Assembly (NCBI GenBank): GCA_965178125.1 | Contig: OZ237771.1 | Coordinates: 434,001-498,000 of the forward strand | From: Bilabrum cf. latius | Taxonomy: Eukaryota | DNA: 64,000 nt | Direction: 5' to 3' | Part shown: piece after piece, positions 1 to 64,000 of the stretch | How the letters are laid out: each line of letters starts with the position of its first letter | Numbering within the stretch: the first letter of the stretch is position 1 | Notes under the pieces: model-generated | Database searches by the model: none | Seen by the model: only the letters and a program-made list of their open reading frames with translations | What the model was told of the DNA's origin: nothing | Program-made: the position numbers and the translations under genes

Positions 1-1
1 G

Positions 2-1279
2 ATAGCGGTCCTGGCAGCCTCCCAATGCGTAGCTCTAAACAACGGCCTCGGCCACCTGCCCCCCATGGCGTACAGCACCTGGAATGCGTTTGGCCCTTGG
101 CTCAACCAGACGCAAATCCTATAGAACGCTGCAATCATCAAGAACCGCGGCCTGTACGAGGCGGGATACCGAGGCATTCACATCGACGAGGGGTGGATAG
201 CGAGCAACCGGTCGAAGGATGGCAAACTTGTGGTTGATCAGGCCAAATTTCCATCCGGGATGGAGAGCTTTGGTAAAAGTGTCAAATAGCTCGGATTTAA
301 GCTGGGATTGTACACCTCGAGAGGAACAGAGCAGTGCGGCGCGGCGAAGGGGTACCATGCCCCGGGTTCGCACGGCTTCGAGGAGCAGGACGTGTCTTAG
401 ATGGCGTCTTACGGGGCCACGTTCATCAAAGTCGATTCCTGCACGGGATCTTAGAACCACTCTCAGGCGTATGCCGACTATTCCAAGTTCAGAGACGCGA
501 TGGCAAAGCAGCCGCAGCCCATCTTTCACTCCCTCTGCGGATGGAACGAATGGTATACCCCCGTGGGGTATTCTCTCGGCAACTCGTGGCGGGTGGCAGG
601 CGACTGCAGCCAGTACGACCACTTCCTGAATGTGGTTGACGCCATGGCCGCCGCGGTGCAGTGGTCAGGGCCGGGGGGCTGGAACGACGCGGACTTGCTG
701 ATTACCGAGCACACGCCGGCTGTGGGCGGATTCGATGCTCCTCAGCAGAGCCGCCTTTAGTTCAGTCTGTACTGCGTGATGAGTGCGCCGCTGATTATAT
801 CCGTTGACCTCCGGCAGCAGACCGAGTACGCCTTCGAGACGTATTCCAACAAGGAGGCTATCGAAGTGAACCAGGACGACATCGCCAGGCCGGGGTTCCG
901 GTTATTGGGGGGTGACGTGGGGCCGTCGGTGGCAGGTGATGGTACTGCTAGGAAGAACTAGAACCAGCAGCGATCGGACCGGGTGCAGGTGCAGACTTAG
1001 GGTAGCACAAACATCTGGGCCAAGCCACTGGCCGATGGGTCCATCGCGATGGTGTTTGCCAACTTCGGGAACGGCTCGGGTGTGACGATTGAGTGCCCGC
1101 TGCAGGGGTGCCTGGACCAGCTGGGCATCGGAGCGGGGACCAGGGTGGCTGTCAGGGATCTGTGGGCTCACTCGGACAATGGAACGTTCGTCGGTCACGA
1201 GGGCCTGTCTGTGCGCGTGGAGGATCCAACTGCGGGAGTGATGGTGCGGCTGACACCGGAGTGGGCATACGTCCGGTGA
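2..1279 (+). CDS. GH27 alpha-galactosidase-like glycosidase, 5' partial, intronless in this window, 7 in-frame TAG (Gln)
   Basis: Frame +2 reads LNNGLGHLPPMAYSTWN, IHIDEGW, KFPSGM, GFKLGLY, FIKVDSC, SWRVAGD, GPGGWNDADLL, SAPLIISVDLR and NKEAIEVNQD. In-frame TAG at 122, 287, 398, 452, 758, 959 and 998; ends TGA 1277-1279. Confidence 0.93.
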
Positions 1280-1460
1280 GGGTGAGGGCGAACGTGTGGT
1301 CTACCATTGAATGGCGTGTTGTATGCTAGAAATGTGGTACGGGGCAGGCAGGCCAGCTGCACCCGGATGCAGATCCACCGGTTGACGATCGATCGGAGCA
1401 ATGCTCGTGAGGCATGCGATCCGTTCGGGCTGACTTGGGATAGTATACAAGCTTCTAACA

Positions 1461-2878
1461 ATGGAGCAATTCCAGAGGCGCACGCTCAGAGTCACTAGAT
1501 CAACAAGACCAGAAATGCTCCTCTCGCATACCCGGGTATCACTCATGGAACGAACCACAAAAGCAAGAAGGAAGAACCGAACAGACCGGCGAAGACCTGT
1601 ATACGACGGTAGCTTTGGCAAACCAAAATTTCTGGGTGCAGGTGATCCGTATGATCCCCCTAAAAGCTCAACTTAGTTTTTCAGCCGCCCAGGCTCAGCG
1701 CTTCGCGTGGGCCGGGCAGGGGCAGGTGCTCGATCGACCAGCAGCCTCCCGCGGGTGAGACTGCAACCCCCTGGATAATCACTCAGTTTCACATCATTTT
1801 TCCGTACTATTCGTCATGTACACAATGTGCTTGATTCCACACGGATCGCAGGGAACTCGGCCACTGTCTGCTTCGGGGACAGGCGGCAGGTATTCAGAGA
1901 GCAAGGGCCAGGAGCCAGGCGACCATGATGCTCGCCCGACCAGCCGAGCAAGTGCCGGTGCGCGCAGGCGGCCGCAAAGCGCCGGCCCTAGAGGTCGCCG
2001 GGGCTTCTGCACCGCCACTAAGTCGGGCTAGCTGTTTTCCGCTCCCGCTTACGACACGACTCCAGCAGATGTGGACGGGCTTGTGCGTGGTGAGCGGGGG
2101 ATGCTTGGCAGGCGCACGCGGCCGAGCTCTGCGCCCCGAGGTGGCAGGTTCGGAGGGACAGGCACCTCCTCCACGGGTGGTAGAGGAACAACGGGAGCAT
2201 CCAACGGCTTGTTCCCTCCCGTCCCAAGGCCAAGGAGTGCCATGGGTGGTGGCAGACGAGGGAGTGAGAGGAAACCGATCCATGAGAGGGTCGAGGAGAG
2301 GGCTAGGGCCGCTCGGATGAAGCACCAGAGAGGATTTGGCCCGGGGAGCGCGGTGGGGAAGGTGAGTCGATTGAGTTTCTGCTGCGTTCCGTGTCGATGT
2401 GCCTAGCATGCTGCGAGATACCCGACCCCACTCGGTGTAGTGACTTCGCGAGCGTTGCCAAGCGCATTGAATTCGACGTCGACCCGCCCTTTTCTGGCAT
2501 TGGCCACTACCGCAGGAGTTCACACCGGCCAGCAAGATGCTGCTGGGCGGGTAGGGAGGTAGAGACTGGGAGGCAGCGGCATAGCGGCCCCCGACCGCGA
2601 ATGAATACGCCAGGCGCAGGTACGGCGGCACTGCATCGAGAGAGGCCGCCGGGGAGCGATTGCTGCCGCTGGGCGAGGGAACAAGGAGGATACAGGCTAG
2701 GAGGATCGCAGCAGGGCACTTTTCGGGATTTCCCGGGCATGCCGAAGAGCCATACCAGGATGGGTTCAGGATCCATACGGCGTAGAAACCGGGTGCCACG
2801 GGGCTGCTGTCGTACGAGACCAAGACGAGAGCTGCCAGAGCTGGGCTGTCGATCAGGAGACGTGGGCGAAGAGTCTGA
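1461..2878 (+). CDS. Hypothetical basic protein, 3 exons (1461-1754, 1852-2361, 2516-2878); faint resemblance to CFAP96/C4orf47-like GDPY/EEPY motifs
   Basis: Phase-0 introns GTGAGA(1755)..CGCAG(1851) and GTGAGT(2362)..CGCAG(2515) join the frames, with TAG read through at 1674, 2029 and others. Ends TGA 2876-2878. The family call is weak. Confidence 0.6.
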
Positions 2879-3094
2879 TCGCGATCGCGATCGGTTTGGG
2901 TATAGTACATCTTGCCTGGCCCGTGTATCCTTTCCGGGATCCTGCACGGTGTCGCGCCGCGTTTGGCTTGCTTTCTTTTTGACCAGTATTTACGGTGTAA
3001 CTTTAGCTAATCAGACCTGAGCTAGACGTATATCACATCCATCCTAGATCTATGCTAGTGCAAGAGTGTAAAAATATGCAAATGCTTGCTGCAA

Positions 3095-5818
3095 TCATGT
3101 CCTTGCCATCTCAACCCTCAGCTGCCTTTGAGACTATCTCAATTTCCTAGCTGCACTCGGGTCCATAATCCCAGCCAGAGCCCCCCCTGACGCATCCCCG
3201 TCATCGAAAGCGGGCATGCCCCCGCTCATGCCCCCGCCTCGTGGGCCCATGCCATCCCCTCTACCCTCGCCAAGGCCGATGCCTCCAGCGCCCAGAGATC
3301 CGCTGGCACCACCTACCTCACCGCCCCACTCCTCATGCACCTCCACCAGGCTCCTGCGACTCATGCCGAACGTGGCGGGGTTGCGAGTCGATATCCTCGT
3401 GGACCCCGACCCCTGCCGACCCACGCTCCCCTGGGGGCCCCCACCCCCTGCTTGGGGACCCGAGCTAAAGGCCCAGTAAGCCCCAAACGCCACGGCTGCA
3501 AAAACCACCATGACCCCGGCCACTACGCCTCCAATGAGACCGGAGTTAGCCCCCTCAGGCTCCCCCTTGTTGTCTATGATCGGACCCCCCGTTGTGGGCA
3601 GTGGTGTGGGGGTCGTAGAGGGTGACCCCGTTGGCTCAGGGGATGGCAGGGGGGAGGATGTAGGGGACGGCTGGGCCCCTGCCTGAGTGGACATGACCAC
3701 CCCGGAGAGCTGCACGAGCCTACCGAACTGAGAGAGGGTCGGGTTGGGGTTGTCGGACAGTGGGGCGGCCCCAAATATCACCGTCATCCCGACGTCTCCC
3801 CGGTCGGGATCGTTCTTAAAGAACGTTCCTCGGCCTTCATCAAGGGCCGTCAGGTTCCCCAGGAGCCGAGCGGTGGTCTGGTTGGTTCCCGCCAGCACCG
3901 CCACGAAATCCGTCGGGCTCTCCCTTACATCCAGCCCAGTGTCGTCCAGGGTTATCACCACCTCGCCCTCGGTACTCGTCACACCGCTTCTGTGCTCTAC
4001 ACTCGTCACACTCGAAAGCACGTGGAAGTAGCACGTGCGGCCCGCCTCGTAATACCTCCTCTGCGCGAACGTATTAAACGGTGCTTGCCTCACACCCTGG
4101 CCGTCGCTGGCCGAGAGAACAATCGGGTGGCTCGCAGTTGCACCCCCTGGCAGGAAACCGCACAGGGAGAGCGCCCCCGACCTGTAGTAGAGCGAGTCCA
4201 GCCTCGCGCACATGATGGACCGAGGCCCGGTGCCCGGTGCAGCGGCAGGCACGACGGCAAGTCTGTCTCTGCACTGCTTGGACAGGAAAACCTCCCGGCC
4301 CGCCTGGCCGGGGAGACTGGCCCTGGCCTGGATGCACTGCGCGTTGTAGGTCGCACTCGTCACACCGACCCCCGCGATGGAGTCGTTCCCCGCGGCCCCC
4401 AGGGAAAGCGGGGGCAGCACCCCCTCCTGCTCCAGGGGACACCAGTACGCAGACGCGGGGCTCCCATCATCGCCGGACCCCCCTGCCCCATCCGGTCTGC
4501 TGGCGGCCACTGCCTGCTCCGGTGATCCGATCACGCTCCGTGGGAGGCACCGCTGCACCCCGTTGTCTGTGGACAGAGCCTCCCGTGGGACCGGGACCCG
4601 GTCTTGTATCTTGAGGGTGCGCTCGTAGGTGCCGTTCTTCGGCCACTCGCGCTGATGCTGTGACGAGTGCAGGGGCAACTCCGAGCCAGATTCTGAGTCC
4701 ATGAGTTCGGCTCCGAGTCCCGAAACGTTCACGGGCGGGGGGCAGTCGGGCGCGTCGATGCAAATGGGTGAGCACTGGTGCCCGATCACATTGAACCTGG
4801 GCTCCTGAAACCAGTTGGTAGGCTCGCTGGCCCCAGGCCACTGAAACACACCGTTGCAGAGATTCGTCCTGGCGTCCCTGGCCTGCTGGGCCGTGGGTGC
4901 ATCGAAGAGGTTGACCAGCTGCTGCTTGGCAGTGGGGGTCCATGTGCTCCCCTGCACGTCCCCCGCCGAGCAACTGCCCGGTGCTCGCCCGTCGGGGCCC
5001 ACGTACGCAGGGTCGTCGGCGGCCGCTGGCCTGGCGTTGTTGTCCGCGAATATGGTTGCAACCGCTGGGTCCTGCGCATCCACGCACGGTGTGACGAATC
5101 CACCCGACTGCACCACACCGCCCAGCTGGTCCGCACCTGCCGGAAAGGACCAAGGCGAGGAAACCAGAGTGCGGCCCGCGGGACATCTCCAGCGCCGCCA
5201 GAACACGTACAGAGTGCCAGACACTGCCCCCGTGCTGCCCTCGCCCCGACGCAGTACTCCGCACAGGTCGCTCTGCGGCCGCTCGCCCTCGGAATTTTCC
5301 GGGCGAGTGGCGGGCGGCGTGAAAGCGTCTGTCGCCGTGACTTCGCCGGGAACCACCGTGCTTCCAGAAGCAGACGCAACCGACGGAATGTCTGCAAATT
5401 GGAGCGTGGGAGTGGGATCCACTGAGCCGGTGGGGTCCGTGGGCTGCTCCCTTCCGTTTGATGCGTCATACGACGAGCAACCTGCCGACGTCGTCAGCGC
5501 GAGGCGGGAGGCGGCCGCTCCCAAGTCGGAATTAAATTGAAACACAATTACGTCGCGGGCGGGGTCTGCGCCGGGCTCCCCTACCCATCGGGCAGTGATG
5601 GACTCAGCAGACTCTGTCACGAATCCGACGTTGTCACCGCTTGGTATCTCAATTGCAATGCAGGGTGCGGTCGCAATGCGCTCTGACAAATCCGTGTTAA
5701 GTAATACCGTGTCCTAGGCGGTGCAATCCCGCGTGGTTATCTCCCCTAGTGCTGTTTTCAGAGTCCCAAGGCACGCTACTGCGGCGATGGCTGCCACACG
5801 GGCACTTCGCCGCGTCAT
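3095..5818 (-). CDS. Type I single-pass membrane protein (~907 aa): signal peptide, Cys-containing ectodomain, CUB-like domain, S/P/T stalk, TM helix
   Basis: Extending the 851-aa ORF through TAG 5714 gives ATG 5818 with MTRRSARVAAIAAVACLG, a signal peptide. YEAGRTCYFHV...VITLDD...DFVAVLAG is CUB-like. TM is LIGGVVAGVMVVFAAVAFGAYW. Reading through TAG 3134 reaches TGA 3095. Confidence 0.8.
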
Positions 5819-6159
5819 TGGTCAGTTGATATCGGCCACTCAACCCGCAAAGATGCACAGCACAATACGTAGTAACAGGGGTATGCTGTAATTCGGTAGG
5901 TTTGCAGCGCCTCCGTGGCACATCGCACCGGAACGGACGAACGAACGGTCGCACGAAGCCGAAACGGACGAACGAACCCCGCCGGCGAGGGAAGGTGGTC
6001 GCGCCAGAGGAATCCATCAGGTCAGAGCGTGCCTGAGTTATGATCGCAGCGGTGGAGACACACTACAAAGTCACACGATCCATTCAACAACAGCAAACCA
6101 TTGCAGTACAGACCAGGTACAGACTCGATTCAGCTCCAGCCCCATTCAATGCACTCTCC

Positions 6160-9100
6160 TCATGGGCTAGGGCTCGACGACACGGGTGCGCTCGAGGCAG
6201 CATCTGCCGAGAATCGATCGTCCCTCTACTGCCCCCCCGAGGCAGCACCAGCCTCTTCCGCCTCCTCCTCGTCTTCATCCTCACCCTCCGTCCTGGATTC
6301 CAGTATCCTAGGCAGCTGCTGCTGCTGCTAGAACAGCAGACCGCCGCTCGAGCCAGTCCCCGCCACACCCAGCGCAGATACCCCTCCAGCCCCACCTTCA
6401 CTCGTCACATCCCCAAGTCCCTCCATTTCTACACCCTCTCGCTCACCCCCCACCTGCACCTCCAGCGACCCTTGAGTCATCATTGGAACAGCCCCCACCG
6501 CACCATGCCCCTGCCCCTGATCCTGTCCATGCCCCTGTCCATGCCCCATCCCCACGGGCGGCACGCGGTCCATGATCACGTCGTGCCCCGCCTACCCCTC
6601 GCCATCCAAGTCATCGAAATCACCGCCGCCGCTGCTGCCAAAGCTCATCTGCCTTTCTGATCCGATCCCAAAGCTGTGGCTGTGGCCGGTGGACTCCACG
6701 GATCCGGGCAGTGGCCCCTCCTCTTGCTCCTGCACCTGCAGCACTTGACCTCGTTCCCGCTTCGATTCACCCCCCTCCTCCTCCCCCGAATGACCAACAC
6801 TCTCCTAATCGTGCCTACCGCCGCCAACTTGCCCCCCCCCTTGCCCCCCCCCTTCCTCCAAATCAGACCCGGCCCCCGTGGCAGTCCGGTGGCCCAGCAG
6901 CAGCTGGGTGTCCGACTCGACCAAGAGGGCCAAGCTCCCGCTCTCCTCCACCCCCCCCCCTGGATTCAACTGGAGCCGCCGATCGGATTCGGAGCTAGAT
7001 ATGCCGGATATCACCCCTCCTATTCCACCTCCCCCTCCCCCTCCGCCCCCCCACGCAGTGCGCAAAGACGAGGGCGGGCCCTCGGCATGCCCCTGTCCTT
7101 GTCCTTGTCCTTGCCCCGCCTCCCCATCCGACCCGGAGTCGAACGCAACCGCCCGCCTTCGAGGCCGATACCCGGTCTCGTCATCTCCACTCGTCACACG
7201 AGCTATTCCGGACGATGACGACCCCATGATGCTGTTCCCCCGGGACAGGAGCAGGCTGCTGTCTGCAGTGCCCTTCGACTCCAGAGGACCGCCGCCGCCC
7301 ACCGGTACAGCCACGAGCCCAGCAGTTGACCCCTACCCGGTCTAACCCATGGCACCGTCGCCCGCAGAGCCTAGGTTCCGCTGGAGCGCGCGGCGCCGGT
7401 CCACCGCGTCCCACCCGGAGCCTATTTCCGGCAGTGTGCCCATCTGCGTCTAGACTTGGATGATCTTGGTCATGTGCCTCGACCGGGTGCTGATCTGCTT
7501 GGGCTGTATCCTCCTGACCTGCAGAGTTGACATGTGACCCCCACCTCCCTTCCCCCCGTGACCCCCCGCTAGCACCCCCCCACCCCCCGACATCTTGGAG
7601 TCTCTCCTCAGCTTCTCCTGGTCCCTCACGTGCTGCAGCTCGAGCTCGAGCCTCTTCCTCTGCCTCATGGCATCCACCCGGATCAGTTCCTTCACGAACG
7701 CGGGGGAGGTTACCTGCAGCTCCTGGAGGTCGGCACGGGACATGACGAGCACGTCCAAAAAGTCAACGGCTCTGTAGTGGCAGTTCCGCTTGGACCCGTA
7801 AATCACCCCGTGCTGCCCGAAGAAGTCCCCCGGCCGCATCGTCATGAACACGTTGTTGTTGGTCCCACCGGGAAGGATCGCATCCACCCTCCCTCGCTTG
7901 ATGAAGTACAGGTGCTTGGACTCCTCGGACTGGCGAGCCACGAACTCGCCTGGTAGGAAAGTTGCGTGCCTCAGCCGCTGCACCATGCGGATGTACACGT
8001 CGGCCGGCATGAACTGCAGCACTGGGATCCTGTCAATGAGGTCTCTGTTCATGACGATCATGAGACGGGACCTCAGCGAATCGGGAAGGTCGGCGAACAC
8101 GTCCGCCTCCTTGTTGGGGGTTGACCACATGTGCTCGTAGAAATCGATGATGATCCTCTGAAAGAAGGAGGGGACCTTGCGAGACCGCATGAAGGCAGTG
8201 ACCTTGTCTAGCGTCTGCCTCCGCTGGGTCGCGGTGGAATCCATGTTGGCCAGAGCCGAGGACGCCGACCCGATGATCAAAGAGTACATCATGAGGCCCA
8301 CGATCACCATGGTGGTGGTGAAGCCCACCTCCAGCTGGGACCTGGGAATGATATCGTCCCCCACCCCCGTGGTGACCTCGACGGCCCAGAAGAGCGCCTG
8401 GCTGTACTGCTGGCTGTAGGGCCTGTGCGCGTAGGAGGCGTCAGGCACCCACTCGTCACGGTAAAAAGGGTCGAACCAATCAGGGTTTGTCCCGTTGAGT
8501 ATGACCTGCTCCTGGGTGTCGTCGTCGCAAATGCACAGGTTAATGTAGCACGACCTCCCAGGGTTGGGGGTCCCCTCCGGGCACTGGCCCAGACCGAGGT
8601 ACTCCTCCCTTGCTACAAACCAGTAGGCGCACCCGATATTGTGCCACATCATAAACATGATGGCAAAGGACCGCAGGAACCGGATCATGGATGGGTTGAA
8701 CTTGATGCTCGTCTCCAGCATCTGAAAGAGACGGGGAAAGAGCTTGAGCAGGCGGAGCATGCGGAATAGCTTGAACAGCCGCAGCATCTTGAAGAGTTTG
8801 TTGACACCACCCGTGCCAGTGGTGAACCAGCCGATGGGGAAGGACGCCAGCACGTCGATGGGGAACCAGAAAGAGAGGTAGTTCCCCGCGATCATCTGCC
8901 AGTCCGTGATGAGAATCCCATCGTCCTTGTACGCCGTCCTGAAATTGATGGCGATGTCCACCAAGAAGAGCACATCGGACACGATGTCGAACACCTCCTC
9001 CGACTGTGTCAGCTAAATGTCAAAGCCCAGCCGGTAGGGCACGCTGAATCCGAAGAAAATGACGAGCCCGAGCAGCAGTAGGTCCCAAGCCACCTTGAGA

Positions 9101-11153
9101 GTCGCCTCAGGGTGTATGATCAAAAAGGGAAGGTGCTCCTCGTCCTCGGCGACGTTCCTCTGCTCGGCATAGGCGTAAATGTCCGACTGTTCCTTGATGT
9201 ACGAGTCCATTGCCTTGGCCGCTGACATGGACATGGACCCGCTCGTGGCCCGCGCCAGCCGAGAGGACTTTTCGCTGCCGCCCAGCCCCCCTTTGCCCGA
9301 GGCGCTTCCGTCCGCCATGGCCGCTGCCTGCTGCTGGAGGGCCTCTCGCTGGAAGCGGTTGATGGTGACCAGGCGGTGGATCACGCTCTTGAACTTGGCG
9401 CGGGTCTCCTTGCTCGCACGGAACCTTCGCTGGCTGGTGCTCGCCGGTGGAGCGGGCGCTGTCCCGTTCTTGTCTAACCGCCGCTTGCTCCTCGTCCTGG
9501 TCGAGGACCGGCGACGGTTCTTGCTTTTTCTAGATGACAGGCTCCCGGTGATGGACGGGCTCTGCAGGGCCACGAGGCCGGCGTGCTCCTTTGCCTCTTG
9601 CATCATCCGTTTGCGCTCCTCCGCTTCAGACCCTGCTGCGATAGGTGCGGGCGTCAAAGAGTTGCTTCGTCCTCGAGATTTCTAGGAGGTCCGCTTAGAC
9701 TGTTTGCTAGCTCCATCTGCCTTAAACTAGACCCCAATCGGGCTCAGCTTGCCTTCACGCAGCAGCTGCTTGCGAGCCTCCTACAAGATGTGCGGATCAA
9801 CTGCGCCTGCTGAACGCCTGCGGCTTCGCTTTGGTTGCTTCTCCAACTGCTTCCTCAACTTGTTAGCGCGTCGCTTTCCAATGCCACGCTAGTTTTCGGT
9901 AGACACGGAAGAGCCGCGGGAGTTCTATGACCGCACCCGTCTGGACTTCGATCCACTGCGACCGCTCTCGCTCTCTCGGCCGGAGGGGTACTCGTGATCG
10001 CCCTCGCTTCCATTCTCATTGCGAAGTTTATCCTTGCCTGGATTTGTACCGCGGGAGCGGGACGGTGTTGCAGCATCAGGCGTCTCTTCGCCGCGCGAGC
10101 TTGACGGCGACCCTGAGTGAACGTTCGCCGAGTCGTGCGAACCGGTTCGGCTGCCTGCTCGGATCCCCACAGGCACCCCAGACGTGAAACTGCTTGAAGC
10201 GCGCTGTCCGTTCTGACGTTGCTGCTCCGCAGGGAACGGCCTGGGCATCTGGAAGGAGCGAGCGCCGGCACCTGCCCCCTGGAGCACCCCCGCCACCGCT
10301 GCTGCAGCCGCCTCCTCCTTGTCCTGCTTGCTCCTGAATTCGGGGTCCAGGGACGCTGATCTGGGAAACGCGATCCTTCCCCGGCCCGCTGCCTGCCCCC
10401 TCTTGGAGGAACCGATGGAGAAGGAGCCGTGGGCCGAACCAAGCCTGCCTTTCATGCCTCCCAGGCTGCGCTGCGAAGAAGATCGGACGTCTTTGCGGGA
10501 CGGACGGCGCTACATACCAAGGCCCGCCGCTTCCAGCCCCCCCACGGTGCCGAATGCCATGAGGGTGCGCATCTGGTGCTTGGCCATCAGCGTGAACTCG
10601 TCGACGACATCTGGATCCATCAAACTCCCCTCAAACGGGGTACTACAATAATATACCACTAACTTGTCGTTTGACTGTATTAAATCTGCGATAGGAATGT
10701 CCAGATGCTGGGTGGATGCGAATTGTGAAGTGAGCCAGCTCGGGTTGCACGCAGTCGGGCACGCGAGTCTAGCAGGTGGAGATACGGCTAGATTCCAGTA
10801 GCATATACAAAGACCCAGCTGCTCTAACCAGTTGAAGTAACTTCCTCGCCGTCCGGCAGAAGGTATACGTGGACGTCATCCCAATTAATGCTTGTTAACG
10901 GCACCTCATCACCAAACAGCTGCTTCATGAAGATGCCCTTTAAGGTCTTCCATCCTGCTGATAAAGAGACTATCGCCAATTTTCCAACACCCGGAGTTCC
11001 TTGTTGCAGGTGTTCGCCGAATCGGTAGAGCTTCAGCCGGATAGTGTCTCGCGAACGGTCATCTCGACCGGACTTTGGGGCACTATCGTCGTTCCCGGCA
11101 ATTAGGGAGTCGAAGGCCATCCGTTCCGCCGATAACATTAAATGAGTCGCCAT
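6160..11153 (-). CDS. Cyclic-nucleotide-binding-domain (KCNH/CNG/HCN-like) cation channel with N-terminal KHA-like domain; intron 10686-10828
   Basis: S1-S6 (IIHPE..WD, DIAINFRTAY, YLSFWFPIDVLASFP, S4 KMLRLFKLFRMLRLLKL), pore ALFWAVEVTTGVGDDIIP, C-linker and CNBD (LYFIKRGRV, GDFFGQ). ORFs 6328, 6805, 7450, 9013 and 9925 are one frame joined by TAG, ending TGA 6160. Splicing gives DGEEVTSTDLIQSNDKLVV (KHA-like). The start could be 11120 or 11153. Confidence 0.88.
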
Positions 11154-11360
11154 GATAATACCAGAAATATACAAAGTGCAAGTGGGCGGCCGAGTCGACG
11201 ATACCTGCACAGCGAACGCAGAACTGAGCGCGACCGCTCGAAACCACACGTTACCACCGCGAAACAACCCGCGGCCATCGATCCACAAAGTTGGAGTTGC
11301 AGTGTATTGTGCAATACAAAACCGCAGGGAAAAGATCCGCACCATATACGCACTCATCGA

Positions 11361-14338
11361 TTACGTCCACTACGGAACGCCTCCACTCCCGCCGCCCCCT
11401 GCCCGTACCCTGTACCCCGCCCCCGCCACCTGCCCCGGCCCCCCTCTCACTGCTCCCCGCTGCACCGCCCCCGCCACCCGTGCCATCCCATCCATCCCAA
11501 CCCCATCACCACTATCCCTTGTTCCCCAGGCCCAGCCCCTCGCGGGGTTGGAACCGCCCCTGCCCCCCTGCCCAGCACCCCCAGCTGCACCCGCAACCGA
11601 GCGCCCCGGCGGTCCCCCCCCCCTGAACGCGACCCGCCGGACAGCCGTGGAGGCGGACGACAGAGCCGCGCGGGCCCTTCCCTGCGCGGTGGTTGCAACC
11701 GCTCTCAGGTGCTGGAAGGTCCGGAGCGCCTCCACCTTCCTCCTGTGTGCCCCCGGGTCCGCCACGGGCAGCCTCTCCCGGGCCTCAAGAATCCTGTCAG
11801 CGGCTTCCCTCAGCCTCGCCAGCTGGTCGCCTTTCCTCTGCATCGCAGTGAGGAGACGGGCCATGGCCGCCTCCATGGACTGCACCGCAGTGCGGTGCAC
11901 CTCGTCGCTCGTCACACCGCCCTTCCTGGAGACGGTCTCCGCCTCCAGCACCAAGCTCGAATACCTGTCCTGCAAAGACCGAAACTCTGCCTCCATCTGC
12001 TCCAGCACGTGGGAGATTTCCCGCTCTGGCCCAAGCGTGCGGTGTGCCACCAGACGAGGGCCAGAACCATGCTCCTCCTCTTCCTCCTCCTCATATTCCT
12101 CCTCCTCCTCGTCTTGTATCCCCGTGTACCCCTGCAGGCTGCCTCTGTCTATGCCTGTGCCTGTGCTGCCCATCCCGAGCCTTCCTGCCCTGGATCCGGA
12201 GCCGGAATGTGGACGGTTGCTGTTCTCCGGTCCATCCTGTCTGGACTGCCTCTCCTTCTCTCTCTCGTCCTGCATGCGCCTCTGCCGCCGCAGCGTGGCA
12301 TCGCTCCTCGAGATGGCTGCCGCCCCGGGGCTCTGGCGCTTCTCGCCCCCTATCCCATCGGCCCGAGCACCTGCTCCGGATAAGTTGGTCGCAGCGGTCC
12401 CGGCCAGACCCCGACTCAGATCTTCATCTTCATCTCCGTGCACCGGTGGGTCCATCGTCATGTTGCCCCCTTCCAGCCCCTGCCCATGCCCCTGTTCCTG
12501 CCCATGCCCTTGCCCACGTCCCTACTCCGCTGCTCCAGCCGAGGAGGATGCCATGCCAGACTGCTCCCACTCGTCACTCGCCTTGCCCCACTCTGCCCTG
12601 GACTGGGACTGCGATTGAGATGATGCCTTCGATACTGCGGCGTCGGGCCACGGCGCACTGTCCTACTGGTTCTCCTCCTCCTCCTCCTCCTCCTCCTCCT
12701 CCTCGCGATTGACACCGGCTGCACCATCGTGCACTGCACCCACACCCGGACCCCGCATTAGCACCGCCTCGTCCGTATTCCCCAAATCGCCTGCACCACC
12801 ATGGGGTGCACCCTCCCCCTCCCCCTCCTTCCCTTCGTCCTCTCCCCCCAGCCCCAGCCCTCTCTCCACCGCACCATCCACCGTGTCACGCCCCGCCTGT
12901 TCCTCCGCCCGCACAGACGCCTCACTCCTGCCATAGGCACGGTGTGACGACAGCGCCTGCTGCACGTTGCCGATCACGCTGTGGCTGGGGCCGGGCCGGC
13001 CGCTGGGCATGAAAGGGATGGGCTTCCCGCCGTTGGCCTCCAGCAGCAGCTGCTGCGTGGTCTTCCCACCACTCGTCACACCACCCCCACCACTCGTCAC
13101 ACCTGATTTCCCCATCGTCCTGGCCCTCTCCCTCTCCTCGCGGAGGAACTGTGCCCTCGAAGAAGCGCCTCGCATAGCTCCGTCCAATCGGCTGCGGGCT
13201 GCCGCAGAGGCTTCAGCGGCGGGACCCATGCCGATGGAACCACCCCTCTCTTCCCCCTGGGGATATCCCCCCCCACCGTACCCACCCATGCCACCTGACC
13301 CCATAACCATGCCACCAAACTGCCCATCCCCGTCCCTATCCCCCATGTTGGCCTACCACGGGCGGTCCCTCCCATCCCGGCGCCGCGCGCGACCCTGCAA
13401 CGACACCTTGCGACCACCTCTTCCTGCGGAACCGGCGCCGCGCTTCTTCTTGCCGCCCGATTTCTTCTTGCGGCCCCCTCCCCCTCCTCCTCCGCCCCTG
13501 CGGGAACCCGCCCCCTCCCCCACCAGCCTCGCAGTCAGCACGTCCGCCTTGGCTTCCGCCAGCGCCCGCCTCTTGTCCGCCTGCCGCGCTGCCTCTTCTT
13601 GTTCCCTGACCTCCCTGCGCCCCTGCTCCGCCTCGTCTTGCGCCCTCCGCAGCGAATCGTCGAGCAGCTGCACCCTCTCCCCCGCCCTCCTGTACCTCTC
13701 CTGCTCGGCCTCTGCTCGCCCCCTCCACAGGCCGATCTCGCCCGCCTGATCCTCGATCTGCTTGTCTTTCGAAGCGATGGTCAGCCGCAGGGTCTGAGCC
13801 TCTGCTCTCTGCCGACCAAGCATGGACCTGTGGTTCGCGTCCGCCTGCCTTCGCTCCCTCTCCAGCCGCTGCTGCGTCTCGGATGCTTCCATCCGGTACT
13901 GCGATGAAAATACGAACGGCGGGCATGATATTGGGAGCGAAGTACATGCAACTAAGCCCCTGCAAAGAACACACGCCGGACCCATCGGATATGTACACTT
14001 AATGAATGCAACTAGACAGGAGCAGTTGCACGCTCCCTCACGTGCTCGTACTCGGCGCGCAGCCGCTCCAGCTCCCTCTTGAGGCTCTAGTTCTCCTCCG
14101 CGCGCTATCTAAGTTGCTACTATACGCTTTTAAGGGCCTCAATCACAACGCTGCTTGAGCCGGTGTGGCCAGGGGCCACTCCGATTCGCTGTGCGAGCGC
14201 CTGGCCCGGTGACGAAGGGGCTTGCGAGATGACAGGGGGTCCAGTGCGGCCCAGTCGCAAGCTGCCATCAAGGCTGCGGGATGCTTCCATCTCTCGCATG
14301 GTCTTGAACGATGCGTCCCGAGACTCTGTTGTGTCCAT
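11361..14338 (-). CDS. CEP57: CEP57/translokin-like centrosomal coiled-coil protein; intron 13899-14041
   Basis: VIEALKSVQQQLRQ (with TAG=Q) resembles the Cep57 N-terminal coiled coil. IPFMPSGRPGPSHSVIGNVQQAL and EISHVLEQMEAEF...MQRKGDQLARLR resemble the conserved middle motif and microtubule-binding domain. ORFs 11370, 12663 and 13353 are in frame via TAG; ends TAA 11361-11363. Confidence 0.75.
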
Positions 14339-14542
14339 GGCGGCGAAGGACGCAGATGCACGAACAGACCCAAGCGCCGGTCAGCGGTCAGGTTTGAAGT
14401 TGGATCAATGGAAGAGGCAACTTTGAGGTTGCCAGCGTGATGTGTACCGCGAATTGCTGCGTTAGGTCCGAGTTGCGGCGCTCTTGTCAGGCTTGAGGCG
14501 GCTCCGTTTCAACGGGTCGATGACGCCGCGCGCAAGTTGCGG
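14146..14542. repeat. 397-bp direct repeat, copy 1 (5' end and upstream region of the CEP57-like gene)
   Basis: Colinear with 15313-15709 at a constant offset of 1167, no indels, about 13 substitutions by eye. Confidence 0.95.
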
Positions 14543-14812
14543 TTCCGTTAAAAAGTGGCTCATTGGCCGGACCCTACCGGTGTAAACAGCCCCTGGTGGC
14601 TCATTTGACGTAATAATACCATGTAATTGTAGCAATAACATTTATACCGACAGAATGAATGTTTTTTACTCAAAGACAATTGTATCCTGAGATACAGGGG
14701 GATACAGACAGCTGCTTCCCGGTCGCCTTCGTCACATTCTTGACCGGATTATGACACACTGAGTGCATGCAATCCATATTTGAGAAAGCCAGTAGGAATA
14801 TGTATCATATAA

Positions 14813-15505
14813 TTATTGTTTCTGCCGATTAAATTTCGAATTCGCGTCGATTTTACCGAGAGCTGCTGCTCCAGCGCCCTCAGAAGACTTGCGACGGCGT
14901 TTGCCAGGCCGTTCGTCGCTTACATCGGGGCTTTGTTGCCCGCAATGTCCGTGTACTTCTTCCTCATGGTTAGCTTTGTCGACTTCAGGGCGTTGACGCT
15001 TATCTCCATTGAGCACACGTCGCATTGCACGCAGCTGCTCCCGCAGGGCTCGGTTCTTCTGCTGTAATTGTCGAAATGTCCTCTCCTCTGCAGCAAGCTT
15101 TTTCTCTGCGACTTGCAACCTCCTCTTCCATGTGGCACTGCTCTTCCTTAGGGCATATAATTTGGCGCGTAGCTTCTTCTTGGTAGCCACCAACGCTGCG
15201 TCCGTCTACGATTCATCCGAGGCCTTACCTTGCTTCTTTCCCCCCCTAGCTATTACTGTTCTGGCTTGGCCATACACTGCACCCTCGGCAGCAAAAATGT
15301 TATACTTGCTGTCAACGCTGCTTGAGCCGGTGTGGCCAGGGGCCACTCCGATTCGCTGTGCGAGCGCCTGGCCCGGTGACGAAGGGGCTTGCGAGATGAC
15401 AGGGGGTCCAGTGCGGCCCAGTCGCAAGCTGCCATCAAGGCTGCGGGATGCTTCCATCTCGCGCATGGTCGTGAACGATGCGTCCCGAGACTCTGTTGTG
15501 TCCAT
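14813..15505 (-). CDS. Putative young chimeric gene (~230 aa): duplicated CEP57 N-terminus fused to an unrelated basic coiled-coil tail
   Basis: ATG 15505 (MDTTESRDAS...) lies in repeat copy 2. The frame runs through TAG 15206 into ORF 14813..15193 and ends at TAA. Confidence 0.55.
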
Positions 15506-15709
15506 GGCGGCGAAGGATGCAGATGCACGAACAGACCCAAGCACCGGTCAGCGGTCAGGTTTCAAGTTGGCTCAATGGAAGAGGCACCTTTGAGGTTGAT
15601 AGCGTAATGTGTACCGCGAATTGCTGCGTTGGATCCGAGTTGCGGCGCTCTTGTCAGGCTTGAGACGGCTCCGTTTCAACGGGTCGATGACGCCGCGCGC
15701 AAGTTGCGG
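15313..15709. repeat. 397-bp direct repeat, copy 2
   Basis: Colinear with 14146-14542. Confidence 0.95.
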
Positions 15710-15816
15710 AACTAGTGGATTGAACGAACCTTCGAACAGCCAAGAGAGGTTCGCAGACACGTCACTTTTCATACTGCATGAATCGGAGACTGGTCCGCTC
15801 GTTTACCGTAGGAGTA

Positions 15817-17347
15817 ATGGCGGCAGTAGCAGCAAGTGCATCATCAACATCGAAGGCAGCAAGCGCTGCGATAGCCAAGCTGGCTTAGCTTCCAGGCGTA
15901 TCGGATAGCACCGAATGGAAGGTCGGGAAATCGGACTCGGTATCCCGGTCCAGAAGCGTCATTTAGGCATTTGAAAGCGTAGAGCAGGGAGAAGGAGTTG
16001 GTGCAAGAGTTCGTCGATCTATCGGTCGCCCTGAGTTGCGCTCTCTGGATCCATTCCTGATGCTAGGTGAGTATTTCTTACAGTTGCTTCCGGAAGGCCG
16101 AAGGGCTTCCGCCTATGTTCTCGTTCGGTGCAAGGATTTCAGCGTGATTTTTGCCAGACCTGCACTTACATAAAAATGTCGTCTATGTTGTTGGTATTCC
16201 TGCGCAGATTTCTTTAACGTGAAGAAGCCAGGTGAGCCCAGTTGCCGTACCGAGCATCTGATCGCACCCGCCTTCCATTCGTTCCATACTTTCCCCCATG
16301 ATATATCTTCCGTCTTGCATACATTAATATCGCAGCCGGATTCCCGGACCACCCCCATAGGTAAGTCGCCTTGATATTCTCAGATGTGGTCATTCTTTCA
16401 CGGGTCATCCGGAAGCTCTGCCCCACCCTCCATCAGCTGTCCCAATGCCACATGCTACCACTTGCACTGCAACTCTAACCATCCGCAGGGGTCAGCAAAC
16501 TGTCACGTACATGACGGAGGGCTCCATGGAGCACGAGGATTTCGCGGGGCACCACGGCATCATCGGGCCGGGGGAGCTGCAGTACATGACCGCGGGCCGA
16601 GGGATCGTCCATTCCGAGGTGCCCGGCAGCGACGGAGAGAACAAGGGATTCCAGCTGTGGGTCAACCTGAAGAAGAAGGACAAGATGAGCAAGCCCAGCT
16701 ACCAGGAGCTGAGCAAGGGCCAGGTCCCCAAGGCGCGCACCGAGGACGGCGGGGTGGAGGCGAGCATCATCGCCGGCTCTGCGCTGGGCGTGGTGTCCCC
16801 CGTTCACACGGTGCAGCCAGTCTACTATTCCGACTTCAGGATGCTGCCCAACCAGGCCCTGGAGCACGCCATCCCCCCCGCGTTCAACGCCTTCCTGTAC
16901 GTGCTGCAGGGGTCACTTGCCGTGGGTCCGGAGGACAAGCCCACCCTCGTGCCCGCTCATCACACCGCTGTCCTCAGCCTCTCGAAAGAGGCCGCGGACG
17001 CGCTCAAGGAGGAGCAGAAGAGCGGGGGCAAGAAGAAGAAAGAGGAAGAGAAAGGTGAGACATCTGGTGAAGCCGCGGCTGGAGGCACCGAGGAGAAGAT
17101 GGAGGAGGACCCCAGCGCGGGGTGGGAGGACGGGGTGCACCTGAAGAGCGGAAAGAAGGGAGCCAGGTTCATCATCGTGGCGGGGGAGCCGACCAACGAG
17201 CCTGTGTTCCAGCATGGCCCCTTCGTGATGTCTAGTCAGGAGGGGATCATGCAGGCCTTTAGGGACTACCAGACGGGGAGGCATGGGTTCGAGAAGGCCA
17301 GGGGGTGGGAGAGCAAGGCCCTGAGGGAAAGGAGGGTCATGACGTGA
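15817..17347 (+). CDS. PIR: Pirin family protein; exons 15817-16066, 16208-16231, 16336-16360, 16489-17347
   Basis: EQGEGVGARVRRSIGRPELRSLDPFLMLD, GFPDHPHRG, QYMTAGRGIVHSE, GFQLWVNL and GEPTNEPVFQHGPFVM. Two in-frame TAG in exon 1; ends TGA. Confidence 0.93.
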
Positions 17348-17525
17348 GGACCCCAGCAGGTGGGTGGAGATATCAAGATGCATTGAACTGGTATGATGCG
17401 GTTGCAAGGCTTTCTAGTCACGTCGTCAAGGTGTGCTGCCCATGTCGTACGGAACCAACGCACAGTGCCAGCGCGGCGCCAAACCCACAGGAACGTGCCG
17501 CAGCACTCACTCAGTCGCGTTCACC

Positions 17526-18421
17526 ATGTCGAAACGTCGAAGGGGGATGAGCCTCGAGGAAAAGAGGTAGACAATGCGCACGTTAATGCTAGAGTCTGTG
17601 AGATGAATGCTCTGCCATGCGCATCGATGATTCGGTTGCCCGAGCAATTGCTACACAGTTGCACTTACGATGTTCCGGCTGCCGCAGCAAGAGGTTTACG
17701 ATCTAAAGGAACTTGAAAAGTTAGGAGGCAAGAAGGGCGTTGGTAAGAAATGGCGTGACCGCAAGCTTGCCGTGCCTTGTCCGGAACACAGTGCTAAGAG
17801 TTCGGTGGTGCATTCGAATTGGTTCGTGGCCATCGCAGTTACGCAAACGATTAAGGATGTCCTGCAATCGCTAGAGGATGATGGATTGATAACAATCGAA
17901 AAGATAGGTTCCAAGAACTTCTACTGGGCTTTCCCGTCAAAGGCATTCTAGTCAGTGAGCACGGTAGAGCGATTGCGAGCAACACGATAGCGCGCCCGCG
18001 ACGATCACTGCAAGCGTTTCAACAGTCTGATTATACACCACCGCAGTTAAAAGTGAAAGCAGAGGCTCTTGAGAAGGAAGCAGCGGACGACGAGGCGGCT
18101 ACCGGCGCGGCCCAGGCCCAGCTCGAGGCGCTGGCGGCGGAGAGGAGCGGCGGGGAGGAGCGGGCGGCCAAGCGGCGGCGGCTGGGTGAGCTGGATGGGG
18201 AGGCGGGGACGCTGAAAGCCGAGGTGGAGCTGCACAAGCACAACGACCCAGAGGTCCTGAAGGTGCTCCGCGGTCGGGTAGCAACCGCCAAGGATGCTGC
18301 CGACCGGTGGACAGACAACCTGTGGTCGCTCAAGGACCACTTGGTGAAGCGCATGGGGGAGGACAAGAAGAAGATCGACCAACTGCTGGAGACAGGGGGA
18401 GAGTTCGATTATGTTGATTGA
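17526..18421 (+). CDS. MND1: Meiotic nuclear division protein 1; introns 17598-17687, 17743-17838, 17955-18046
   Basis: Spliced product is MSKRRRGMSLEEKR(TAG)TMRTLMLESQEVYDLKELEKLGGKKGVVTQTIKDVLQSLEDDGLITIEKIGSKNFYWAFPS...NDPE...AADRWTDNLWSL...FDYVD, ending TGA. Confidence 0.93.
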
Positions 18422-19068
18422 CATGTGCAAGCTGTTCTGTTGCTCTCCGGCGGCCCTGCCGCACTGTCTCACAGTGCAGTGCAAATTTCGTTCAAAACTG
18501 CAATATTTGCACACAATTGCCGGTATGGGCGAAAAAGGTCATGCATAGAAGTCGATGTGTGCCCCTGTACAGCGGTTCTTCCGCGGCTGTCCACCGTGGA
18601 CCCTCGGCCTGGCTGTGTTTCTATTTACAATTGGCTCGGTGAGTTGTGCCGCCGCAAGGACCGCTCTGAGCTGAATAATTGCACTACAGCTTCCTAATCT
18701 ATATGATTCAAACATTCTTGGGAACCTGCAGATCCTTCTGGGGACCGGCGTTCGAGCATACATGACGTACACAAGCGACCGAGAGTACGATAAATCAATA
18801 GCCATGATCGTGCTTGGGTGCATTTCATTTCCACCCGGATTCTACGCCGTTTGGACTCTGTATGGCGCATGGAGACGTTGGCCGGGGTATTCGTACGATC
18901 AGGTACCAAGCTACGACGATTACTGAAAGCCGCGAGGCAGTCTGTTTGCTCAGTTCGGCGGCAAGGACTCACGCGCCCACTGGCAGTGATCAGTGCATGC
19001 ACAGATGAAACTACAAACCCGGATAATAATATTCGGTCAGGCTCAAGCCGCCATGTTTTCTGTGGTGC

Positions 19069-20062
19069 TCACGTGTCTCCCACCGTGGAGCTGCTCGGTT
19101 GAGAGGCACCGCCGCTGGCACTGGCGGGAGCTGCCGCCGCTCCTGCATTCGGAATGCCTGCCGAGGGCAACGATGGTGACCCGCCGCCGGTGACACTCGT
19201 CACATCAGATCCGAGCGCACCCCTGACGGCATCCAGGATGTCCCCCACGGCGGCCAGGGCCCCTGCCCCCGTATCTCCGCATGCCAGGGTGGAGGAGCCC
19301 TTGGGGGGTATGACGAGTGCGCCGATGGCCTCCATGGCCTTGATGTGCCCCCCGGTGAACGGGTGGTTCCACATGTGCGTGTTCATGGCGGGGGCCAGCA
19401 GCAGGGGCTTGCTCGTCGTCCCGTCGGGGGAGAAGGGCCAGGCCCGGGCCACGCAGGTCTGCAGGGGCAGAGGCAGAGGCAGGGGTAGGGGTAGGGGTAG
19501 GGGCGGAGGCGTGCAGTTGGATGGGATGGAATCCGTGTGCAGATGGGCCTATGGGGCGCTGCAGGTATCGTCACGATGCACCTCACGAGCAGGTTGTCGG
19601 CCAGTCCCCCAGCCAGCTTGGCGAGCGTGTTGGCGGAGCAAGGCGCGACGAGGAGCAGATCGGCCCACTTCCGGAGCTCAATGTGCAGCACGGGGTCCTT
19701 CTTCACCGACGTGTACGAGGCCCACTCGTCTTCATCCGTGTATGTCGGGAGTGACAGCGCTTCAAGAGCAGCGGCGTGCTCCGGAGCATAGCCCGGCGTA
19801 ATGTCGACAAAGTGCGATGCGGCTTTCGTCATGATGATTCGAACCTGCGGCTGATACGGCGGAAACTGGTCTGATCATTGATTCACATCGTACTACTTCA
19901 TGATGATTAACAGTTTGACCCTCTCACTTCGCACCACTTAGACAGCTTCACAGCAAGCTCAGCATGTTTCACCGCTGCCACCGATCCAGACAAGCATAGT
20001 AGCACGTGTGGGCGCCGGCCTTCCTTTGAATCGGCATCATCAAAAACACCTACCCCTGCCAT
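19069..20062 (-). CDS. PPCDC: Phosphopantothenoylcysteine decarboxylase (HAL3/CoaC flavoprotein); introns 19845-19927, 19459-19586
   Basis: [70 protein letters not shown] and LACGDTGAGA; ends TGA. Confidence 0.94.
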
Positions 20063-20198
20063 TTAGTCGTTTTACGCTCATAGTATTGTGAAATTGACCG
20101 AAACCTTCCTGGATTCGACCAGTAGTCGTCACATCTCTCCAGCTCGCTGGATCGGGCCAGCGGTTTCAATTTGCGCAGTTGTGCGAGCGACACCAACT

Positions 20199-23100
20199 AT
20201 GCCAAGGCAACGAAGTGGATCAGCCGCAAGCAATCGTAGCTCTGGATCGGCACGGCGCAGGTCATTGGACAATCGAGCGCCATTTGGAGCTGCTGCCGGT
20301 GCAAAATGGACCGAGATGAGTCCCGATGCAACTACTGGTCTTGGAGGGGACCAGCGACCACCGGAATACGTGATTAACAAGCCGCTTATTAATATTGACC
20401 TACTTGCAAAGTCTATTGCCGAGTACTCGGTATTTGATGATTTTGCTGACGGTGGCAGGACGAAGTTTTCTACCTCTGTGGTTGCTGAGATGCACCTTCG
20501 GTACGGCATCCTTGCCGCGAGGCTGGCCACCGCCGATGCTATCGTGCAGACGATGATGAATAATGCGCTGCGTGGGTCTGGGGCTGGCACTTTGGCTACG
20601 GTGGTCCGCCGGGAGCCCGACACTCGGTTCATGATCGCCTGGGTGAGCTGCGTCAAATGCGTATCAATGCATCATGTTGCAATTAAAACCATGGTCATGT
20701 CCATGGATGCCGTGTATCTCGTATTTTTGCTCGCCTTCGCAGCTGCTGCTCTAGCTTGCTGGCTGTAGCTAGCGGCAGCCCGACGTCGGAGCCGCCCTGC
20801 GAGCCATCCTGCGGTTCCGCGGACGCCGCGCATTGTCCCGCCTGCAGCGTTCTCACGAACTGGTTGCATGCATGGCTCAGCTAGAGCGAGCGCTCACGCT
20901 GGAAGAGGCCGCGCATTCGCCCCGTGCTCGCTCATCGGACGGAGCAAGTGCTCGGCGCCACTGGCAGAGCGAGCACGGAGCAAGTGCCCCCCGCATCGGA
21001 TACGAGCTGCTCGCGATCCGGGTACCCAAGCAAGCTTCGCCGCACGGAATGTTCGGCGTGGCGGGTGACCCCAACCAGGGGTCAGCCCCCCTGCCCCTTG
21101 GGGTCCGACTGGCAGCTGCACCCGCCCGGGTGAGGGCGAGGGCGATTACATGCAGCCATGGGGATGAGACGGGAGGCGGGGGGGCGACAGGTGCAGGGAC
21201 CGGTGCCACTCGTCACACCCCGGAGGAGGAGGCCCGCGACTGGGTGCACAGGACGCAGCGGAGTGCAGCGCACGGTGGTGCCGCTGAGTAGCTGGACAGC
21301 CCGCGCACCGACCTGCAGCAGCTGCAGCGCATTGCAGTGCAGAGGGAACAACCCAATGGTGGCGAGGGAGATGCAGTGCAGGGGTCAAGGGGCGGAGATG
21401 CTGGCGCGAGCAGCAGCAGCAGCAGCAGCAGTGATGGTCGTCGCGTTGGCAGCAGCAAGAACGAGGATGCGAGCACGAGCATCGGATCCGGAGCAAGAAT
21501 CATGGACCCAGGGTTGGAAGTCGCTGCGGCGCGGGCGGACGTGCTGGCACTTACAGCTCCGAATCTAGGCGGTCCCGGGGCACCGGCGGCGGCAGCACCT
21601 GTCCCACCGCCAGGACTGGCAGTAGTTGGAGCTGGGACTGCCACTGCATTAGGCGCGGGGGCTGGTACTGGGGTGAGTCCCTAGCCAGCCATGGAGGGGG
21701 GCAGTGTGACGAGTGAGGAGCCGCCGCCTCCAGCCAGCACAGCTTCGGGTGGAGCTGTGGCTGCGACTGCCAGCGGCTCCGCGCAAGCTGTGCCACCAGC
21801 AGCCCCTACGGCACATGTTGTTGCCAGCGCAGATACCTCCAATGGAACGGTCACCCCGGCCACATCACAGGGAACAAATGAGGGAACAACCACCGTGGGA
21901 CCAGTCCCCGCCCCGCCGGCCCCCGCTCCGTCCCTGGCAAGCGTTGGAACGACGCAGGGAACAACGCAGGGAACTCAGCCAGTGCCAGCCGCAGTTACCC
22001 TACCGTCAACCACAGGCTCAGTCGTCGCAATGCCTGCACTCGTCACACAGGGCACGCACGCAACCGCAAGCAGCAGCAGTACCCGCAGCCCCCGCGCGGC
22101 TCTGATCTCCCAAGGCCTCTCCGGGTCCGTGTCCCCCGCGGTGGGGTCAATGCCCCCTGCTCCCCCAGGGGTGCACTCTCCCCGGCATGGGGGTCTCGAG
22201 TCCATGCCTCGGTCCCGGCGGCAGGGGGGGACCGCCCTTGGCTCAGCCGCTTCCATTCGCTCTGGAATGTCGAGGGGCAGCAGCAGCAGCGGGCCGAGGA
22301 CGGGGGGAGGGGGGGGCTTGCACGGCGGTGCGGGGGGGGTGGGGCCGCAGGAGCAGCCCGCGCCTGCGGATTGGCCGTGGTTTGAGGGCAGCGGGCCCGT
22401 GACCGCAAGGTGGCCAAAGGTGGGCGCCACTTTGGCCAGGCACCTCGCACTGCGGCTGTCCCTGCCCGGGGGCAGGCCCCCCTGGGACTCTGATTTCCCG
22501 ACGGAGCCCAGCGAGGCATCGCAGGAGGCGGCGGCGGCGCTGGAGCTGGACCCCAAGCTGGAGGCGGAACAACTGTTATCCCGGTCCTGGAGAGACGCAA
22601 GCCGGAGGGCGAGCCTGCTGCAGGCGGTGGTGGACAAAGACCGGCCCGTCTGGGACGATTCCGGATTGGGCGGGGCCGCCGGGTTGCTGGCGGGTTGTCA
22701 GGCTGCCTCCCCTCAGGATGGTCTGGCTCTAGCATCCATGAGGAGGCTGGCAGCGGGGGAACAAGGCGGGGCAGACGATGTGGGTGGAGCTAGCGTGCTG
22801 GCGGGGCCGCGGGCTGTGACTGGGTCGGCCACGGGTGGCCTGAGCACGAGTGCGGAGCTGGGGCTGCCAGCCGCCGTGATGCTTGAGGTGGGTAGCAGGC
22901 TGGGGATGGGAGTGGGGCTCGGGCATGGGACAGGGATAGACGAGCCCAGCGGTGGCTCGTGGGCGTCTCACTCGTCACACCGCGGAGGTGCTGCCGATCC
23001 ATCACCGCACCCTCCGGCAGTGCACCCCGCCTCTGCCGCGTCTTCGTCTTCCCTCTCTTCTTCTTCTTCATTTTCGACCTCGATGGCGGGCATGGGCGGG

Positions 23101-26100
23101 TCAGTTGGAGCCGCTGGTGCTGGGGCTCATGTAGTGGCACCAACTGCATCGGAGGTTGGTGGTGGAGTGCTGCAGCATTCGGCGCCCAACGGGCCGCAGG
23201 GATAGGCCTAGGCAGGGCAACCAGCTGCAACACCAGTGGAGCTGCTTGCGCCCGCCTCTTCCCCTCAGCAGCAGCAGACATCCATGCAGCAATAGCAACG
23301 CCCGCTCCGACTCGCCCCCGCCAGTGCTCGCACCCACCGCAGCAGCGCTCCCACTTCACAGAGCCTGCTGCACAACGTGCTCGTGTTCCTCGCCAACCTG
23401 GCCAACTTCAAGAGGCACCAGCAGATGCAGGCCAGGGAACAAGAGCTAGCGGCGGCCGCAGGGGCCCCCGCGCCCGTCCCCCGACCCCCATCCCCCCTCG
23501 ACGCATCGGAATACACGGCCATCGCGCAGCGCCACGCAGAGCTCGTCGGGTCCATACCTCTTGAGGAGGGGGCGGCCAGGCCGTATGGGGCGATCGCGAG
23601 TTTGTCGGAGCTGGTGACCGCCTTTGAGACGCTGGAGGAGGCCTGGAGCCGGCTGACGAGTGCCCAGGGAACACAGCAGGAGATCAACTCGATGCTGCGA
23701 GCCGCCGTGCGAGCCAGGATGGGGGGCGCTGCCATCGTGCCGGGCAACATCCCGGCTGCCGCGGCCCAGTCGCCCGAGGTGCAGGAGCTGGTGGGAAGGC
23801 AGCAAGCAATCGTGCAGCAGATTGCAGGCGCGCAGCAGCAGCTGCAAGTCGCCCTCCTGTCGGCGTATGGGATGGCCTCGAGGGCGGATGCAGTGGACGA
23901 CCTGATCCAGCTGTCGCTGCACAGCTACATCAGGAGGAACCTGCCGAAACTGGTAGAGCTCGCCAGCATGGAGCTAGAGCAAGACTAGGTCTTGAGCTAG
24001 GGACAGGGACTGGGAAATGGACAAATGGCCGGTGCTGGATCGGCTGTGCCCGCACCAGCAACAGTTCCGCCGCACCAGTTGGCAGGCACATCAGCTAGTG
24101 CGGCGACATCGGCATCAACAGTCCCAGACTCAGCGCCTGCTCCTGCACCTGCAACGGCACCTGCACCTGCACATGCATCAGCACCAGCGCCAGCACCAGC
24201 GCCAGCAGCTGAACTTGCCCATGCAGCCCCATCGGCAGCTTAGCCCCAGCCCGCTCGCTCCTCCGAATCATCGCACGGCGGGAGCGTGGCAGGCTCGGGT
24301 CATTCGTCACACGAGCCAACCCACCTCCGGTCACTTGACGCCCCGGTTGCAACCGGTGAAGACTGCGCCTTCCTTAACTCTGAATCGATGTCCGGGCCGG
24401 GGGCCAGCAGTGGTCCAGCGCCCGTGCCCGTGCCGGTTGTGCGCGCCTCTGTGGAGGGGCTTGCATCGAGTTACGGCCGCATAGTGGAAGAGGCCATGAA
24501 GAGGCAGGAGCAGAGGCTGCTGGATCCACCGAGGGCGGAGGTCCAGGGGTTCGCAGCGAAGGTTCTCTGGGGCCAGCGCGTGGTGGGTCTGCACTCCGGG
24601 GGTGCGCTGTACCGTGAGGGTCTCCTTCGGCCCCACGACGTCCTGCTGTCGCTCGTGGTAGAGGAGGAGGAGGAGCATTCGGGGGGCCGAGGGGCGCCGG
24701 GAATGGCGACTGGGAGTCGTGGACCGGAGGCGGGGTAGGGATAGGTGGAGATGGTGGACGACTCGGAATCGAATCGAGAGAGCCGCACGCGATTGCGCGT
24801 GCTGTGGGGGCACGGGCCCCAGGCTGCCGGCGTGGCACACGCGATGGGGCTCGATTCGGAGTGTGACGAGTGCCACCCGGACCCGGAGGGGCAGAACCCG
24901 GTGCTGGATCCATCTTCCCTGCGCAGTGCGATGCACCTTGCGCGTCAGCCATGTGACGATCACCCCGCTTTCTCCTCCTCCAGACCCCGGCACGCCGTCC
25001 TCCTCGTGGCCCGCCCAGTAGCACTGATGGCGATCGAGGCAGCGGTCCGGGGGATGGGGCCTAGGGAGGCGGCAGAGACGCCATGGCCCGGCCCAGTGGT
25101 GCCACTGGCGGCGTATGTGAGGCAGGGCAGGCGGAGCATTGGCGCCGCGCGGGCAGCGGAACCAATGCCCCGATGCCCGCACCCCGTGCTCGCTCTCGAG
25201 CCCACCGCAGGGGGGCGTGCGGAGAGGGAGCGCCTCGGGGCCGCACTCGTCACACCTGAGGCGGCGCTGCCCTGGGAGGTCCGTCATCGGTGGAGGCTGC
25301 AGACGCTGTGGGAAGCCCCGTATGTTCCGCTGCTCGCCGCGGTGCGCGGCGCCGTTCTCCGGCGCGAGCACATCTACGGTGGAGGGGCTGTGGCAAAGGC
25401 GCAGGGGCTTCGGGCGCTGGCCGATGCGCTGCAATGGGCTGCAGATTGGGAAGGGTCGGGCTGGGAGAGGATGTGCCTATCGAGGAGGCGGGGAACAACG
25501 GGGGGGTTGTTGGGGGGTGTGCAGCCCGTGGCAACGAGATCGCTCGAGACTAGCGCGCACTCGTCACACTCGGATGCCACCACCCAGGAGCTGGAGCCGG
25601 AGGACGAGGAGGCTCAGTCTCCGGACGCGGCCGCGAAAGTGTCCTTCCATCGGCAGCCCAGGTGGGGGGAGGGCCTAAGAGACGGGTGGCCGCTGCTGGC
25701 ACTGACCAATCCCCATGTGGAGGAGGGGGGGGAGGGGGAGGGGAATGATGGGGTCAATGGGCCCCCCGGGGATGATGGGGTCAATGGGCCCCCCAGTGCG
25801 GGGTCGAGTCGCACGGGCATCAGCAGTGCCACTGCACTCGCAGGAACAAGCCGGCCTGGAAGCAGCGGGAGCGGCAGCGGGAGCGGCAATTCCAAGTCAA
25901 GATCCAGGCAGCACCGGGCACAAGGGGGGGTGCAAACACAAGGGGGGGGGCAAACGCATGGGGGCCAGGGCACTTGGGGAACAGCTGCCGAGGATACTCC
26001 GGGCAGCATCAGGGGCATGATCCGACCACCGTCCGCCAACCCGAGCGCCCCCGGAAGTGCATTGCACGGTGCTGCGCAGCGCCCAGGCAGCGGCCCCTCC

Positions 26101-29100
26101 CCTGCTCTGGGCAGCCCGGGCAGGCCGGGATCCGCCAGCCGACGGAGCGGGGCCTTCACACCCCTGGGCCACAAGCGGCCCAGATCCGCCTCGCTGGGGA
26201 ACAAGGTCATGCTGGGGAACAAGGGTCCAGGGCACGGCGCCATCAGGGCGGGGGCTGCCCCTGTGAGCAGTGCAGGGAACGACGTGCCGGTACCCGTGAT
26301 GCTGCTGCACAATGACCCCCCCGCACCAGCGGAAACGCCTCAGGATGGCAGGAGGGAAGCGGCAGACGATTCGGGGGACGGTCTTGCTGGCATGCTTTCT
26401 GTAGAAAGAAGAAGAGGAAGTGGTGGTGGCGGTGGTAAAACTGGATGCAGGCCAGCGGTCGTGCGTGGCACTTGGCGGTCTGGGTGGGACACCCTCAGGT
26501 GCACTGCACTGCGGCACAAGGGCGCCTCATCAGAGTGTAGTAATGCTGCGGGTCATTTATAGGCACAACCTTAGAGTGGTGCTGGCACTGCTGGTGCGGG
26601 TGCTGGCACAAGCGGCCTCGCATCTTCGGCATCCAGCGGTAAAGAGCACAGTGCATCTTCGGCATCCAGCAGTGAATAGCACAGTGCGAGCATGCGACGG
26701 CAGGGTGATAGTATCCAGGACCAGGACCAGGACCAGGACCAGAGTCAACGCAAGGAGAATGAGAGGGAGCAAGCGCAATAGGAATAGGAGCACGATCAGG
26801 ATGGCAAGTCGGAGCCAAGCCGTAAGCGACGGAGGACCGAGGTGGCCCAGCAGGGTGCATCGCGTGGTCATGATGACACTGTGCCATTGATGACGATTGC
26901 GGGCGGTACTGACGTCATTTTCCCGCCTGGTGACCCGCGCGGCCCGCTCAGCGGAACGGTTGGGTTGGTCGCAAGGCTTGAAGCAGCTAGGGCAGAGGGG
27001 CTTGAGGCAGAGGGGCACCACTCGTCACACACCAGCAGCGGTAGGAGGCGAGGCAGGTCGGTTTCCTCCTCTGGGTCTGTGGACGTGCAGGGTGGAGGAG
27101 CCGAACCGGGGGCTGGAGCTGGCACAGGCAGTGGCTCCTCCTCATCCTCCTCCTCCTCCTCATCGTCATCATCATCATCATCATCATCATCTTCTTCGTC
27201 GCAAGCGGCCGCGGAAGGTGTTGTGACGAGTAAAGAGGGCAGGGGGGTGCTGCTGCCCGTGACCGGGTCCGGTGTGTCTGGGACGGTCGTGGTGGAGGGG
27301 GCACCGAGTGCCCTCTTGAGGTCAGCGGCTGCTGCGGGTGTGTCCGTGCCTGGGCGCGTTGCTGCCCGATTGCAAGGGGGTGGAGCGGGAGGGGATACAG
27401 ACAGGCATCGGTAGGGTTAGGCTCGTGGTACTTTTATTATGCCGTGTGACGAGCCTCTGGTGGATCCGCCTTTGGGTGCACTGCACGGTGGTGGTGCAGC
27501 CGGGCCCCCTCCCCTATCCGCTCTGGTATCGCTCGAGCTCGGGATGCAGCAGGCGAGTGCCAGAGAACTGAAGCTGATCAAATGGCCCGAACCAAGCCGA
27601 AGCAGCCCCACCGGCAGCACAAAGGAGAAGGCAAAGGGTCAGAAACGGAATGAGGACGATGGTGACGGCATGGATGTACCCGTTGCGGTTTCGGGTGCAG
27701 ACCGCATGGGCGGCAGGCAGGCCGTGCTCGCAGTCGGGCTGGTGCTGAGAGGGGGTAATGGGGGGGATGCAAGGGGGGGGCATGAAGGGGTGACCCCGCT
27801 GTGGGGTGCTTTGGATCTGCGGGGAGGCGAGAGCGGTGGTCAAGAATCCACGGGTGGATTGGACAGGGTTGCGAAGCGGACCGGCTGCCTGCCGCCCCAG
27901 GCGGACTGGCTTGAGCCGAGTGGGATGGTCAGGGTGCATCGCACGGTGGTGCTCCCACTGGGTGGCGTGGATAGGGATGGGCACCTGGTACGCCTGGCAC
28001 ACGTGAGGCAGCGAGGCTCTGCATTCGATCGGAGCATCCGTTGGGGCGGCCGGGTGCCGCTGGAGGCGTGGCTTCTGCCGGGGCCAACGGAACCGGCGCC
28101 GCGCATTTGGCCGCGAGGGGCTCCGCGGCTGCTCCCTGGACCATCGGCCGCCCCCGGGCTGGGCCTCGCTGGCGGTTCTGGTGTGACGAATGCGTCCGCG
28201 GGGCCCGGGCTGGGTCACCCCCAGTCGCTCGAGGAGCTGAGGGCCTCCGGGACGGGGCTGAGGGACCTGGCGTGCATCGCACTGCGGCGCGAGTGGGCGC
28301 AGGCCGCACATGAGTAGGCCACGTCAGACCCCGTGCGTCGGCTCAAGATGCTCCGGCGGGGCATCAACATGAAGCTGATCAAAGCCACGCTCCTCAGGCG
28401 CGTGCTGCGAGCATGCGGGCTTCCAGCTGACGGAGGCAAGCCGGCGGTCATCTCCAAGATCAAGGAGCTGTGCTGGGTGGGCAATCCCCTGGCCAAAGAG
28501 GCGCCCGCTGCCTGCAGGCAAGAGGCTCAGAGGATCATCGACCAGGCAGAGGCGGGACAACCCCAGGAAGTGGTCACTGCTTCGAGGATGGTGCAGGGGC
28601 ATGTGGGGGTTGGGGGCGCGTCTTTGGCCACCTCTGCGGGGGGTGCTGGCGGTGGCAGCACTGTAGGGAGTATCGGTGGAAGGGGAGGGGGGCTGGGGGG
28701 CGGCGGATCAATGCGGTCGGTTGTAGGGGTGGGGCTCTCGGGTTCAAGACCGGCAGCAGGTCGCGACCTATCCTCCCTGCTTGGGCTAAGGAACAATTCC
28801 CCAGGGAACAAGGAGACGGGGGCGTCCTACTGCGATCTGGGCGTGATTCGGAGCATGTATGGCGAGCTGTAGGTAGGGGTGGTCAAACTGGGGGAAGATG
28901 GGGGATGTGTGCCGGCCGTTCTGCTCGATGTGCCTGAGATGGCGACGAGGCAACCCGATGGCGCTGGTGTGACGAGTGGTGGGGAAGGGGAGGACACAGA
29001 AGGGGCAGGGGAGGGAAGCGCCCCTGTGCTTGCGGTTGACTCTGACGATGGCTCGAGCTTGCAGCAGGACGCGGGGAAGGACACGGGGCCGCGGGCGGGC

Positions 29101-31317
29101 AGCAGCGGTGGCGGGCAGGTAGGGATGGAGGGGGGGTCGGACATCGGGGACGAGAAAGAGGAGGATCGCAATCCACCGGTGGATTCGGACCAGGGGGCGG
29201 ATGCGCTGCTGGATGTGACGATTGAGTCGCTTGAATCCATCTGCGGGTCGGTGCATCGCATGGTGGTGCCACTAGACGGCGCTGCCGCTGCAGGAGCCAT
29301 GCGGGGGATCCGGCCAGCTGGGGGTGTGGAGGGGCTGCCGGGGATACGGGGGCTGCTGCAGGGTGGCCAAACAGGAAGACTTGGGGCTGGGGGTGTCGAT
29401 AGAAGTAAAGGCAAGGGCGGTAGCGATGGCACGCGCTCTGTGTCTGTGCATGTCCCAGGCTCCGATGGGGAGGGGCTCGGGCTCGGGCTGGATGCTGCTC
29501 AGTTCACCGTGAGTCGTCGGGTGGCGGCGGGCGATGACCTGCTGCTGTCGCTGTGGGGGCTGAGGCAGGCCCTGGATCTGGAAGGACTCAACGGACATAT
29601 GATGGAGGCCCGAGGGAGACTAGAGGATGGAGCGCCCGATGGCACTCGTCACACCAAGGTCCGCGTGACGATTCCTTCAAGGGTGGCGGGAGATGCGGCC
29701 GGGGCGCGTTGGGAGGCGGCGGGGCGAGCGCCGCCCGGTCTCAGGCTGCTGGCGCTGGGGGTGTAGCGGGGCGGGGGTGGGAGTGGGAGTGGGGGTGGGA
29801 GTGGGGGTGGGGTTGGGGGTGGGAGTGGGGGTGGGGTTGGGGGTGGGAGTGGGGGTGGGGGTGGGTCGCGGGGCAGAGGGACGATGGAGGGGGCAGCGGG
29901 GCGCGACGGGGGGATCGGGCAAAGTGCATTGCATGGCCGTACGGGGGGGCAAGCACGGAACTGGATTGGGCCGGGCCGGGCTGCAGCTGCGCAGGCCCTT
30001 TGTATGCCGCGGGATGGCGCTGGGTACGTGCTGCGGTGCATGCCCCGGCTAGCGAGGGGGGGTGTTTTAGGCTGGGCCCCCACCAGGGGGGAGGCCAGGG
30101 GAATCCTCCTAGAGGCTCTTGCGCTGCAGGCGGACGTGTGCAGGGGGCACGCGGTCATGGAACGTTCGCGAACCTTCATCGAGAGGGGGCTGCAGGGGTG
30201 GGGCCAGGGCAGCGCCGAGGCTCTGGCTTCCCTGTTTGACCCCTGCTCCCCCAGGGGAATACTCACACCCCACATGGGGGGCGCCGGAAGCAGTCCCACT
30301 CCCTTTGGTGTGACGAGGGCGTCTTCACCATGGGGAGTTCTGCCGGGTGACCCAGGCGCCGCGCATCAGCGGAACATGGTTCGGTCCGCCATGCGCGCCA
30401 TGGTGTTGGCCGTCGCAGCCTGCTCCGAGTCGGGAGGCCCCGCACCGGTTGCAACCGCTCTGGCCCAGAGCGCCGCCAGACGAATCGTGGAGCTGCATTT
30501 GATGCCTCGCGATCCGATCGGAGCACAGCGCCCCAGGGACCCCCACGGGCCGCTCGCCGAGGCTGGCGAGGCGGAGCGCGCGGCGCCTCTAGTGGCGGTT
30601 CCGCTGCTGGAGCAAATGGCTCAGGGTGCATCGCACGGTAGTGATTATAGGCAGGAAACGGGCCAGGCTGCAGGCGATGACTAGGCACGTAGTGACGAGT
30701 GCTCAGCGGCGGACGAGGAGGAGGAAGGCCTGCAGACAGGCCCCACCTCGGGGTGGATGTGTTCCCTGGTAGAACGTGTGACGAGTGCAGGCGTGGTCCG
30801 CCTGACCAGCCGGCACGCCCCCGCCGCCGAATACGTCGACTCGCCGGTGGCCTGCGTGAAGGGGGCTGCGCTGGCGGACGGCGGGGCGTGGTGGATGGAC
30901 CGGAGGGGTGTGACGAGTGTAATGCCGGGGGTCGAGGCCGCATCGTCGGCGGCGGGGGGCGACCGGGATGACGGTGGCTTCCGTGTGACGAGTGAAGGTT
31001 GCAACCGGGTGGGACTGGAGGCTGAATCCGCCGTGCTGCTGCAGCCAGCAGCGAGCGATGCGCACAACGCCGGGAGGGTGCATTGCAGTGCAGCGGGTGC
31101 CTGGGTGCCCACGAACGACTGGGTGTGGGGCGCCCAGGACGTACTGGGGTGCGTGCTGGCGGGCGAGGCCAGTCGTGTGACGAGTGTGGGCAGCCTCCGT
31201 GAGAGGCTGCTGGCGCTCGAGGAGGCTGGTGAGGGGGCTGCTGGCGCAGGTCAGGGGTCTCAGGGCGGGGATTCAAGGATACTGGAGGAGGCGATTCGTA
31301 TCATTGAGAATATGTGA
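20199..31317 (+). CDS. Giant (~3,670 aa) low-complexity protein with a SAP-like DNA-binding motif; intron 20643-20742
   Basis: ORFs 20833, 21337, 21691, 23377, 24025, 24286, 24745, 26842, 27439, 28333, 28879, 29884 and 30757 share one frame and are separated only by TAG. The first TAA/TGA is TGA 31315-31317. SAP-like IKATLLRRVLRACGLPADGGKPAVISKIKE lies near 28378-28467. Confidence 0.78.
27135..27201 (+). repeat. Trinucleotide (TCC/TCA/TCT/TCG)n poly-Ser tract
   Basis: Directly visible. Confidence 0.85.
29773..29865 (+). repeat. G-rich hexamer array (GGGAGT/GGGGGT/GGGGTT) encoding a Gly/Ser/Val linker
   Basis: Directly visible inside the giant ORF. Confidence 0.85.
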
Positions 31318-31498
31318 GGTTCATTTGAATTGCGAATACTTTAGTGAGGCAAATGTGTTTGATCCACTCGGCGGACCTTGTTCCGTAAAATATTGCGCGG
31401 CGGCAGAAGCTTGACTGGCTGCTGACGTTTGCAGAGAGATACGTATTGTTTAGCCTGCAGGCGCATTAATAACCCGTAAATAGTACTGGTCTGCCACC

Positions 31499-34400
31499 AT
31501 GTATGATTATATGCTTAAAATGATGGAGGACCCTTGGCGATGGGTTGACTTCTCGCTTGAATCACCCGTAGATCCAACGTTCGCCTGGGGCCTGTACTTC
31601 CGGCTGCTTGGCGTGGTGTGCTTCGTCGCGTTCATCGCGTTTGTCCCGCAAATTCGCGGTCTCATTGGAAACAGGGGGATCTCTCCATGGTACATGATGA
31701 GGGAGCGCCTGCTGCGCGACTATGACACGTGGGTGGCTCGACTGTACTTTGCTCCTACGATCCTGTGGCTCTTCCCTGGTCCGCAATGGACCAAGACAAA
31801 GATCGCCAGGAAAAACAGCAATAGTGATAGCTACGAGATGGATTCGCAAGACGAGTCGGTGCCTGGGATCGAGGCGATTGCTCGCTCCTCCACGCCGCTG
31901 GCCGACTGGCCGCACCCCGGCGCTGCTCGCCCGCAGATGGTGCCTTCGTTTGCCAGCGACCTGCCAATCCTGATGCTCCCTGTTGTGGGATGCGCATGCG
32001 CGCTCCTCATGGTGCTCAGTTCCGGCTGGGCCGCATGGCTCGGACTTCTCGGCTGCGCGCTGCTGCTGCGTTCGATCGACGCCGCCTTCACGATGGAGTA
32101 CCCCTGGGATTCGCTGCTCCTTGAGACGACGAGCCTGTCGCTCTTCCTGCCCGCACCCGCACAAAGCCTAGGCCCCGCGCTCTGGGCGCTGGCGTCCCCC
32201 GGGACTGTCACCAGCGGGGCGGGATTGCTGGCAGGGGTGCAGGCAGCGGTGGAGTCCACCACTGCCACAGCGGCTGTGCCCGGGAGCGTGCCGGCCTGGG
32301 CCATCCGGATGCTGCTGTTTCGGGTCATGTTCGGGTTCGGAAAGGTGAGGCATATAATGGAATAGACATAGCTATGGGCAGAGACGAGTACACAGCTCTC
32401 CCTATCCCATCCCAACCGGTGATGCTTGCTCACTGGTACACTCCAAGCGATGCAATGCCCCATCCCCACCCTCCTCTCACTCGTCACACCCCGCAGCTCA
32501 AGTTCTTCGACACTAGCTCTCACGACATCACGTACATCAAGCACTTCTTCATCTCCATGCCCATGTGCTCCCCGCTGGGCTGGATCGGACACCACACGCC
32601 GGACCTTGTGCACATAGGCGGGCTGGCCTTCATGTTCCTCACAGAGATACCCCTCCCGTTCTTCGCGTTCTTCAGGGGAGGCCTACGGCTGCTCACGTGC
32701 CTGCTGCTGCTCAAGCTCCAGGTCGGGATCCAGCTCACGGGGAACTTCGGGTACTTCAACCTGCTGACCGCGGTGCTGTGTGTGCCGCTGCTTGACCTGC
32801 AAGGGGGGTTCGATTTCGTCAGGATCGGACCAGAGGTTGCAACCGGTGGTGCCAGCGAAGGTTCGTCGAGCTGGTTCGCCGTGGACCCCTCGGCGGCGTG
32901 GGTGGACGCCCTCCCCTCGATCGAGAGGCTGACGTCAGACCGGTTCGGGACTGGACCTCCCACTATTGATGCTGCTGTGGTGCTGCTGGGCACGGTGGTG
33001 GCAGCCGTGGTGGCTGTTGCCGTGCCCGCATACCTGCTGCTGGTGCACCTGCCCGCATGGCTGTTCATGTTCCCTTCCACAAGCTGGGTGACGCTGGGCT
33101 TCGCCTCCTGGCCGACGCTCGAGAAGTCGCAGCCCAAGGCGCTCACCAGACCGCTGCTGCGGCTGCTGAGGTTCATGTCGCAGTTCCGGCTTGCGCACGC
33201 GTACGGCGTGTTCCCTCCAGACAGCTTTCCCTCGGCGAGGTTCGTCGTGGTGTACGAAGGTTCGGTGGACGGGAAGGACTGGCAGAGGTACCACTGGAGG
33301 TACTTTGCAACGGACGAGCACTCCACGCCCCCGCTGGTGGCCCCCTGGCACCCCCGTCTGGACCACGCGATTTTCTACGAGGGTCACCTGGGTGCATCGG
33401 GGCACGACATGCTGGCTCCTGTGGGCAGCACCAACCCGTACCGCGTGTCTAGGTCGTGGATCTTCCGGCGGCTGCAGGCGCGGCTGCTGGAGGGCAGCTC
33501 CAACCCGTGCCACTCGGCGTTCTTCCAGGGAACAGGAGGGAACAAGGACCCGTTTCCGGACCCGAGCCGGCCTCCCAATGCGGTCCGTGCATCGCTGTAC
33601 ATGATGCGCGCCACATCGCTGACGGAAGGTCTGTGCAAGGGGCGGTGGTGGAACGAGACCCGGCTGGGGACCCACCTCGCGCCAGTGTGGAGGGACCTGC
33701 CTGACGAGCTTGCGACCAACGAGGGAGAGCGGGAGGACGAAGATCTGGCGATCGCGACTCTGCAGCCGGCGAGGACTCCAGCGAAAACCGGAACACACGT
33801 GTTTGGGTTGTCCCACGGATCGGCGCACACCCTGTGGGCTTAGGCCCTCCCCCCTCCGGAGCTGTGGCACCCCGAGATGCGGACGTGGAGGGGGGGCTTC
33901 GCAGGGGAGCAGGGGCCGCTGGATGACGCAATGGCGCCGCGCACGAGCGCCACGCTTGGTTCCGCAGAGGAGGAGCAGGCTCTGTGGGAGATGGTGCAAG
34001 CGGTCAGGGAGGCCGCATTCGAGGCGGCTGCGGAGCTGGAGGAAGACTAGTAGGAGAAGGAGCAGGAGAGTGGTGGTGACAGCGAGGAGGAGACTGATGA
34101 GGAGGAGGAGGATCAGGTCAGGAGCAAAGGGCGGAAGCGGGCTACGTCCCGAGGAAGGGGCCGCAAGCCCACTCGTCACACCAACGGCGGCATGGCCTCC
34201 CACCACCCCACGGCGTCGAGGATTCCGCAGCCCGACGCATGCCCCCCCGTGGACCATCCCCTCACCGCAGTGCAGTGCAACCGGGTGTTCACCTACCGCA
34301 CGCTGCCCCTGGTGGTCGAGAAGCTGCGATCGACCTACACTCCCGCCCAGCTGGCCCGCCTCGAGGAGCTCTTCGGCCTGTTCTCCAGCGCCATCACGGA

Positions 34401-35424
34401 GCGGCTGAACGCGGTCTACCACAGGCCGACACCCGGGTCCAAACAGGTGGGCAAAGAGGCGGCGGCTGCCACGTCATTGGTGCAGGACGCGGTCTGGAAG
34501 CTGCAGCGACAGCACACCTCGGGGAACACGCACAAACCTGCTTCCCCGGAGCACGCGGTTGCAACCGCCGAGCACTCCATGGCCGCTGCGATCCGGTTCG
34601 CGGAGAGTCGGTGGGCGGGCGATGACGACGAGGGGGCGGGCGTGGAGGAGGAGGGGGAGGGCGTGGTGGAGTGCTTCGACCTGTACCGCAGGCGGATCCG
34701 ATCCTGGATCGAGGCTCCTTTGTCCACCCCCCAGTGGGAGGACCCGACGGAGGAACAAGACGAGCTGGGCGTGCCCCTGGACGAGAGGCCGACCCCTGAC
34801 TCGGGCTCCATGCAGAGGCTTGGACGGATGGGGAACACGTGGAGGATCGCAGGGTATGCCCGGCTGGTGGTGCTCGCGGGCGGGCGCTCCATGGCGCACC
34901 ACGCTCTTGGGGGTCCCAGCGGGGTCAAGGCGATCCTGGGGAACAGAACCAAGGTCTGCTCCGATCCGTTGGCAGACCACGCGCGAGAGCTCGTTCGTGC
35001 TATGCACCCAGCGCACAGGGAGGATGACGAGGCCCGAACGCTGCTGGACGTGACCCATTCTCCGGCTGTGACATTCCTGCTGACGTCACTCCCCGACCTG
35101 CACCCGGGCCTGGTGACTCCCTCGGCCCGCGACTTCGGCTGGATGCTCTTCCACTACGAGCTGGCGGGCAAGCACGCGGCGTTCTGCGACGTGACCAAGG
35201 CGACCTCCAGGCGCAAGCGGTGGGGGACCTACCTCAACACGGGGCTTGCCAACGGCGGCCTGCATGCCCTGGTGAGGCTGGGGGGACAGCCGGGTCTCAA
35301 GCAGTGGTGCGACGCAGAGGGCGGGGCACGCGTGCGGCGGTTCTTGCGCCCGCGGTTTGACGAGGATGGGGACTGGGAGTTTCTGGGGTTCAAGGAGCCC
35401 ACGGGGGAGGCTGGGGGCAAGTGA
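31499..35424 (+). CDS. Lipase maturation factor (LMF1/LMF2) family membrane protein with long C-terminal extension; intron 32345-32496
   Basis: YFRLLGVV..AF..FVPQIRGLIGNRGISP, YPWDSLLLE, LLFRVMFGFGKLKF, QVGIQLTGNFGYFNLLT, HAYGVF, YEGSVDGKDW and VAPWHPRLD. Reads through TAG 33841 and later TAGs to TGA 35422. Confidence 0.9.
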
Positions 35425-35751
35425 AGCGAGCGAGCTGCCAGGGACTGATGGTCCACTTGCAGCCACAGCTCACATTCGTGTCTGAACGAATCCACCCGAT
35501 GGTCTCGAATCAGATCCGGATTTCATTTGATTTTTTGTCGATACGCACATCCAGGGCTACCCTGCCATCCAGGGATCCGTGGATACAATGCAACTTGCAA
35601 TGGTCCAAAATCCAGGATTGCGCAAAATACGGTGTACCGGCATCCAATGGACTCGAAATCCGGATAGTTTAACCTTGAGTACAGCGATGCGCACTAAAGC
35701 TGAACTCCGGGTTACGTAAAACTGCACACAACACACTCGAGCACTTCACAC

Positions 35752-36176
35752 TCACTGCACACCGGCCAGCCGCCTCAGCTGCTCGACAGTCACGGGCACG
35801 AGCCTCTGACCCTCACCAGCCGCTCCACCTCCGCCACCTCCCGCAGTAGCCCCAAGCACGGCCCCGCGCTCGAACGACACCAGCGCTCGCCCCACCCGGT
35901 ACACCGTCCTGCTCGATCCACCCACCGCACTCGTCACACCGGATCCCGTACCCATCCCCTCGGGCACCAGATCAAGCCCCCAGTCACTCACCAGCCGAGA
36001 CACCGCAGCGACCATGCCCCCTTCGACTGAGGCCTGCCCGCCTCGATGCTGTGACGAGTGCGCTGCGCCCTCCATGTCCGTGTCCGTCACGCCCAACCGG
36101 CCCAGCAGCCCCTGCAGTTTTCTCGGTCCTGACGGGGGCAGGGGCTGGGCCGAGACTCGCGATCCATCTGAATACA

Positions 36177-36211
<35 letters not shown>

Positions 36212-39200
36212 ATGCTGCTGGTAGGTATGCCGGGGAAAGCCTTGCCTGCAGCTGTGCTGCCCGTAAGACCAGAGGTGCCCTACTCAGGGTACAGCCCCCG
36301 GAGGATGACCCGGGTCTTGGTCGCAACCTCTCCGGAGGACCATTCCGTTATCGTGCTCACGGATCCAGTGTCGAGTCCGCCGAGTGCCCCGGCCAAACCC
36401 TTGCTCGTCGCATCCCCTGCCTCACCCGTCTTGGTCGAGTTTTCTCGCTGTTCCCCAGCGTTAGGCTCCCCGGTCGCAATGGCCTTCAGCGCGCGGAGCA
36501 TCCAGGCCACCCACGCGCGGGCTGGCTGCTGCTGGGTCAACGCAAGGGGCATGCGCGCCACAATGCGATGCACCTGGCCGGCCATCCATCGGGCCAGCTT
36601 CATGCGCCCCTGCCCTCTGCTCGCACCCATCACACCGCAACATCTGGCAGCCAGAGGCACCCACAGCCCCACAGTAGCCGCCACCGCGCACCCCTAACCG
36701 AACCGATTCCAGCCAGCCCCCCTTCTCGCGATTGTGCCCTGCCTCTGCCTCTGGTCCTGCCATCGCATGTCATCGTGCCACTGGCCCAGCTCTGCGACAA
36801 CAGCCCAGAGCGCGTCGGGCATGTGACCACCACTCTTGCCACCCTCAGCTTGCTCCCCATCATCAACCCTAGCCCCCCGGGTCCACCAACTCGACGCCTC
36901 TCCCTGCACACAGGCGGCGTGCAGTCCTTTCGCAACCAGAGGCAGCGCTGCTCCCGCCGCCCATGCCTCCAGCTGGCCCCCTGTGGGCCCGCCCAGCACG
37001 GGCATGCCGGCGATCGGAGCCACCACGTGCCTCACGGACGGGTCATCACCCGTCCACCCCTGCATGCCCGCCTCCAGCGCCGGCACCATGGCCTCCCACA
37101 TGTTCCGCACGGCGCCGCGCACTACATTGGCCCACGACGGTGCCGGTGAGGCATCAAGCCCTGCGCTCGGATCGGCACCGACCACGTCAGCGAGCTCAAC
37201 CGCCGCGTTGTTCCTCGTACCATCTCCGCTGATCCGATCCGTGATCCGATCCATGATCCGATCCAGCAGCACCTCCTGCTTTCCCCAGGCCCGCCCCGTC
37301 TCATCCCCGGGCGCGGCCCACAGCCCCAGAGCCACCGCAGCTGCCGCCGAGGGGGCGGGCCCTTCCCCCCCTGCCGCCCTGGCGAGGGAGGCCCACGGCT
37401 CGAGCAGGGCGGCGGGGGGCACTGGGGAGGACGAGGGGGCGCTGGCCCACGCGCGACCCACGCTCTGGCATGCCGAGCCCAGCATGGATCGAAGGAGGGG
37501 ACCAACACTCCCTGGGCTGGCAGCAAGCGCGGGACCGGCCGACCGAGCCACCCAGGCGGCGCGGTCGCTGAACTGCCGGAGAGCCTCGGTTGCACCACCG
37601 TGCGCTGCACTCTCCCGCGCCATGGCATCCAGAGCCTCTGCCAGCAGCGGGGCGATGGATGCGTCCGCCACCGCGCTGACGGCAGCGGCGCCGCGCAACT
37701 GCGCATCTCCCAGCGGAACATCCAGCGGGTCTCTCTAACGGCGCCTACCCCTGTGCCTGGCTGCCACCCTGTCCCGGGTCATGCGCCCTGTGACGAGTGC
37801 ATCGTAGTCGTCACTATCTGGACCATCGTCGCTGTCTCGACACAGCCCCCTGCTGTTCCCTGGATCGTTGTTCCCTGTGAGATTCCCCCCCCTCCCTGGG
37901 GGCCCTAGCCCGGTGCCCCCCGCCGCCACCCGCCGCATCGTCCGCACCGCCCGTGCCACTGCGCAGAGGCCGAGAGCACCATCGTGCGATGCACCCATCC
38001 GGTCTACCGACTCTCTCGCTGCCATTCGCAGAGGTCTCCTGGCCGCAGCTGCCAGCAGCACGCCCAGCCCCAGCCCGGCCCGGACCGCGCCGACCGACAC
38101 CTGCCCCTCGATTGCCGACGGGTTGGATCCATGCAGAGCCTCGTCACGTGCAGGAGCGGGTGTAGGTGCAGGTGCGTTGCCGTGGCTGGCTGCGTACAGT
38201 AGAGGCATGAAGCGGTGCAGTACCGCAGTGCCATGCACAACGACCTCACTCGGCTCCGGCCGGCCCTTGCTTCTGTCCTTGCCCCTACCCCTTCCACCTA
38301 TCCTTACCTCTACGTCTTCTCCTCCCGTTGATCCGATCATATCAGGCCCCGATGCACTCGCCACACCGCTTGCGGCACCAGACTTGTTTTTCCCTGTGGC
38401 GCCGATGGAGCCAGCTTGCCCCGGCCCCGGCCCTTGCCCTTGCTCTGCTTCTGCCCCGCCCGCCGTAGACCGCATGGGCATCGGCTCGAGTCCATCCACA
38501 GCGGCTCGCCAGCCATCAATGGGGCAGGGCTTCCCGCCGGCGATCGAGCCGGCTAGCAGCAGGCGCCGCGCAAGCTCCGCAGCACCACCCACTGCTGTTG
38601 CCCGGGCTTCGGCCGCGGCTGCCGCCGCCCGCAGCCGCACCAGCTCGGCGCGCATGGAGGCAGCCCGGCGCGCCGCCGCCGCCGCCGCCCGCCTGGCCCC
38701 CTTGGCCCGGCCCTCTGCCTCGGATCCCAGCCGGCTGAGGTTGTGCGCGAGTGCCCGCCCGGCCGACACGCGGGTGCTAGCAGCACCACCGCGCGATGCA
38801 CCTTGCACGTCCTCGTCACCGGAGGAGTACCCATCCGTGCCGGCAAGCGCGGCGCCTGCCTTGGTTGCGGAACCAGATGCCGCTCCCAGCAGCACGGTGC
38901 GCGGCGCCCCTCCCCCCCTCAGATCCGTCGCAACGATCCCGCTGGCTTCCGGTCCCTATCCCGTTCCCCCCTGCTCCATTTCCCCCTGCCCCAGGCCATC
39001 ATCGAAGAAGGACCCCAGGAGCCCAGCCTCGGCTGCTTGGCTCCCTGTCAGCAACGCCTCCCTCTTTCTAGCGCCTTTACTATGCCCCCCCCTCTTCCTC
39101 TTCCTGGTTCCTCCTCTTCGCTGCACCGGCTGCCCGTACTCATCGAACTCAACGGACATATCCGAGTCGCCCTCGTCTTCATCGGCAGGAAGTGACGACA

Positions 39201-40221
39201 GCTCCGACGATTCGGAGCCGGAGCCACTCGAAATGTCACCCTCCGAATCGCCAGCTCCTTCGTCCTCCTCCGCCTCCTGCACATACCCCTGCTTGCCCTT
39301 GCTCTTGCTCTTGCTTTGGCCCGCCCACAGCAGCCTAGCCTCCCTCTTCCGCTTGGCGCGCCTACGCGCGATCCGATCCTTCTTCCGGTTTAGCGCGTCC
39401 GTTCCCCGACCCTCCGCCCGCGCCGCCGCCTCCTCGTCCCCTCCCGCCTGCGCCCTGTCCTTCTCTAACTGCACGTTACTGTCCACCACCTCGGACCCCC
39501 GGGAGCCCAGCCCGGCCCGCCCCTGCCTCTGCTTGGCCCGCACGTACGTCCGCACCCCCTGCTCGTACCGACCCAGCTGGCCCTGGAACCCAAATCGGCG
39601 CAGGTAGGAAAGGGCAAAAGAGCCGCCCCCGCCCTGGCGCGCCAGACGGGCCACAGAGTCGGCGAGAGTGGCGGGGATCGGAGCAGCTGCTCGGGAGGAG
39701 GGGCGCCCCATTCCGGCGCCCGATCCCGAGCCTGATGCTGCGGCGGATGCCCCAGCGGAACCGGCCGCGTCGCTGGTGGCTGCCACTGGTCGGAGGGTCT
39801 ATAGGAAGCGAGCATCGGATGGGAGCTATGGACCGGCTGCTTGCCTGCCGCCCACCCGGATGCCGCTCGTGGCAGAGGCCAGCAGAGCACCAACAGAACT
39901 CGGCGCTGGCCGCTCCGCGTTACCAGTTCGGCGCAGTGTAGCAGGCGAAGGTGGATTGCGTTCATGTGGAATTGCCTTCGGCTGCACAGGCGCTTTGGCA
40001 GGTGGTTTTCGCCTCTCGGGAACGAAGGCAACCGGTCTCTGTGCAAGTGGTACATCATTTCCTCTGCCCTTGCTCCCACGACCGCGGGAACTCGACCCCC
40101 TTATCTCATTTTGAATAGATTCTCCGTCCCCAAATACTCCAAGCATTGCATTTTCCTTTCGCTAATCACGGGAAAAGCCGGAGCTGTGGCCAATACCACT
40201 CCCCAATCCAGCCCTTCGCAT
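35752..40221 (-). CDS. TFIP11: Tuftelin-interacting protein 11 / Ntr1 spliceosome-disassembly factor (G-patch), ~1,490 aa, apparently intronless
   Basis: N-terminal (TAG)RKENAMLGVFGD and RPVAFV, G-patch SFALSYLRRFGFQGQLGRYEQG, C-terminal YRVGRALVSFERGAV...VPVTVEQL. Six track ORFs form one frame joined by TAG; ends TGA 35752. Confidence 0.8.
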
Positions 40222-40497
40222 GGATTCACGGTTTCGTACCTAGATACAACAACAGTTAACTCAGTTTATGCAACTGACATGACCAGCGGGCTACAATGAT
40301 CTCTTATCGATATATTTTTGGAACGGCGTAGTGTTAATACACACTTTTTCTAAACAACACGGTACAATATGTTTCAGGTCCGGCGGTGGACTCGGCCGCA
40401 AATTGAGCAAGAAGCAAGGCTACCACGGTAATGCTTCTACTCTTTAGTTGATTTCATTGTTTTGACATATTATCGACCTGGAATCTGTATTTATACC

Positions 40498-41481
40498 ATG
40501 GGTTTCAAAACAGCATGCAGCCGAATCGTTGCGGTTGCACTTGCGTTTGCATGGCTAGTTACAGCACAGCATGCGGGTCCAGATACTGCCATTGCGCGTG
40601 GAGAGATTGCCAATGGGTCATCATCATGTTTAGCAGCAGAGCCTTTCGGACCACGGTTTTCACAGGCGCCGGGTGAAGTCTGCCCGGATGGCGCAGATAA
40701 GAATTGCGGGAATGGCGTGTGCTGTAAGAGTTTGGGCCCGTTGTCATTGCCGAACATAGCGAAGATATGACCAAAATAGTTTATCCATTCTAAGCAACGA
40801 TGCTATACTTCTTCGTGGCCGCAGGTGACGTTGATCACAGATGCTGTGGCACGTGAGACGTCCGTACGAGCTGCAAGGCGGCATGCCGGATAGCTTGACA
40901 CCATCACTATGCATTCCAAGCAGGAAGCAACTGCGTCTCCCGTGCCCGATGAACACCACCTGCATTGCCTTGATTATCAGTGCACTCGCGCGCCCCTCTG
41001 CCACCACCTCTCGAACATGAGCCTCTCTTCCTTTCCCGTCATGCAGCGACTTGCGGTGCTATGAATTCATTTGCAACGACACATGTGAGACCCATCCATT
41101 CGGCGATCGCACTGGCACTGCGCCACGGGGGTTGCTTCATGTTGCGTGCGTTGTAGCTCGCTCGGGATAGGGTACAGGGTTGTGCTGGAGAGACGAGAGA
41201 GGCGCGCACTGCACTGCACTGCACTGCACTGCACCGCTCGCATCAGGAGCGCAGAACCAGCCCTCGCTATTAAACAATCGCCATGCGACTCAATGACTCT
41301 TCTTGTTCCTACAGGTAGTGCATCACCGTGCAGTGCACCAAAGAGGGCCCTGCCGTCGGAGTGGCCCTGGCACTGGCACTGGTGTGGATCTGGATCGGCG
41401 ATGGGGCGCGCTGTTGGGTGCGCGACTGCAGCGGTCGGAGGACTGGCAGTGCTTGCTAGTACAGTATTTGCCAGGCATTGA
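40498..41481 (+). CDS. Small secreted or surface Cys-rich protein, possibly GPI-anchored; exons 40498-40723, 40825-40852, 41047-41084, 41315-41481
   Basis: Signal peptide MGFKTACSRIVAVALAFAWLVTA. Phase-consistent GT..AG introns give CPDGADKNCGNGVCCDVDHRCCGTDLRCYEFICNDTCSASPC, then a hydrophobic C-terminus and TGA. Confidence 0.6.
41206..41234. repeat. Intronic pentamer microsatellite (GCACT)n
   Basis: gcactgcactgcactgcactgcactgcac within intron 41085-41314. Confidence 0.85.
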
Positions 41482-41638
41482 AGTGCAAGGGGAAGAAATG
41501 AGGAGTTGATTGCAGTGGCTTCGGCGGGGTATTTTAACTCGGATTTGCTTTGTAACGTGACGTAAATTTCTTGACGAAAGTCACCCGTCTTGTCTGCAAT
41601 TTGCAGCAAACACATCAAGTCAAACTAACATCGGAGTC

Positions 41639-43931
41639 ATGATCGGACTTGCACAGGTTATTATTGGTGCGTCCGCGCTAGCAGGTGTTTCGCACGCCAT
41701 GAACAACGGGCTTGTGAAGACTCCCCCAATGGTGAGGTCGTCTACGGCTATGCTCAATCTGCTTCAGTAGCGTTCACTGTGTGACAGTAAGCTCACAATT
41801 ATGCTATATATAGCGTTATATTGTTGTATCGCAGGGATTTTTGTCGTGGGAGAAGTGAGAATAGCCATAATTTCTTTGTTGCCGCACATCTTATCGTGCT
41901 TGCACGCGCGACTCTACCTTTATTTGTTTCCTCCTTCTACTGCAGGTTCCGGTGAGCAAGGTCTTTCAATGAAAAGTAATGTATTTGGTTGTTGGATCAG
42001 GCCAGCTGAGTAGTCCTCGGAACGACTTTAATTGCGACCGCACCTTGGTAGACGTACCCTCCACTCGCGACCGCAGGTGCAACACGGACTGCACGGATGA
42101 CCCGACCACTTGCATCTCTGAGCAGCTGTACATGGACATGGCAGACGCCATGGTAGAGCATGGGTATGCCGATGCCGGGTACGAGTACGTCCTGATCGAT
42201 GAGTGAGCATGGATGTGCATTTACGGCCAAGATCGCCGTATGACGCTTCAAAACGGTAGAGACTTCGGCAGCATGCGGCCGACGCTGATCGCGAACAATT
42301 GCTCACACAGTAATACACCTGTTGATCCATCGCCCATCGACTCTCGCAGCTGCTGGCCGGCCAAGGACCGCGACGCCAAGGGGCGGCTGGTCGCAGATCC
42401 CGTCCGCTTCCCGCACGGGATCAAGTGGCTGTCCGACTACGTGCACGGCAAGGGGCTCAAGCTGGGCATCTACACCGACATGGGAACGTGAGACATTGCC
42501 AGCATTCAATGCACGAGGTAGCAGTAGCCGTAATGCATCTGAAAGAGGTGGATATATAGATCCCCTCAGCAATCGGTCTTGCTCTTTCCTGCTGCCAAGC
42601 TGCCAGCTGATGGATGCGCCTGCCTCCTCATGGCGCACTCATCACACTCCACATGGCGCACTCATCACACGCACATCACCGCAGCAAGACGTGCGGAGGG
42701 TACCCTGGCACGCTGGACTACATCGACATCGACGCGCAGACCTTCGTGGACTGGAACCTGGACTCGGTCAAGATGGGTGAGAAGAGAGGGGCAACACGAG
42801 TAGAAAAGAGAAGAGGAGAGGAGATATAAGAGAGGGTATCAGATGGAAGGTGCCGGAACGGGCCTGGTCCGTGCTCGCTGTCACCTGTTCCCCGTCCCGA
42901 CCCCGCCTCCCACGCCCGCTGTCACACGCTCTCGCGCCCTTCCCCCTTTCTGCGCAGACGGGTGCTACAACAACAACAAGACGGCCATGCCCGCCGAGTA
43001 CAAGGCCTGGTCCGACGCAGTCAACAAGACGGGCCACCCCATGCTCTTCAGCTGCTCGTACCCCGCCTACTTCCAAGGCAACATGCCCATCGACTACAGG
43101 TACGTGGCCGAGATCTGCAACCTGGCCCGGCTGTACGCCGACATCCAGGACGACTGGGGGTCTGTCTCCGGCATCATCAATTTCTGGGGGGACCACCAGG
43201 AGGAACTCGGAGCCGTTGTGGGGGGTGAGTTTACCTCTAGACGCTAGAGCTGACTGATGCAAGTGCTTGGGCTTGGGCTTTTGTCTCGGTAACACCCCAG
43301 TGCATGCGACAGGTCAAAACCTGCATGCAGTGCACCAGCGCCTATTGCTCTATGTATGTACCGCCCCCCTCATCCCAATGTGCTCCACCTTCCCCCCTCC
43401 CCCCCCCCCATTCTATACTCACTATGTCTCATTCGCCCCTGTGTCACCACCATCGCCGCAGAGGGATACGTCCAGGACCCCGACATGCTCATCATCGGCG
43501 ATGGCGCCCTCCAGACCAAAGCCATGATGCAGACCCAGATGGCCATCTGGTCCATCGTCGCGGCGCCCATGTACATCTCCGCTGACCTGCGGAACATGTC
43601 AGCTGACGCGCACGCCGTGCTGACCAACAAGGACGCCATCGCGATCTCCCAGGACTCGGTGCTTCAGATGGGCAAGCGGGTGGACGTGTCCGTGGGCGAG
43701 ATGTGGTACCGCCCCCTTGCCAACGGGGACGTGGCAGTGGCGCTCTACAACCCCTCCACCAAGGGACCCGCCAATGTAACCGTTGACCTGAGGCTGGCCG
43801 GGATCAAGGACGGCGCCGCGCACGGGTTCGAGGTGTTCAGCGGAACCAAGATCTCGAGCGACGGCAAGGGATGGGTCGGGGCGGAGGTGCCTCAGCAGGG
43901 GGCCGTCATGTACAGGCTGACCCCCAACTGA
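41639..43931 (+). CDS. GH27 alpha-N-acetylgalactosaminidase/alpha-galactosidase A-like; 8 exons (41639-41731, 41835-41854, 41946-41951, 42077-42202, 42350-42487, 42685-42776, 42958-43224, 43462-43931)
   Basis: Spliced [37 protein letters not shown]...IDDCW...RFPHGIK...KLGIY...VKMDGCY...DPDMLIIG...[21 protein letters not shown] closely matches NAGA/GLA-type motifs. Confidence 0.93.
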
Positions 43932-44331
43932 GTGCTTGGGTGCAATGGACCAGGGGAGTGGGGTTAGGGCTCGGGAGTGGTGGGTGGGGGATGGTACTTC
44001 TGCATGGGGGCAGAGGTAGGGCGAGCCAGGTGTTGTCCATGGGGCGGGCGACCCGTCTGTAGTGGGGGCAGTTGAGCGCCCTTGCTCGCTTTGCGTAATG
44101 CGTTGCAGCTTGCATGAACATTGAATGCTTCCGATTACAGCACCAGCTCACGCAGCGCACATAAAAGCCGCCCAATAATACGCAAAACATGACAACACTG
44201 TTGGCATGCACATCATGCAGCATCGGATAGCTGAGCATGCCTGCTTGGGCTCCGCAATCGTCACGCGTTGCCGTTCGAACGGATTGCGGCCGCCGCATTT
44301 GAACGCTGGTTTGTTGGAATCGGGACTCGTC

Positions 44332-47300
44332 ATGGCATAGACAGCTTCCGCAGAAGATGAAATGAGAGCATACGCTTAGGTGAGCTGAAGCTTATTGCCA
44401 CCTGATGCTTGGAGTTGTCCAAACAAGCACTCCATGCATCGGCTCTGGCAGAGTGTGCAAGCTTGCCATGTGCCTCGCAGGTTCTTGAAAAGATGCAGAA
44501 AGAAGATCCCTCATAGTATGCTGAGGTTATGAAACAGCTTCAGTAGCAGCTAGGAGGGGGGGTACCTGGCGGAGGCCCCCCAGAAGAGGTAGGAGCCCAA
44601 ATAGCAACAACGTCGCTCTGCAGTATTGCGAACCTTTCCACTCTGGCACGCTGGGCTTTATCAATCACACACACACACTGCAGGCCATTGATATCGAGCC
44701 GGAGCCCGCTTTCGTGATCAAGACTCGCCGTGCACCCACGCGGCATTCGGGCAGTAGCCTATCTCTACCGACGGGCCCTGAAGGCTTGGCAGAAGGCGGA
44801 GCTCTACGGGAGCCGCAGAAGTTCTTCGTAAATGTGTGCACACACGACCATATCCCTGAGTTCTCCCGGCACACGTCCATCGGGGCCGACGGGCAGGAGC
44901 AGGAGGGCATCAGGGTGCCCGTCTCGGTCGCCCACGCGCTGCAGGACGCCAAGGATAAGGCGGGCCGGCCGTGCGCCGCCTGCGACGTGGTCGTGTCACC
45001 ATCGGTGGTTGCAGAGTGCGCGGCAGACCCCACAGGCCAGTTCCGCCACTTTGTGTGCCAGTTCCTCCTGCAGGCGGTGGAGAAGAAGCACGCGGCCGGG
45101 GGCGCCGCGCATTAGGGTGGTTCCGTATCGGCGTGGCGGCTGGAGACGGATTACAGGCTGCCCAAGCTCCAGTACCAGGGAACAATACCTCCGGCCAGCC
45201 ACAGGGTGCGCAAGAGGACAGCGCCAAAGGTGTAGGTGCAGCCTGTGGAGGGGGGTGACCGTGAGACTGGGGGCGGGAGGAGGGGGGGGAGGAGGGGGCA
45301 ATCGGGGGGAGGAAAGGCCACTGGAAGGCAGTCCAAAGGGGATGCAGGCAAAGGTGGGAGGGTTGCGTTCGAGAACGCCAGGCTGGTGGCCGAGGCGGAG
45401 GCAAGGGTGGCCATGGCGGGGGGGGGTTCCATGCTGGGGGGGGATGGCCGACTGAGGGTGCGTGCGATGGGGGAGGAGGAGGAGGAGGGAAGGAGGCTGG
45501 ATGGGCTCAAGCAGGTGGGTAGGGGCGGTGTGACGAATGGGGAGATGCAGGGGGAAGGGGCCGGGGCGGCGGCAGCTGCCTATGATCCTGAGCTAGGGGC
45601 TGGAGCATCGGCTGCGGCGGATCTGCTCCGATCTACGGAGTCAAGTGAGACACCAACGGGCGAATCAACGGGCCCAAAAGTGCAAGAAGTGCCACCTGAG
45701 AGTATGGGTGGTGTGACGAGTGCTGGGAGGGGTACGGGCACCATCCGTGAAGGCAGGGCCGGCAGTGTGGGGTCGGATGGCATGCACAAGGGGGGCAAAG
45801 GAAACGGAAATAGCAAGGGCAAGGGCAATGGCAAGGGCATGGTGGGCAGAGGCTTCCTCCGCGCGAGGAGGAGCAAGCCCGTGCAGAGACCCAGGGCCCC
45901 GCCAGCGGCTATCCGGAGCCGAATCTCCATGTTTGCCCTGCCCGCCCCCCCTCCCTCTGGGGGCGATGCGCGGGGGGGGCAGGGGCTGGAGGCGCTGCAG
46001 TGCGCTGCACGCGGGATGCTCGATGCGATTGCCTCTGACCCACAGGGACCCAACAGCTAGGTGCATCGCACTGCAGGGCTGGACCCCAGGGATGTATGGC
46101 GCGCGACCGGCTGCACCCGCGCCGGCTGGGACAGGGAGGCGTGGGCCGGGCTGCCGGCGGACTGGGCTGCGCTGGCTGGGCTTAGGGAGCTGCAGCACGG
46201 GTGGGTCCGGCAGATCCGGATGGGTGTGACGAGTGCGCGGAGGGGCGGTGATGGCGGTGGTGCTGGTCGAGGTGCCGCATCGAGCGAGCTTCGGTCGGTG
46301 CTGGATGGCGCGCGAACTTTCGTGAAGCGGTGGAGAGATGGAGGCATCGGAATCGGGGTTCTGGGGGTGGACGTGGCGTGCGCTTTGGACCGATCGCAGG
46401 CTCAGTGTGACGAGTGGCTAGGGAAGGCGGGGCTGGCTGGAGCCATGCAGGCGGCGGGGCGGCAGGGCGCGGTGCCCGCAGACGTCGTGTCTGCTCTTTC
46501 GGACGGTGTGACGAGTGAGGAGGGTTCTGCCAGGGTGTGTCTCCTCAGTGTAGAGGATGGTGGGGGGCAGTCGCGCCAGAAAGACGGGGCAGCCAGCGGC
46601 CTGGATGCTTCTCCTCTTGCACCCCCGTCTCTTGCGCGAGCCAACGCGGCTGCCAAGGAGGCGGGGGCCAGGGAACCTTCGCTGCGAGTGAACCTTTCGG
46701 AGGAGGCCCTGGGGATTTAGGCTCCGGGTCATCGCGCCGCCGAGGAAGTGCTGCCCTGCTGCGTGTGCCCAGGCGGTGTGACGAGTGACGGGGCCCTGCA
46801 GATGCGGGGTCATCTAGACCTGACCCTTGCCCCCCATGTTGGGGTCAGGGTGCGACTCCTCTCCGAGGCGGGGGCCAGGGGTCTAGCGGTTCTGCTGGCG
46901 GTGGATGCGGGGGAGAGCATCATGGGGCCGGAATCACCGGGCGCAGAGCAGAGGGACGGCAAGGGCGAAGACAAAGCTGAGGGTGAGGCTGGGCACGAGG
47001 GCAAGGGCGGAGGGGAGGGTGAGCTGCCGTCTCGCGCCCTTGCTGCCCTGGGCCTGGCTTGTTCTCTGGTGGAGTTGGCCGGGGGCGACCGGGCGGGGGC
47101 CGTGATTCCGGCTCCGGATACTTCATCTGCCAAACCAGGCACCCTGTTCTACCGCCCGGGTCCCGATTCCGGATCCAAGCAGGAGCGGGTGCGCGCTGCC
47201 TTCAGAGCTGCGGGGGGGAGGGGGGATCGTGAGGATGGAGCCAGTGGAAATGAAATGGAAGGGGAAGGGCGGGATGACGGTTCGGTAGATGGGGTTGAAA

Positions 47301-47683
47301 GCATCGGTGCAGCAGACAGGGGTGCCGCACCTCCCGATGACGCTATCGACGAACACACGGTGCTTCCCGAGGACGCCTTCCACCAGCGGGACCCGTATTC
47401 GATGCATCTGCTGCGCCAGAGGGAGGAGGGCAGAGAGAAGAAGAAGAAAGAAAGGATGGAGAAGGAGGACAGAGAGAGGAAGAGGGTCGCCGCTCTTGCA
47501 GCTGGGGGCGCCGGAGCTGCGGCTGGCGGTGCTGCTGCCGCCGCGGGCGAGCACGTGTCTGGAGCAAGTGCCACGGCAGCGAGCAGCGCGGCGCAGGTGG
47601 AGCCGGGCAGGGTCGGGACCAAGGACCCAAGCCAGACCGCTGACCTGCGGCTGGAGGCAGTTGACGGGCTTGATCTGCTGTGA
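44332..47683 (+). CDS. PIH1-domain protein (PIH1D1/DNAAF2-kintoun-like co-chaperone) with long low-complexity tail; introns 44380-44480, 44589-44683
   Basis: IEPEPAFVIKT, KFFVNVCTHDHIP, IRVPVSV, DKAGRPCAACDVVVSP and YRLPKLQYQG. ORFs 44714, 45236, 46061 and 46748 are in frame via TAG; ends TGA. Confidence 0.82.
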
Positions 47684-47845
47684 GCATGCGCTGGCAGCTG
47701 ATGCTGATGGTAATTTGAGCGCTCTGGCCATGGCCGCGATGCCTAAGAGAAGGTTCATGAATCTGTGAGAGCGTGCTCACTTCATTCCGTTGTATCAAAC
47801 CCGACAAGTGTACAGCGCCACTGATTGTTGCATGCGTGTACAGCA

Positions 47846-49764
47846 ATGAGGCTTTCTAAGTGCCTGTTTTTGTTTTTTACGCTACACATGAGTTCACAAT
47901 GGCCGTGGCGAGACGCATGCTCAGCCTTCCTGCAAGTGGCATCGGCCATGACCATGGCGGAGTTCGAAGGTTTCCAATCGTACCAGAAGTACCCAGGTGT
48001 AGTATATATATCAGGAACTGCTCTAGATTCGCCTCGGAGGCAAGGGTACTGCACGGGGGTGTTTGTTGCCCCGGAAATTGTGCTGACAGCCGGACGCTGC
48101 CTGACAGGCTTAAATGAGTTCGGGCTTGCGATTGACACGGCCGACGACGGAGAGTATGCAATGCCCGGCAGCACCCATAACACATACTTTGGAAACATGC
48201 GTGTAGGTATGGGTCCATTCACTTCACGGAACAACGAACCGACCGTCGTTGACCTGGGGCCGGTGTCCAACTACTCGTTCGTGTATCAGAGCGGAAAACA
48301 CGGATTTAACTTGGGTATCCTGCGAGTTAGTTTGCGTGACCCTAGCCTATAGCCAGAAGTATACCCGCCCAGAAACTAGACTCTTGTGAGACCAAGAGCT
48401 GGATCAACACAAGGCACCCCAACTGCTGTGAACCTCCTGCACGCACCGATACCTCCGATTAAGAAGCCATTCGCATCGTCATTAACCGATTCAATTCGCA
48501 GACACTACCTCTTCGCGGCGTGGCGGTCGGATACGGAGCCGTGGGCGAGGACCAGCTGGGCAACTGGCGGGAGGCAGGGGTGCAGCGCGCTGCCTCCGTC
48601 CGCATCGTGTCGGTCACGGAGAGGGAGGCAATATCGGGGCAGTGCACGAGAGAATTCGAGGGTGGGGCGCTGATGGTGACTGACATCGGCACTGTGGATC
48701 AGCCCATGATGTGCGTGTCCACGGGAGATTTCGGGGGTCCCGTGCTGGCCCCCATGCCGGATGCGCCGGATCGGCTCGAGGTGGTTGGGGTGGCATCGCA
48801 GGGTGACGACTCGCCTTGTTCCTCCACCACGTCATACTTCAGCCAGACCGTGTTTCGCCGCAACTGGATCAAGGAAAGGATCCAGGTACTCTCCGGGATG
48901 CCGTACAGGCCCGTCATATGCCCCTCGGCAAGCCCGAGCACCACCCCCACAGCGAGCCCCAGCCCCAGCAGCACCCCCAGCGCCACACCCTCCCCCACCC
49001 CTTCCCCCGTGTACCCTCCCGTGATCAAGCACACCATCGACTGGGTGACGCTGGGCGTGCTGCTGGGCATCGCGGCTGTGTCAGTGCTGGCAGGGATAGG
49101 GGCGGGGGTGTACTACCACCACCGGAGGAGGACACTGGAGGCAGCAAGAGTGAAGCCATTGCCGCCGAAGGAACCTAGGGATGGCAGTGATGGTGACCAT
49201 GACGATCATGCAAGCACTCGGACAAATAGTGCGACGGGTAGCGGGGCGCTGCATGGGCCCAGCACAAAGACGAAGACGAAGACGAGAGCGCGGGCGCTTG
49301 GGGCCATTGCGCAGCAGATCAAGATCAAGCACGTGGCTGATGGAGGCGAGTCGAAGCAGCGCCATGCGGGGGATGTATCAGGTAGTAATAAAGAGGTGGA
49401 GTAGAAAAGCGCGCTGGATTCCACAGGTGCAGGCAGCAAGCAAAATGCGGGTGCTGGCGGTGCGCTGCTCAGCGAGAGGGAGAGGCGGCAAGTGGCCTCC
49501 AGGATCGACAAGGACAGGCGGGCGAGGAGGAAGCAGAGGGAGAAGCTGCAGTTCCAGAAGAGGAACGTGGCGGGGGGGAGGGCACCGGCGCTGTACGGTG
49601 TCCCTGGAGGCTCCCGGTTCAGCGAGTATTCGGGAGTGCCGGCACCCCCCGATGTGGAGAGGGTGAAGCGGGTGCTGCGGGAAGCGGGGGCGGGGGATGG
49701 GGGGATCGGTGAGAGCAAGGGAGGGGATGGGATTGCCAAAGCGATGCAGGATTTGCAGGAGTAA
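47846..49764 (+). CDS. Membrane-anchored trypsin-like (S1) protease homolog lacking the catalytic triad; intron 48386-48501
   Basis: CTGVFVAPEIVLTAGRC, NLGILRV, AVGYG, GDFGGPVL and VVGVASQG, then a P/S/T stalk and TM WVTLGVLLGIAAVSVLAGIGAGVYY. Reads through TAG 48350, 48377 and 49402 to TAA 49762-49764. The start codon is uncertain. Confidence 0.8.
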
Positions 49765-49939
49765 TGGAAGCCTAGTAGCGCGCTCGAGGACATTCTGCGT
49801 GACAGAACGACTTGCGGTGTTGTATGCTGGCCTACTTATAGCGCACTCGGAGCTGGAATCGCACGGCCCACTGGCGCAAGAACGAACACAGTGCATGGGC
49901 CAGACCACGACCAAAGTTCTGAACAAGGCGATCAACAGT

Positions 49940-52900
49940 ATGGCATCAAATAGCGGTGGCTCATGGGAGCTGCGCGAGTTTTTTTCTGGCCCGCTCCTGC
50001 TCGCCTGCGCCCGCGACCACCGATACTTTGATTACATTCTCGAGTGCATGGGCAAGACACTCCGCATGCAATGTCCCATGAACGATCTGTCAAGATTCGA
50101 ATAGCGTGATGATCTATACATCGGACTAGGGAGCTAGGGTCTAGTAGAGACGGGGGTAGGGGTCAAGGCAAGAAGCTTAAAGACCTTTGTTGAGCGCGTG
50201 GTCGATGACGATTCACTGCCAAGCACGGCCCGGAAATCCGTCCTGCTCCCACACGCTAATCTACTAGCGTCTTGGGATGTAAGCTGCTCCGTGTTCCCGG
50301 GGAGCAAGGTGGAGGTCAAGTCTCGCCGGGACTAGGATGCTGCAAGTGGAGCGGAGAGGCTAGCCAAAGAGACGAACATCAGGCTGGCCCCGGTTCTGTA
50401 TCAAGCACAGCTCTGGGCTGAGCGTAGCAAAGCGAAACTATCCACTCCAGCCGGCCGAATATCCCCATCAAGCCCGGAGTTCGGTACAACAGCTGCTGCA
50501 GCACCAACCGAACCTGCACCGGCACCTGCGCCTGCCCCTGTGCCTGCCCCGTCATCTGCCCGCGAACGTGATCCCCCCAAGGCTGTACTGAAGCCTCTCC
50601 CCCCTGTGGAATGGACCAAGCAGTCCGCTGGCAAGAAGGCCTTGGAGGCCCTGTGTCCCGCCGTGCTCTCATAGGAGGCCATCGCGGGGGCGCTGGACGG
50701 AGGGGCGGTTGCAACCAGGAAGACGAGGGTGGCGAGCTTCTTCGGCGAGTTCGGGCTCATGGTGGAGCTGGCCGTGGTGAGCTGCAGGCTGGGGCGGTGT
50801 GACGAGTGGAAGGAGGGGGGGGAGGGCGAGGTGGGCGGCAGGGACGGGGGGAGAACCAGGGGAGGCCTAAGAGGACGAGGACGAGGAGGACGAGGAAGAG
50901 GAGGAGGGGGCGGTGGTTGGCGGAGATGGCGGGATGGGGGCGGTCGTAGGGGCAGAGGCGGGTACAGCAAAGTAGGGGGGGGTCGCACGCGTTGGGACGG
51001 GCTGGCCGTAGAGAAGGAGGAGAGTTAGAAAGGGGAAAAGGAAGACTCCGTACGGATTGATTTCAGCTCCGGGTCGGCTACGCTAAGCACGGATGGAGTG
51101 GTGATGGGTCTGGATATTTCGCCAGCGCGCGGCGCTTCTCTGTGCCTGAGCGTGTGCGTGGAGGGCGGGGAGGAAGAGGTGCGGGCGCACGGTCCTAGCA
51201 TTCTGGAGGCCTCGCGGATGGCGCTGCTGCTCGCTGGGAAGAGGCTCAAGCTGGTGGACTCGGAGTCGGAATGCATGGCGGCTGGGCCCGGGGCTGGGAG
51301 TGCACTACGCGAAGCGCCCCGCGGGGCAAGTTCGGCCGGATCATCCACCGGTGGATTGGACCCGCCTGCCGCCGTGCTTGGAATGCGGTGCGGGTATGGG
51401 GAGTTTTGCTGCCGCGCGATTGACGTGCTGAGGGAGGCGGAGGGGATGGGTGCATTGCATGGCGATGCATGGAGGGAGCTGGTGTGGGAGGAGGACACTG
51501 GGACACCGCAAGGCGATGCGCCTGATGCAGCAGCAGGGTAGGTCGCGGATGGGGGTGCGGGCGCGGGGGAAGGCAAGGTGGAAGCAAAGCCAGGACCAGG
51601 ACCAGGACCAGGACCGTGTCCAGGCAATGATACAGCCAAGGTGGCGCTGGAAAGAGTCGGCGGCATGGGCAGCAGCAGCAGCAGCGATCACGATGACAGT
51701 GACGACGGCGGTGAACGTGATGACGAGATCGGTGTCGAGAGGAAAAAGGGCAAATCACTGCCATCGGCACCACACTCGTCACACCCAGAGGATGGGGACG
51801 AAGGGGGGAACACGAGGGCAGCAGCGGTCGGCGATGCACCGATCCGAGTAGGTTACTGCAGCTACGGGTCGAATCTCAACGAGCAAAGGTTCGCTTGCTA
51901 CTTGCTGGGCGGGTCTATCCCGGGCATGATGACGAGTGAGGCGGGCTGCAGGGACAATAGCTCGCCTCGGGGCAGCGCCACTGTGAGTGCCCCAATGAGG
52001 GTCTCTTTCGCGCGGCGGTCTGCTCGGTGGGGGGGCGGCGGTGTGTGTTTCGTGGGCGGCACTCGGATCAGGACAGCCGTGGGGGCGGGTGCATCGCATG
52101 GTGGTGATGGCGATGGCCTAGAGGTGGTGGTGGATGTGGGCGATGGCAGTGTGACGAGTGCGCGGTACGGCTGCAGCGGGGCGCTGCTGCGAGCGTATGA
52201 CGTATCTCTCGGGCAGTTCAACGACGTTGTGGCGCAAGAGAACGGCAAGGACCCGAGGGTGCATTGCACTGCAGTCGAAGAAAGATCCACCAAGGCGAAA
52301 GAGAAGGTTGATCATGACTCGGAGGAGGGGGGGGCAGACCCCCGCGCGCTGACGGTGGAGGACATCGAGGCCATGAGGAAACAGGGGCCCGGGGCAAGGG
52401 TTCGACTGGGCAGCGGGTGGTACGGCAGTGCAGTGTACCTAGGGGAGGCACCCCAGTGGATGTTCGAGGGATCGTCACACCTGGGCAGGATGTATGCGAG
52501 AATGGACACGAGCAAGAAAAGGGGTACGAAGAAGAAGGGGAGGGGCAAGGGCGGGGCCATGGCTTGGATCGGTGGGGGGGGCGAGGGGTCCGATGACCCC
52601 ACACAGGGGTCAACACCAGAGGATGCCACCCCAACTCCAAGCACACCCGCCCCTGCCCCGCACTCGTCACACCCACAGGCGCCCTGGCTCTCCGACGGCT
52701 CCCTCCGCCCCGCGCTGGGCCTGGACCTCGCCACCGGCCTGGTGTGCCCCGCCGAGCAGCTGCCTGGGATGGCTCAGGGCGCACGGGGTGTGACGAGTGG
52801 GGGCGTCGCTGGACTCGGCGATGAACCAAGGGGAACCTGGTTCCGCAAACCAACCGGCGCCGCGCGGGCCACCCACGCCGACGTGCTGGTGGGCCTTCGC

Positions 52901-53266
52901 GACCTTGGCCTGGCCGTGCCCTCCCCCAGCACAGAGGACCTCTCCTAGCTGCTCGCAGGGTACGGGGTGCCGCTGCAAGGTGCATCGCACGGCGGTGCGG
53001 GGGCGGAGTCCGGGGCGGGGGTTGTGGTGGAAGGCAGCACGGCGCCGCGCACGGTTCCGCTGGTGACTTTCACCATGCCCCGTTCGTGCGAGTCGTCGCT
53101 GGACTGGAGCCGGCATGTGGACCCGTCAGCTGCCTACCGTCGGACGATCGTGGAGGGGCTGGTGGCGGGGGGCCTGGGGCTGGACGAGGCGCTGAGGTAC
53201 GTGGAGAGGAGAGTGAGGGGGTCCGCGGCAGTGGATCGGATCAGGAGGTAGCTCGCGAAGGTGTGA
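49940..53266 (+). CDS. Protein with C-terminal gamma-glutamylcyclotransferase-like (YGSN) domain interrupted by low-complexity inserts
   Basis: YCSYGSNLNEQRFACYLLGG..PG....GCRD, FARRSARWGGGGVCF, RAYDVSLGQFNDVVAQEN, GWY, PLVTFT and PSAAYRRTIVEGL. One frame joined by TAG, ending TGA 53264-53266. The start is 49895 or 49940. Confidence 0.72.
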
Positions 53267-53491
53267 CGAGTGGCAGGCCGTCCGACGAGGCGTGCGGCAC
53301 TGAGCGTTGCAGATCTTAACTTCAGATTTGGCGCACCTGGATGCATGTGCTTTTCGTCTTGCAATCAGATTCGCGCTAGGATTTGGCTGCAGCCACTTGC
53401 TTCCGCTAGACTGCCGTCTTTCCTTCCAATTCAACATGCTAGCCATGCCGGCCCAATGCGCGAACGCAGATGCACCACCGATACCACCCAC

Positions 53492-54673
53492 TCACTGCTT
53501 GCGCCTGCTGCCTGCCTTCTCCGCCTCCTCCTGCGCCTGCTGCCGGCCCAGCCTCAGGTCCAGCTCGGCCTGGGCGCGGCTATGCTGGGAGAAGGCTGCC
53601 CCGATGACGAGTGCGATCGCTGCCACGATCACGCCCCAGTAGGGCCACAGCTTGCCCGTGGCGCGGACCATCTCGTCACTCGTCATCACGCGGACCCTGC
53701 CCCCGGATGACGAGTGCGCCAGCACGGCCGTGTCCTCCCCTCCGGCACTCGCCTCCTCCTTCACGTCGTACCATACCTCGGCCCTCTGAGGCTCCATCCA
53801 CCCGTCAGCGAGGGGGGTGATCTCCACGGAGGCGGTGGAGAGGGCGCGGGGCTCCAGGGCCGGCCAGGTGATCTTGAGGGAGCCGTTGCAGAACACGTGG
53901 ATGGTGGAGCCGTCTGCCTCCACCGGGTCGAAGCCCTCTTTGCCCCCGTCGCACTGGGAGTATGGCACGCCTACGGGGGTCACCTGGAAGCTGTCCGGGC
54001 TGAAAGTGTCGTTGAGCTCGATGCGGAAGGCCTTGGACACCCCGATGTTGGTGATTTCATACGAGACCTTGTTGGGGCGCTTGGCGGGAATCACAACGTA
54101 CATGGAATCGGGGAGCTCGATGCGCTGCGTATCGCAGGAGGGGGGGCAGGAGCACGTATCGAATGGATGGGGCGCAGTTGTGCTATCTCGCGATGTCCTG
54201 CTGATGAACACAGCTGAGAGGCTGACACAAGTAGCCGGCATCGACAGGACCGAGCGCTGTGGAGGTTCACCCGTGTGACACGCCACACAACCAAAACATC
54301 GTTCACCAATAGTTATTTACATAGTAACGTAACACATTGTAAGTAGATGGTATGGATGCGCGGACTGCATGTGCCAAACGGCACCGCGACATCCACGTTG
54401 TCGCGAACCAGCGAGCTGGTGCGTTTGTCTCACCTTTTCAACACTGAGCCACGGGCGGTTATCGATATCAAATGCTTCCTCTGCTGATACCTCAGCGGCC
54501 GGCACATCCTCGTCTTCTGCCTCCAATTCATCCTCGCCATAGAGCTCGTCCTCGCCGTCAACGAATCCCCCATCTGCACCAACCTCGATGTCATCGGCGA
54601 ATGCGCAGGAAGACATGATTGCAAGCATGCCCATGCTAGATGCCAAAGCCATCATTGTGCTTCTGGCAATCAT
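53492..54673 (-). CDS. SSR2: Translocon-associated protein subunit beta; intron 54125-54433
   Basis: Signal peptide and acidic stretch, then VSYEITNIGVSKAFRIELNDTFSPDSF, GSLKITWPALEP, AHSSSGG and TM YWGVIVAAIALVIG, following the TRAP-beta pattern; ends TGA. Confidence 0.8.
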
Positions 54674-56289
54674 GCCCGCCGAAAAATAGACTGAAGTACG
54701 CTCTCCGGATCCGTCGAATGTAACGGAACAATACACAATTTACTGGTTTTTGCCGGTTCCGGATCAGCAATTTGCGCGGCGCCCAGATAATTCGGAGAAG
54801 AAATCATGATGCAATTCGATTCAGCGCGCTCTTGCGAGTCTGCTGGTGCGCCTTTCAACTCAATACGATGAGATTAAGTCTGTTAACATGCCATTCAAAG
54901 AATTGGCCTCTAGCAGGGAGCTGCAGCTTTGCGCGGCGCCAAAACTGTGTGATTAGTGTCGCACGACACCCCGACACTGCCCGGATACCCCTTTCTAGTC
55001 TACAAAATAGACCTAAAAATATACCTGTATGATAATGATGCTAAATTATACGCTGCTGTGCAGACGAATGTCTGAATAAGATTCATTTGGACACGACAGG
55101 GTCCACGGTCATCCCTCTGGCAGCCGCAACAAACTTGCTTCGATTGGCCCTCTGAGATACTGAATTTGATTACACTCCTCATAATTCTGAGCAAATTGAT
55201 GACTTTATTCAAATAACGCGCTCATATTCTGCTGTGCGGTTCATGAGTAGGGTGTTTCCCGTGAGGATGACTGAACCAGGCCGCAGAGTTAGCTATTGCA
55301 CATTTACCTCACCAATCTGCAGCTTACCGCGAATTGAGACCAACCACTACATTTTTTGTATTGATCGTATTCAGAAAATCGAACAGGAGGCTACTATGGC
55401 CATCATTAGGACCCGAGCAGCACCAGCAGCTGTGCGGGTGGCCAGATCCAGAAGACCTGAAGTACGCCATGCTATTCTACACCATTGGGACTGAAAATCC
55501 GTACACTGCCTTTTATTAGGTATATTAATACCATGATTAGTCTCAAACTAGTACTGGCCTCATAGATTTGACACAATTGTGTTCTGAATGGTACCAAACC
55601 ACTGGAAACAGCCACAACTTGCGAAATTGTAGGACCTGTACAAATACAGTACCATACACAAACAAATCGTATGTATAAATAAACTATAAGTGTATCAGGA
55701 CAGTGGTGAATTGGATTCTGCCCAAAATGAATCGAGATCTGACGTCAAATGAGACCATCCTCGGTTCTAATGGACTCTCTGTGACATACTGGAGCGGTGA
55801 TTTGTTTTAAATACCTATTTGATCTGTAATGAAGTCGACCAATAGCGCATTCTATTCGTCGAAATGATTGCACAATAGGGATGCAGCGTGGACTGTGGTT
55901 TCAGTGGCATTTGAATCAGCGTGCTGCTCCTCTCGTTAGCCTTACGGTGGTTGTATGGTAATTCACTAATTACACAATGAAAAAACCTCATTACATGGAA
56001 GATACGCTATTGATGTCGCGTGATAATCGACGAGTTGTATTGTGTCGGGGATCGTTGCGGTCAAGAATTGGTGTGATGAATGTGTCGGGGTAAGTTACAA
56101 CCGACGGATCGCCCGATGGTGTTTGTGAGGTGCCGTTATTGGACGATCCGGTGGAAATACACATTTTGAAGCAAATTCGAATCGGGGCATCCCTGCGATC
56201 ATAGTGAGGTTGTTAGCTTTAACCCAAGTTACGTCGTCGCATTAGTATGTAGTGACCTATTGCTCGCCCTACGATCCACATTTGTGAAG

Positions 56290-59200
56290 ATGGAAGACTT
56301 CAGGCGCCGAGCCGGAACTGCACCGAATTCTGAACTGCAAGCGCAAAGTGGCATTGGCAGCTTGGGCCGAGCAGGATCTGCGGGGGGTCTCCGGGATGGC
56401 ATTCGAGAGACTGGTCTTGGTGGTGACAGCATGGCGCACAGCGGTGATTTTGCCGGGCGAGGGGCTCCATTCCCGCCGGACGAGCAGCCGATGACTCTGG
56501 CTCGCAACACTGCTCGGCTTGTGAATGGCGGCGACAGACCGATCCGAACTCCTGTGCGAGCGCGCGGCAGTGCGGTGCATCTCGGCGCGGTGCAGTCTAT
56601 GACTGAATCCCGCGGCGACAGTCGATCTGGCGCACGTGCTGCCACTGCACTGGCCGGTAGTCCAACAGCAGGAAACGACGAGTTAAGGGCAAGCAGCTCC
56701 GGTGCAAAGCATCGTGCTGTCCTGGACCAGGTAGCAAGGGCCGTGCGGGCCCGAGCGGGCGCCCCTGTGGAGCCTCCTGCTGGACCACACCCACACCCAC
56801 ACCCACACCCACGAGAGGAGACCCAGGCCAACTAGGCAGGGCAAGCAATGGCAGGCGGCTCTGCTGGCTGGAACAACGATGGTACCACACATGCTGCATC
56901 ACCTCAGGTGTCTTCCTCTTCCTCCCCCTCCCCCGCCTCTGCCTCTGCTCCACTGGGCTCCCCTTCCAAGCTGGCCCAGCTCAGCTTCGAGGACGCTCGG
57001 AGGGTGCGGAGGGAGGCGGCGAGGGCCGTGAGAGGTGTGACGAGTGAGGGGGGGCGGGCCAGCGCGGGGGACGCAGAGGAGCTGGGCGGCGGGGATGCAC
57101 CTCAGGCTGCTGTTGCCAGTGCCGGTGCCGGTGCCGGTGCAGCGGCGGGCCGGCCCGGGGGCCCTGAGCCTCAGCAGCGGCACTCGAGGCAGCAGCGCCG
57201 CGCATTTGCCGGTTCCGCAGGCCTGGCGGTGGAGCGCGGCACCTCCCGGGGTGGCGGGTCCCGTCTCCTCCGTCCGCCCACTCGTCAGTCGGAGCCGTTC
57301 CCCGTGCATCTAACGGGGCGGATCAGCCGAACCAAGGGCTGGGCCGACACGGGGCAGATGCCTCACGGTGCCAGAACGATCGGAGACGAGGCGGTAGGCG
57401 AGAGGAGGAGGGGAGGAGGGGGAGCGGGCAGCGGGAGGCTGGGACGCATGAGGGCGGGGCCAGTGCGCGCCACCGGGGACGCCGTGCCAATTATTGAAGA
57501 TGAAGATGAGGAGCTGGAAGTGGAGGATGGGGGACGTGGTGGCGTTGGTGGTGAGGGGGAGGAAGAAGAGGAAGAGGAAGAGGACCGTGCTCTGGAGGAG
57601 CACTTTATGGGATCTGTCCATGCGCGGGTCGGGGGAGGGGCAGGTGGTGTGGAAATGGGCTTGGTTGAAGATGAAGAGAATGGGGGCTTGGAGGCGTCGT
57701 ACCGAGGCAACCTGAAGGACCTTGAAGATGAAGATGAAGACCAGCAAGGGGATGGGGCCTTGCAGAGTACAAGAAAGGATGCATCGCATGCAGGTGCAGC
57801 GAGGCCCAGCACCAGCAGATCCACGCTGCAGAGGCCTGGCTCGGCAGGTATGGGCGGGTCCGGTGTGACGAGTGGCTGGGGCCGGCCCCCATCGGCCAGG
57901 GGCAGGCGGGAGAGGGCCGCTGTGGCTGCACTGCGCGCGCAGGCGGCCAAGGCGGCTGGTCTGGTACTGGGGCGGGAAAGCGAGGGGGGTGTGGGTGCGG
58001 GGGAGGGGGAGGGGGAGCGCACCATCGGTATGACGAGTGGGAAACCGGGGACCCGGGGGGAATATATCATCCGCCACAGGCACAGATCAGGTTCAGGGTC
58101 AGGGTCAGGGTCGGGGACAGAGGTGAAGAGGAGCTCTGGTCTCGGAGACGATGCCCGTGCTCTGGGGTCGAGAGGGGGGGGCGAAGGGGGGAGTCTGCAG
58201 TGGATGCAGGTGCCCAGCGACGACTCGGAGCCTGAATTAGGCGCGGGTGGGGGTGAGGACCAGGAGCGACCCAGGGCTGCAGGGGGCAGCAGCAGGCGGG
58301 GTCGGGCGGGTCCCGGGGAGGCGGGGGACAGAGACAGCGGTGCGGCGGCCGATGGCCATGAGGGTGGGCAATTCGGTCTGCTAGAGGCGCCGCGCAATAT
58401 TGGTTCCGCTGACGAGTTCGGTCCCGTTGAGCCGTCGGCGGCGGGGTCCGGAGGGGCATCAGCGGGTGAGGCGGGGGACGGATTCGGAGCGATTAGTGTG
58501 ACGTTCCACGTGCCGATTCAGGTGACGGGCGGAGATGGCGACGAGGATAGTGTGACGAGTGGAGCCAAGAGGAAGAAGAAGCGCGGCCGTAGGACCCGCG
58601 GGGATACCAGGACCAGGACCAGGACCAGGACCAAGGGAAAGGGAAAGGGAAAGGGAAAGGGTAAGGGCAGGCGGAAGGGGCACGGGCAGGGCAAGAGCAG
58701 GGGCGGAAGGAAGGCACAGGAACCAGGGACAAGTGCATTGCATGACGGCACAGATCGCGTGGGCACAGCAGAAACAGCGGATAGCGGAGACGTCGTTGTG
58801 GATGCATCGCACGATGGTGCGCCTGTGACCCCGCAGGTGCGCGTCCGTCGCATCCGGGCGGCTGCGGCTGCGGCTCTGGGCAGCGGTGATGTGGATGGTG
58901 ACGAGGACGGGGGGATCGGCCGCGGCTGGGCCGGGCTTGCCCCGGATGGAAGCGAGGGCCAGTAGGAGAGTGTAGGTCTTTCCCACGGGTAGGGGGGGCG
59001 CGGGAGTGGTGGTCGCGGCAGCAGCAGCCTTCGTGTGAGCGAGTGGGAGGATGATGACGAGTGCGGCGGTGGTGCCTCCAGCGGCGGCAGGCGGCGAGGG
59101 GGGGGCAGCGGCCTGCACTCGTCACAGTCTTCCATCCCGGAAGTGGAGGCGCCGCGCATGGACCAGCAGCAGCATCGGCAGCAGCATCTGGAGGGGCATC

Positions 59201-59884
59201 AGGAGGGGCATCAGGAGGGGCTGTCCACTGGCCTGGACCGTGATTTCTTGAAGCTGTTTGCGTGGGGTGGAGGCGAGGGCGATGAAAGCGTCGATGGAGG
59301 GGGGGAGGGAAGCAGCGAGGGGGAGGACGGGGAGAGCGTAAGCGACGGGGAAGATGGGAGTAGGAGCAGCGGCGGGGGAGGGGGCAGCAGTGACGCGAGT
59401 GGAAACAGTGGCACATCACCTTCGTAGCGCATTGATGCATCTGCAGCTGCGGGGCCGGGCGGGCGCGGCAGATCCCCAGGCGGCGAAAAGGCGCCGCATC
59501 GCAGGGCCAACAGCTGGGGATGGGATTCGGAGCCCAAATTGACCGGCACGCCCGGCACTGGAGAAGGGACCAATGTGCAAGGGGGTGGCGACAACGCGGC
59601 GCAAGGCAAGCAGCGGCGGCGGCCCCTGCCCGTAGATGCATCGCACGGTGGTGCCCCGCACCCGGGACCATCACCATCTGGGTCCGTCACTGGGTCCACC
59701 GGTGGATCGGCTGATCGGAGACGCCACCACCAGGGAGTCGGCGGCAGAGGTGTCCCATAGGGGGTGGGTGGGAGCGTCTGGAGCCCCAGCTCAGCGCATG
59801 ATGCACCGTTCGGTGGTGGAATGGCACAGGGAAATGCCATGCAGGGAAATGCCATGCAGGGAAATGCCATGCAGGGAAATGCCA

Positions 59885-59915
<31 letters not shown>

Positions 59916-61278
59916 GCAGGGGCAGGGATAGGGTAGCGGGATTGGCAGGCCGTCGCCTGGCACCCAGGCCACCAGCCCGACCATGGTGTCGCCCTCGTCA
60001 CACCACTCTCACTCGTCACACGCATAGAGGCAATCGCCACGGGGTACCAGGGAGGGTGTCCAGGGTGCATTGCACGGCCGCGGTGCCACCAGATCACCGC
60101 GCGTCTCCGACAGGGGAACACCGCGCTCGTCACACCAGCACCGCTCCCCTCACTCGTCATCCCCTTACTGGCAGCCGAGCGCCTCTGGCTCCAGCAAGCC
60201 AGCTGCAGCCGGGGCTGGATCCCGTTCTCAACCCAGGGGGGCGGGGGCGGGGGTGGGGGGAGGCAGGAGACATGGGAGCAGTGGTTCCGCAGGCAGGGAC
60301 GCGCGCGGCGCCTCCAAGCCTCGGCGTACCCCCTCCTCCGCGGGCTCGTCCTCCCGCCAGCGTGACCCGCAGTCGTTGCACTCGAGTCAGAAGACGCGCA
60401 CCACCGGCACCGGCAGGGGGAGCGGAAGGGGGAGGGGGAGGGTTCGGCCGGCCTCGAGGGAACCTTCCCAGGCGCAGCTGGACCGTGTGGCAGCGGCCAT
60501 GGGAGCCACCGTGATGGCGGGGGGGGCCGGGTCACCCTCCCTCAGGGGATAGGTGGGGTCACGGGGGTCCAGGCGGGGGGGCGGGATGGGGTCACGGGAG
60601 AGGGAGAGGGATCTTCATCTTCAGGATTCGGACGGGGGGGTCAGTGGCGCGGCGCATCGAAGGTACAGGCAGCGGCAGGGGAGTGTGGGGTCTAACCGGA
60701 GTTTTAGTGTTTCCGGCGACGAGCAGGGGGGTGGGCCTAGTAGCAGGGGGGGGACAAGCCCGCGCAGGCAGGGGCAGGGGCTGCAGCGGCTCCGGACTCC
60801 TCTTGTTCCCTGGCGGCCAAGCGGCAGTGCGGGAAGCGTGGGGTCCGGGGGCCTGGCGAGCGATGGAGCAGGGATGGGGCACGGGTTTGTGGAAGTGCCG
60901 GCTACTGGGGCTGGGGCTGGGGCTGGGGCTGGGGCTGGGGGTGGGTTGTCCGGGGGGGGCGGTGGAAGGAGGGGGAGGGGGGAGGGGCGATCGAGGGAGA
61001 GGGGTGCCTCGCGCGGGGGGACATCGGCGGGAGGTGCTGCTGTGTGGGTGGTCGGCGGGAGCGGGGGGGGAGGGGGTCAGGGCACATCGGCTAGGGGGGG
61101 GGCATCGCGGGGGGGCGTCGGGATGAACCTGGGGGCCGGTGTGACGAGCGAGGGGAGCCGCGGGTCATCCTCGAGGAACGATCGGAGAGGAGCATCTCGG
61201 CAGGGGTCTAGGGGTGGTGTGACGAGTGCAGCGAAATCGTCACTGGCAGGTCTGTACGGCGGGACTGGGTTTTACTGA
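56290..61278 (+). CDS. Hypothetical ~1,660-aa G/S/R/E-rich, probably disordered protein, intronless
   Basis: ORFs 56260, 56848, 59035, 59539, 60070 and 60553 are one frame separated only by TAG; ends TGA 61276-61278. No recognisable domain. Confidence 0.72.
59827..59931 (+). repeat. Coding tandem repeat (CAGGGAAATGCCATG)x4 followed by (CAGGGR)n ending in TAG
   Basis: Directly visible; encodes (QGNAM)4(QG)n. Confidence 0.9.
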
Positions 61279-61364
61279 GAATCCAGCGTGACGGTTGTAA
61301 GACTTAACAGTGTGGGAATCCAATAGGAAATTTGAATATGCATGCAACGTGTGGAGTGCAGTCG

Positions 61365-63027
61365 TCACGCCTGCTTCAGCCACTGAACCGCCTGCTGCAC
61401 CGCGGCCCGTCTCGCCTGCGCCACCGCGGGAGGCAGGTACCCGTCCGGCGCACTCGTCATATCGGAGCAGTGCCACCCACCGGAGATTAGTACCGCAGGC
61501 GGTTGCAACCCGTTCGAAGTATCACCGAAACCCCGACCCTGGCCTTGCCCTTCACCCCGCCAGTGGTTCAACAGCTGCCCCCCCCCTCTAGCCAGCCTCT
61601 ACCACGGGAGTAAGCAAGGTATACGGGTCCGCTGATCCCCCCAGCCACAGCACTCTCCCGCCGGAACCGTTCGTGGGCCGGTTCCCACCAGAGAAAGTCA
61701 AAATGTCCCGCTGCCGGGAGGCCTGCTGCGCACTCGTCACACCCAGCACCCCGCCGCAGACGTCCCCGAAGAGCAGCTCGGCAGGCGTGGGACCCCCGTC
61801 CGCTGCGTATGGGCAGGTGGAGGGGTCTGAGCACGTGTTGAGGAAACCGACTGCACTGCACTGCAACCATGTATACTGCCGGCCCCAGTCAGCCGGGTCA
61901 CTCGTCACACCCGTGATCCCGTCCAGGTACTGCTCCCACGTGGAGTAGGGCGTGCACTCGGCCGGTGGGAGGGGGTCTCCCTGCAGGCTCCAGAGGGCGC
62001 GATCCACGGCGTGCAGGGGGTCCAATCCACCGGCGGATCCGTTTTGCATGGCCTTGCAGAGGTAAGGCACGATGAAGCCGCGGCTGGACTGCACTGCCTG
62101 GAATCCTAGAGTGATGTCGACTGCTGCTCTCCATGCGCTTGCCGCGTCTTTCTGGGACATGCTCTCACTCGTCACACCGTCACCTTGCGGACAGAGCCGC
62201 AGTGCGTCCAGCAGCTTGAGCCAGTCGGCTGGGTCCGACGATGTGACGAGTGCAGAGGCTTGCCGTAGGCCTGGCAGCAGCACGTCCTCTGCGATGCCGG
62301 GGCAGCCCCCCGCGGCAGTGTCCCCCATGGCCCCCTGCAGACCCTGGTGGTACCTGGGGAACAACGCGTCCAGCTGCACAGGAGCAGATGAAGCGATGAC
62401 TCCGGCTAGACGGCTAGGGACCGGCGCGGGGAGGCCGGGGAGGAGGCGGCTGTCTGCGTCCAGCGCGGCTAGGCTTGCGACAATGCCGCTGTAAGAGCAT
62501 CCAAGCCCCACCCATCGAGATTAGGGGGTGATCCCGTGGAGCACTGGCGATGCACTGCCGGCATTGGCTGCGTCGCTCGCCCAATCGATAAAGCGAGCAA
62601 CGTCGAGCGAGGCTTGGGCAGGATCCAACGTCGCATTCATGGAATCAATAGTCAGGCTTCCTGAAGCCCCGTACGGCCTGGACTTCCCAAAGAATCTGTG
62701 CTCCAGCAGGATCATGGCTGCGCCAGCAGATTTTGCGGTGCGCGCGGCCTGTCCGATCAGTATTCCCCACCACTCTTCGGCCTCGTTCTCGCCCCCAACA
62801 AGCAGCACAACCGGTACAGGAGTCCCTGCTAAGTGCTTTGATGGAGCCACGAAGCTAGAGTTTACAAAAAAACGCTGTGACCACATGTTGTTTGCGGACG
62901 CTGATTCTCGATGATCAATAAGCTGGCCATGGAAATATCGCTCCTCGTAGGGCAAGGCAGCCCGTGTGAGCTGCACTGAGATACACATCAATGATACACA
63001 TCCAAGCGGAAAGAAAAATTTCTACAT
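61365..63027 (-). pseudogene. Serine peptidase family S28 (prolylcarboxypeptidase/TSSP-like) with in-frame TAA (62521) and a 1-nt frameshift in a C9 run (61578-61586); pseudogene or sequence errors
   Basis: Signal peptide M(TAG)KFFFPLGC..., QLIDH, WSQRFFVN, VLLVGGE, LEHRFFGKSRP, QASLDVARFI, WVGLGCSYSG, IASSAPV, RQYTWLQC and GSADPY. ISGGWHCSDM...AR...QWL lies in a shifted frame ending TGA 61365. Confidence 0.75.
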
Positions 63028-63195
63028 TGCCGAGATAGTCTAATGAAGGTCCCAAACTCAAAGTCTGCAGCCAAGACTCGGCCAGCATTTCCGGATCCTT
63101 TCGAGTTGGTCTTGCACGGCAGCGGGTCATGCATCAATATTAGCCTTGCAACAGACCCCACTGCGCCAATACTAAGAATAGCAGCGCCAAAACCT

Positions 63196-64000
63196 TCACC
63201 CTTGTTCCCCAATGGTAGGCAGCTGCAGCGTGGCCCGTGTGGGCGGCCCCAGCAGAGCCACCTTGCGGCCAAATGTGCCGGCCTTCGCCCCGATCTTGCC
63301 CGAGCCCCCCTGGCCCCCCCACCTCGATTCGCCCTATTCCCCCGCGTCCTTTCCCTCCCCACCGTGACTGCTCCCATTCTTGCTCCCCCGTCGCGCCGCA
63401 GTGCCGTGCACAAAGGCCTGCACATACCCCTTCATCGCCTCACGCGCCACCGCCGCCACACCCCTCCCCCTGCCCCTCCCCCTGCCAGACCTCGACGCCC
63501 CCCCACTACCCCCCTTCTTCCTCTGGGCCCGCCGGCCCGCCGCAGCCAGCTGCCTCGCCCTCCTGCTCAGCGCCTCCCCCTCGCTCAATCCACCGGTGGA
63601 CAGGTCCCGCCCGGGCATCACCCCCGTGCGCCGCGCCTCCCGTCTCAGCCGCAGCATGGCATCGCTCGCCTCAGAGGGGGGGGGAGGACCCCCCCAAGGG
63701 CGGGAGAATGACACCGGGACTAGCAAGTTTGGGCCAGACGCACTCGTCACACTTGATGATCCCCTGGTACCCGCATGTGCGCTGTTTCGATCCTTGGCCC
63801 CCTTGCCTTTGATCCGATCCCTGGCTGCCTTCTTCTTGGCGCGGGTCATCATCGACACTTGGCGGTTGGCCGCCCATCGAGCGGCGGGCCCCGGGACCGT
63901 GTGACGAGTGCGCTGACCCTCACTAAGTTTCCCCCCTGTCCCCGCCTCTTCTTGCGACTACTTCGACGATGACGATGACGACGCTGGCCTGCTCCTTCCA
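63196..64000 (-). CDS. 3' end of a hypothetical low-complexity basic protein (5' part outside the window)
   Basis: The frame of ORF 63334..63858 is open to the window edge with TAG at 63958 and 63334 read through; ends TGA 63196-63198. Confidence 0.6.

Follow-up and report, generated by a model that had tools for sequence, protein, structure and literature searches.

Does TAG end genes in this DNA, or is it read as an amino acid, and, if so, as which one? Nuclear code changes are rare, and those in which UAG has changed while UAA is kept as a stop are rarer still. We analysed the whole 64-kb stretch (the window), which is contiguous, gene-dense DNA of ~62% G+C with genes of up to 10.7 kb. An earlier note on this DNA had proposed that TAG is read as Gln and that TAA and TGA are kept as stops; this core reading is supported by frame counts, by alignment columns of a GH27 gene, by sequence context, and by a near-identical protein, P0242. 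We estimate a probability of about 0.85 that UAG in the nuclear code has changed from a stop to a sense codon for Gln, with termination left to UAA and to UGA, the main stop.

Reading frames and genes of the window

We compared open reading frames in the window under the standard code and with each stop codon in turn treated as sense. No ORF of at least 900 codons was observed under the standard code or with TAA as sense, and there were 9 and 5 such ORFs with TAG and TGA as sense, respectively. The longest stop-to-stop ORF measured 2577 nt under the standard code; it reached 10668 nt when TAG was treated as sense and 4026 nt when TGA was. TGA triplets outnumber TAG triplets 2–3 times in the window, yet treating TAG as sense gives the larger number of long ORFs. 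The genes and ORFs are as follows.

2–1279, plus strand: GH27 alpha-galactosidase gene 1, 5' end truncated by the window edge; TGA at 1277–1279
1465–2986, plus strand: gene without a Pfam family; GT..AG introns, joints 1753>1851 and 2359>2514
3098–5821, minus strand: 908-codon ORF with a signal-peptide-like start (ATG 5818); TAG at codons 36 and 896; TGA end
6163–10875, minus strand: cyclic-nucleotide-binding cation/potassium channel ORF; 1571 codons; 14 TAGs; intron 10686–10828; TGA end
11364–14129, minus strand: coiled-coil, low-complexity ORF; 922 codons; 5 TAGs; TAA end
16064–17347, plus strand: Pirin gene (Pfam Pirin and Pirin_C); 3 confirmed introns (joints in runs X5 and X6); main exon 16487–17344 with no TAG; TGA end
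17526–18421, plus strand: MND1 gene; 205 codons; 3 introns within the CDS; TGA stop at 18419
20647–31314, plus strand: giant ORF; 3556 codons; 23 TAGs; no TAA or TGA in frame; TGA end
31415–35424, plus strand: lipase-maturation-factor (LMF1) gene (Pfam LMF1 and LMF1_C); ORFs 31415–32419 (4 TAGs) and 32125–35421 (3 TAGs)
35755–40260, minus strand: ORF that is G-patch-like at best; 1502 codons; 8 TAGs, including 40162–40164
42300–43931, plus strand: GH27 gene 2, several exons (Pfam Melibiase_2)
44525–47680, plus strand: PIH1-domain ORF (Pfam PIH1, 1.3e-20); 1052 codons; 4 TAGs
49667–53263, plus strand: 1199-codon ORF; 8 TAGs; terminal TGA inside a copy of a 12-base word
56170–61275, plus strand: low-complexity ORF; 1702 codons; 8 TAGs, including that of (CAG GGR)n TAG GGT at 59929

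Pfam domains extend across TAGs in the GH27, ion channel, PIH1 and MND1 genes. GH27 gene 1 contains exactly 7 in-frame TAGs, as the earlier note had counted, with first bases at 122, 287, 398, 452, 758, 959 and 998 (ORF 2–1276), and its domain is complete across all 7 of them (Pfam Melibiase_2, 7.4e-38, and Melibiase_C; PDB 6f4c, E = 4.7e-55). The channel ORF matches Pfam Ion_trans (3.8e-17) and cNMP_binding (5.3e-11) and, in PDB, CNG and HCN channels (6e-40), and MND1, with in-frame TAGs at 17568–17570 and 17949–17951, matches Pfam Mnd1 (5e-16) and LZ3wCH (8.9e-9). A PDB search with the PIH1 region gave no match, and a Pfam search with the spliced translation of gene 1465–2986, whose frame is open for 386 codons with 5 in-frame TAGs, found no family. 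Parts of the giant ORF are conserved in proteins P0249 (54% identity) and P0250 (44%); these were the 2 matches when 1200 of its residues, with 13 TAGs, were searched against representatives, and neither match extends across a TAG. Read-through of TAG had been claimed to restore several protein starts, and it does so for the MND1 N-terminus and for the signal-peptide-like start at 5818; the supposed ATG at 63027–63029 is TTG. The identification of ORF 35755–40260 as TFIP11 is not significant: no Pfam family was found at E <= 0.01, TFIP11 in PDB matched at just E = 1.2, and this weak match covers the G-patch-like part rather than the TAG at 40162–40164 (minus strand), which is itself present.

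We counted stop triplets in 14 coding ORFs comprising 15,141 codons. The reading frame contains 83 TAGs, 0 TAAs and 0 TGAs; the two off-frames of the same ORFs contain 95 and 79 TAGs, 26 and 36 TAAs, and 234 and 253 TGAs. In-frame TAG is present in nearly every long gene, at a frequency equal to that in non-coding frames. Coding-like, stop-free flanks on both sides were found for 24 of 731 TAGs, 0 of 390 TAAs and 0 of 1520 TGAs. TAA does not behave as a sense codon in these 64 kb and still terminates, with just 2 ORFs ending in TAA. A code in which both TAA and TAG mean Gln (NCBI table 6), with TAA merely rare from GC-richness, would be compatible with the predominance of TGA among terminal stops and with codon use: CAA is far less frequent than CAG (96 vs 499), so sense TAA would be scarce. 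Scarcity at the CAA:CAG ratio would nonetheless predict ~16 sense TAAs beside 83 TAGs, and none was found even in the ORFs of 3556, 1702, 1571 and 1502 codons. Similarly, if TAA passed as often as TAG, ~4–5 TAAs should have coding-like flanks on both sides, and treating TAA as sense leaves the longest ORF at 2577 nt. We therefore regard a shared Gln meaning of TAA and TAG as highly improbable.

The 14 ORFs terminate with TGA (12) or TAA (2), and none requires TAG as its end. In Condylostoma and karyorelict ciliates, the same codon can be stop or sense depending on context, and a comparable code here would have TAG mean Gln inside genes and terminate some genes. In three ORFs a TAG precedes the final TGA or TAA by 3, 5 and 13 codons (at 0.55% per codon, 14 ORFs should yield ~0.9 TAGs in the last 12 codons), and TAG could therefore also terminate in some contexts. 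By contrast, TGA ends both GH27 genes, Pirin, MND1 and TRAP-beta, five genes whose C-termini can be placed from homologs or domains, and the base 3' of in-frame TAG (G 43, C 19, A 16, T 5; n = 83) follows the ordinary first-base distribution. We regard dual use of TAG as the less likely reading and prefer reassignment of TAG to Gln.

TAG codons in spliced transcripts

We next consider whether the TAGs are present in mature mRNA. Contigs from runs X5 and X6 (one study) and X8 (another study), both studies being distinct from that of DNA run X1, lack 12 listed introns (GT..AG or CT..AC), and none of the corresponding joints is present in X1. We took X5, X6 and X8 as RNA because introns are skipped; the evidence consists of contigs rather than raw reads, the records for this stretch list no RNA run, and the RNA label of the three runs is a tool's guess, with X5 given as "probably DNA". 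Contigs of the four runs, from three studies, match the window base for base, with no other letters reported.

Pieces from the spliced runs extend over 18 TAGs that are in frame. GH27 accounts for 3 of them, gene 1465–2986 for 5, the channel for 7 and MND1 for 2, and one lies at 5716; for one MND1 site, the count depends solely on the "side" lengths of a joint. The X5 pieces 579–1315 (GH27 gene 1) and 3265–5896 (the 908-codon ORF) are identical to the window. An X5 contig covering 7585–10685 and spliced to 10829 in the channel has 0 differing letters over its 7 TAGs, as does the spliced X5 contig over gene 1465–2986, and MND1 is represented by spliced contigs in both X5 and X6. TAG is kept unchanged in mature mRNA, the outcome of a check that the earlier note had proposed. 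Since spliced contigs show no base differences over the 18 TAGs, editing and splicing-out are unlikely.

The same data bear on the broader possibility that the TAGs are untranslated, arising from sequencing or assembly errors, C-to-T damage, pseudogene mutations, RNA editing or unrecognised introns. In its favour, TAG differs from CAG by a single transition and is often found within CAG-rich repeats. Random damage or decay would, however, also make TGA (from CGA) and TAA (from CAA), and the coding frames contain 0 of either against 83 TAGs. Moreover, the contigs of four runs agree base for base, TAGs are kept in spliced contigs, and ORFs are open for up to 3556 codons. We give this explanation almost no credence and continue with TAG as a translated codon.

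The amino acid at TAG

To assign an amino acid, we took GH27 gene 1, the sole source of informative conserved columns (5–6 in number), and tabulated the residues at its TAG columns in the nearest 40 of 120 homologs. The earlier note had pointed to TAG 758–760 as occupying the Gln of a conserved GH27 motif, and the alignment bears this out: at this column (253), 37 of the 40 closest homologs have Gln and 0 have Ser, and GH27 gene 2 has CAG at the corresponding position (43536–43538). Column 151 has Gln in 23/40 and Ser in 2/40. Columns 96 and 133 are not Gln-like: Ser leads at column 96 (14/40) and Trp at column 133 (19/40, with Thr 14/40 and Leu 3/40). Asn is present in 14/40 at column 41, and column 333 leans Gly or Ser. 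The single TAG column of the channel in PDB alignments, in a variable loop, has Leu or Glu.

In three profiles built without entropy flattening, the posterior for Gln was 0.989–0.998, and the next residue (Ser in two profiles, Asn in the other) reached 0.001–0.005. The same method recovered 33–35 of 37–38 ordinary codons. When random subsets of equal size were drawn from columns of the 19 other amino acids, the call was Gln in 0/500 draws, except for Gly in one profile (2/500); true Gln subsets were called Gln in 125–219/500 draws. With HMMER default entropy weighting, Gln was still first, with a posterior of just 0.25–0.39. Default-weighted HMM profiles are too flat to decide among amino acids.

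Opposite TAG 998–1000, Gln is found in public protein P0242 (96 aa), which shares 94% identity with the GH27 C-terminus. The sequence context of TAG is similarly Gln-like. A likelihood based on the neighbour profile over all residues was non-discriminating (Gly −906.0, Gln −910.3, Arg −910.4), and an own-residue enrichment test was used in its place. Within two residues on either side of TAG, 24 Gln were observed where 13.0 were expected (1.84-fold, p = 0.003), an enrichment comparable to that around CAA (1.92-fold) and CAG (2.29-fold). Other residues beside TAG were near expectation (Ser 0.88-fold, Glu 1.12, Leu 1.08, Lys 1.07). Self-enrichment of genuine Ser, Glu and Lys codons, by comparison, is mostly 1.4–3.4-fold, with AGT (0.81) an exception. 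The Gln runs cited in the earlier note are all present, namely TAG-CAG-CAG-CAG-CAG at 6316–6330 (minus strand), CAG-CAA-TAG-CAA at 23287–23298, CAG-TAG-CAG at 44541–44549, TAG-TAG-CAA at 14114–14122 (minus strand), and the (CAG GGR)n TAG GGT run that ends at 59929–59934. The sites at 44541 and 14114 are out of frame with the long ORFs used, and therefore neither was counted as coding.

Could TAG be sense but encode Ser, Leu, Glu, Lys or Tyr? Columns 96 and 333 allow for Ser, default HMMER weighting leaves Glu, Ser, Lys and Ala a posterior of 0.10–0.18 each, and Ser gains from the weak hints of Archaeplastida affinity described below, since TAG = Ser is reported for a green alga (PMC8271138). 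Against this, Ser is absent or nearly so at columns 253 and 151, Leu, Glu and the rest have unflattened posteriors lower still than that of Ser, and true Ser, Leu, Glu, Lys or Tyr column subsets were never called Gln (0/500). P0242 carries Gln at a TAG site, and none of Ser, Glu, Lys and Leu is enriched beside TAG. TAG at conserved Ser positions, the pattern of the Scotinosphaerales code, was not borne out in GH27, where Ser leads just 1 of 5–6 columns. A residue other than Gln is therefore very unlikely. The earlier note had also asked for residues at TAG columns to be tabulated; in GH27 gene 1 they favour Gln, and not Leu, Glu or Tyr.

Decoding, affinity and known codes

The window is best explained as nuclear DNA of a GC-rich eukaryote with short GT..AG introns. 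By analogy with other UAG = Gln lineages, UAG would be decoded by a tRNA-Gln with anticodon CUA, and eRF1 would have lost recognition of UAG. Within the 64-kb window we found no tRNA gene, no match to Rfam families, and neither eRF1 nor rRNA. Standard-code gene calling shatters the genes, and public protein sets contain just P0242, a fragment that starts after a TAG; hence, annotation of the assembly needs a code with TAG = Gln.

Several observations bear on the affinity of the organism. The Atlas clusters nearest to TRAP-beta of the window are mostly from Chlorophyta, a loose taxonomic hint, and a Pirin tree places the window beside a red alga and streptophytes with support of 0.90, 0.83 and 0.34, again a weak hint. 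These weak hints are suggestive of an affinity with Archaeplastida. The closest relative of the Pirin is P0122, at 75% identity, and apart from this relative the best matches to this conserved enzyme are at most 46% identical. A metagenome scan with the Pirin exon gave a single locus (L001, 37% identity), and the 75% relative was not among the results. If the organism is a green alga of scotinosphaeralean type, the published TAG = Ser assignment for Scotinosphaerales would need re-examination.

The window also contains a 12-base word, at about 1 copy per 1.5 kb and mostly inside genes. A literature search for this word gave chance primer matches only and no described eukaryotic counterpart. 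Its pair pattern was found at 25 loci in prokaryote genomes and 2 loci in viral contigs; because G+C varied among these loci (0.33–0.74) and they contain long standard-code ORFs, we consider them unrelated local repeats that do not belong to this lineage.

The code inferred here, with UAG = Gln and UAA and UGA as stops (NCBI table 15 type), is rare but already known. The list of precedents in the earlier note included Iotanema and lacked the later UAG-only Gln reports for Protocruzia and phyllopharyngean ciliates (PMC11687900) and the TAG = Ser report for Scotinosphaera (PMC8271138). In the ulvophycean Dasycladales, Cladophorales, Trentepohliales and Blastophysa, TAA and TAG are both Gln (cited in PMC11687900 and PMC8271138); these share with the window the change from stop to Gln and TGA as a working stop, but TAA in the window is not sense. 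Scotinosphaera sp. (Scotinosphaerales), with TAG reported as Ser and TAA and TGA as stops (PMC8271138), resembles the window in the change of TAG alone and in coding sequence that is apparently GC-rich, with TAG at Ser positions of the TCC/TCG type, and differs in the amino acid, with TAG columns, near-identical P0242 and sequence context all indicating Gln in the window. The rhizarian exLh, in which UAG is Leu (PMC5304391), is likewise a case of UAG alone being reassigned and was first noticed as a passenger in sequencing runs of another organism, as is the window, whose runs are labelled with four organism codes; by contrast, the posterior for Leu in the window is essentially nil and there is no Leu context enrichment.

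The closest parallels are the lineages with UAG = Gln only. In Iotanema spirale (Fornicata), nuclear UAG is Gln and UAA and UGA are stops (PMC5304391). As in the window, UAG alone is changed, Gln is inferred, and UAA or UGA ends genes, and the evidence is of the same kind, namely in-frame UAG in transcripts and conserved columns dominated by Gln. Iotanema mainly uses UAA as its stop (104/119 transcripts; PMC5304391), whereas the window mainly uses TGA (12/14 ORFs), and, unlike Iotanema, the window represents a GC-rich genome with GT..AG introns and has nothing tying it to metamonads. UAG = Gln only is also the code of Protocruzia tuzeti and of two lineages of phyllopharyngean ciliates (PMC11687900), with the same codon, the same amino acid and UAA still a stop, and the change is thus recurrent; these are ciliates, whereas the window is 64 kb of GC-rich DNA, contiguous and dense in genes, the longest of which reach 10.7 kb. 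We propose tentatively, and with less than even confidence, that the window represents a further independent origin of the UAG-only Gln code, in a GC-rich lineage outside the ciliates that bears introns and has been poorly sampled. UAG-only cases bear on the mechanistic separability of UAG and UAA, and this one, if true, would be GC-rich, TGA-terminating and intron-bearing, in a mutational background far from that of AT-rich ciliates and metamonads. Based on the occurrence of the code type in Iotanema and some ciliates, the window is probably another case of a known code.

In-frame TAG codons and stop usage

Reading TAG alone as sense lengthened the longest stop-to-stop ORF in the window from 2577 nt under the standard code to 10668 nt, and increased the number of ORFs of at least 900 codons from zero to nine. 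Reading TAA as sense left the longest ORF at 2577 nt, with none of at least 900 codons, and reading the far commoner TGA as sense gave a longest ORF of 4026 nt and five ORFs of that size. With TAG as sense, we treated 14 ORFs, together 15,141 codons long, as coding. TAG occurs 83 times in their reading frame and about equally often in the two off-frames (95 and 79 times). The off-frames contain 26 and 36 TAA codons and 234 and 253 TGA codons; the reading frame contains neither, a zero that follows from the ORF definition. At the off-frame stop rates, ORFs of 1000–3556 codons could not have arisen by chance. In the ORF of the first of two GH27 genes (gene 1, 2..1279, + strand), the Pfam match to the catalytic domain begins at profile position 32 of 284 and reaches the end of the domain, and the C-terminal sandwich is matched as well; the match of this ORF to a solved plant enzyme (E=4.7e-55) spans seven TAG codons. 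All TAG coordinates listed in an earlier note on this DNA were correct on re-checking; the bases that it gave as ATG 63027 read TTG, and the nearest ATG (63044-63046) lies in a different frame from that of the ORF at 62970-63809.

We compared contigs from four public sequencing runs with positions 1-20000 of the window. Run X1 behaves as DNA, in that its contigs are collinear pieces, save for breaks at repeats, with zero intron joints; the window probably derives from this run. Runs X5, X6 and X8 belong to two studies, one of which produced both X5 and X6, and neither is the X1 study; their status as RNA is a guess by the tool, which labelled X5 "probably DNA". Contigs from these three runs skip 12 segments, among those listed, of 83–154 nt with GT..AG or CT..AC ends, and the splice sites have the form GTGAG or GTAAG ... 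CAG. There were no base differences between the run contigs and the window. The listed pieces and joints of X5, X6 and X8 cover 18 in-frame TAG codons:

758, 959 and 998 (+): three TAGs in GH27 gene 1
1465-2986: five TAGs in a doubly spliced gene
5716: one TAG
7585-10685 (-): seven TAGs of a cation channel gene, in one contig that is spliced to 10829
17568 (+): one TAG in MND1, taken as covered because the joint 17597>17688 has sides of 54 and 37 letters
17949 (+): one TAG in MND1, in a triply spliced contig

Since these TAGs are kept in intron-skipping contigs without base differences, RNA editing, splicing-out and assembly error are very unlikely explanations of the in-frame TAGs, at the level of contigs, where minor edited forms are possible. 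Subject to the RNA status, which we take from the skipped introns, the retention of TAG in mRNA, which the earlier note had named as a check, is thus supported. We regard it as practically certain that TAG is a sense codon.

The terminal stops of the 14 ORFs are TGA (12) and TAA (2), and TGA also closes the genes whose C-termini are defined. In three ORFs, a TAG lies 3, 5 and 13 codons ahead of the terminal stop, so TAG may also act as a stop in some contexts. Coding-like, stop-free flanks on both sides were found for 24 of 731 TAGs and for 0 of 390 TAAs and 0 of 1520 TGAs, a test that is partly circular because the flanks were scored with a model trained on these 14 ORFs. At the CAA:CAG ratio of 96:499, about 16 sense TAA codons would be expected beside the 83 TAGs. 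It is highly probable that TAA and TGA remain stops.

The density of TAG is uneven. There are 7 in the 425 codons of GH27 gene 1 (2-1276), and none in the main exon of Pirin (16487-17344), the final exon of GH27 gene 2 (43293-43928) or TRAP-beta (53495-54316), as would be expected if some conserved or highly expressed genes avoid TAG.

The amino acid at TAG

We tabulated residues at the TAG columns of GH27 gene 1 using the best 120 of 155 homologs found at E<=1e-10; identity to the window gene was no more than 44% among these 120. The earlier note had placed Gln at TAG 758-760, and 37 of the 40 closest homologs among the best 120 of 155 have Gln in this column (Met in 3), as does GH27 gene 2 (42300..43931, +), with CAG. 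Among the same 40, Gln also leads at TAG 452 (23/40). The agreement does not extend to TAG 287 (Ser 14/40), TAG 122 (Asn 14/40, Gln 3/40) or TAG 398 (Trp 19/40, Thr 14/40, Leu 3/40). Under the default entropy weighting of HMMER, Gln ranked first with a posterior of just 0.25–0.39. With counts kept (--enone), the posterior was 0.989–0.998 in three profiles built from 20, 40 and 120 homologs, and that of the runner-up, Ser in two profiles and Asn in the third, was 0.001–0.005. The --enone procedure called 33–35 of 37–38 ordinary codons correctly. As a specificity control, we drew random, equal-sized subsets of GH27 gene 1 columns from the codons of each other amino acid; none of the 500 draws per residue gave a Gln call, Gly being the one exception (2/500 in one profile). 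Subsets of genuine Gln columns received the Gln call in 125–219 of 500 draws.

A protein search returned P0242, a 96-aa protein with 94% identity to residues 330–425 of the GH27 gene 1 product (BLASTP), which has Gln opposite TAG 998-1000. The start of the P0242 ORF lies a short way upstream, which would fit a gene caller that used the standard code and was halted by an earlier TAG.

Residues in these ORFs cluster with their own kind; the enrichment of Gln neighbours is 1.92-fold at CAA and 2.29-fold at CAG. The Gln-rich context described in the earlier note was borne out, with 24 Gln neighbours observed around TAG and 13.0 expected (1.84-fold, p=0.003), and no enrichment of Ser (0.88), Glu (1.12), Lys (1.07) or Leu (1.08). 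TAG codons likewise tend to lie near one another (10 TAG neighbours within ±2 codons, 1.8 expected), in many cases as TAG-GGN-TAG or TAG-GCC-TAG, which matches the common local Gln-Gly and Gln-Ala repeats; TAG-GAA-TAG and TAG-TAG also occur. Clustered in-frame TAGs include:

23203 and 23209
24736 and 24742
26779 and 26785
27412 and 27418
34048 and 34051
7344 and 7335 (-)

A (CAG GGR)n repeat runs on as TAG GGT at 59929, and its ORF stays open for ~450 codons further. The enrichment and clustering around TAG could partly reflect a mutational origin of TAG via CAG rather than its meaning, and we therefore gave most weight to the conserved columns and to P0242. Judged from these sequence comparisons, TAG very probably means Gln. 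We put the joint reading, TAG as a sense codon for Gln with TAA and TGA as stops, at a probability of roughly 0.85.

Gene content, a repeated 12-mer and the host

The window has a G+C content of 56–69% and zero N; we found no tRNA genes and no match to Rfam families in its 64 kb. Eukaryotic genes are densely packed, and comprise two GH27 alpha-galactosidases, a cyclic-nucleotide-binding cation channel, Pirin, TRAP-beta, LMF1, PIH1, MND1, a PPC-decarboxylase-type flavoprotein and several very long low-complexity ORFs without a Pfam family. Just 3' of MND1 is a weak TMEM230/134-like match (18560-18900, +; E=0.00089, under the Pfam cut-off) with a confirmed intron, 18637>18731. A 300-nt direct repeat (14146-14445 and 15313-15612; copies 97% identical, with starts 1167 nt apart), at which the X1 contigs are fragmented into small pieces, may be an LTR-like end pair or a local duplication.

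The 12-mer GTGTGACGAGTG has 43 exact copies in the window, with 0.00 expected from 100 shuffles, among them:

4000-4011 (-)
13070-13081 (-)
13091-13102 (-)
30776-30787 (+)
46224-46235 (+)
57035-57046 (+)

Its 8-mer core has 65 copies with unconserved flanks, and 50 of 53 copies of its 10-base core lie inside 16 ORFs that make up 74% of the window. Of the sense-strand cores (n=32), 26 are in the frame giving Val-Thr-Ser, 6 in a second frame and 0 in the frame giving TGA; 18 cores are antisense. The 12-mer is kept in the RNA-like contigs. The stretch around one antisense copy (25244-25255) aligns gap-free, at 49% identity, to P0249, a protein-search relative of the giant ORF 20647..31314, so on this alignment the copy is not an insertion. 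Another copy (53261-53272) contains, in the stop-giving frame, the terminal TGA of the 1199-codon ORF 49667-53263, which has an in-frame TAG five codons upstream of that TGA. The abundance statistics resemble those of bacterial uptake sequences, but the host here is a eukaryote; a literature search found no match for the 12-mer in print. Pairs of the 12-mer 1–31 bases apart also occur at 25 prokaryotic and 2 viral contig loci (L002-L028), some of which (L002, L013 and L016) have 11–21 core copies in 5–8 kb. We rejected these loci as members of this organism's lineage, as they are local repeats with very varied G+C and long standard-code ORFs.

The Pirin exon has one relative at 75% identity, all others being at no more than 46% and scattered over many eukaryotic groups. 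In a quick tree, the window sequence paired with this relative (support 1.0); a red alga falls in the same small clade (0.90), which streptophytes adjoin (0.34). In the Atlas, TRAP-beta has mainly Chlorophyta as neighbours and the channel has a mixed set; the giant ORF matched two partial relatives, P0249 and P0250 (54% and 44% identity). A 10-kb stretch of the window, sought in public runs, is present in runs that carry four different organism codes, and the organism may therefore be a passenger in samples of other organisms.

Relation to known genetic codes

By analogy with other systems in which UAG means Gln, UAG would be decoded by a tRNA-Gln with anticodon CUA, and eRF1 would ignore UAG. 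A limited literature search found no GC-rich non-ciliate, beyond the known cases, in which UAG alone is reported to mean Gln. Reassignment of UAG alone was initially demonstrated in Iotanema spirale, as Gln, and in a rhizarian, as Leu (PMC5304391), and UAG-only Gln is described in Protocruzia and twice in phyllopharyngean ciliates (PMC11687900). The code type is thus already known; the lineage may be new. We consider the finding real and useful, and of solid rather than exceptional interest; the interest would be exceptional if the lineage were novel, or if it were the green-algal order with a published Ser assignment. According to PMC11687900, both UAA and UAG mean Gln in ulvophytes, Hexamita, Streblomastix and an aphelid, and UAG is reported as Ser in Scotinosphaera; PMC8271138 bases this claim on TAG codons that occupy Ser positions (TCC/TCG) of actin, GPI and many orthogroups.

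Follow-up and report, generated by a model that had tools for sequence, protein, structure and literature searches.

How does a single twelve-base word come to be written again and again into the genes of a eukaryote, and what would favour it there? An exact search of the 64-kb stretch of DNA analysed here (the window) finds exactly 55 sites of the 9-mer core ACTCGTCAC/GTGACGAGT, 28 on the forward and 27 on the reverse strand, where dinucleotide shuffles average 0.34 and never exceed 3, an excess of ~160-fold. An earlier note on this DNA had claimed about 55 copies on both strands, fewer than one expected from composition and a usual extension beyond the core, and all of this held; every coordinate it listed is a real site, although its examples left out 8451, 12569, 27223, 34171, 37790, 53263 and 59117. 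The extension consists of C at -1 (53/55), A at +9 (52/55), C at +10 (45/55) and C at +11 (35/55), and the flanks of the 55 core sites outside the extended word carry ~0 bits, giving sharp word boundaries. The resulting 12-mer, CACTCGTCACAC, is the top-ranked 12-mer by frequency in the window (n = 43) and recurs about once in every 1.2 kb of the GC-rich eukaryotic sequence. It differs from its own reverse complement and is thus non-palindromic, and it contains one CpG. At 0, 1 and 2 mismatches we count 43, 23 and 19 sites, where Markov-3 simulation yields 0.1, 0.4 and 6.6.

By motif count, exact 12-mers lie on the forward strand at 4000-4011, 4354-4365, 13070-13081, 13091-13102 (21 nt downstream of its predecessor), 21207-21218, 22037-22048, 22969-22980, 25244-25255, 25558-25569, 29643-29654, 51773-51784, 52661-52672, 60010-60021 and 63741-63752, and on the reverse strand at 21704-21715, 24861-24872, 28967-28978, 30776-30787, 30908-30919, 30983-30994, 31175-31186, 45711-45722, 46224-46235, 46405-46416, 46506-46517, 46776-46787, 50797-50808, 52149-52160, 52788-52799, 53261-53272, 61217-61228 and 63899-63910. 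Counted in the same way, the core is exact and position 12 differs at 4658-4669 (-), 6399-6410 (+) and 59116-59127 (+), position 11 differs at 12568-12579 (+), both edge positions differ at 27221-27232 (-), and the last two positions differ at 30690-30701 (-). Several further copies are covered by contigs from other sequencing runs (X5, X6 and X7 gave copy-bearing contigs, and some of these runs are guessed to be RNA): the exact 12-mers at 27019-27030 (+; X5 contig 10) and 35928-35939 (+; X5 contig 14 and X7 contig 28), and the copies differing at position 12 at 19194-19205 (+; X5 contig 9), 36049-36060 (-; again X5 contig 14 and X7 contig 28) and 37788-37799 (-; X5 contig 15). Contigs of X5, X6 and X7 all span an exact copy at 34170-34181 (+), read as TRHT in ORF 34054-35421(+), and show 0 differences.

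That contigs from three studies carry copies with 0 differences, one of them spliced, speaks against the most trivial account, in which the word is an artefact of assembly or polishing or a by-product of composition, codon or dicodon use, or a favoured peptide. We ran codon-type nulls on the 30 longest ORFs overlapping copies, which hold 59 cores: a codon shuffle left 0.17, a protein-preserving synonymous shuffle 2.4 (maximum 8) and a dicodon Markov simulation 8.2 +/- 2.7 (maximum 16). The excess therefore outlasts the codon and dicodon shuffling that the earlier note had proposed as a way of refuting it. With dinucleotide, Markov-3, codon, synonymous and dicodon nulls all exceeded and synonymous spellings left unused, and with nothing found in its favour, an artefact is hardly credible.

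The same preference for one spelling separates the DNA from the peptides it encodes. VTS is encoded via the word in 45/60 occurrences (0.9 expected), GVTS in 26/29, HSS in 37/51, LVT in 36/51, TRH in 37/48 and CDE in 17/20; for these six peptides the counts expected from codon use range from 0.07 to 3.1. The codons that the word imposes are rare ones (GGT 0.16, AGT 0.07, TCA 0.08, CGT 0.06). A peptide motif was rejected, given one spelling for 45/60 VTS and 26/29 GVTS and five peptides from one word. The word is a double-strand DNA-level signal, as the note had held.

Reading frames nevertheless leave their mark. Taking the frame of each copy from the longest ORF covering it, we recovered all five frames that had been reported (GVTS, CDE, HSSH, LVT and TRH), while the sixth would read GTG TGA and is closed. 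The claim of frame-independence stands in that five frames are used, but not in the sense of indifference: the GVTS frame is strongest (22/55 copies), and same-orientation neighbours up to 1500 nt apart are spaced by a multiple of 3 in 26/44 pairs (p = 5e-4). Examples in the GVTS frame are the copy at 3973-3984 (+; core exact, 12-mer off at edge position 1) in ORF 3137-5713(-), and, in the frame table, the exact 12-mers at 57035-57046 (-; ORF 56836-58962+) and 57863-57874 (-), with SVTS at a third exact copy, 58550-58561 (-). Most of the motif-rich ORFs matched neither a Pfam family nor a homologue, and the case for their being coding is made by ORF length and mod-3 phasing.

Firmer gene models are available for part of the window. 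A serine carboxypeptidase S28 exon (61591-62520, -; PF05577, E 4.8e-13) holds four copies, a cyclic-nucleotide-binding ion channel exon (7450-9012, -; PF00520, PF00027) holds one, and a spliceosomal intron of an LMF1 gene (32343-32494, +; 152 nt, GT..AG, with Pfam LMF1 matches on both sides) contains an exact 12-mer at 32478-32489 (+) that ends 5 nt ahead of the 3' splice AG. The intronic position claimed for this copy (32479) is confirmed by spliced contigs of X5 and X6, which join 32342 to 32495 and skip the 152 bases including it; the splicing also makes the host a spliceosome-bearing eukaryote. Another exact copy, at 7188-7199 (+), falls ~250 nt past the stop of the channel ORF, probably in the 3' UTR. 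Copies are thus located in verified exons, in one confirmed intron and beyond a stop codon; they sit mostly in weakly constrained coding sequence, in either orientation.

Orientation bears on a further reading, in which the word is an RNA-level cis element, an mRNA site for an RNA-binding protein or a small RNA. Most copies do lie in transcribed sequence, spliced and other presumed-RNA contigs carry them, and among the 17/55 sites that score well by codon scoring the G-rich form is on the presumed sense strand in 12 vs 5. Against this, orientation is mixed within single ORFs (3+1 in ORF 3137-5713, 2+2 in ORF 51542-52945) and within the verified S28 exon (three one way and one the other), strands are even overall, and orientation is biased no differently from background near-matches: exact copies agree with the local C-rich strand in 67% of cases and background near-matches in 65-69%, a strand bias no greater than composition predicts. 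We consider an RNA element highly improbable.

The word is also unevenly spread along the window. None of the 43 exact copies lies in DNA with local GC under 0.60, which makes up 18.7 kb (29%) and is avoided entirely; background near-matches (4-5 mismatches) are about equally dense there (527/1954), so 11.6 exact copies would be expected. The word is missing from this lower-GC part of the window, which is largely intergenic as assigned from GC and ORF content. High local GC in this window goes with ORFs that are disordered, Gly/Ala/Pro/Arg-rich and weak in codon periodicity, so "gene body" is not fully separable from "low constraint plus GC-rich".

Comparison with homologues indicates how the copies came about. 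At 8450-8461 (+), where the core is exact and the last two positions are off, the conserved channel exon reads RDEW with no indel against 8 homologues. In the S28 exon, the exact copy at 61731-61742 (+) reads GVTS, as does the closest homologue; that at 61899-61910 (+) reads GVTSD where the homologue has DETYS, with no indel; that at 62166-62177 (+) reads GVTS against GITH, again with no indel; and the oppositely oriented copy at 62241-62252 (-; core exact, position 12 off) reads LVTS against LVSS. All 5/5 comparable copies (one in the channel, four in S28) are indel-free relative to their closest homologues, and all 5/5 fall at variable, poorly conserved residues. This comparison with homologues, close to the ortholog check that the note had called for, indicates that copies arise in place, apparently by point substitution, rather than being inserted or transposed. 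Coding constraint acts on them as a filter, seen in the unused TGA frame, the preference for GVTS and the avoidance of conserved residues.

This evidence bears directly on two accounts in which sequence arrives ready-made. A mobile-element footprint, a terminal fragment or a conserved MITE/SINE core would suit the high copy number and dispersed distribution, but the flanks share no similarity (~0 bits), the 5/5 comparable copies lack an indel and there is no inverted-repeat partner, the nearest opposite-orientation pair being 76 nt apart (62167+ and 62243-). A search of the window for a partner word of CACTCGTCACAC returned none, in line with the earlier claim of unrelated flanks and of neither a transposon body nor the end of a longer repeat. 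A transposable element, MITE or excision footprint is ruled out for the comparable copies by the flanks and the absence of indels, and for the word as a whole we regard such an origin as very remote. Alternatively, repair of transcribed DNA could have copied an abundant template (a small RNA, an oligonucleotide or reverse-transcribed DNA) over whole 12-nt stretches in a single step, and these would then have decayed neutrally. Sharp word boundaries, the lack of indels at comparable copies, the confinement to GC-rich genic DNA and the change of five consecutive residues at one S28 site (GVTSD vs DETYS) are all consistent with such patches; the near-match peptides of the homologue at two other S28 sites, GITH and LVSS, look instead like stepwise change, and no template was found, with 0 Rfam matches in the window.

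Neutral decay of patches also predicts an even spread of mismatches, and the observed spread is far from even (chi-square p = 0.002). Across the 23 single-mismatch sites, positions 1-3 and 12 account for 17/23 mismatches (p = 8e-5) and positions 4, 5, 8 and 9 for none, and exact copies outnumber one-mismatch copies 43 : 23 despite 36 possible one-mismatch neighbours. The specificity of the word grades from an invariant 8-bp core, TCGTCACA, into softer edges, and we rate pasted patches as improbable. Taken jointly, the claims that the word acts at the level of DNA, that its copies are substitution-born and that a directional force favours them have, in our estimate, a probability of about 85%.

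The word appears lineage-specific: the relatives sampled, with 12 related loci totalling 114,116 bp, have 0 copies of the 12-mer at 0 or 1 mismatch. Only one of these loci is a close orthologue (the channel, 87% amino acid identity over 3.1 kb), and the counts at 0, 1 and 2 mismatches over these 114 kb are 0, 0 and 11.

The closest parallels are bacterial, as the earlier note had suggested in likening the word to HIP1 and to uptake sequences, and both density and coding copies by substitution agree with it. For the USS and DUS of Pasteurellaceae and Neisseriaceae, PMC2817400 describes coding copies that arise by point mutation in preferred frames, a bias toward poorly conserved amino acids and poorly conserved genes, and encoded tripeptides "approximately doubled". 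The word found here shares with them an asymmetric form of ~9-12 bp, a strict core with softer flanks and a density of ~1 per kb, as well as substitution-born coding copies, a frame preference, poorly conserved residues and tripeptide inflation; the inflation is larger here, 45 of 60 VTS being the word, than the approximate doubling given in PMC2817400. What explains USS and DUS is DNA uptake machinery with a sequence bias, together with homologous recombination, in naturally competent bacteria, whereas the host here is a eukaryote. We know of no natural-competence or DNA uptake route of this type in spliceosome-bearing eukaryotes, and because the host has spliceosomal introns, membership in the USS/DUS class is very unlikely. 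DUS, moreover, frequently form close inverted pairs that act as terminators, and such pairs do not occur here, where the minimum distance is the 76 nt noted above.

HIP1 of cyanobacteria, GCGATCGC, is 15- to 300-fold over-represented within and between ORFs according to PMC5861425, which also describes no evident peptide, RNA or gene-regulatory role and sites conserved between genomes. Its palindromic octamer is the target of orphan methyltransferases (PMC4390886, PMC13756078), and HIP1 has a periodicity at 10-90 kb. Like HIP1, the present word is hyper-abundant, at ~1 per gene, inside and between ORFs, and its over-representation (55 vs 0.34, in exons, an intron and beyond a stop codon) is in the HIP1 range; unlike the palindromic octamer GCGATCGC it is 12-13 bp long, non-palindromic and eukaryotic, and where HIP1 sites are conserved, 0 copies occur in the 12 related loci, only one of them a close orthologue. 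With Chi and KOPS it has in common that it is short, asymmetric and over-represented. Those are words read by a DNA-tracking protein and skewed toward one replication strand, the skew switching at origins and termini; here, in one window, strands are 28+ / 27- and the 67% concordance with the local C-rich strand equals background. The TGACG and GGTGTGA resemblances that the note had pointed to may be no more than string coincidences.

As to the force that directs the substitutions, the note had named as candidates a chromatin or replication factor, a methyltransferase- or repair-driven motif, and a recombination or drive signal; the data narrow these only to what would be recognition of a graded, protein-like kind within gene bodies. 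Our tentative preference, at somewhat less than even odds, is that the word is a binding site under selection within gene bodies. On this view an abundant DNA-binding protein with sequence specificity would recognise CACTCGTCACAC and act on transcribed gene bodies. Its occupancy would mark or organise the chromatin there, each copy bringing a very small benefit; given a very large population of the protist, even so slight a gain might suffice to draw near-matches towards the exact word at any site where the encoded protein can bear the change. The putative binding factor is deduced purely from the shape of the word, and it is surprising to see a selected binding site in exons, where copies are paid for in rare codons and altered amino acids.

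Non-adaptive drive by biased repair or conversion predicts all the listed observations equally well. Here a sequence-specific repair or gene-conversion bias, with no organismal function, would settle mismatches at near-cognate sites towards the word, whether as very-short-patch-type nicking or repair tied to a modification enzyme or through a transcription-coupled process; copies would accumulate like selfish sites, and coding constraint would just remove the harmful ones. The word holds one CpG, which makes modification-linked repair conceivable, but a 12-13 bp asymmetric site appears long for methyltransferase-linked repair systems, and this counts against drive. In its favour are copies substitution-born at poorly conserved residues at a cost in rare codons and amino-acid changes, the surplus of sites that are 1 or 2 mismatches off the word (23 and 19 vs 0.4 and 6.6), the absence of the word from all sampled relatives, suggestive of fast turnover, and a graded core-and-edge profile that fits any protein-based recognition. 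The same pattern is described for bacterial uptake sequences in coding regions (PMC2817400). On the other side, a meiotic heteroduplex bias should hit intergenic DNA, yet the 18.7 kb with GC <0.60 have 0 exact copies, and the conservation of cyanobacterial HIP1 sites favoured selection over biased repair (PMC5861425). We regard drive as plausible, at well under even odds.

No nuclear (cell-nucleus) case of such a hyper-iterated word was reported in the literature searched, where CACTCGTCACAC was present solely as part of primers; a comparable pattern is known from some bacteria. Three points are new in the pattern itself: the reading-frame preference, the edge mismatches round TCGTCACA and the absence of exact copies where GC is <0.60. 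We conclude that CACTCGTCACAC is a genuine DNA word, hyper-iterated and apparently lineage-specific, in a GC-rich protist's nuclear genome. At the peptide level, the closest S28 homologue, 56% identical, shares GVTS at one of the four sites, and if this GVTS is spelled by the same DNA word, the word would be older than the relatives' loci suggest.

In the 64 kb window, 55 sites match the 9-mer core ACTCGTCAC/GTGACGAGT, 28 on the plus strand and 27 on the minus strand, whereas dinucleotide-preserving shuffles of the window average 0.34 sites and reach 3 at most; every coordinate listed for it in the earlier note is found among these 55 sites. The base before the core is C in 53 of the 55 copies, and the three bases after it are A in 52, C in 45 and C in 35. 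Outside the word, an alignment of the 55 copies shows essentially zero information in the flanks, so that the word is sharply bounded. The exact 12-mer CACTCGTCACAC is present 43 times and is the top-ranking 12-mer of the window, above all microsatellite-like words. Sites with 0, 1 and 2 mismatches to it number 43, 23 and 19, compared with 0.1, 0.4 and 6.6 in a third-order Markov simulation and with 0, 0 and 11 in an empirical null formed by 12 related eukaryotic loci (114,116 bp). The earlier note had itself proposed a comparison with codon- and dicodon-preserving nulls, and under these the signal stays: the 30 longest ORFs over copies contain 59 cores, whereas 0.17 remain after codon shuffling, 2.4 (maximum 8) after a synonymous-codon shuffle that keeps the protein, and 8.2 +/- 2.7 (maximum 16) in a dicodon Markov simulation whose model was trained on sequences that include the word copies themselves. 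For this one 64 kb window the iterated word is confirmed, more strongly than it was first stated.

Peptide spelling locates the pressure at the level of DNA. Across all stop-free ORFs of at least 100 codons in six frames, GTGACGAGT encodes 45 of the 60 VTS tripeptides, where codon use predicts 0.9, and the word likewise supplies the spelling of GVTS in 26/29, HSS in 37/51, LVT in 36/51, TRH in 37/48 and CDE in 17/20. The codons that it uses are rare (GGT 0.16, AGT 0.07, TCA 0.08, CGT 0.06). Because a single spelling with rare codons dominates the encoded peptides, the pressure acts on nucleotides, as the earlier note held in calling the word a DNA-level, HIP1/DUS-like signal and not a peptide motif. 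Five frames are used (the sixth would read GTG TGA), and the earlier note's description of the excess as "frame-independent" is too strong. When each copy is given the frame of the longest ORF over it, 22 of the 55 are GVTS-type, with 4 CDE-type, 12 HSSH, 9 LVT and 8 TRH, and same-orientation neighbours at most 1500 nt apart are spaced by a multiple of three in 26 of 44 pairs (p = 5e-4), a count that uses no gene model. No second, partner word is enriched within 80 nt of copies, and the histogram of 134 pair distances has no clear peak at nucleosome-scale spacing.

An artefact explanation is rejected. Contigs from public sequencing runs of three studies (X5, X6 and X7) span copies with zero differences, the copy at 34171 being covered by all three and those at 35929 and 36051 by X5 and X7. 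None of the runs listed for this sequence is recorded as RNA. In one contig of X5 and another of X6, position 32342 is followed directly by 32495, leaving out a 152-nt interval with GT..AG ends that has lipase maturation factor (LMF1) encoded on both sides according to Pfam; this joint bears out the intronic position proposed for the copy at 32479. That copy lies just before the AG, and a branch-site or 3' splice-site role was considered and rejected, the rate of CAG ending within 15 nt after the word being close to background (20/66 copies, 0.30; 624/1954 background sites, 0.32). Pfam identifies a cyclic-nucleotide-binding ion channel (7450-9012, minus strand), pirin (16361-17347, plus), LMF1 (31484-33843, plus), an alpha-galactosidase (to 43931, plus), TRAP-beta (53492-54316, minus) and an exon of an S28 serine carboxypeptidase (61591-62520, minus), together with weakly matching Cep57-like (11370-12521, minus) and G-patch (38956-39798, minus) ORFs. 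Coding-strand scoring was trained on the Pfam-anchored genes, codon-usage self-training having been weak. No Pfam family was found for 27 of the 40 ORFs submitted, a sequence search with ORF 3137-5713 gave no homologue, motif-rich ORFs had only insignificant matches in a PDB sequence search, and the window has no Rfam match at gathering scores and no hit in a tRNA search. One relative of the S28 protein, 38% identical, falls in a cluster that also contains a Cafeteria roenbergensis protein. This is a hint of a heterotrophic, stramenopile-like lineage, on which, given the large distance, we do not rely. Low-complexity tracts at 24175-24206, 27140-27200, 29760-29870, 36180-36215 and 41207-41231, made up of CAG/CAC-type repeats, (CAT)n, G-rich GGGGT/GGGAGT arrays and (CACTG)n, interrupt the short-read contigs and have very high word depth (478 at 24175-24206).

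The origin of copies could be judged for five of them, which lie in exons alignable with homologues. The channel copy reads RDEW within an ungapped conserved block whose D and W do not vary; at this site the closest relative, with 86% identity in alignment A1, reads DRW. The S28 exon carries four copies in 930 bp, of which one is oriented against the other three; its homologues comprise 35 matches by full HMMER and none by a word-indexed search. Against the closest homologue (56% identical) the four copies pair as LVTS/LVSS, GVTS/GITH, GVTSD/DETYS and GVTS/GVTS, and all four align without an indel at columns that vary among six homologues. That homologue, a metagenome protein with two gene calls (P0026 and P0064), has the GVTS aligned to the copy at 61731-61742, and both calls stop seven residues after the GVTS start, at GVTSDET. 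Since the alignments need no indel and the columns are variable, the copies were formed in situ, by substitution at positions tolerant of change, rather than by insertion or transposition or as excision footprints, as far as these alignments go. The channel and S28 alignments rule out a 12-nt frame-preserving insert or footprint. A mobile-element explanation is likewise rejected, the flanks being unrelated and the alignable copies free of indels, in agreement with the earlier view that the word is no transposon body.

Of the 23 single-mismatch forms, 17 differ from the word at positions 1-3 or 12 (p = 8e-5) and none differs at positions 4, 5, 8 or 9, and the 8-mer TCGTCACA is found 69 times in the window. 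This concentration of mismatches at the word edges disfavours neutral decay of pasted 12-mers, and it also counts against templated patch conversion as the source of copies, which we regard as very improbable. CpG decay is rejected, with the CpG altered in only 2 of the 23 single-mismatch forms. Two one-mismatch forms 23 nt apart, at 42636 and 42659 on the plus strand in the lower-GC alpha-galactosidase region, share an identical G-to-A change at the CpG. A directional force on double-stranded DNA pulls near-matches towards one asymmetric 12-13-mer by point substitution. That the word works as an RNA element is more improbable still than templated patch conversion, given both orientations inside single exons. 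The C-rich form lies on the locally C-rich strand in 67% of exact copies and in 65-69% of background near-matches (4-5 mismatches), so that composition explains the local orientation bias and nothing beyond it speaks for transcription- or replication-strand polarity. A core with soft edges looks like a protein recognition site, and we infer that the force stems from recognition by a sequence-specific protein.

Copies are confined to part of the window. The 18.7 kb with local (1 kb) GC below 0.60 contain no exact copy where 11.6 are expected from background near-matches, which are about as dense there (527/1954), and the density of sites with 0 or 1 mismatch climbs through 0, 0.24, 0.81 and 1.84 per kb over GC bins up to 0.70. 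The low-GC part comprises likely intergenic DNA and several conserved genes, and in the motif-rich part the ORFs are long, their codon periodicity is weak, and their Gly/Ala/Pro/Arg-rich products belong to no Pfam family. Pfam-supported conserved ORFs (7453-9012, 16361-17344, 32125-33840, 34054-35421) have a GC3 of 0.77-0.85 at lower overall GC; motif-rich ORFs without a detectable family (e.g. 21685-23205, 24745-26562, 56836-58965) have a GC3 of about 0.66-0.73, and in these three examples 43-53% of first codon positions are G. Protein constraint filters the directional force, which is restricted to GC-rich genic DNA. Because copies are missing at low GC and one copy is intronic, the data suggest a process tied to gene bodies, with "GC-rich and weakly constrained" as a confounded alternative. 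We tentatively prefer a reading in which a candidate abundant factor would occupy gene bodies and weak selection would favour its occupancy, the very large populations of protists making such weak selection effective. The main rival, a non-adaptive drive by motif-biased mismatch repair or gene conversion, fits all measured patterns, as does selection for occupancy, and we consider it somewhat less likely than the preferred reading, itself held at below even odds. Only the absence of copies from lower-GC, likely non-transcribed DNA leans towards a gene-body-linked process.

The word appears to be specific to this lineage. Relatives of the channel gave 12 metagenome loci (114 kb; 25-87% identity in the best aligned segment), among which a single locus of 3.1 kb is a close orthologue, and none of the 12 contains the main word at 0 or 1 mismatch or a word of its own at comparable density; an apparent 10-mer in one locus proved to be mostly a 51-bp tandem repeat. 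From this absence, the word would be recent on the scale of the sampled relatives. An exact 14-mer occurs in at least 120 stretches of prokaryotic genomes and viral contigs, with one match each, and two in one stretch, among those listed; these matches look like chance and point to no donor and no virus that shares the word.

Besides the main word, the window contains other iterated words that seem to form a small vocabulary, with the main word as one possible member; the 12 relatives' loci show nothing like it. The word GCGCGGCGCC has 24 sites against 0.86 expected under an order-4 model (e.g. 7388, 17471, 33933, 38847, 38899, 43812, 53041, 54774, 54931, 60303). GTTCCGC/GCGGAAC lies within 45 nt of it, in either orientation, at 16 of the 24, though only 3.7% of the window is that close. 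It falls within about 125 nt past the stop in four of eight Pfam-supported ORFs (channel, pirin, LMF1, G-patch), and may be a 3'-end or terminator signal. A third word, GGTGCATCGCA with a looser cgGtGGTGc after it (about 20 nt in all), has 12 sites with unrelated flanks (24928, 26854, 27933, 29250, 30625, 36565, 37986, 38793, 46060, 51831, 52088, 52979) and accounts for several 20-22-nt "joints" between distant places in the run contigs. The palindrome GGTTGCAACC, mostly followed by G, has 9 sites (5054, 11691, 24345, 30447, 30997, 32835, 34557, 50707, 61501), or 18 counted on both strands against 0.16 under the order-4 model on the same count; two lie in the LMF1 exon and ORF 34054-35421. Also over-represented are GGGAACAAGG (8 sites, 2677-63200) and GATCGGATC(A) (11 sites, 4524-63811, three in tandem at 37231-37263).

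To our knowledge, only bacteria have so far shown words that are written into coding sequence across the genome (uptake sequences, HIP1, Chi and KOPS), and each is linked to a DNA-handling machine. The closest functional analogue of the main word is the bacterial uptake sequence, although competence machinery defines that class and the main word very probably falls outside it. For uptake sequences, PMC2817400 reports build-up in coding regions, a preferred reading frame, placement at amino acids of low conservation and an excess of the encoded tripeptides, and the main word has all four of these features. HIP1 combines high density with no peptide, RNA or regulatory role (PMC5861425), in both of which the main word resembles it; HIP1 differs in being a palindromic octamer, tied to methyltransferases and conserved in its sites between genomes, while the main word is not palindromic. 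In the main texts searched, the 9-, 10- and 12-mer strings appear only in primer lists and unrelated papers, and we met no description of a nuclear equivalent.

We give a probability of about 0.5 to a dedicated nuclear system in which a putative sequence-specific protein would recognise a 12-13 bp site with the core TCGTCACA. Single-base changes would have remodelled the genome, through exons, introns and UTRs of unrelated genes, until gene bodies carried about one site per kb. The cause would be either a label on the organism's own transcribed genes, marking self or gene bodies against silencing or foreign DNA, or a drive from motif-biased repair or conversion. No nuclear counterpart of bacterial uptake sequences and HIP1 is known to us, and such a system would be the first. 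The word would serve as a species-specific DNA barcode for binning metagenomic contigs, and the 12-mer, used as bait, would offer a tractable route to the putative reader protein. A nuclear example at comparable density would leave two options: in large protist populations, weak selection may operate across the genome on thousands of nearly neutral sites, or eukaryotes may possess a sequence-specific drive, by conversion or repair, that can overwrite protein sequence. Either of them would bear on models of codon usage and protein evolution for these organisms.

Follow-up and report, generated by a model that had tools for sequence, protein, structure and literature searches.

A GC-rich, apparently non-ciliate stretch of eukaryotic DNA that is likely read with UAG as glutamine, UGA as main stop and UAA as minor stop

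The 64 kb stretch of DNA analysed here (the window) is likely read with a genetic code altered at a single codon: UAG specifies glutamine, UGA acts as the main stop and UAA as a minor one. An equally likely part of this reading is that the DNA is nuclear and comes from a eukaryote whose genome is GC-rich and densely packed with genes. Its G+C content is 62%, at least 18 genes are found within this one stretch, and RNA joints confirm two introns, at 43224-43460 (237 nt) and 54125-54433 (309 nt). AT-rich genomes and very short introns are typical of ciliates; from G+C content, gene density and intron lengths, the host lineage is apparently not a ciliate. The sequence examined amounts to the window and 31 kb of related contigs; RNA contigs came from three sequencing runs, whose RNA nature is presumed and is backed by spliced (GT..AG) joints. 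The original prediction of a code like NCBI table 15 (TAG for Gln, TAA and TGA for stop) is supported and fits all the tests that were run.

TAG is confirmed as a sense codon in the window. When it is allowed as sense, the longest ORFs grow from 860, 710 and 606 codons to about 3557, 1703 and 1572, and allowing TAA in addition leaves the ORF lengths almost unaltered; ORFs spanning 908-3556 codons are open only with TAG read as sense. Many dozens of internal TAG codons had been noted, and 85 were counted across 12 ORFs, where neither TGA nor TAA accompanies them. In the alpha-galactosidase gene, whose best matches show ~40% identity, all 7 in-frame TAG codons lie inside one single tblastn match, and the ion channel ORF gives Pfam matches to Ion_trans (1.6e-17) and cNMP_binding (5.3e-11). 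Among the longest pieces listed for the RNA contigs, those at 45593-46993, 49893-50812 and 61590-63041 match the genomic TAG codons with 0 differences; parts without cover, such as 47770-49770 in X7, bear on the matter in neither direction. Since the TAG codons are unchanged in RNA contigs from runs that contain spliced joints, they are neither edited nor spliced out.

Decoding of UAG as glutamine is supported by a few conserved alignment columns and by repeat contexts. In the alignment of 20 alpha-galactosidase homologues, Q is found more often than any other residue opposite both TAG 452-454 and TAG 758-760; in the eight homologues rechecked by tblastn, it stands opposite TAG 758 in six and opposite TAG 452 in three. 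The tblastn match between the Mnd1 gene and the protein P0125 of a relative (93% identity over 44 residues) spans a TAG that is aligned with Q. Moreover, TAG takes the place of CAG in (CAG GGN)n repeats and in CAG runs: TAG 59929-59931, within ORF 56170-61278, ends a repeat of the form (CAG GGN)5 TAG GGT, and TAG 6328-6330 heads a run of four CAG codons in the ion channel ORF.

Codon counts support that TAA, with the exception of an S28 peptidase gene described below, is not used as sense. In eight ORFs flanked by TGA at either end, 70 of the 12,589 codons are TAG and none is TAA or TGA; if TAA and TAG were synonymous, the CAA/(CAA+CAG) ratio of 0.18 would predict 15.4 TAA (P about 2e-7 for none observed). 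In the same set TTA, the sense codon used least, is found 15 times. A frame-aware scan found coding signal on both sides of 0/392 TAA, 31/737 TAG and 0/1526 TGA.

The pattern recurs in contigs from other samples. Twelve related metagenome contigs, hand-picked from 122 loci, contain 16 ORFs with 7,603 codons, of which 42 are TAG and none is TAA or TGA; here A-ending codons make up 30% of the Gln codons, and 18.3 TAA would be expected (P 1e-8). No TAA is present in the 20,192 well-supported codons of window and relatives combined. Each of the 7 genes with a complete end on the related contigs stops at TGA. These contigs were scored by direct ORF counts instead of the coding scan; the scan, trained on the window, did not transfer to them, leaving 3 TAG with coding signal on both sides and producing false TGA calls in a repeat. 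Comparison of the 122 loci with the window by blastn gave no match, and tblastn with 19 window proteins gave one, between the giant ORF and locus L117 (45% identity over 93 aa). Motif-pair scans of genome contigs (21 loci) and viral contigs (2 loci) found no relatives; the long ORFs of these loci are open under the standard code. Related proteins in the public collection are fragments truncated at TAG; the relatives seen include ones with 96% and 75% identity.

Table 1. Coordinates of the features discussed in the text (window positions)
Feature	Position	Strand	Description
Alpha-galactosidase	2..1279	+	7 in-frame TAG; TGA end at 1277
Cyclic-nucleotide-binding ion channel ORF	6160..10875	-	about 1571 codons; 14 TAG; TGA end
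TAA end	11361..11363	-	ends 922-codon ORF 11364-14129, weakly Cep57-like coiled-coil
TAA end	14813..14815	-	ends 244-codon coiled-coil ORF 14816-15547
TAG in Mnd1 gene	17949..17951	+	opposite Q in P0125
Longest ORF	20647..31317	+	about 3556 codons; 23 in-frame TAG, 0 TAA; TGA at both ends
TAA end	49762..49764	+	ends membrane-anchored trypsin-like ORF 48463-49761
TGA stop	53264..53266	+	ends ORF 49940-53263; inside a GTGTGACGAGTG copy
ORF	56170..61278	+	about 1702 codons; 8 in-frame TAG; TGA end
S28 serine carboxypeptidase gene	61555-63027	-	in-frame TAA and frameshift
G9 run, frame lost	61578..61586	-	from sequence and three-frame translation
In-frame TAA	62521..62523	-	lies 9 codons upstream of the GCSYSG catalytic Ser, with 8 codons between

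The 18 modelled gene ends consist of 15 TGA and three TAA, at 11361, 14813 and 49762; the dominance of TGA and the three TAA ends noted earlier were recovered, with 15 TGA ends modelled against the 18 given before. UGA apparently serves as the main terminator, at roughly five of every six genes; UAA appears to be retained as a minor one. At all three TAA ends the composition (G+C, GC3) drops from coding to non-coding, in the same way as at TGA ends. Across TAA 11361 the coding score falls from 19.4 to 2.4 and G+C from 0.74 to 0.53; across TAA 49762 the score falls from 22.0 to -3.5 and GC3 from 0.76 to 0.52. TAA 14813 is the weakest of the three, with a local coding score of just 1.9; its ORF scores 22, G+C changes from 0.54 to 0.42, and the homologue search scored no homologues for the tail of the gene. 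A 12-mer, GTGTGACGAGTG, a copy of which contains one of the TGA stops (Table 1), is about 200-fold over-represented; in the literature search its string occurred only in papers with unrelated titles and abstracts.

Spacings of about 205 and 175 nt between TAA and the ATG of the next gene had been proposed, and were measured as 208 nt (11361 to 11153) and 176 nt (49764 to 49940); the RNA contig of the gene downstream of TAA 49762 starts at 49893. Read-through to the next in-frame TGA would add 247, 27 and 89 codons at TAA 11361, 14813 and 49762, respectively, and would cross a neighbour's ATG in two of the three cases, in the last one that at 49940. The fusion that read-through of TAA 11361 was thought to create with the ion channel holds in so far as ATG 11153 shares the frame of the upstream ORF; the main ORF of the channel is in a different frame from this ATG, and the assignment of the ATG to the channel gene is uncertain. 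The CEP57 label of the gene ending at 11361 is weak, its sole basis being a sub-threshold Pfam match (E 0.011; 16.6 bits, with the cut-off at 31.3).

One in-frame TAA, the only one of the window inside a conserved gene, is found at 62521 in the S28 peptidase gene. Its position in a frameshifted gene is as noted earlier, and the TAA is real: four homologues each span it in one single tblastn match, and a PDB alignment runs on either side of it. The gene retains the Ser, Asp and His motifs; an extra G in a G9 run puts the Asp motif and the His motif (GGWHCSDM, conserved in homologues P0128-P0130) in different frames, and one G fewer restores the reading to the latter. RNA contig X5 (61590-63041), which derives from another study, keeps the TAA with 0 differences. 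The homologue column at this site is occupied by D, S, G or T and, being variable in distant homologues, is uninformative on the meaning of TAA. A search of representative proteins with the S28 sequence returned 591 matches and no close orthologue across the TAA site; the best match, of 210 aa at 56% identity, extends over residues 222-433 alone. Given the frameshift, the gene is probably a pseudogene, and in the simplest view the TAA would be a nonsense mutation in a decaying yet still transcribed gene. Under a code with UAG as Gln, a single G-to-A change could have converted a Gln codon TAG into the stop TAA. The earlier caveat that TAA may rarely be sense retains its validity on account of this gene.

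The same TAA can be viewed differently, as a sign of a dual UAA that acts as a stop at gene ends and is decoded or read through internally, with an eRF1 that, once retuned against UAG, would be weaker on UAA. Its presence in RNA and in a gene with intact catalytic motifs would agree with such a role, as would the excess of TGA over TAA ends (15:3 in the window, 7:0 in the relatives), as if UAA were a poorer stop. However, this is a single case in a gene that is frameshifted as well, no further in-frame TAA occurs in the 20,192 codons, and the base following it is T, the same as at the three terminal TAA, with no distinguishing context visible; a dual UAA is regarded as improbable. If true, it would represent a GC-rich non-ciliate eukaryote in an intermediate state between the codes of tables 15 and 6, and a capture of UAG under G+C, not A+T, pressure. 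Stop-codon capture is usually ascribed to A+T pressure.

Somewhat less credible still is the proposal that UAA is effectively unused and UGA the sole terminator, the three TAA-ended ORFs being mis-modelled genes whose last exon is spliced upstream of the TAA. Introns do exist in the window, the gene ends of the relatives are all TGA, and a donor-like GTRAG word is found 53-108 nt upstream of each of the three TAA ends; but this is no more than chance predicts, intronless ORFs having 1.41 such words per kb, the drop in coding signal and G+C falls on the TAA itself and not on the donor-like words, and the 176 and 208 nt to the neighbouring ATG are too little space for another exon. A ciliate-type code (table 6, UAR for Gln), with TAA made rare by G+C pressure, is very unlikely: the window does have 62% G+C, codon usage that disfavours A-ending codons and one in-frame TAA, but A-ending Gln codons, at 18% in the window and 30% in the relatives, predict the 15.4 and 18.3 TAA given above where none is found in either set, and three ORFs end at TAA. 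A code without dedicated stops, of the Condylostoma or Blastocrithidia type, was rejected in view of the 0 TGA in 12,589 and 7,603 codons and the 0/1526 of the scan. That the code is unchanged, the in-frame TAG codons being due to pseudogenes, unspliced in-frame introns, RNA editing or assembly errors, has a negligible probability against 85 such codons in 12 ORFs without neighbouring TGA or TAA, their recurrence in other samples, their persistence, intact and unspliced, in RNA contigs and their location on Gln columns.

A code changed at UAG alone would require two components. A tRNA-Gln(CUA), a single mutation from tRNA-Gln(CUG), would read UAG and be unable to pair with UAA; tRNAs with a CUA anticodon decode UAG but not UAA, according to the available text of PMC5304391. 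The second would be an eRF1 in which recognition of UAG is lost or weakened and that of UAA and UGA is kept, with changes predicted at UAG-discriminating positions of its N-domain, whose GTS, NIKS and YxCxxxF motifs are listed in PMC5304391. The tRNA scans found 0 tRNA genes in the window and 0 in 28 related loci, Rfam gave 0 matches at the gathering threshold, and eRF1 is absent from the 64 kb window.

This type of code is already known, and the window looks like a new lineage for a rare but described code. In the fornicate Iotanema spirale, as in the window, UAG alone is reassigned, to Gln, and UAA and UGA terminate in the nuclear code; a tRNA-Gln(CUA) and an altered eRF1, similar to those proposed here, were postulated (Panek et al. 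2017, PMC5304391, available text). In the same account UAA is the predominant stop of Iotanema, whereas UGA dominates in the window (15 versus 3); Iotanema was known from its transcriptome only, while the window is genomic DNA with 62% G+C. UAG-only reassignment to Gln, with UAA as a stop, is also described for the ciliate Protocruzia tuzeti and two phyllopharyngean lineages, with several independent origins (McGowan et al. 2024, PMC11687900, available text); the window differs from ciliates in its G+C content, its gene density and its introns of 237 and 309 nt. The earlier cases named in that text are a rhizarian, Iotanema, Scotinosphaera, Protocruzia and some phyllopharyngean ciliates. NCBI table 15 has the same reading as the window but is a formal table with no lineage, having been wrongly attributed to Blepharisma, as noted in the available text of PMC5304391. 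The table 6 code of ciliates, dasycladaceans and hexamitids, found also in the aphelid Amoeboaphelidium protococcarum (PMC5304391, PMC6299283, available text), shares UAG as Gln with the window and differs in that UAA is Gln too. The open-access literature that was searched describes no GC-rich lineage outside the ciliates in which UAG alone is read as Gln.

Another independent case, in an apparently non-ciliate lineage with introns and a GC-rich genome, would add one data point against the view that UAA and UAG are locked together. Since both genomic DNA and RNA-like runs are public, the tRNA-Gln(CUA) and the eRF1 changes would be readable from the whole assembly. Gene callers set to the standard code or to table 6 would mis-annotate the genome of this host and those of its environmental relatives.

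TAG is a sense codon in the window. When all three standard stops apply, the longest ORFs reach 860, 710 and 606 codons, while reading through TAG extends them to 3557, 1703, 1572, 1503 and 1200 codons; 85 in-frame TAG are found in 12 ORFs. Three RNA contigs span TAG codons with no base differences, and therefore TAG is neither edited nor spliced out. Alignments and repeats point to glutamine as its meaning. In the alpha-galactosidase, 20 aligned homologues have Q more often than any other residue at both TAG 452 and TAG 758; a tblastn re-check of eight homologues placed Q opposite TAG 758 in six and opposite TAG 452 in three, and the remaining five TAG fall at variable columns or within an insert. 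TAG 17949 of Mnd1 stands opposite a Q of a relative's protein (match 93% identical), and TAG substitutes for CAG in repeats, heads a CAG run and occurs among CAG and CAA.

For TAA, the test set was eight ORFs with TGA at both ends, so that the absence of TAA within them is not definitional. Their 12,589 codons include 70 TAG, no TAA and no TGA. CAA represents 18% of CAA + CAG; a TAA synonymous with TAG should therefore have appeared 15.4 times, versus 0 observed (Poisson P for zero, 2e-7). Of all sense codons, TTA is the least frequent (n=15). A scan that took frame into account and covered all stop triplets of either strand gave coding signal on both sides of 31/737 TAG, 0/392 TAA and 0/1526 TGA. 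TAA is not a sense codon in the window genes.

The window is also characterized by an over-represented 12-mer, GTGTGACGAGTG, with 66 copies at up to one mismatch versus 0.31 expected, whose conservation falls off sharply at the word edges. Exact copies lie within ORFs in 42 of 43 cases, on both strands. The 29 sense-strand copies are read 26 times as x-V-T-S-x, the commonest frame giving G-V-T-S, three times as C-D-E and never in the TGA frame, the sole exception being a copy which provides the genuine stop for the gene that ends at 53264; a further 13 copies are antisense. The word is retained in RNA and is common to related metagenome contigs; in the S28 peptidase alignment, three of four copies fall on alignable residues rather than insertions, and one is common to a 56%-identical relative. 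Its spread may resemble that of bacterial uptake sequences. A literature search with the 12-mer string matched only papers of unrelated title.

A pair of 12-mer copies, the word being recognised from its recurrence in translations, served as probe for the metagenome collection. Twelve loci (30.8 kb) were hand-picked from 122, the other 110 being dropped as unrelated or too short. The picked contigs carry long ORFs that open only when TAG is read through, the GVTS peptide word of the window, sometimes expanded to GVTSD tandem arrays, and eukaryotic domains (SET, EF-hand, SMC_N, Snf7, hydrolases). Their 16 ORFs, bounded by TGA or contig edges, hold 42 TAG, no TAA and no TGA in 7,603 codons; with CAA at 30%, the expected number of TAA is 18.3 (P 1e-8). 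None of these contigs overlaps the window, and they are diverged from it, with one protein match at 45% identity. The joint occurrence of the 12-mer, in-frame TAG and no TAA in contigs of several samples therefore reveals a related environmental lineage; closer relatives are represented in the protein collection by Mnd1 fragments 96% and 75% identical to that of the window.

At gene ends, the original observation of three TAA is confirmed; its 18 TGA become 15 among the 18 ends modelled. The transitions at TAA 11363 and 49762 resemble those of TGA ends; that at TAA 14815 is weaker, with AT-rich sequence beyond. Read-through at 11363 and 49762 would pass the next ATG, 208 and 176 nt off, close to the roughly 205 and 175 bp first estimated, and the RNA contig of the gene downstream of 49762 begins at 49893. 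Each TAA is preceded, 53-108 nt upstream, by a donor-like GTRAG, as expected by chance from the frequency of such words in intron-free ORFs (1.41 per kb). Complete gene ends on related contigs are all TGA (7/7). The transitions, the spacing to the next ATG and the lack of TAA within genes make TAA a probable terminator, on the basis of three cases, and support the table-15-like reading originally proposed. TAG occurs 3 and 5 codons ahead of the terminal stop in 2/18 genes (about 0.5 expected), numbers too small to tell if such TAG also terminates. Several genes have a second in-frame TGA 2-8 codons past the stop, and the base after TGA is G in most of the TGA stops listed, which may represent back-up termination and a favoured context for the stop.

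The single internal TAA lies in the S28 serine carboxypeptidase gene, nine codons (eight intervening) ahead of the Ser in GCSYSG, on a variable column (D, S, G, T), and S28 homology crosses it in a single frame. The gene is frameshifted, as first noted: the frame is lost at a G9 run, and one G fewer would restore the reading to GGWHCSDM, the His motif common to three homologues (P0128-P0130). An RNA contig of another study covers 61590-63041, the TAA included, with no differences. With two lesions in this gene versus none in the other 17, it is probably a decaying, still transcribed gene and a young pseudogene, which retains the GCSYSG, DPY and GGWHCSDM motifs; under the window's code, a G-to-A change would convert TAG (Gln) into a TAA stop. 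Read-through of UAA in this gene is unlikely, and no GT..AG intron sparing the catalytic motif fits around the TAA.

The window has a G+C content of 62% and carries at least 18 genes, distributed over both strands; the tRNA scan and the Rfam search of the window returned no tRNA genes and no families. The genes named by Pfam are ordinary eukaryotic genes: two alpha-galactosidases, a cyclic-nucleotide-binding ion channel, pirin, Mnd1, LMF1, a PIH1-domain protein, TRAP-beta and the S28 peptidase. Three sequencing runs behave as RNA, since they contain two GT..AG joints absent from the DNA run; therefore spliceosomal introns (237 and 309 nt) exist in this genome, although the long genes of the window lack them. 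RNA contigs of the second alpha-galactosidase, both from one study, stop about 21 nt past the TGA, once with adapter; its 3' untranslated region may be very short. Segment 54709-56109 is non-coding, of lower G+C and free of ORFs of note. DNA contig depth there reaches 188, versus about 16 for the neighbouring stretches, and RNA depth is close to nil; the segment probably belongs to a dispersed repeat with about a dozen copies. Trypsins carry AAHC as His motif and GDSGGP as Ser motif; a membrane-anchored trypsin-like protein has LTAGRC and GDFGGP in these places and a weak Pfam Trypsin match (E 0.021), and may be a dead protease. An intron between its two ORF pieces is likely, because they sit in different frames. 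Finally, the ORF from ATG 11153 looks globular in its product and is in a frame different from the ion channel's main ORF; it reaches a TAA at 10680, the coding signal fading earlier, and represents either the first exon of a spliced gene or a small gene by itself.

Window coordinates of the features discussed
Feature	Position (strand)	Details
TAA gene end	11361-11363 (-)	coding score 19.4 before, 2.4 after; G+C 0.74 to 0.53; next in-frame TGA 247 codons on
TAA gene end	49762-49764 (+)	coding score 22.0 before, -3.5 after; GC3 0.76 to 0.52; next in-frame TGA 89 codons on
TAA gene end	14813-14815 (-)	coding score 1.9 locally, ORF total 22; G+C 0.54 to 0.42; next in-frame TGA 27 codons on
TAG near terminal stop	11370-11372 (-); 53249-53251 (+)	
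Stops followed by second TGA	1277; 35754; 47681; 35422	
RNA contigs over TAG	45593-46993; 49893-50812; 61590-63041	
TAG in repeat	59929	CAG GGA CAG GGA CAG GGG CAG GGG CAG GGA TAG GGT
TAG heading CAG run	6330	TTC TAG CAG CAG CAG CAG
TAG among CAG/CAA	23293	CAG CAA TAG CAA
12-mer copies, examples	21704-21715 (+); 13070-13081 (-); 53261-53272 (+)	
Splice joints	43223->43461; 54124->54434 (-)	
S28 gene	63027 to about 61364 (-)	
Internal TAA, S28 gene	62521-62523 (-)	
G9 run, S28 gene	61578-61586	
Second alpha-galactosidase, 3' end	43929-43953 (+)	RNA contigs stop at 43952-43953
Trypsin-like protein	47825-49764 (+)	
ORF near ion channel	10683-11153 (-)	
Picked metagenome contigs		L002, L013, L018, L020, L034, L036, L053, L055, L061, L065, L077, L082

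As for the mechanism, a tRNA-Gln(CUA) would decode UAG and not UAA, and eRF1 would no longer recognise UAG; neither gene is within the window. Codon usage is what is directly demonstrated, and we infer the tRNA and eRF1 parts; the same reasoning is given for Iotanema in PMC5304391, which describes Iotanema spirale as using UAG for Gln and retaining UAA as stop. PMC11687900 reports this code in Protocruzia tuzeti and in two lineages of phyllopharyngean ciliates, as well as UAG-only reassignments to Leu and Ser. Amoeboaphelidium protococcarum, where TAG and TAA both encode Gln according to PMC5304391 and PMC6299283, does not fit the window's code. Searches of the open literature returned no report of a lineage like that of the window. 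Thus, the code variant is already known, and the novelty lies in its carrier, with 62% G+C, UGA in place of UAA as main stop, introns of 237-309 nt and at least 18 genes in 64 kb.
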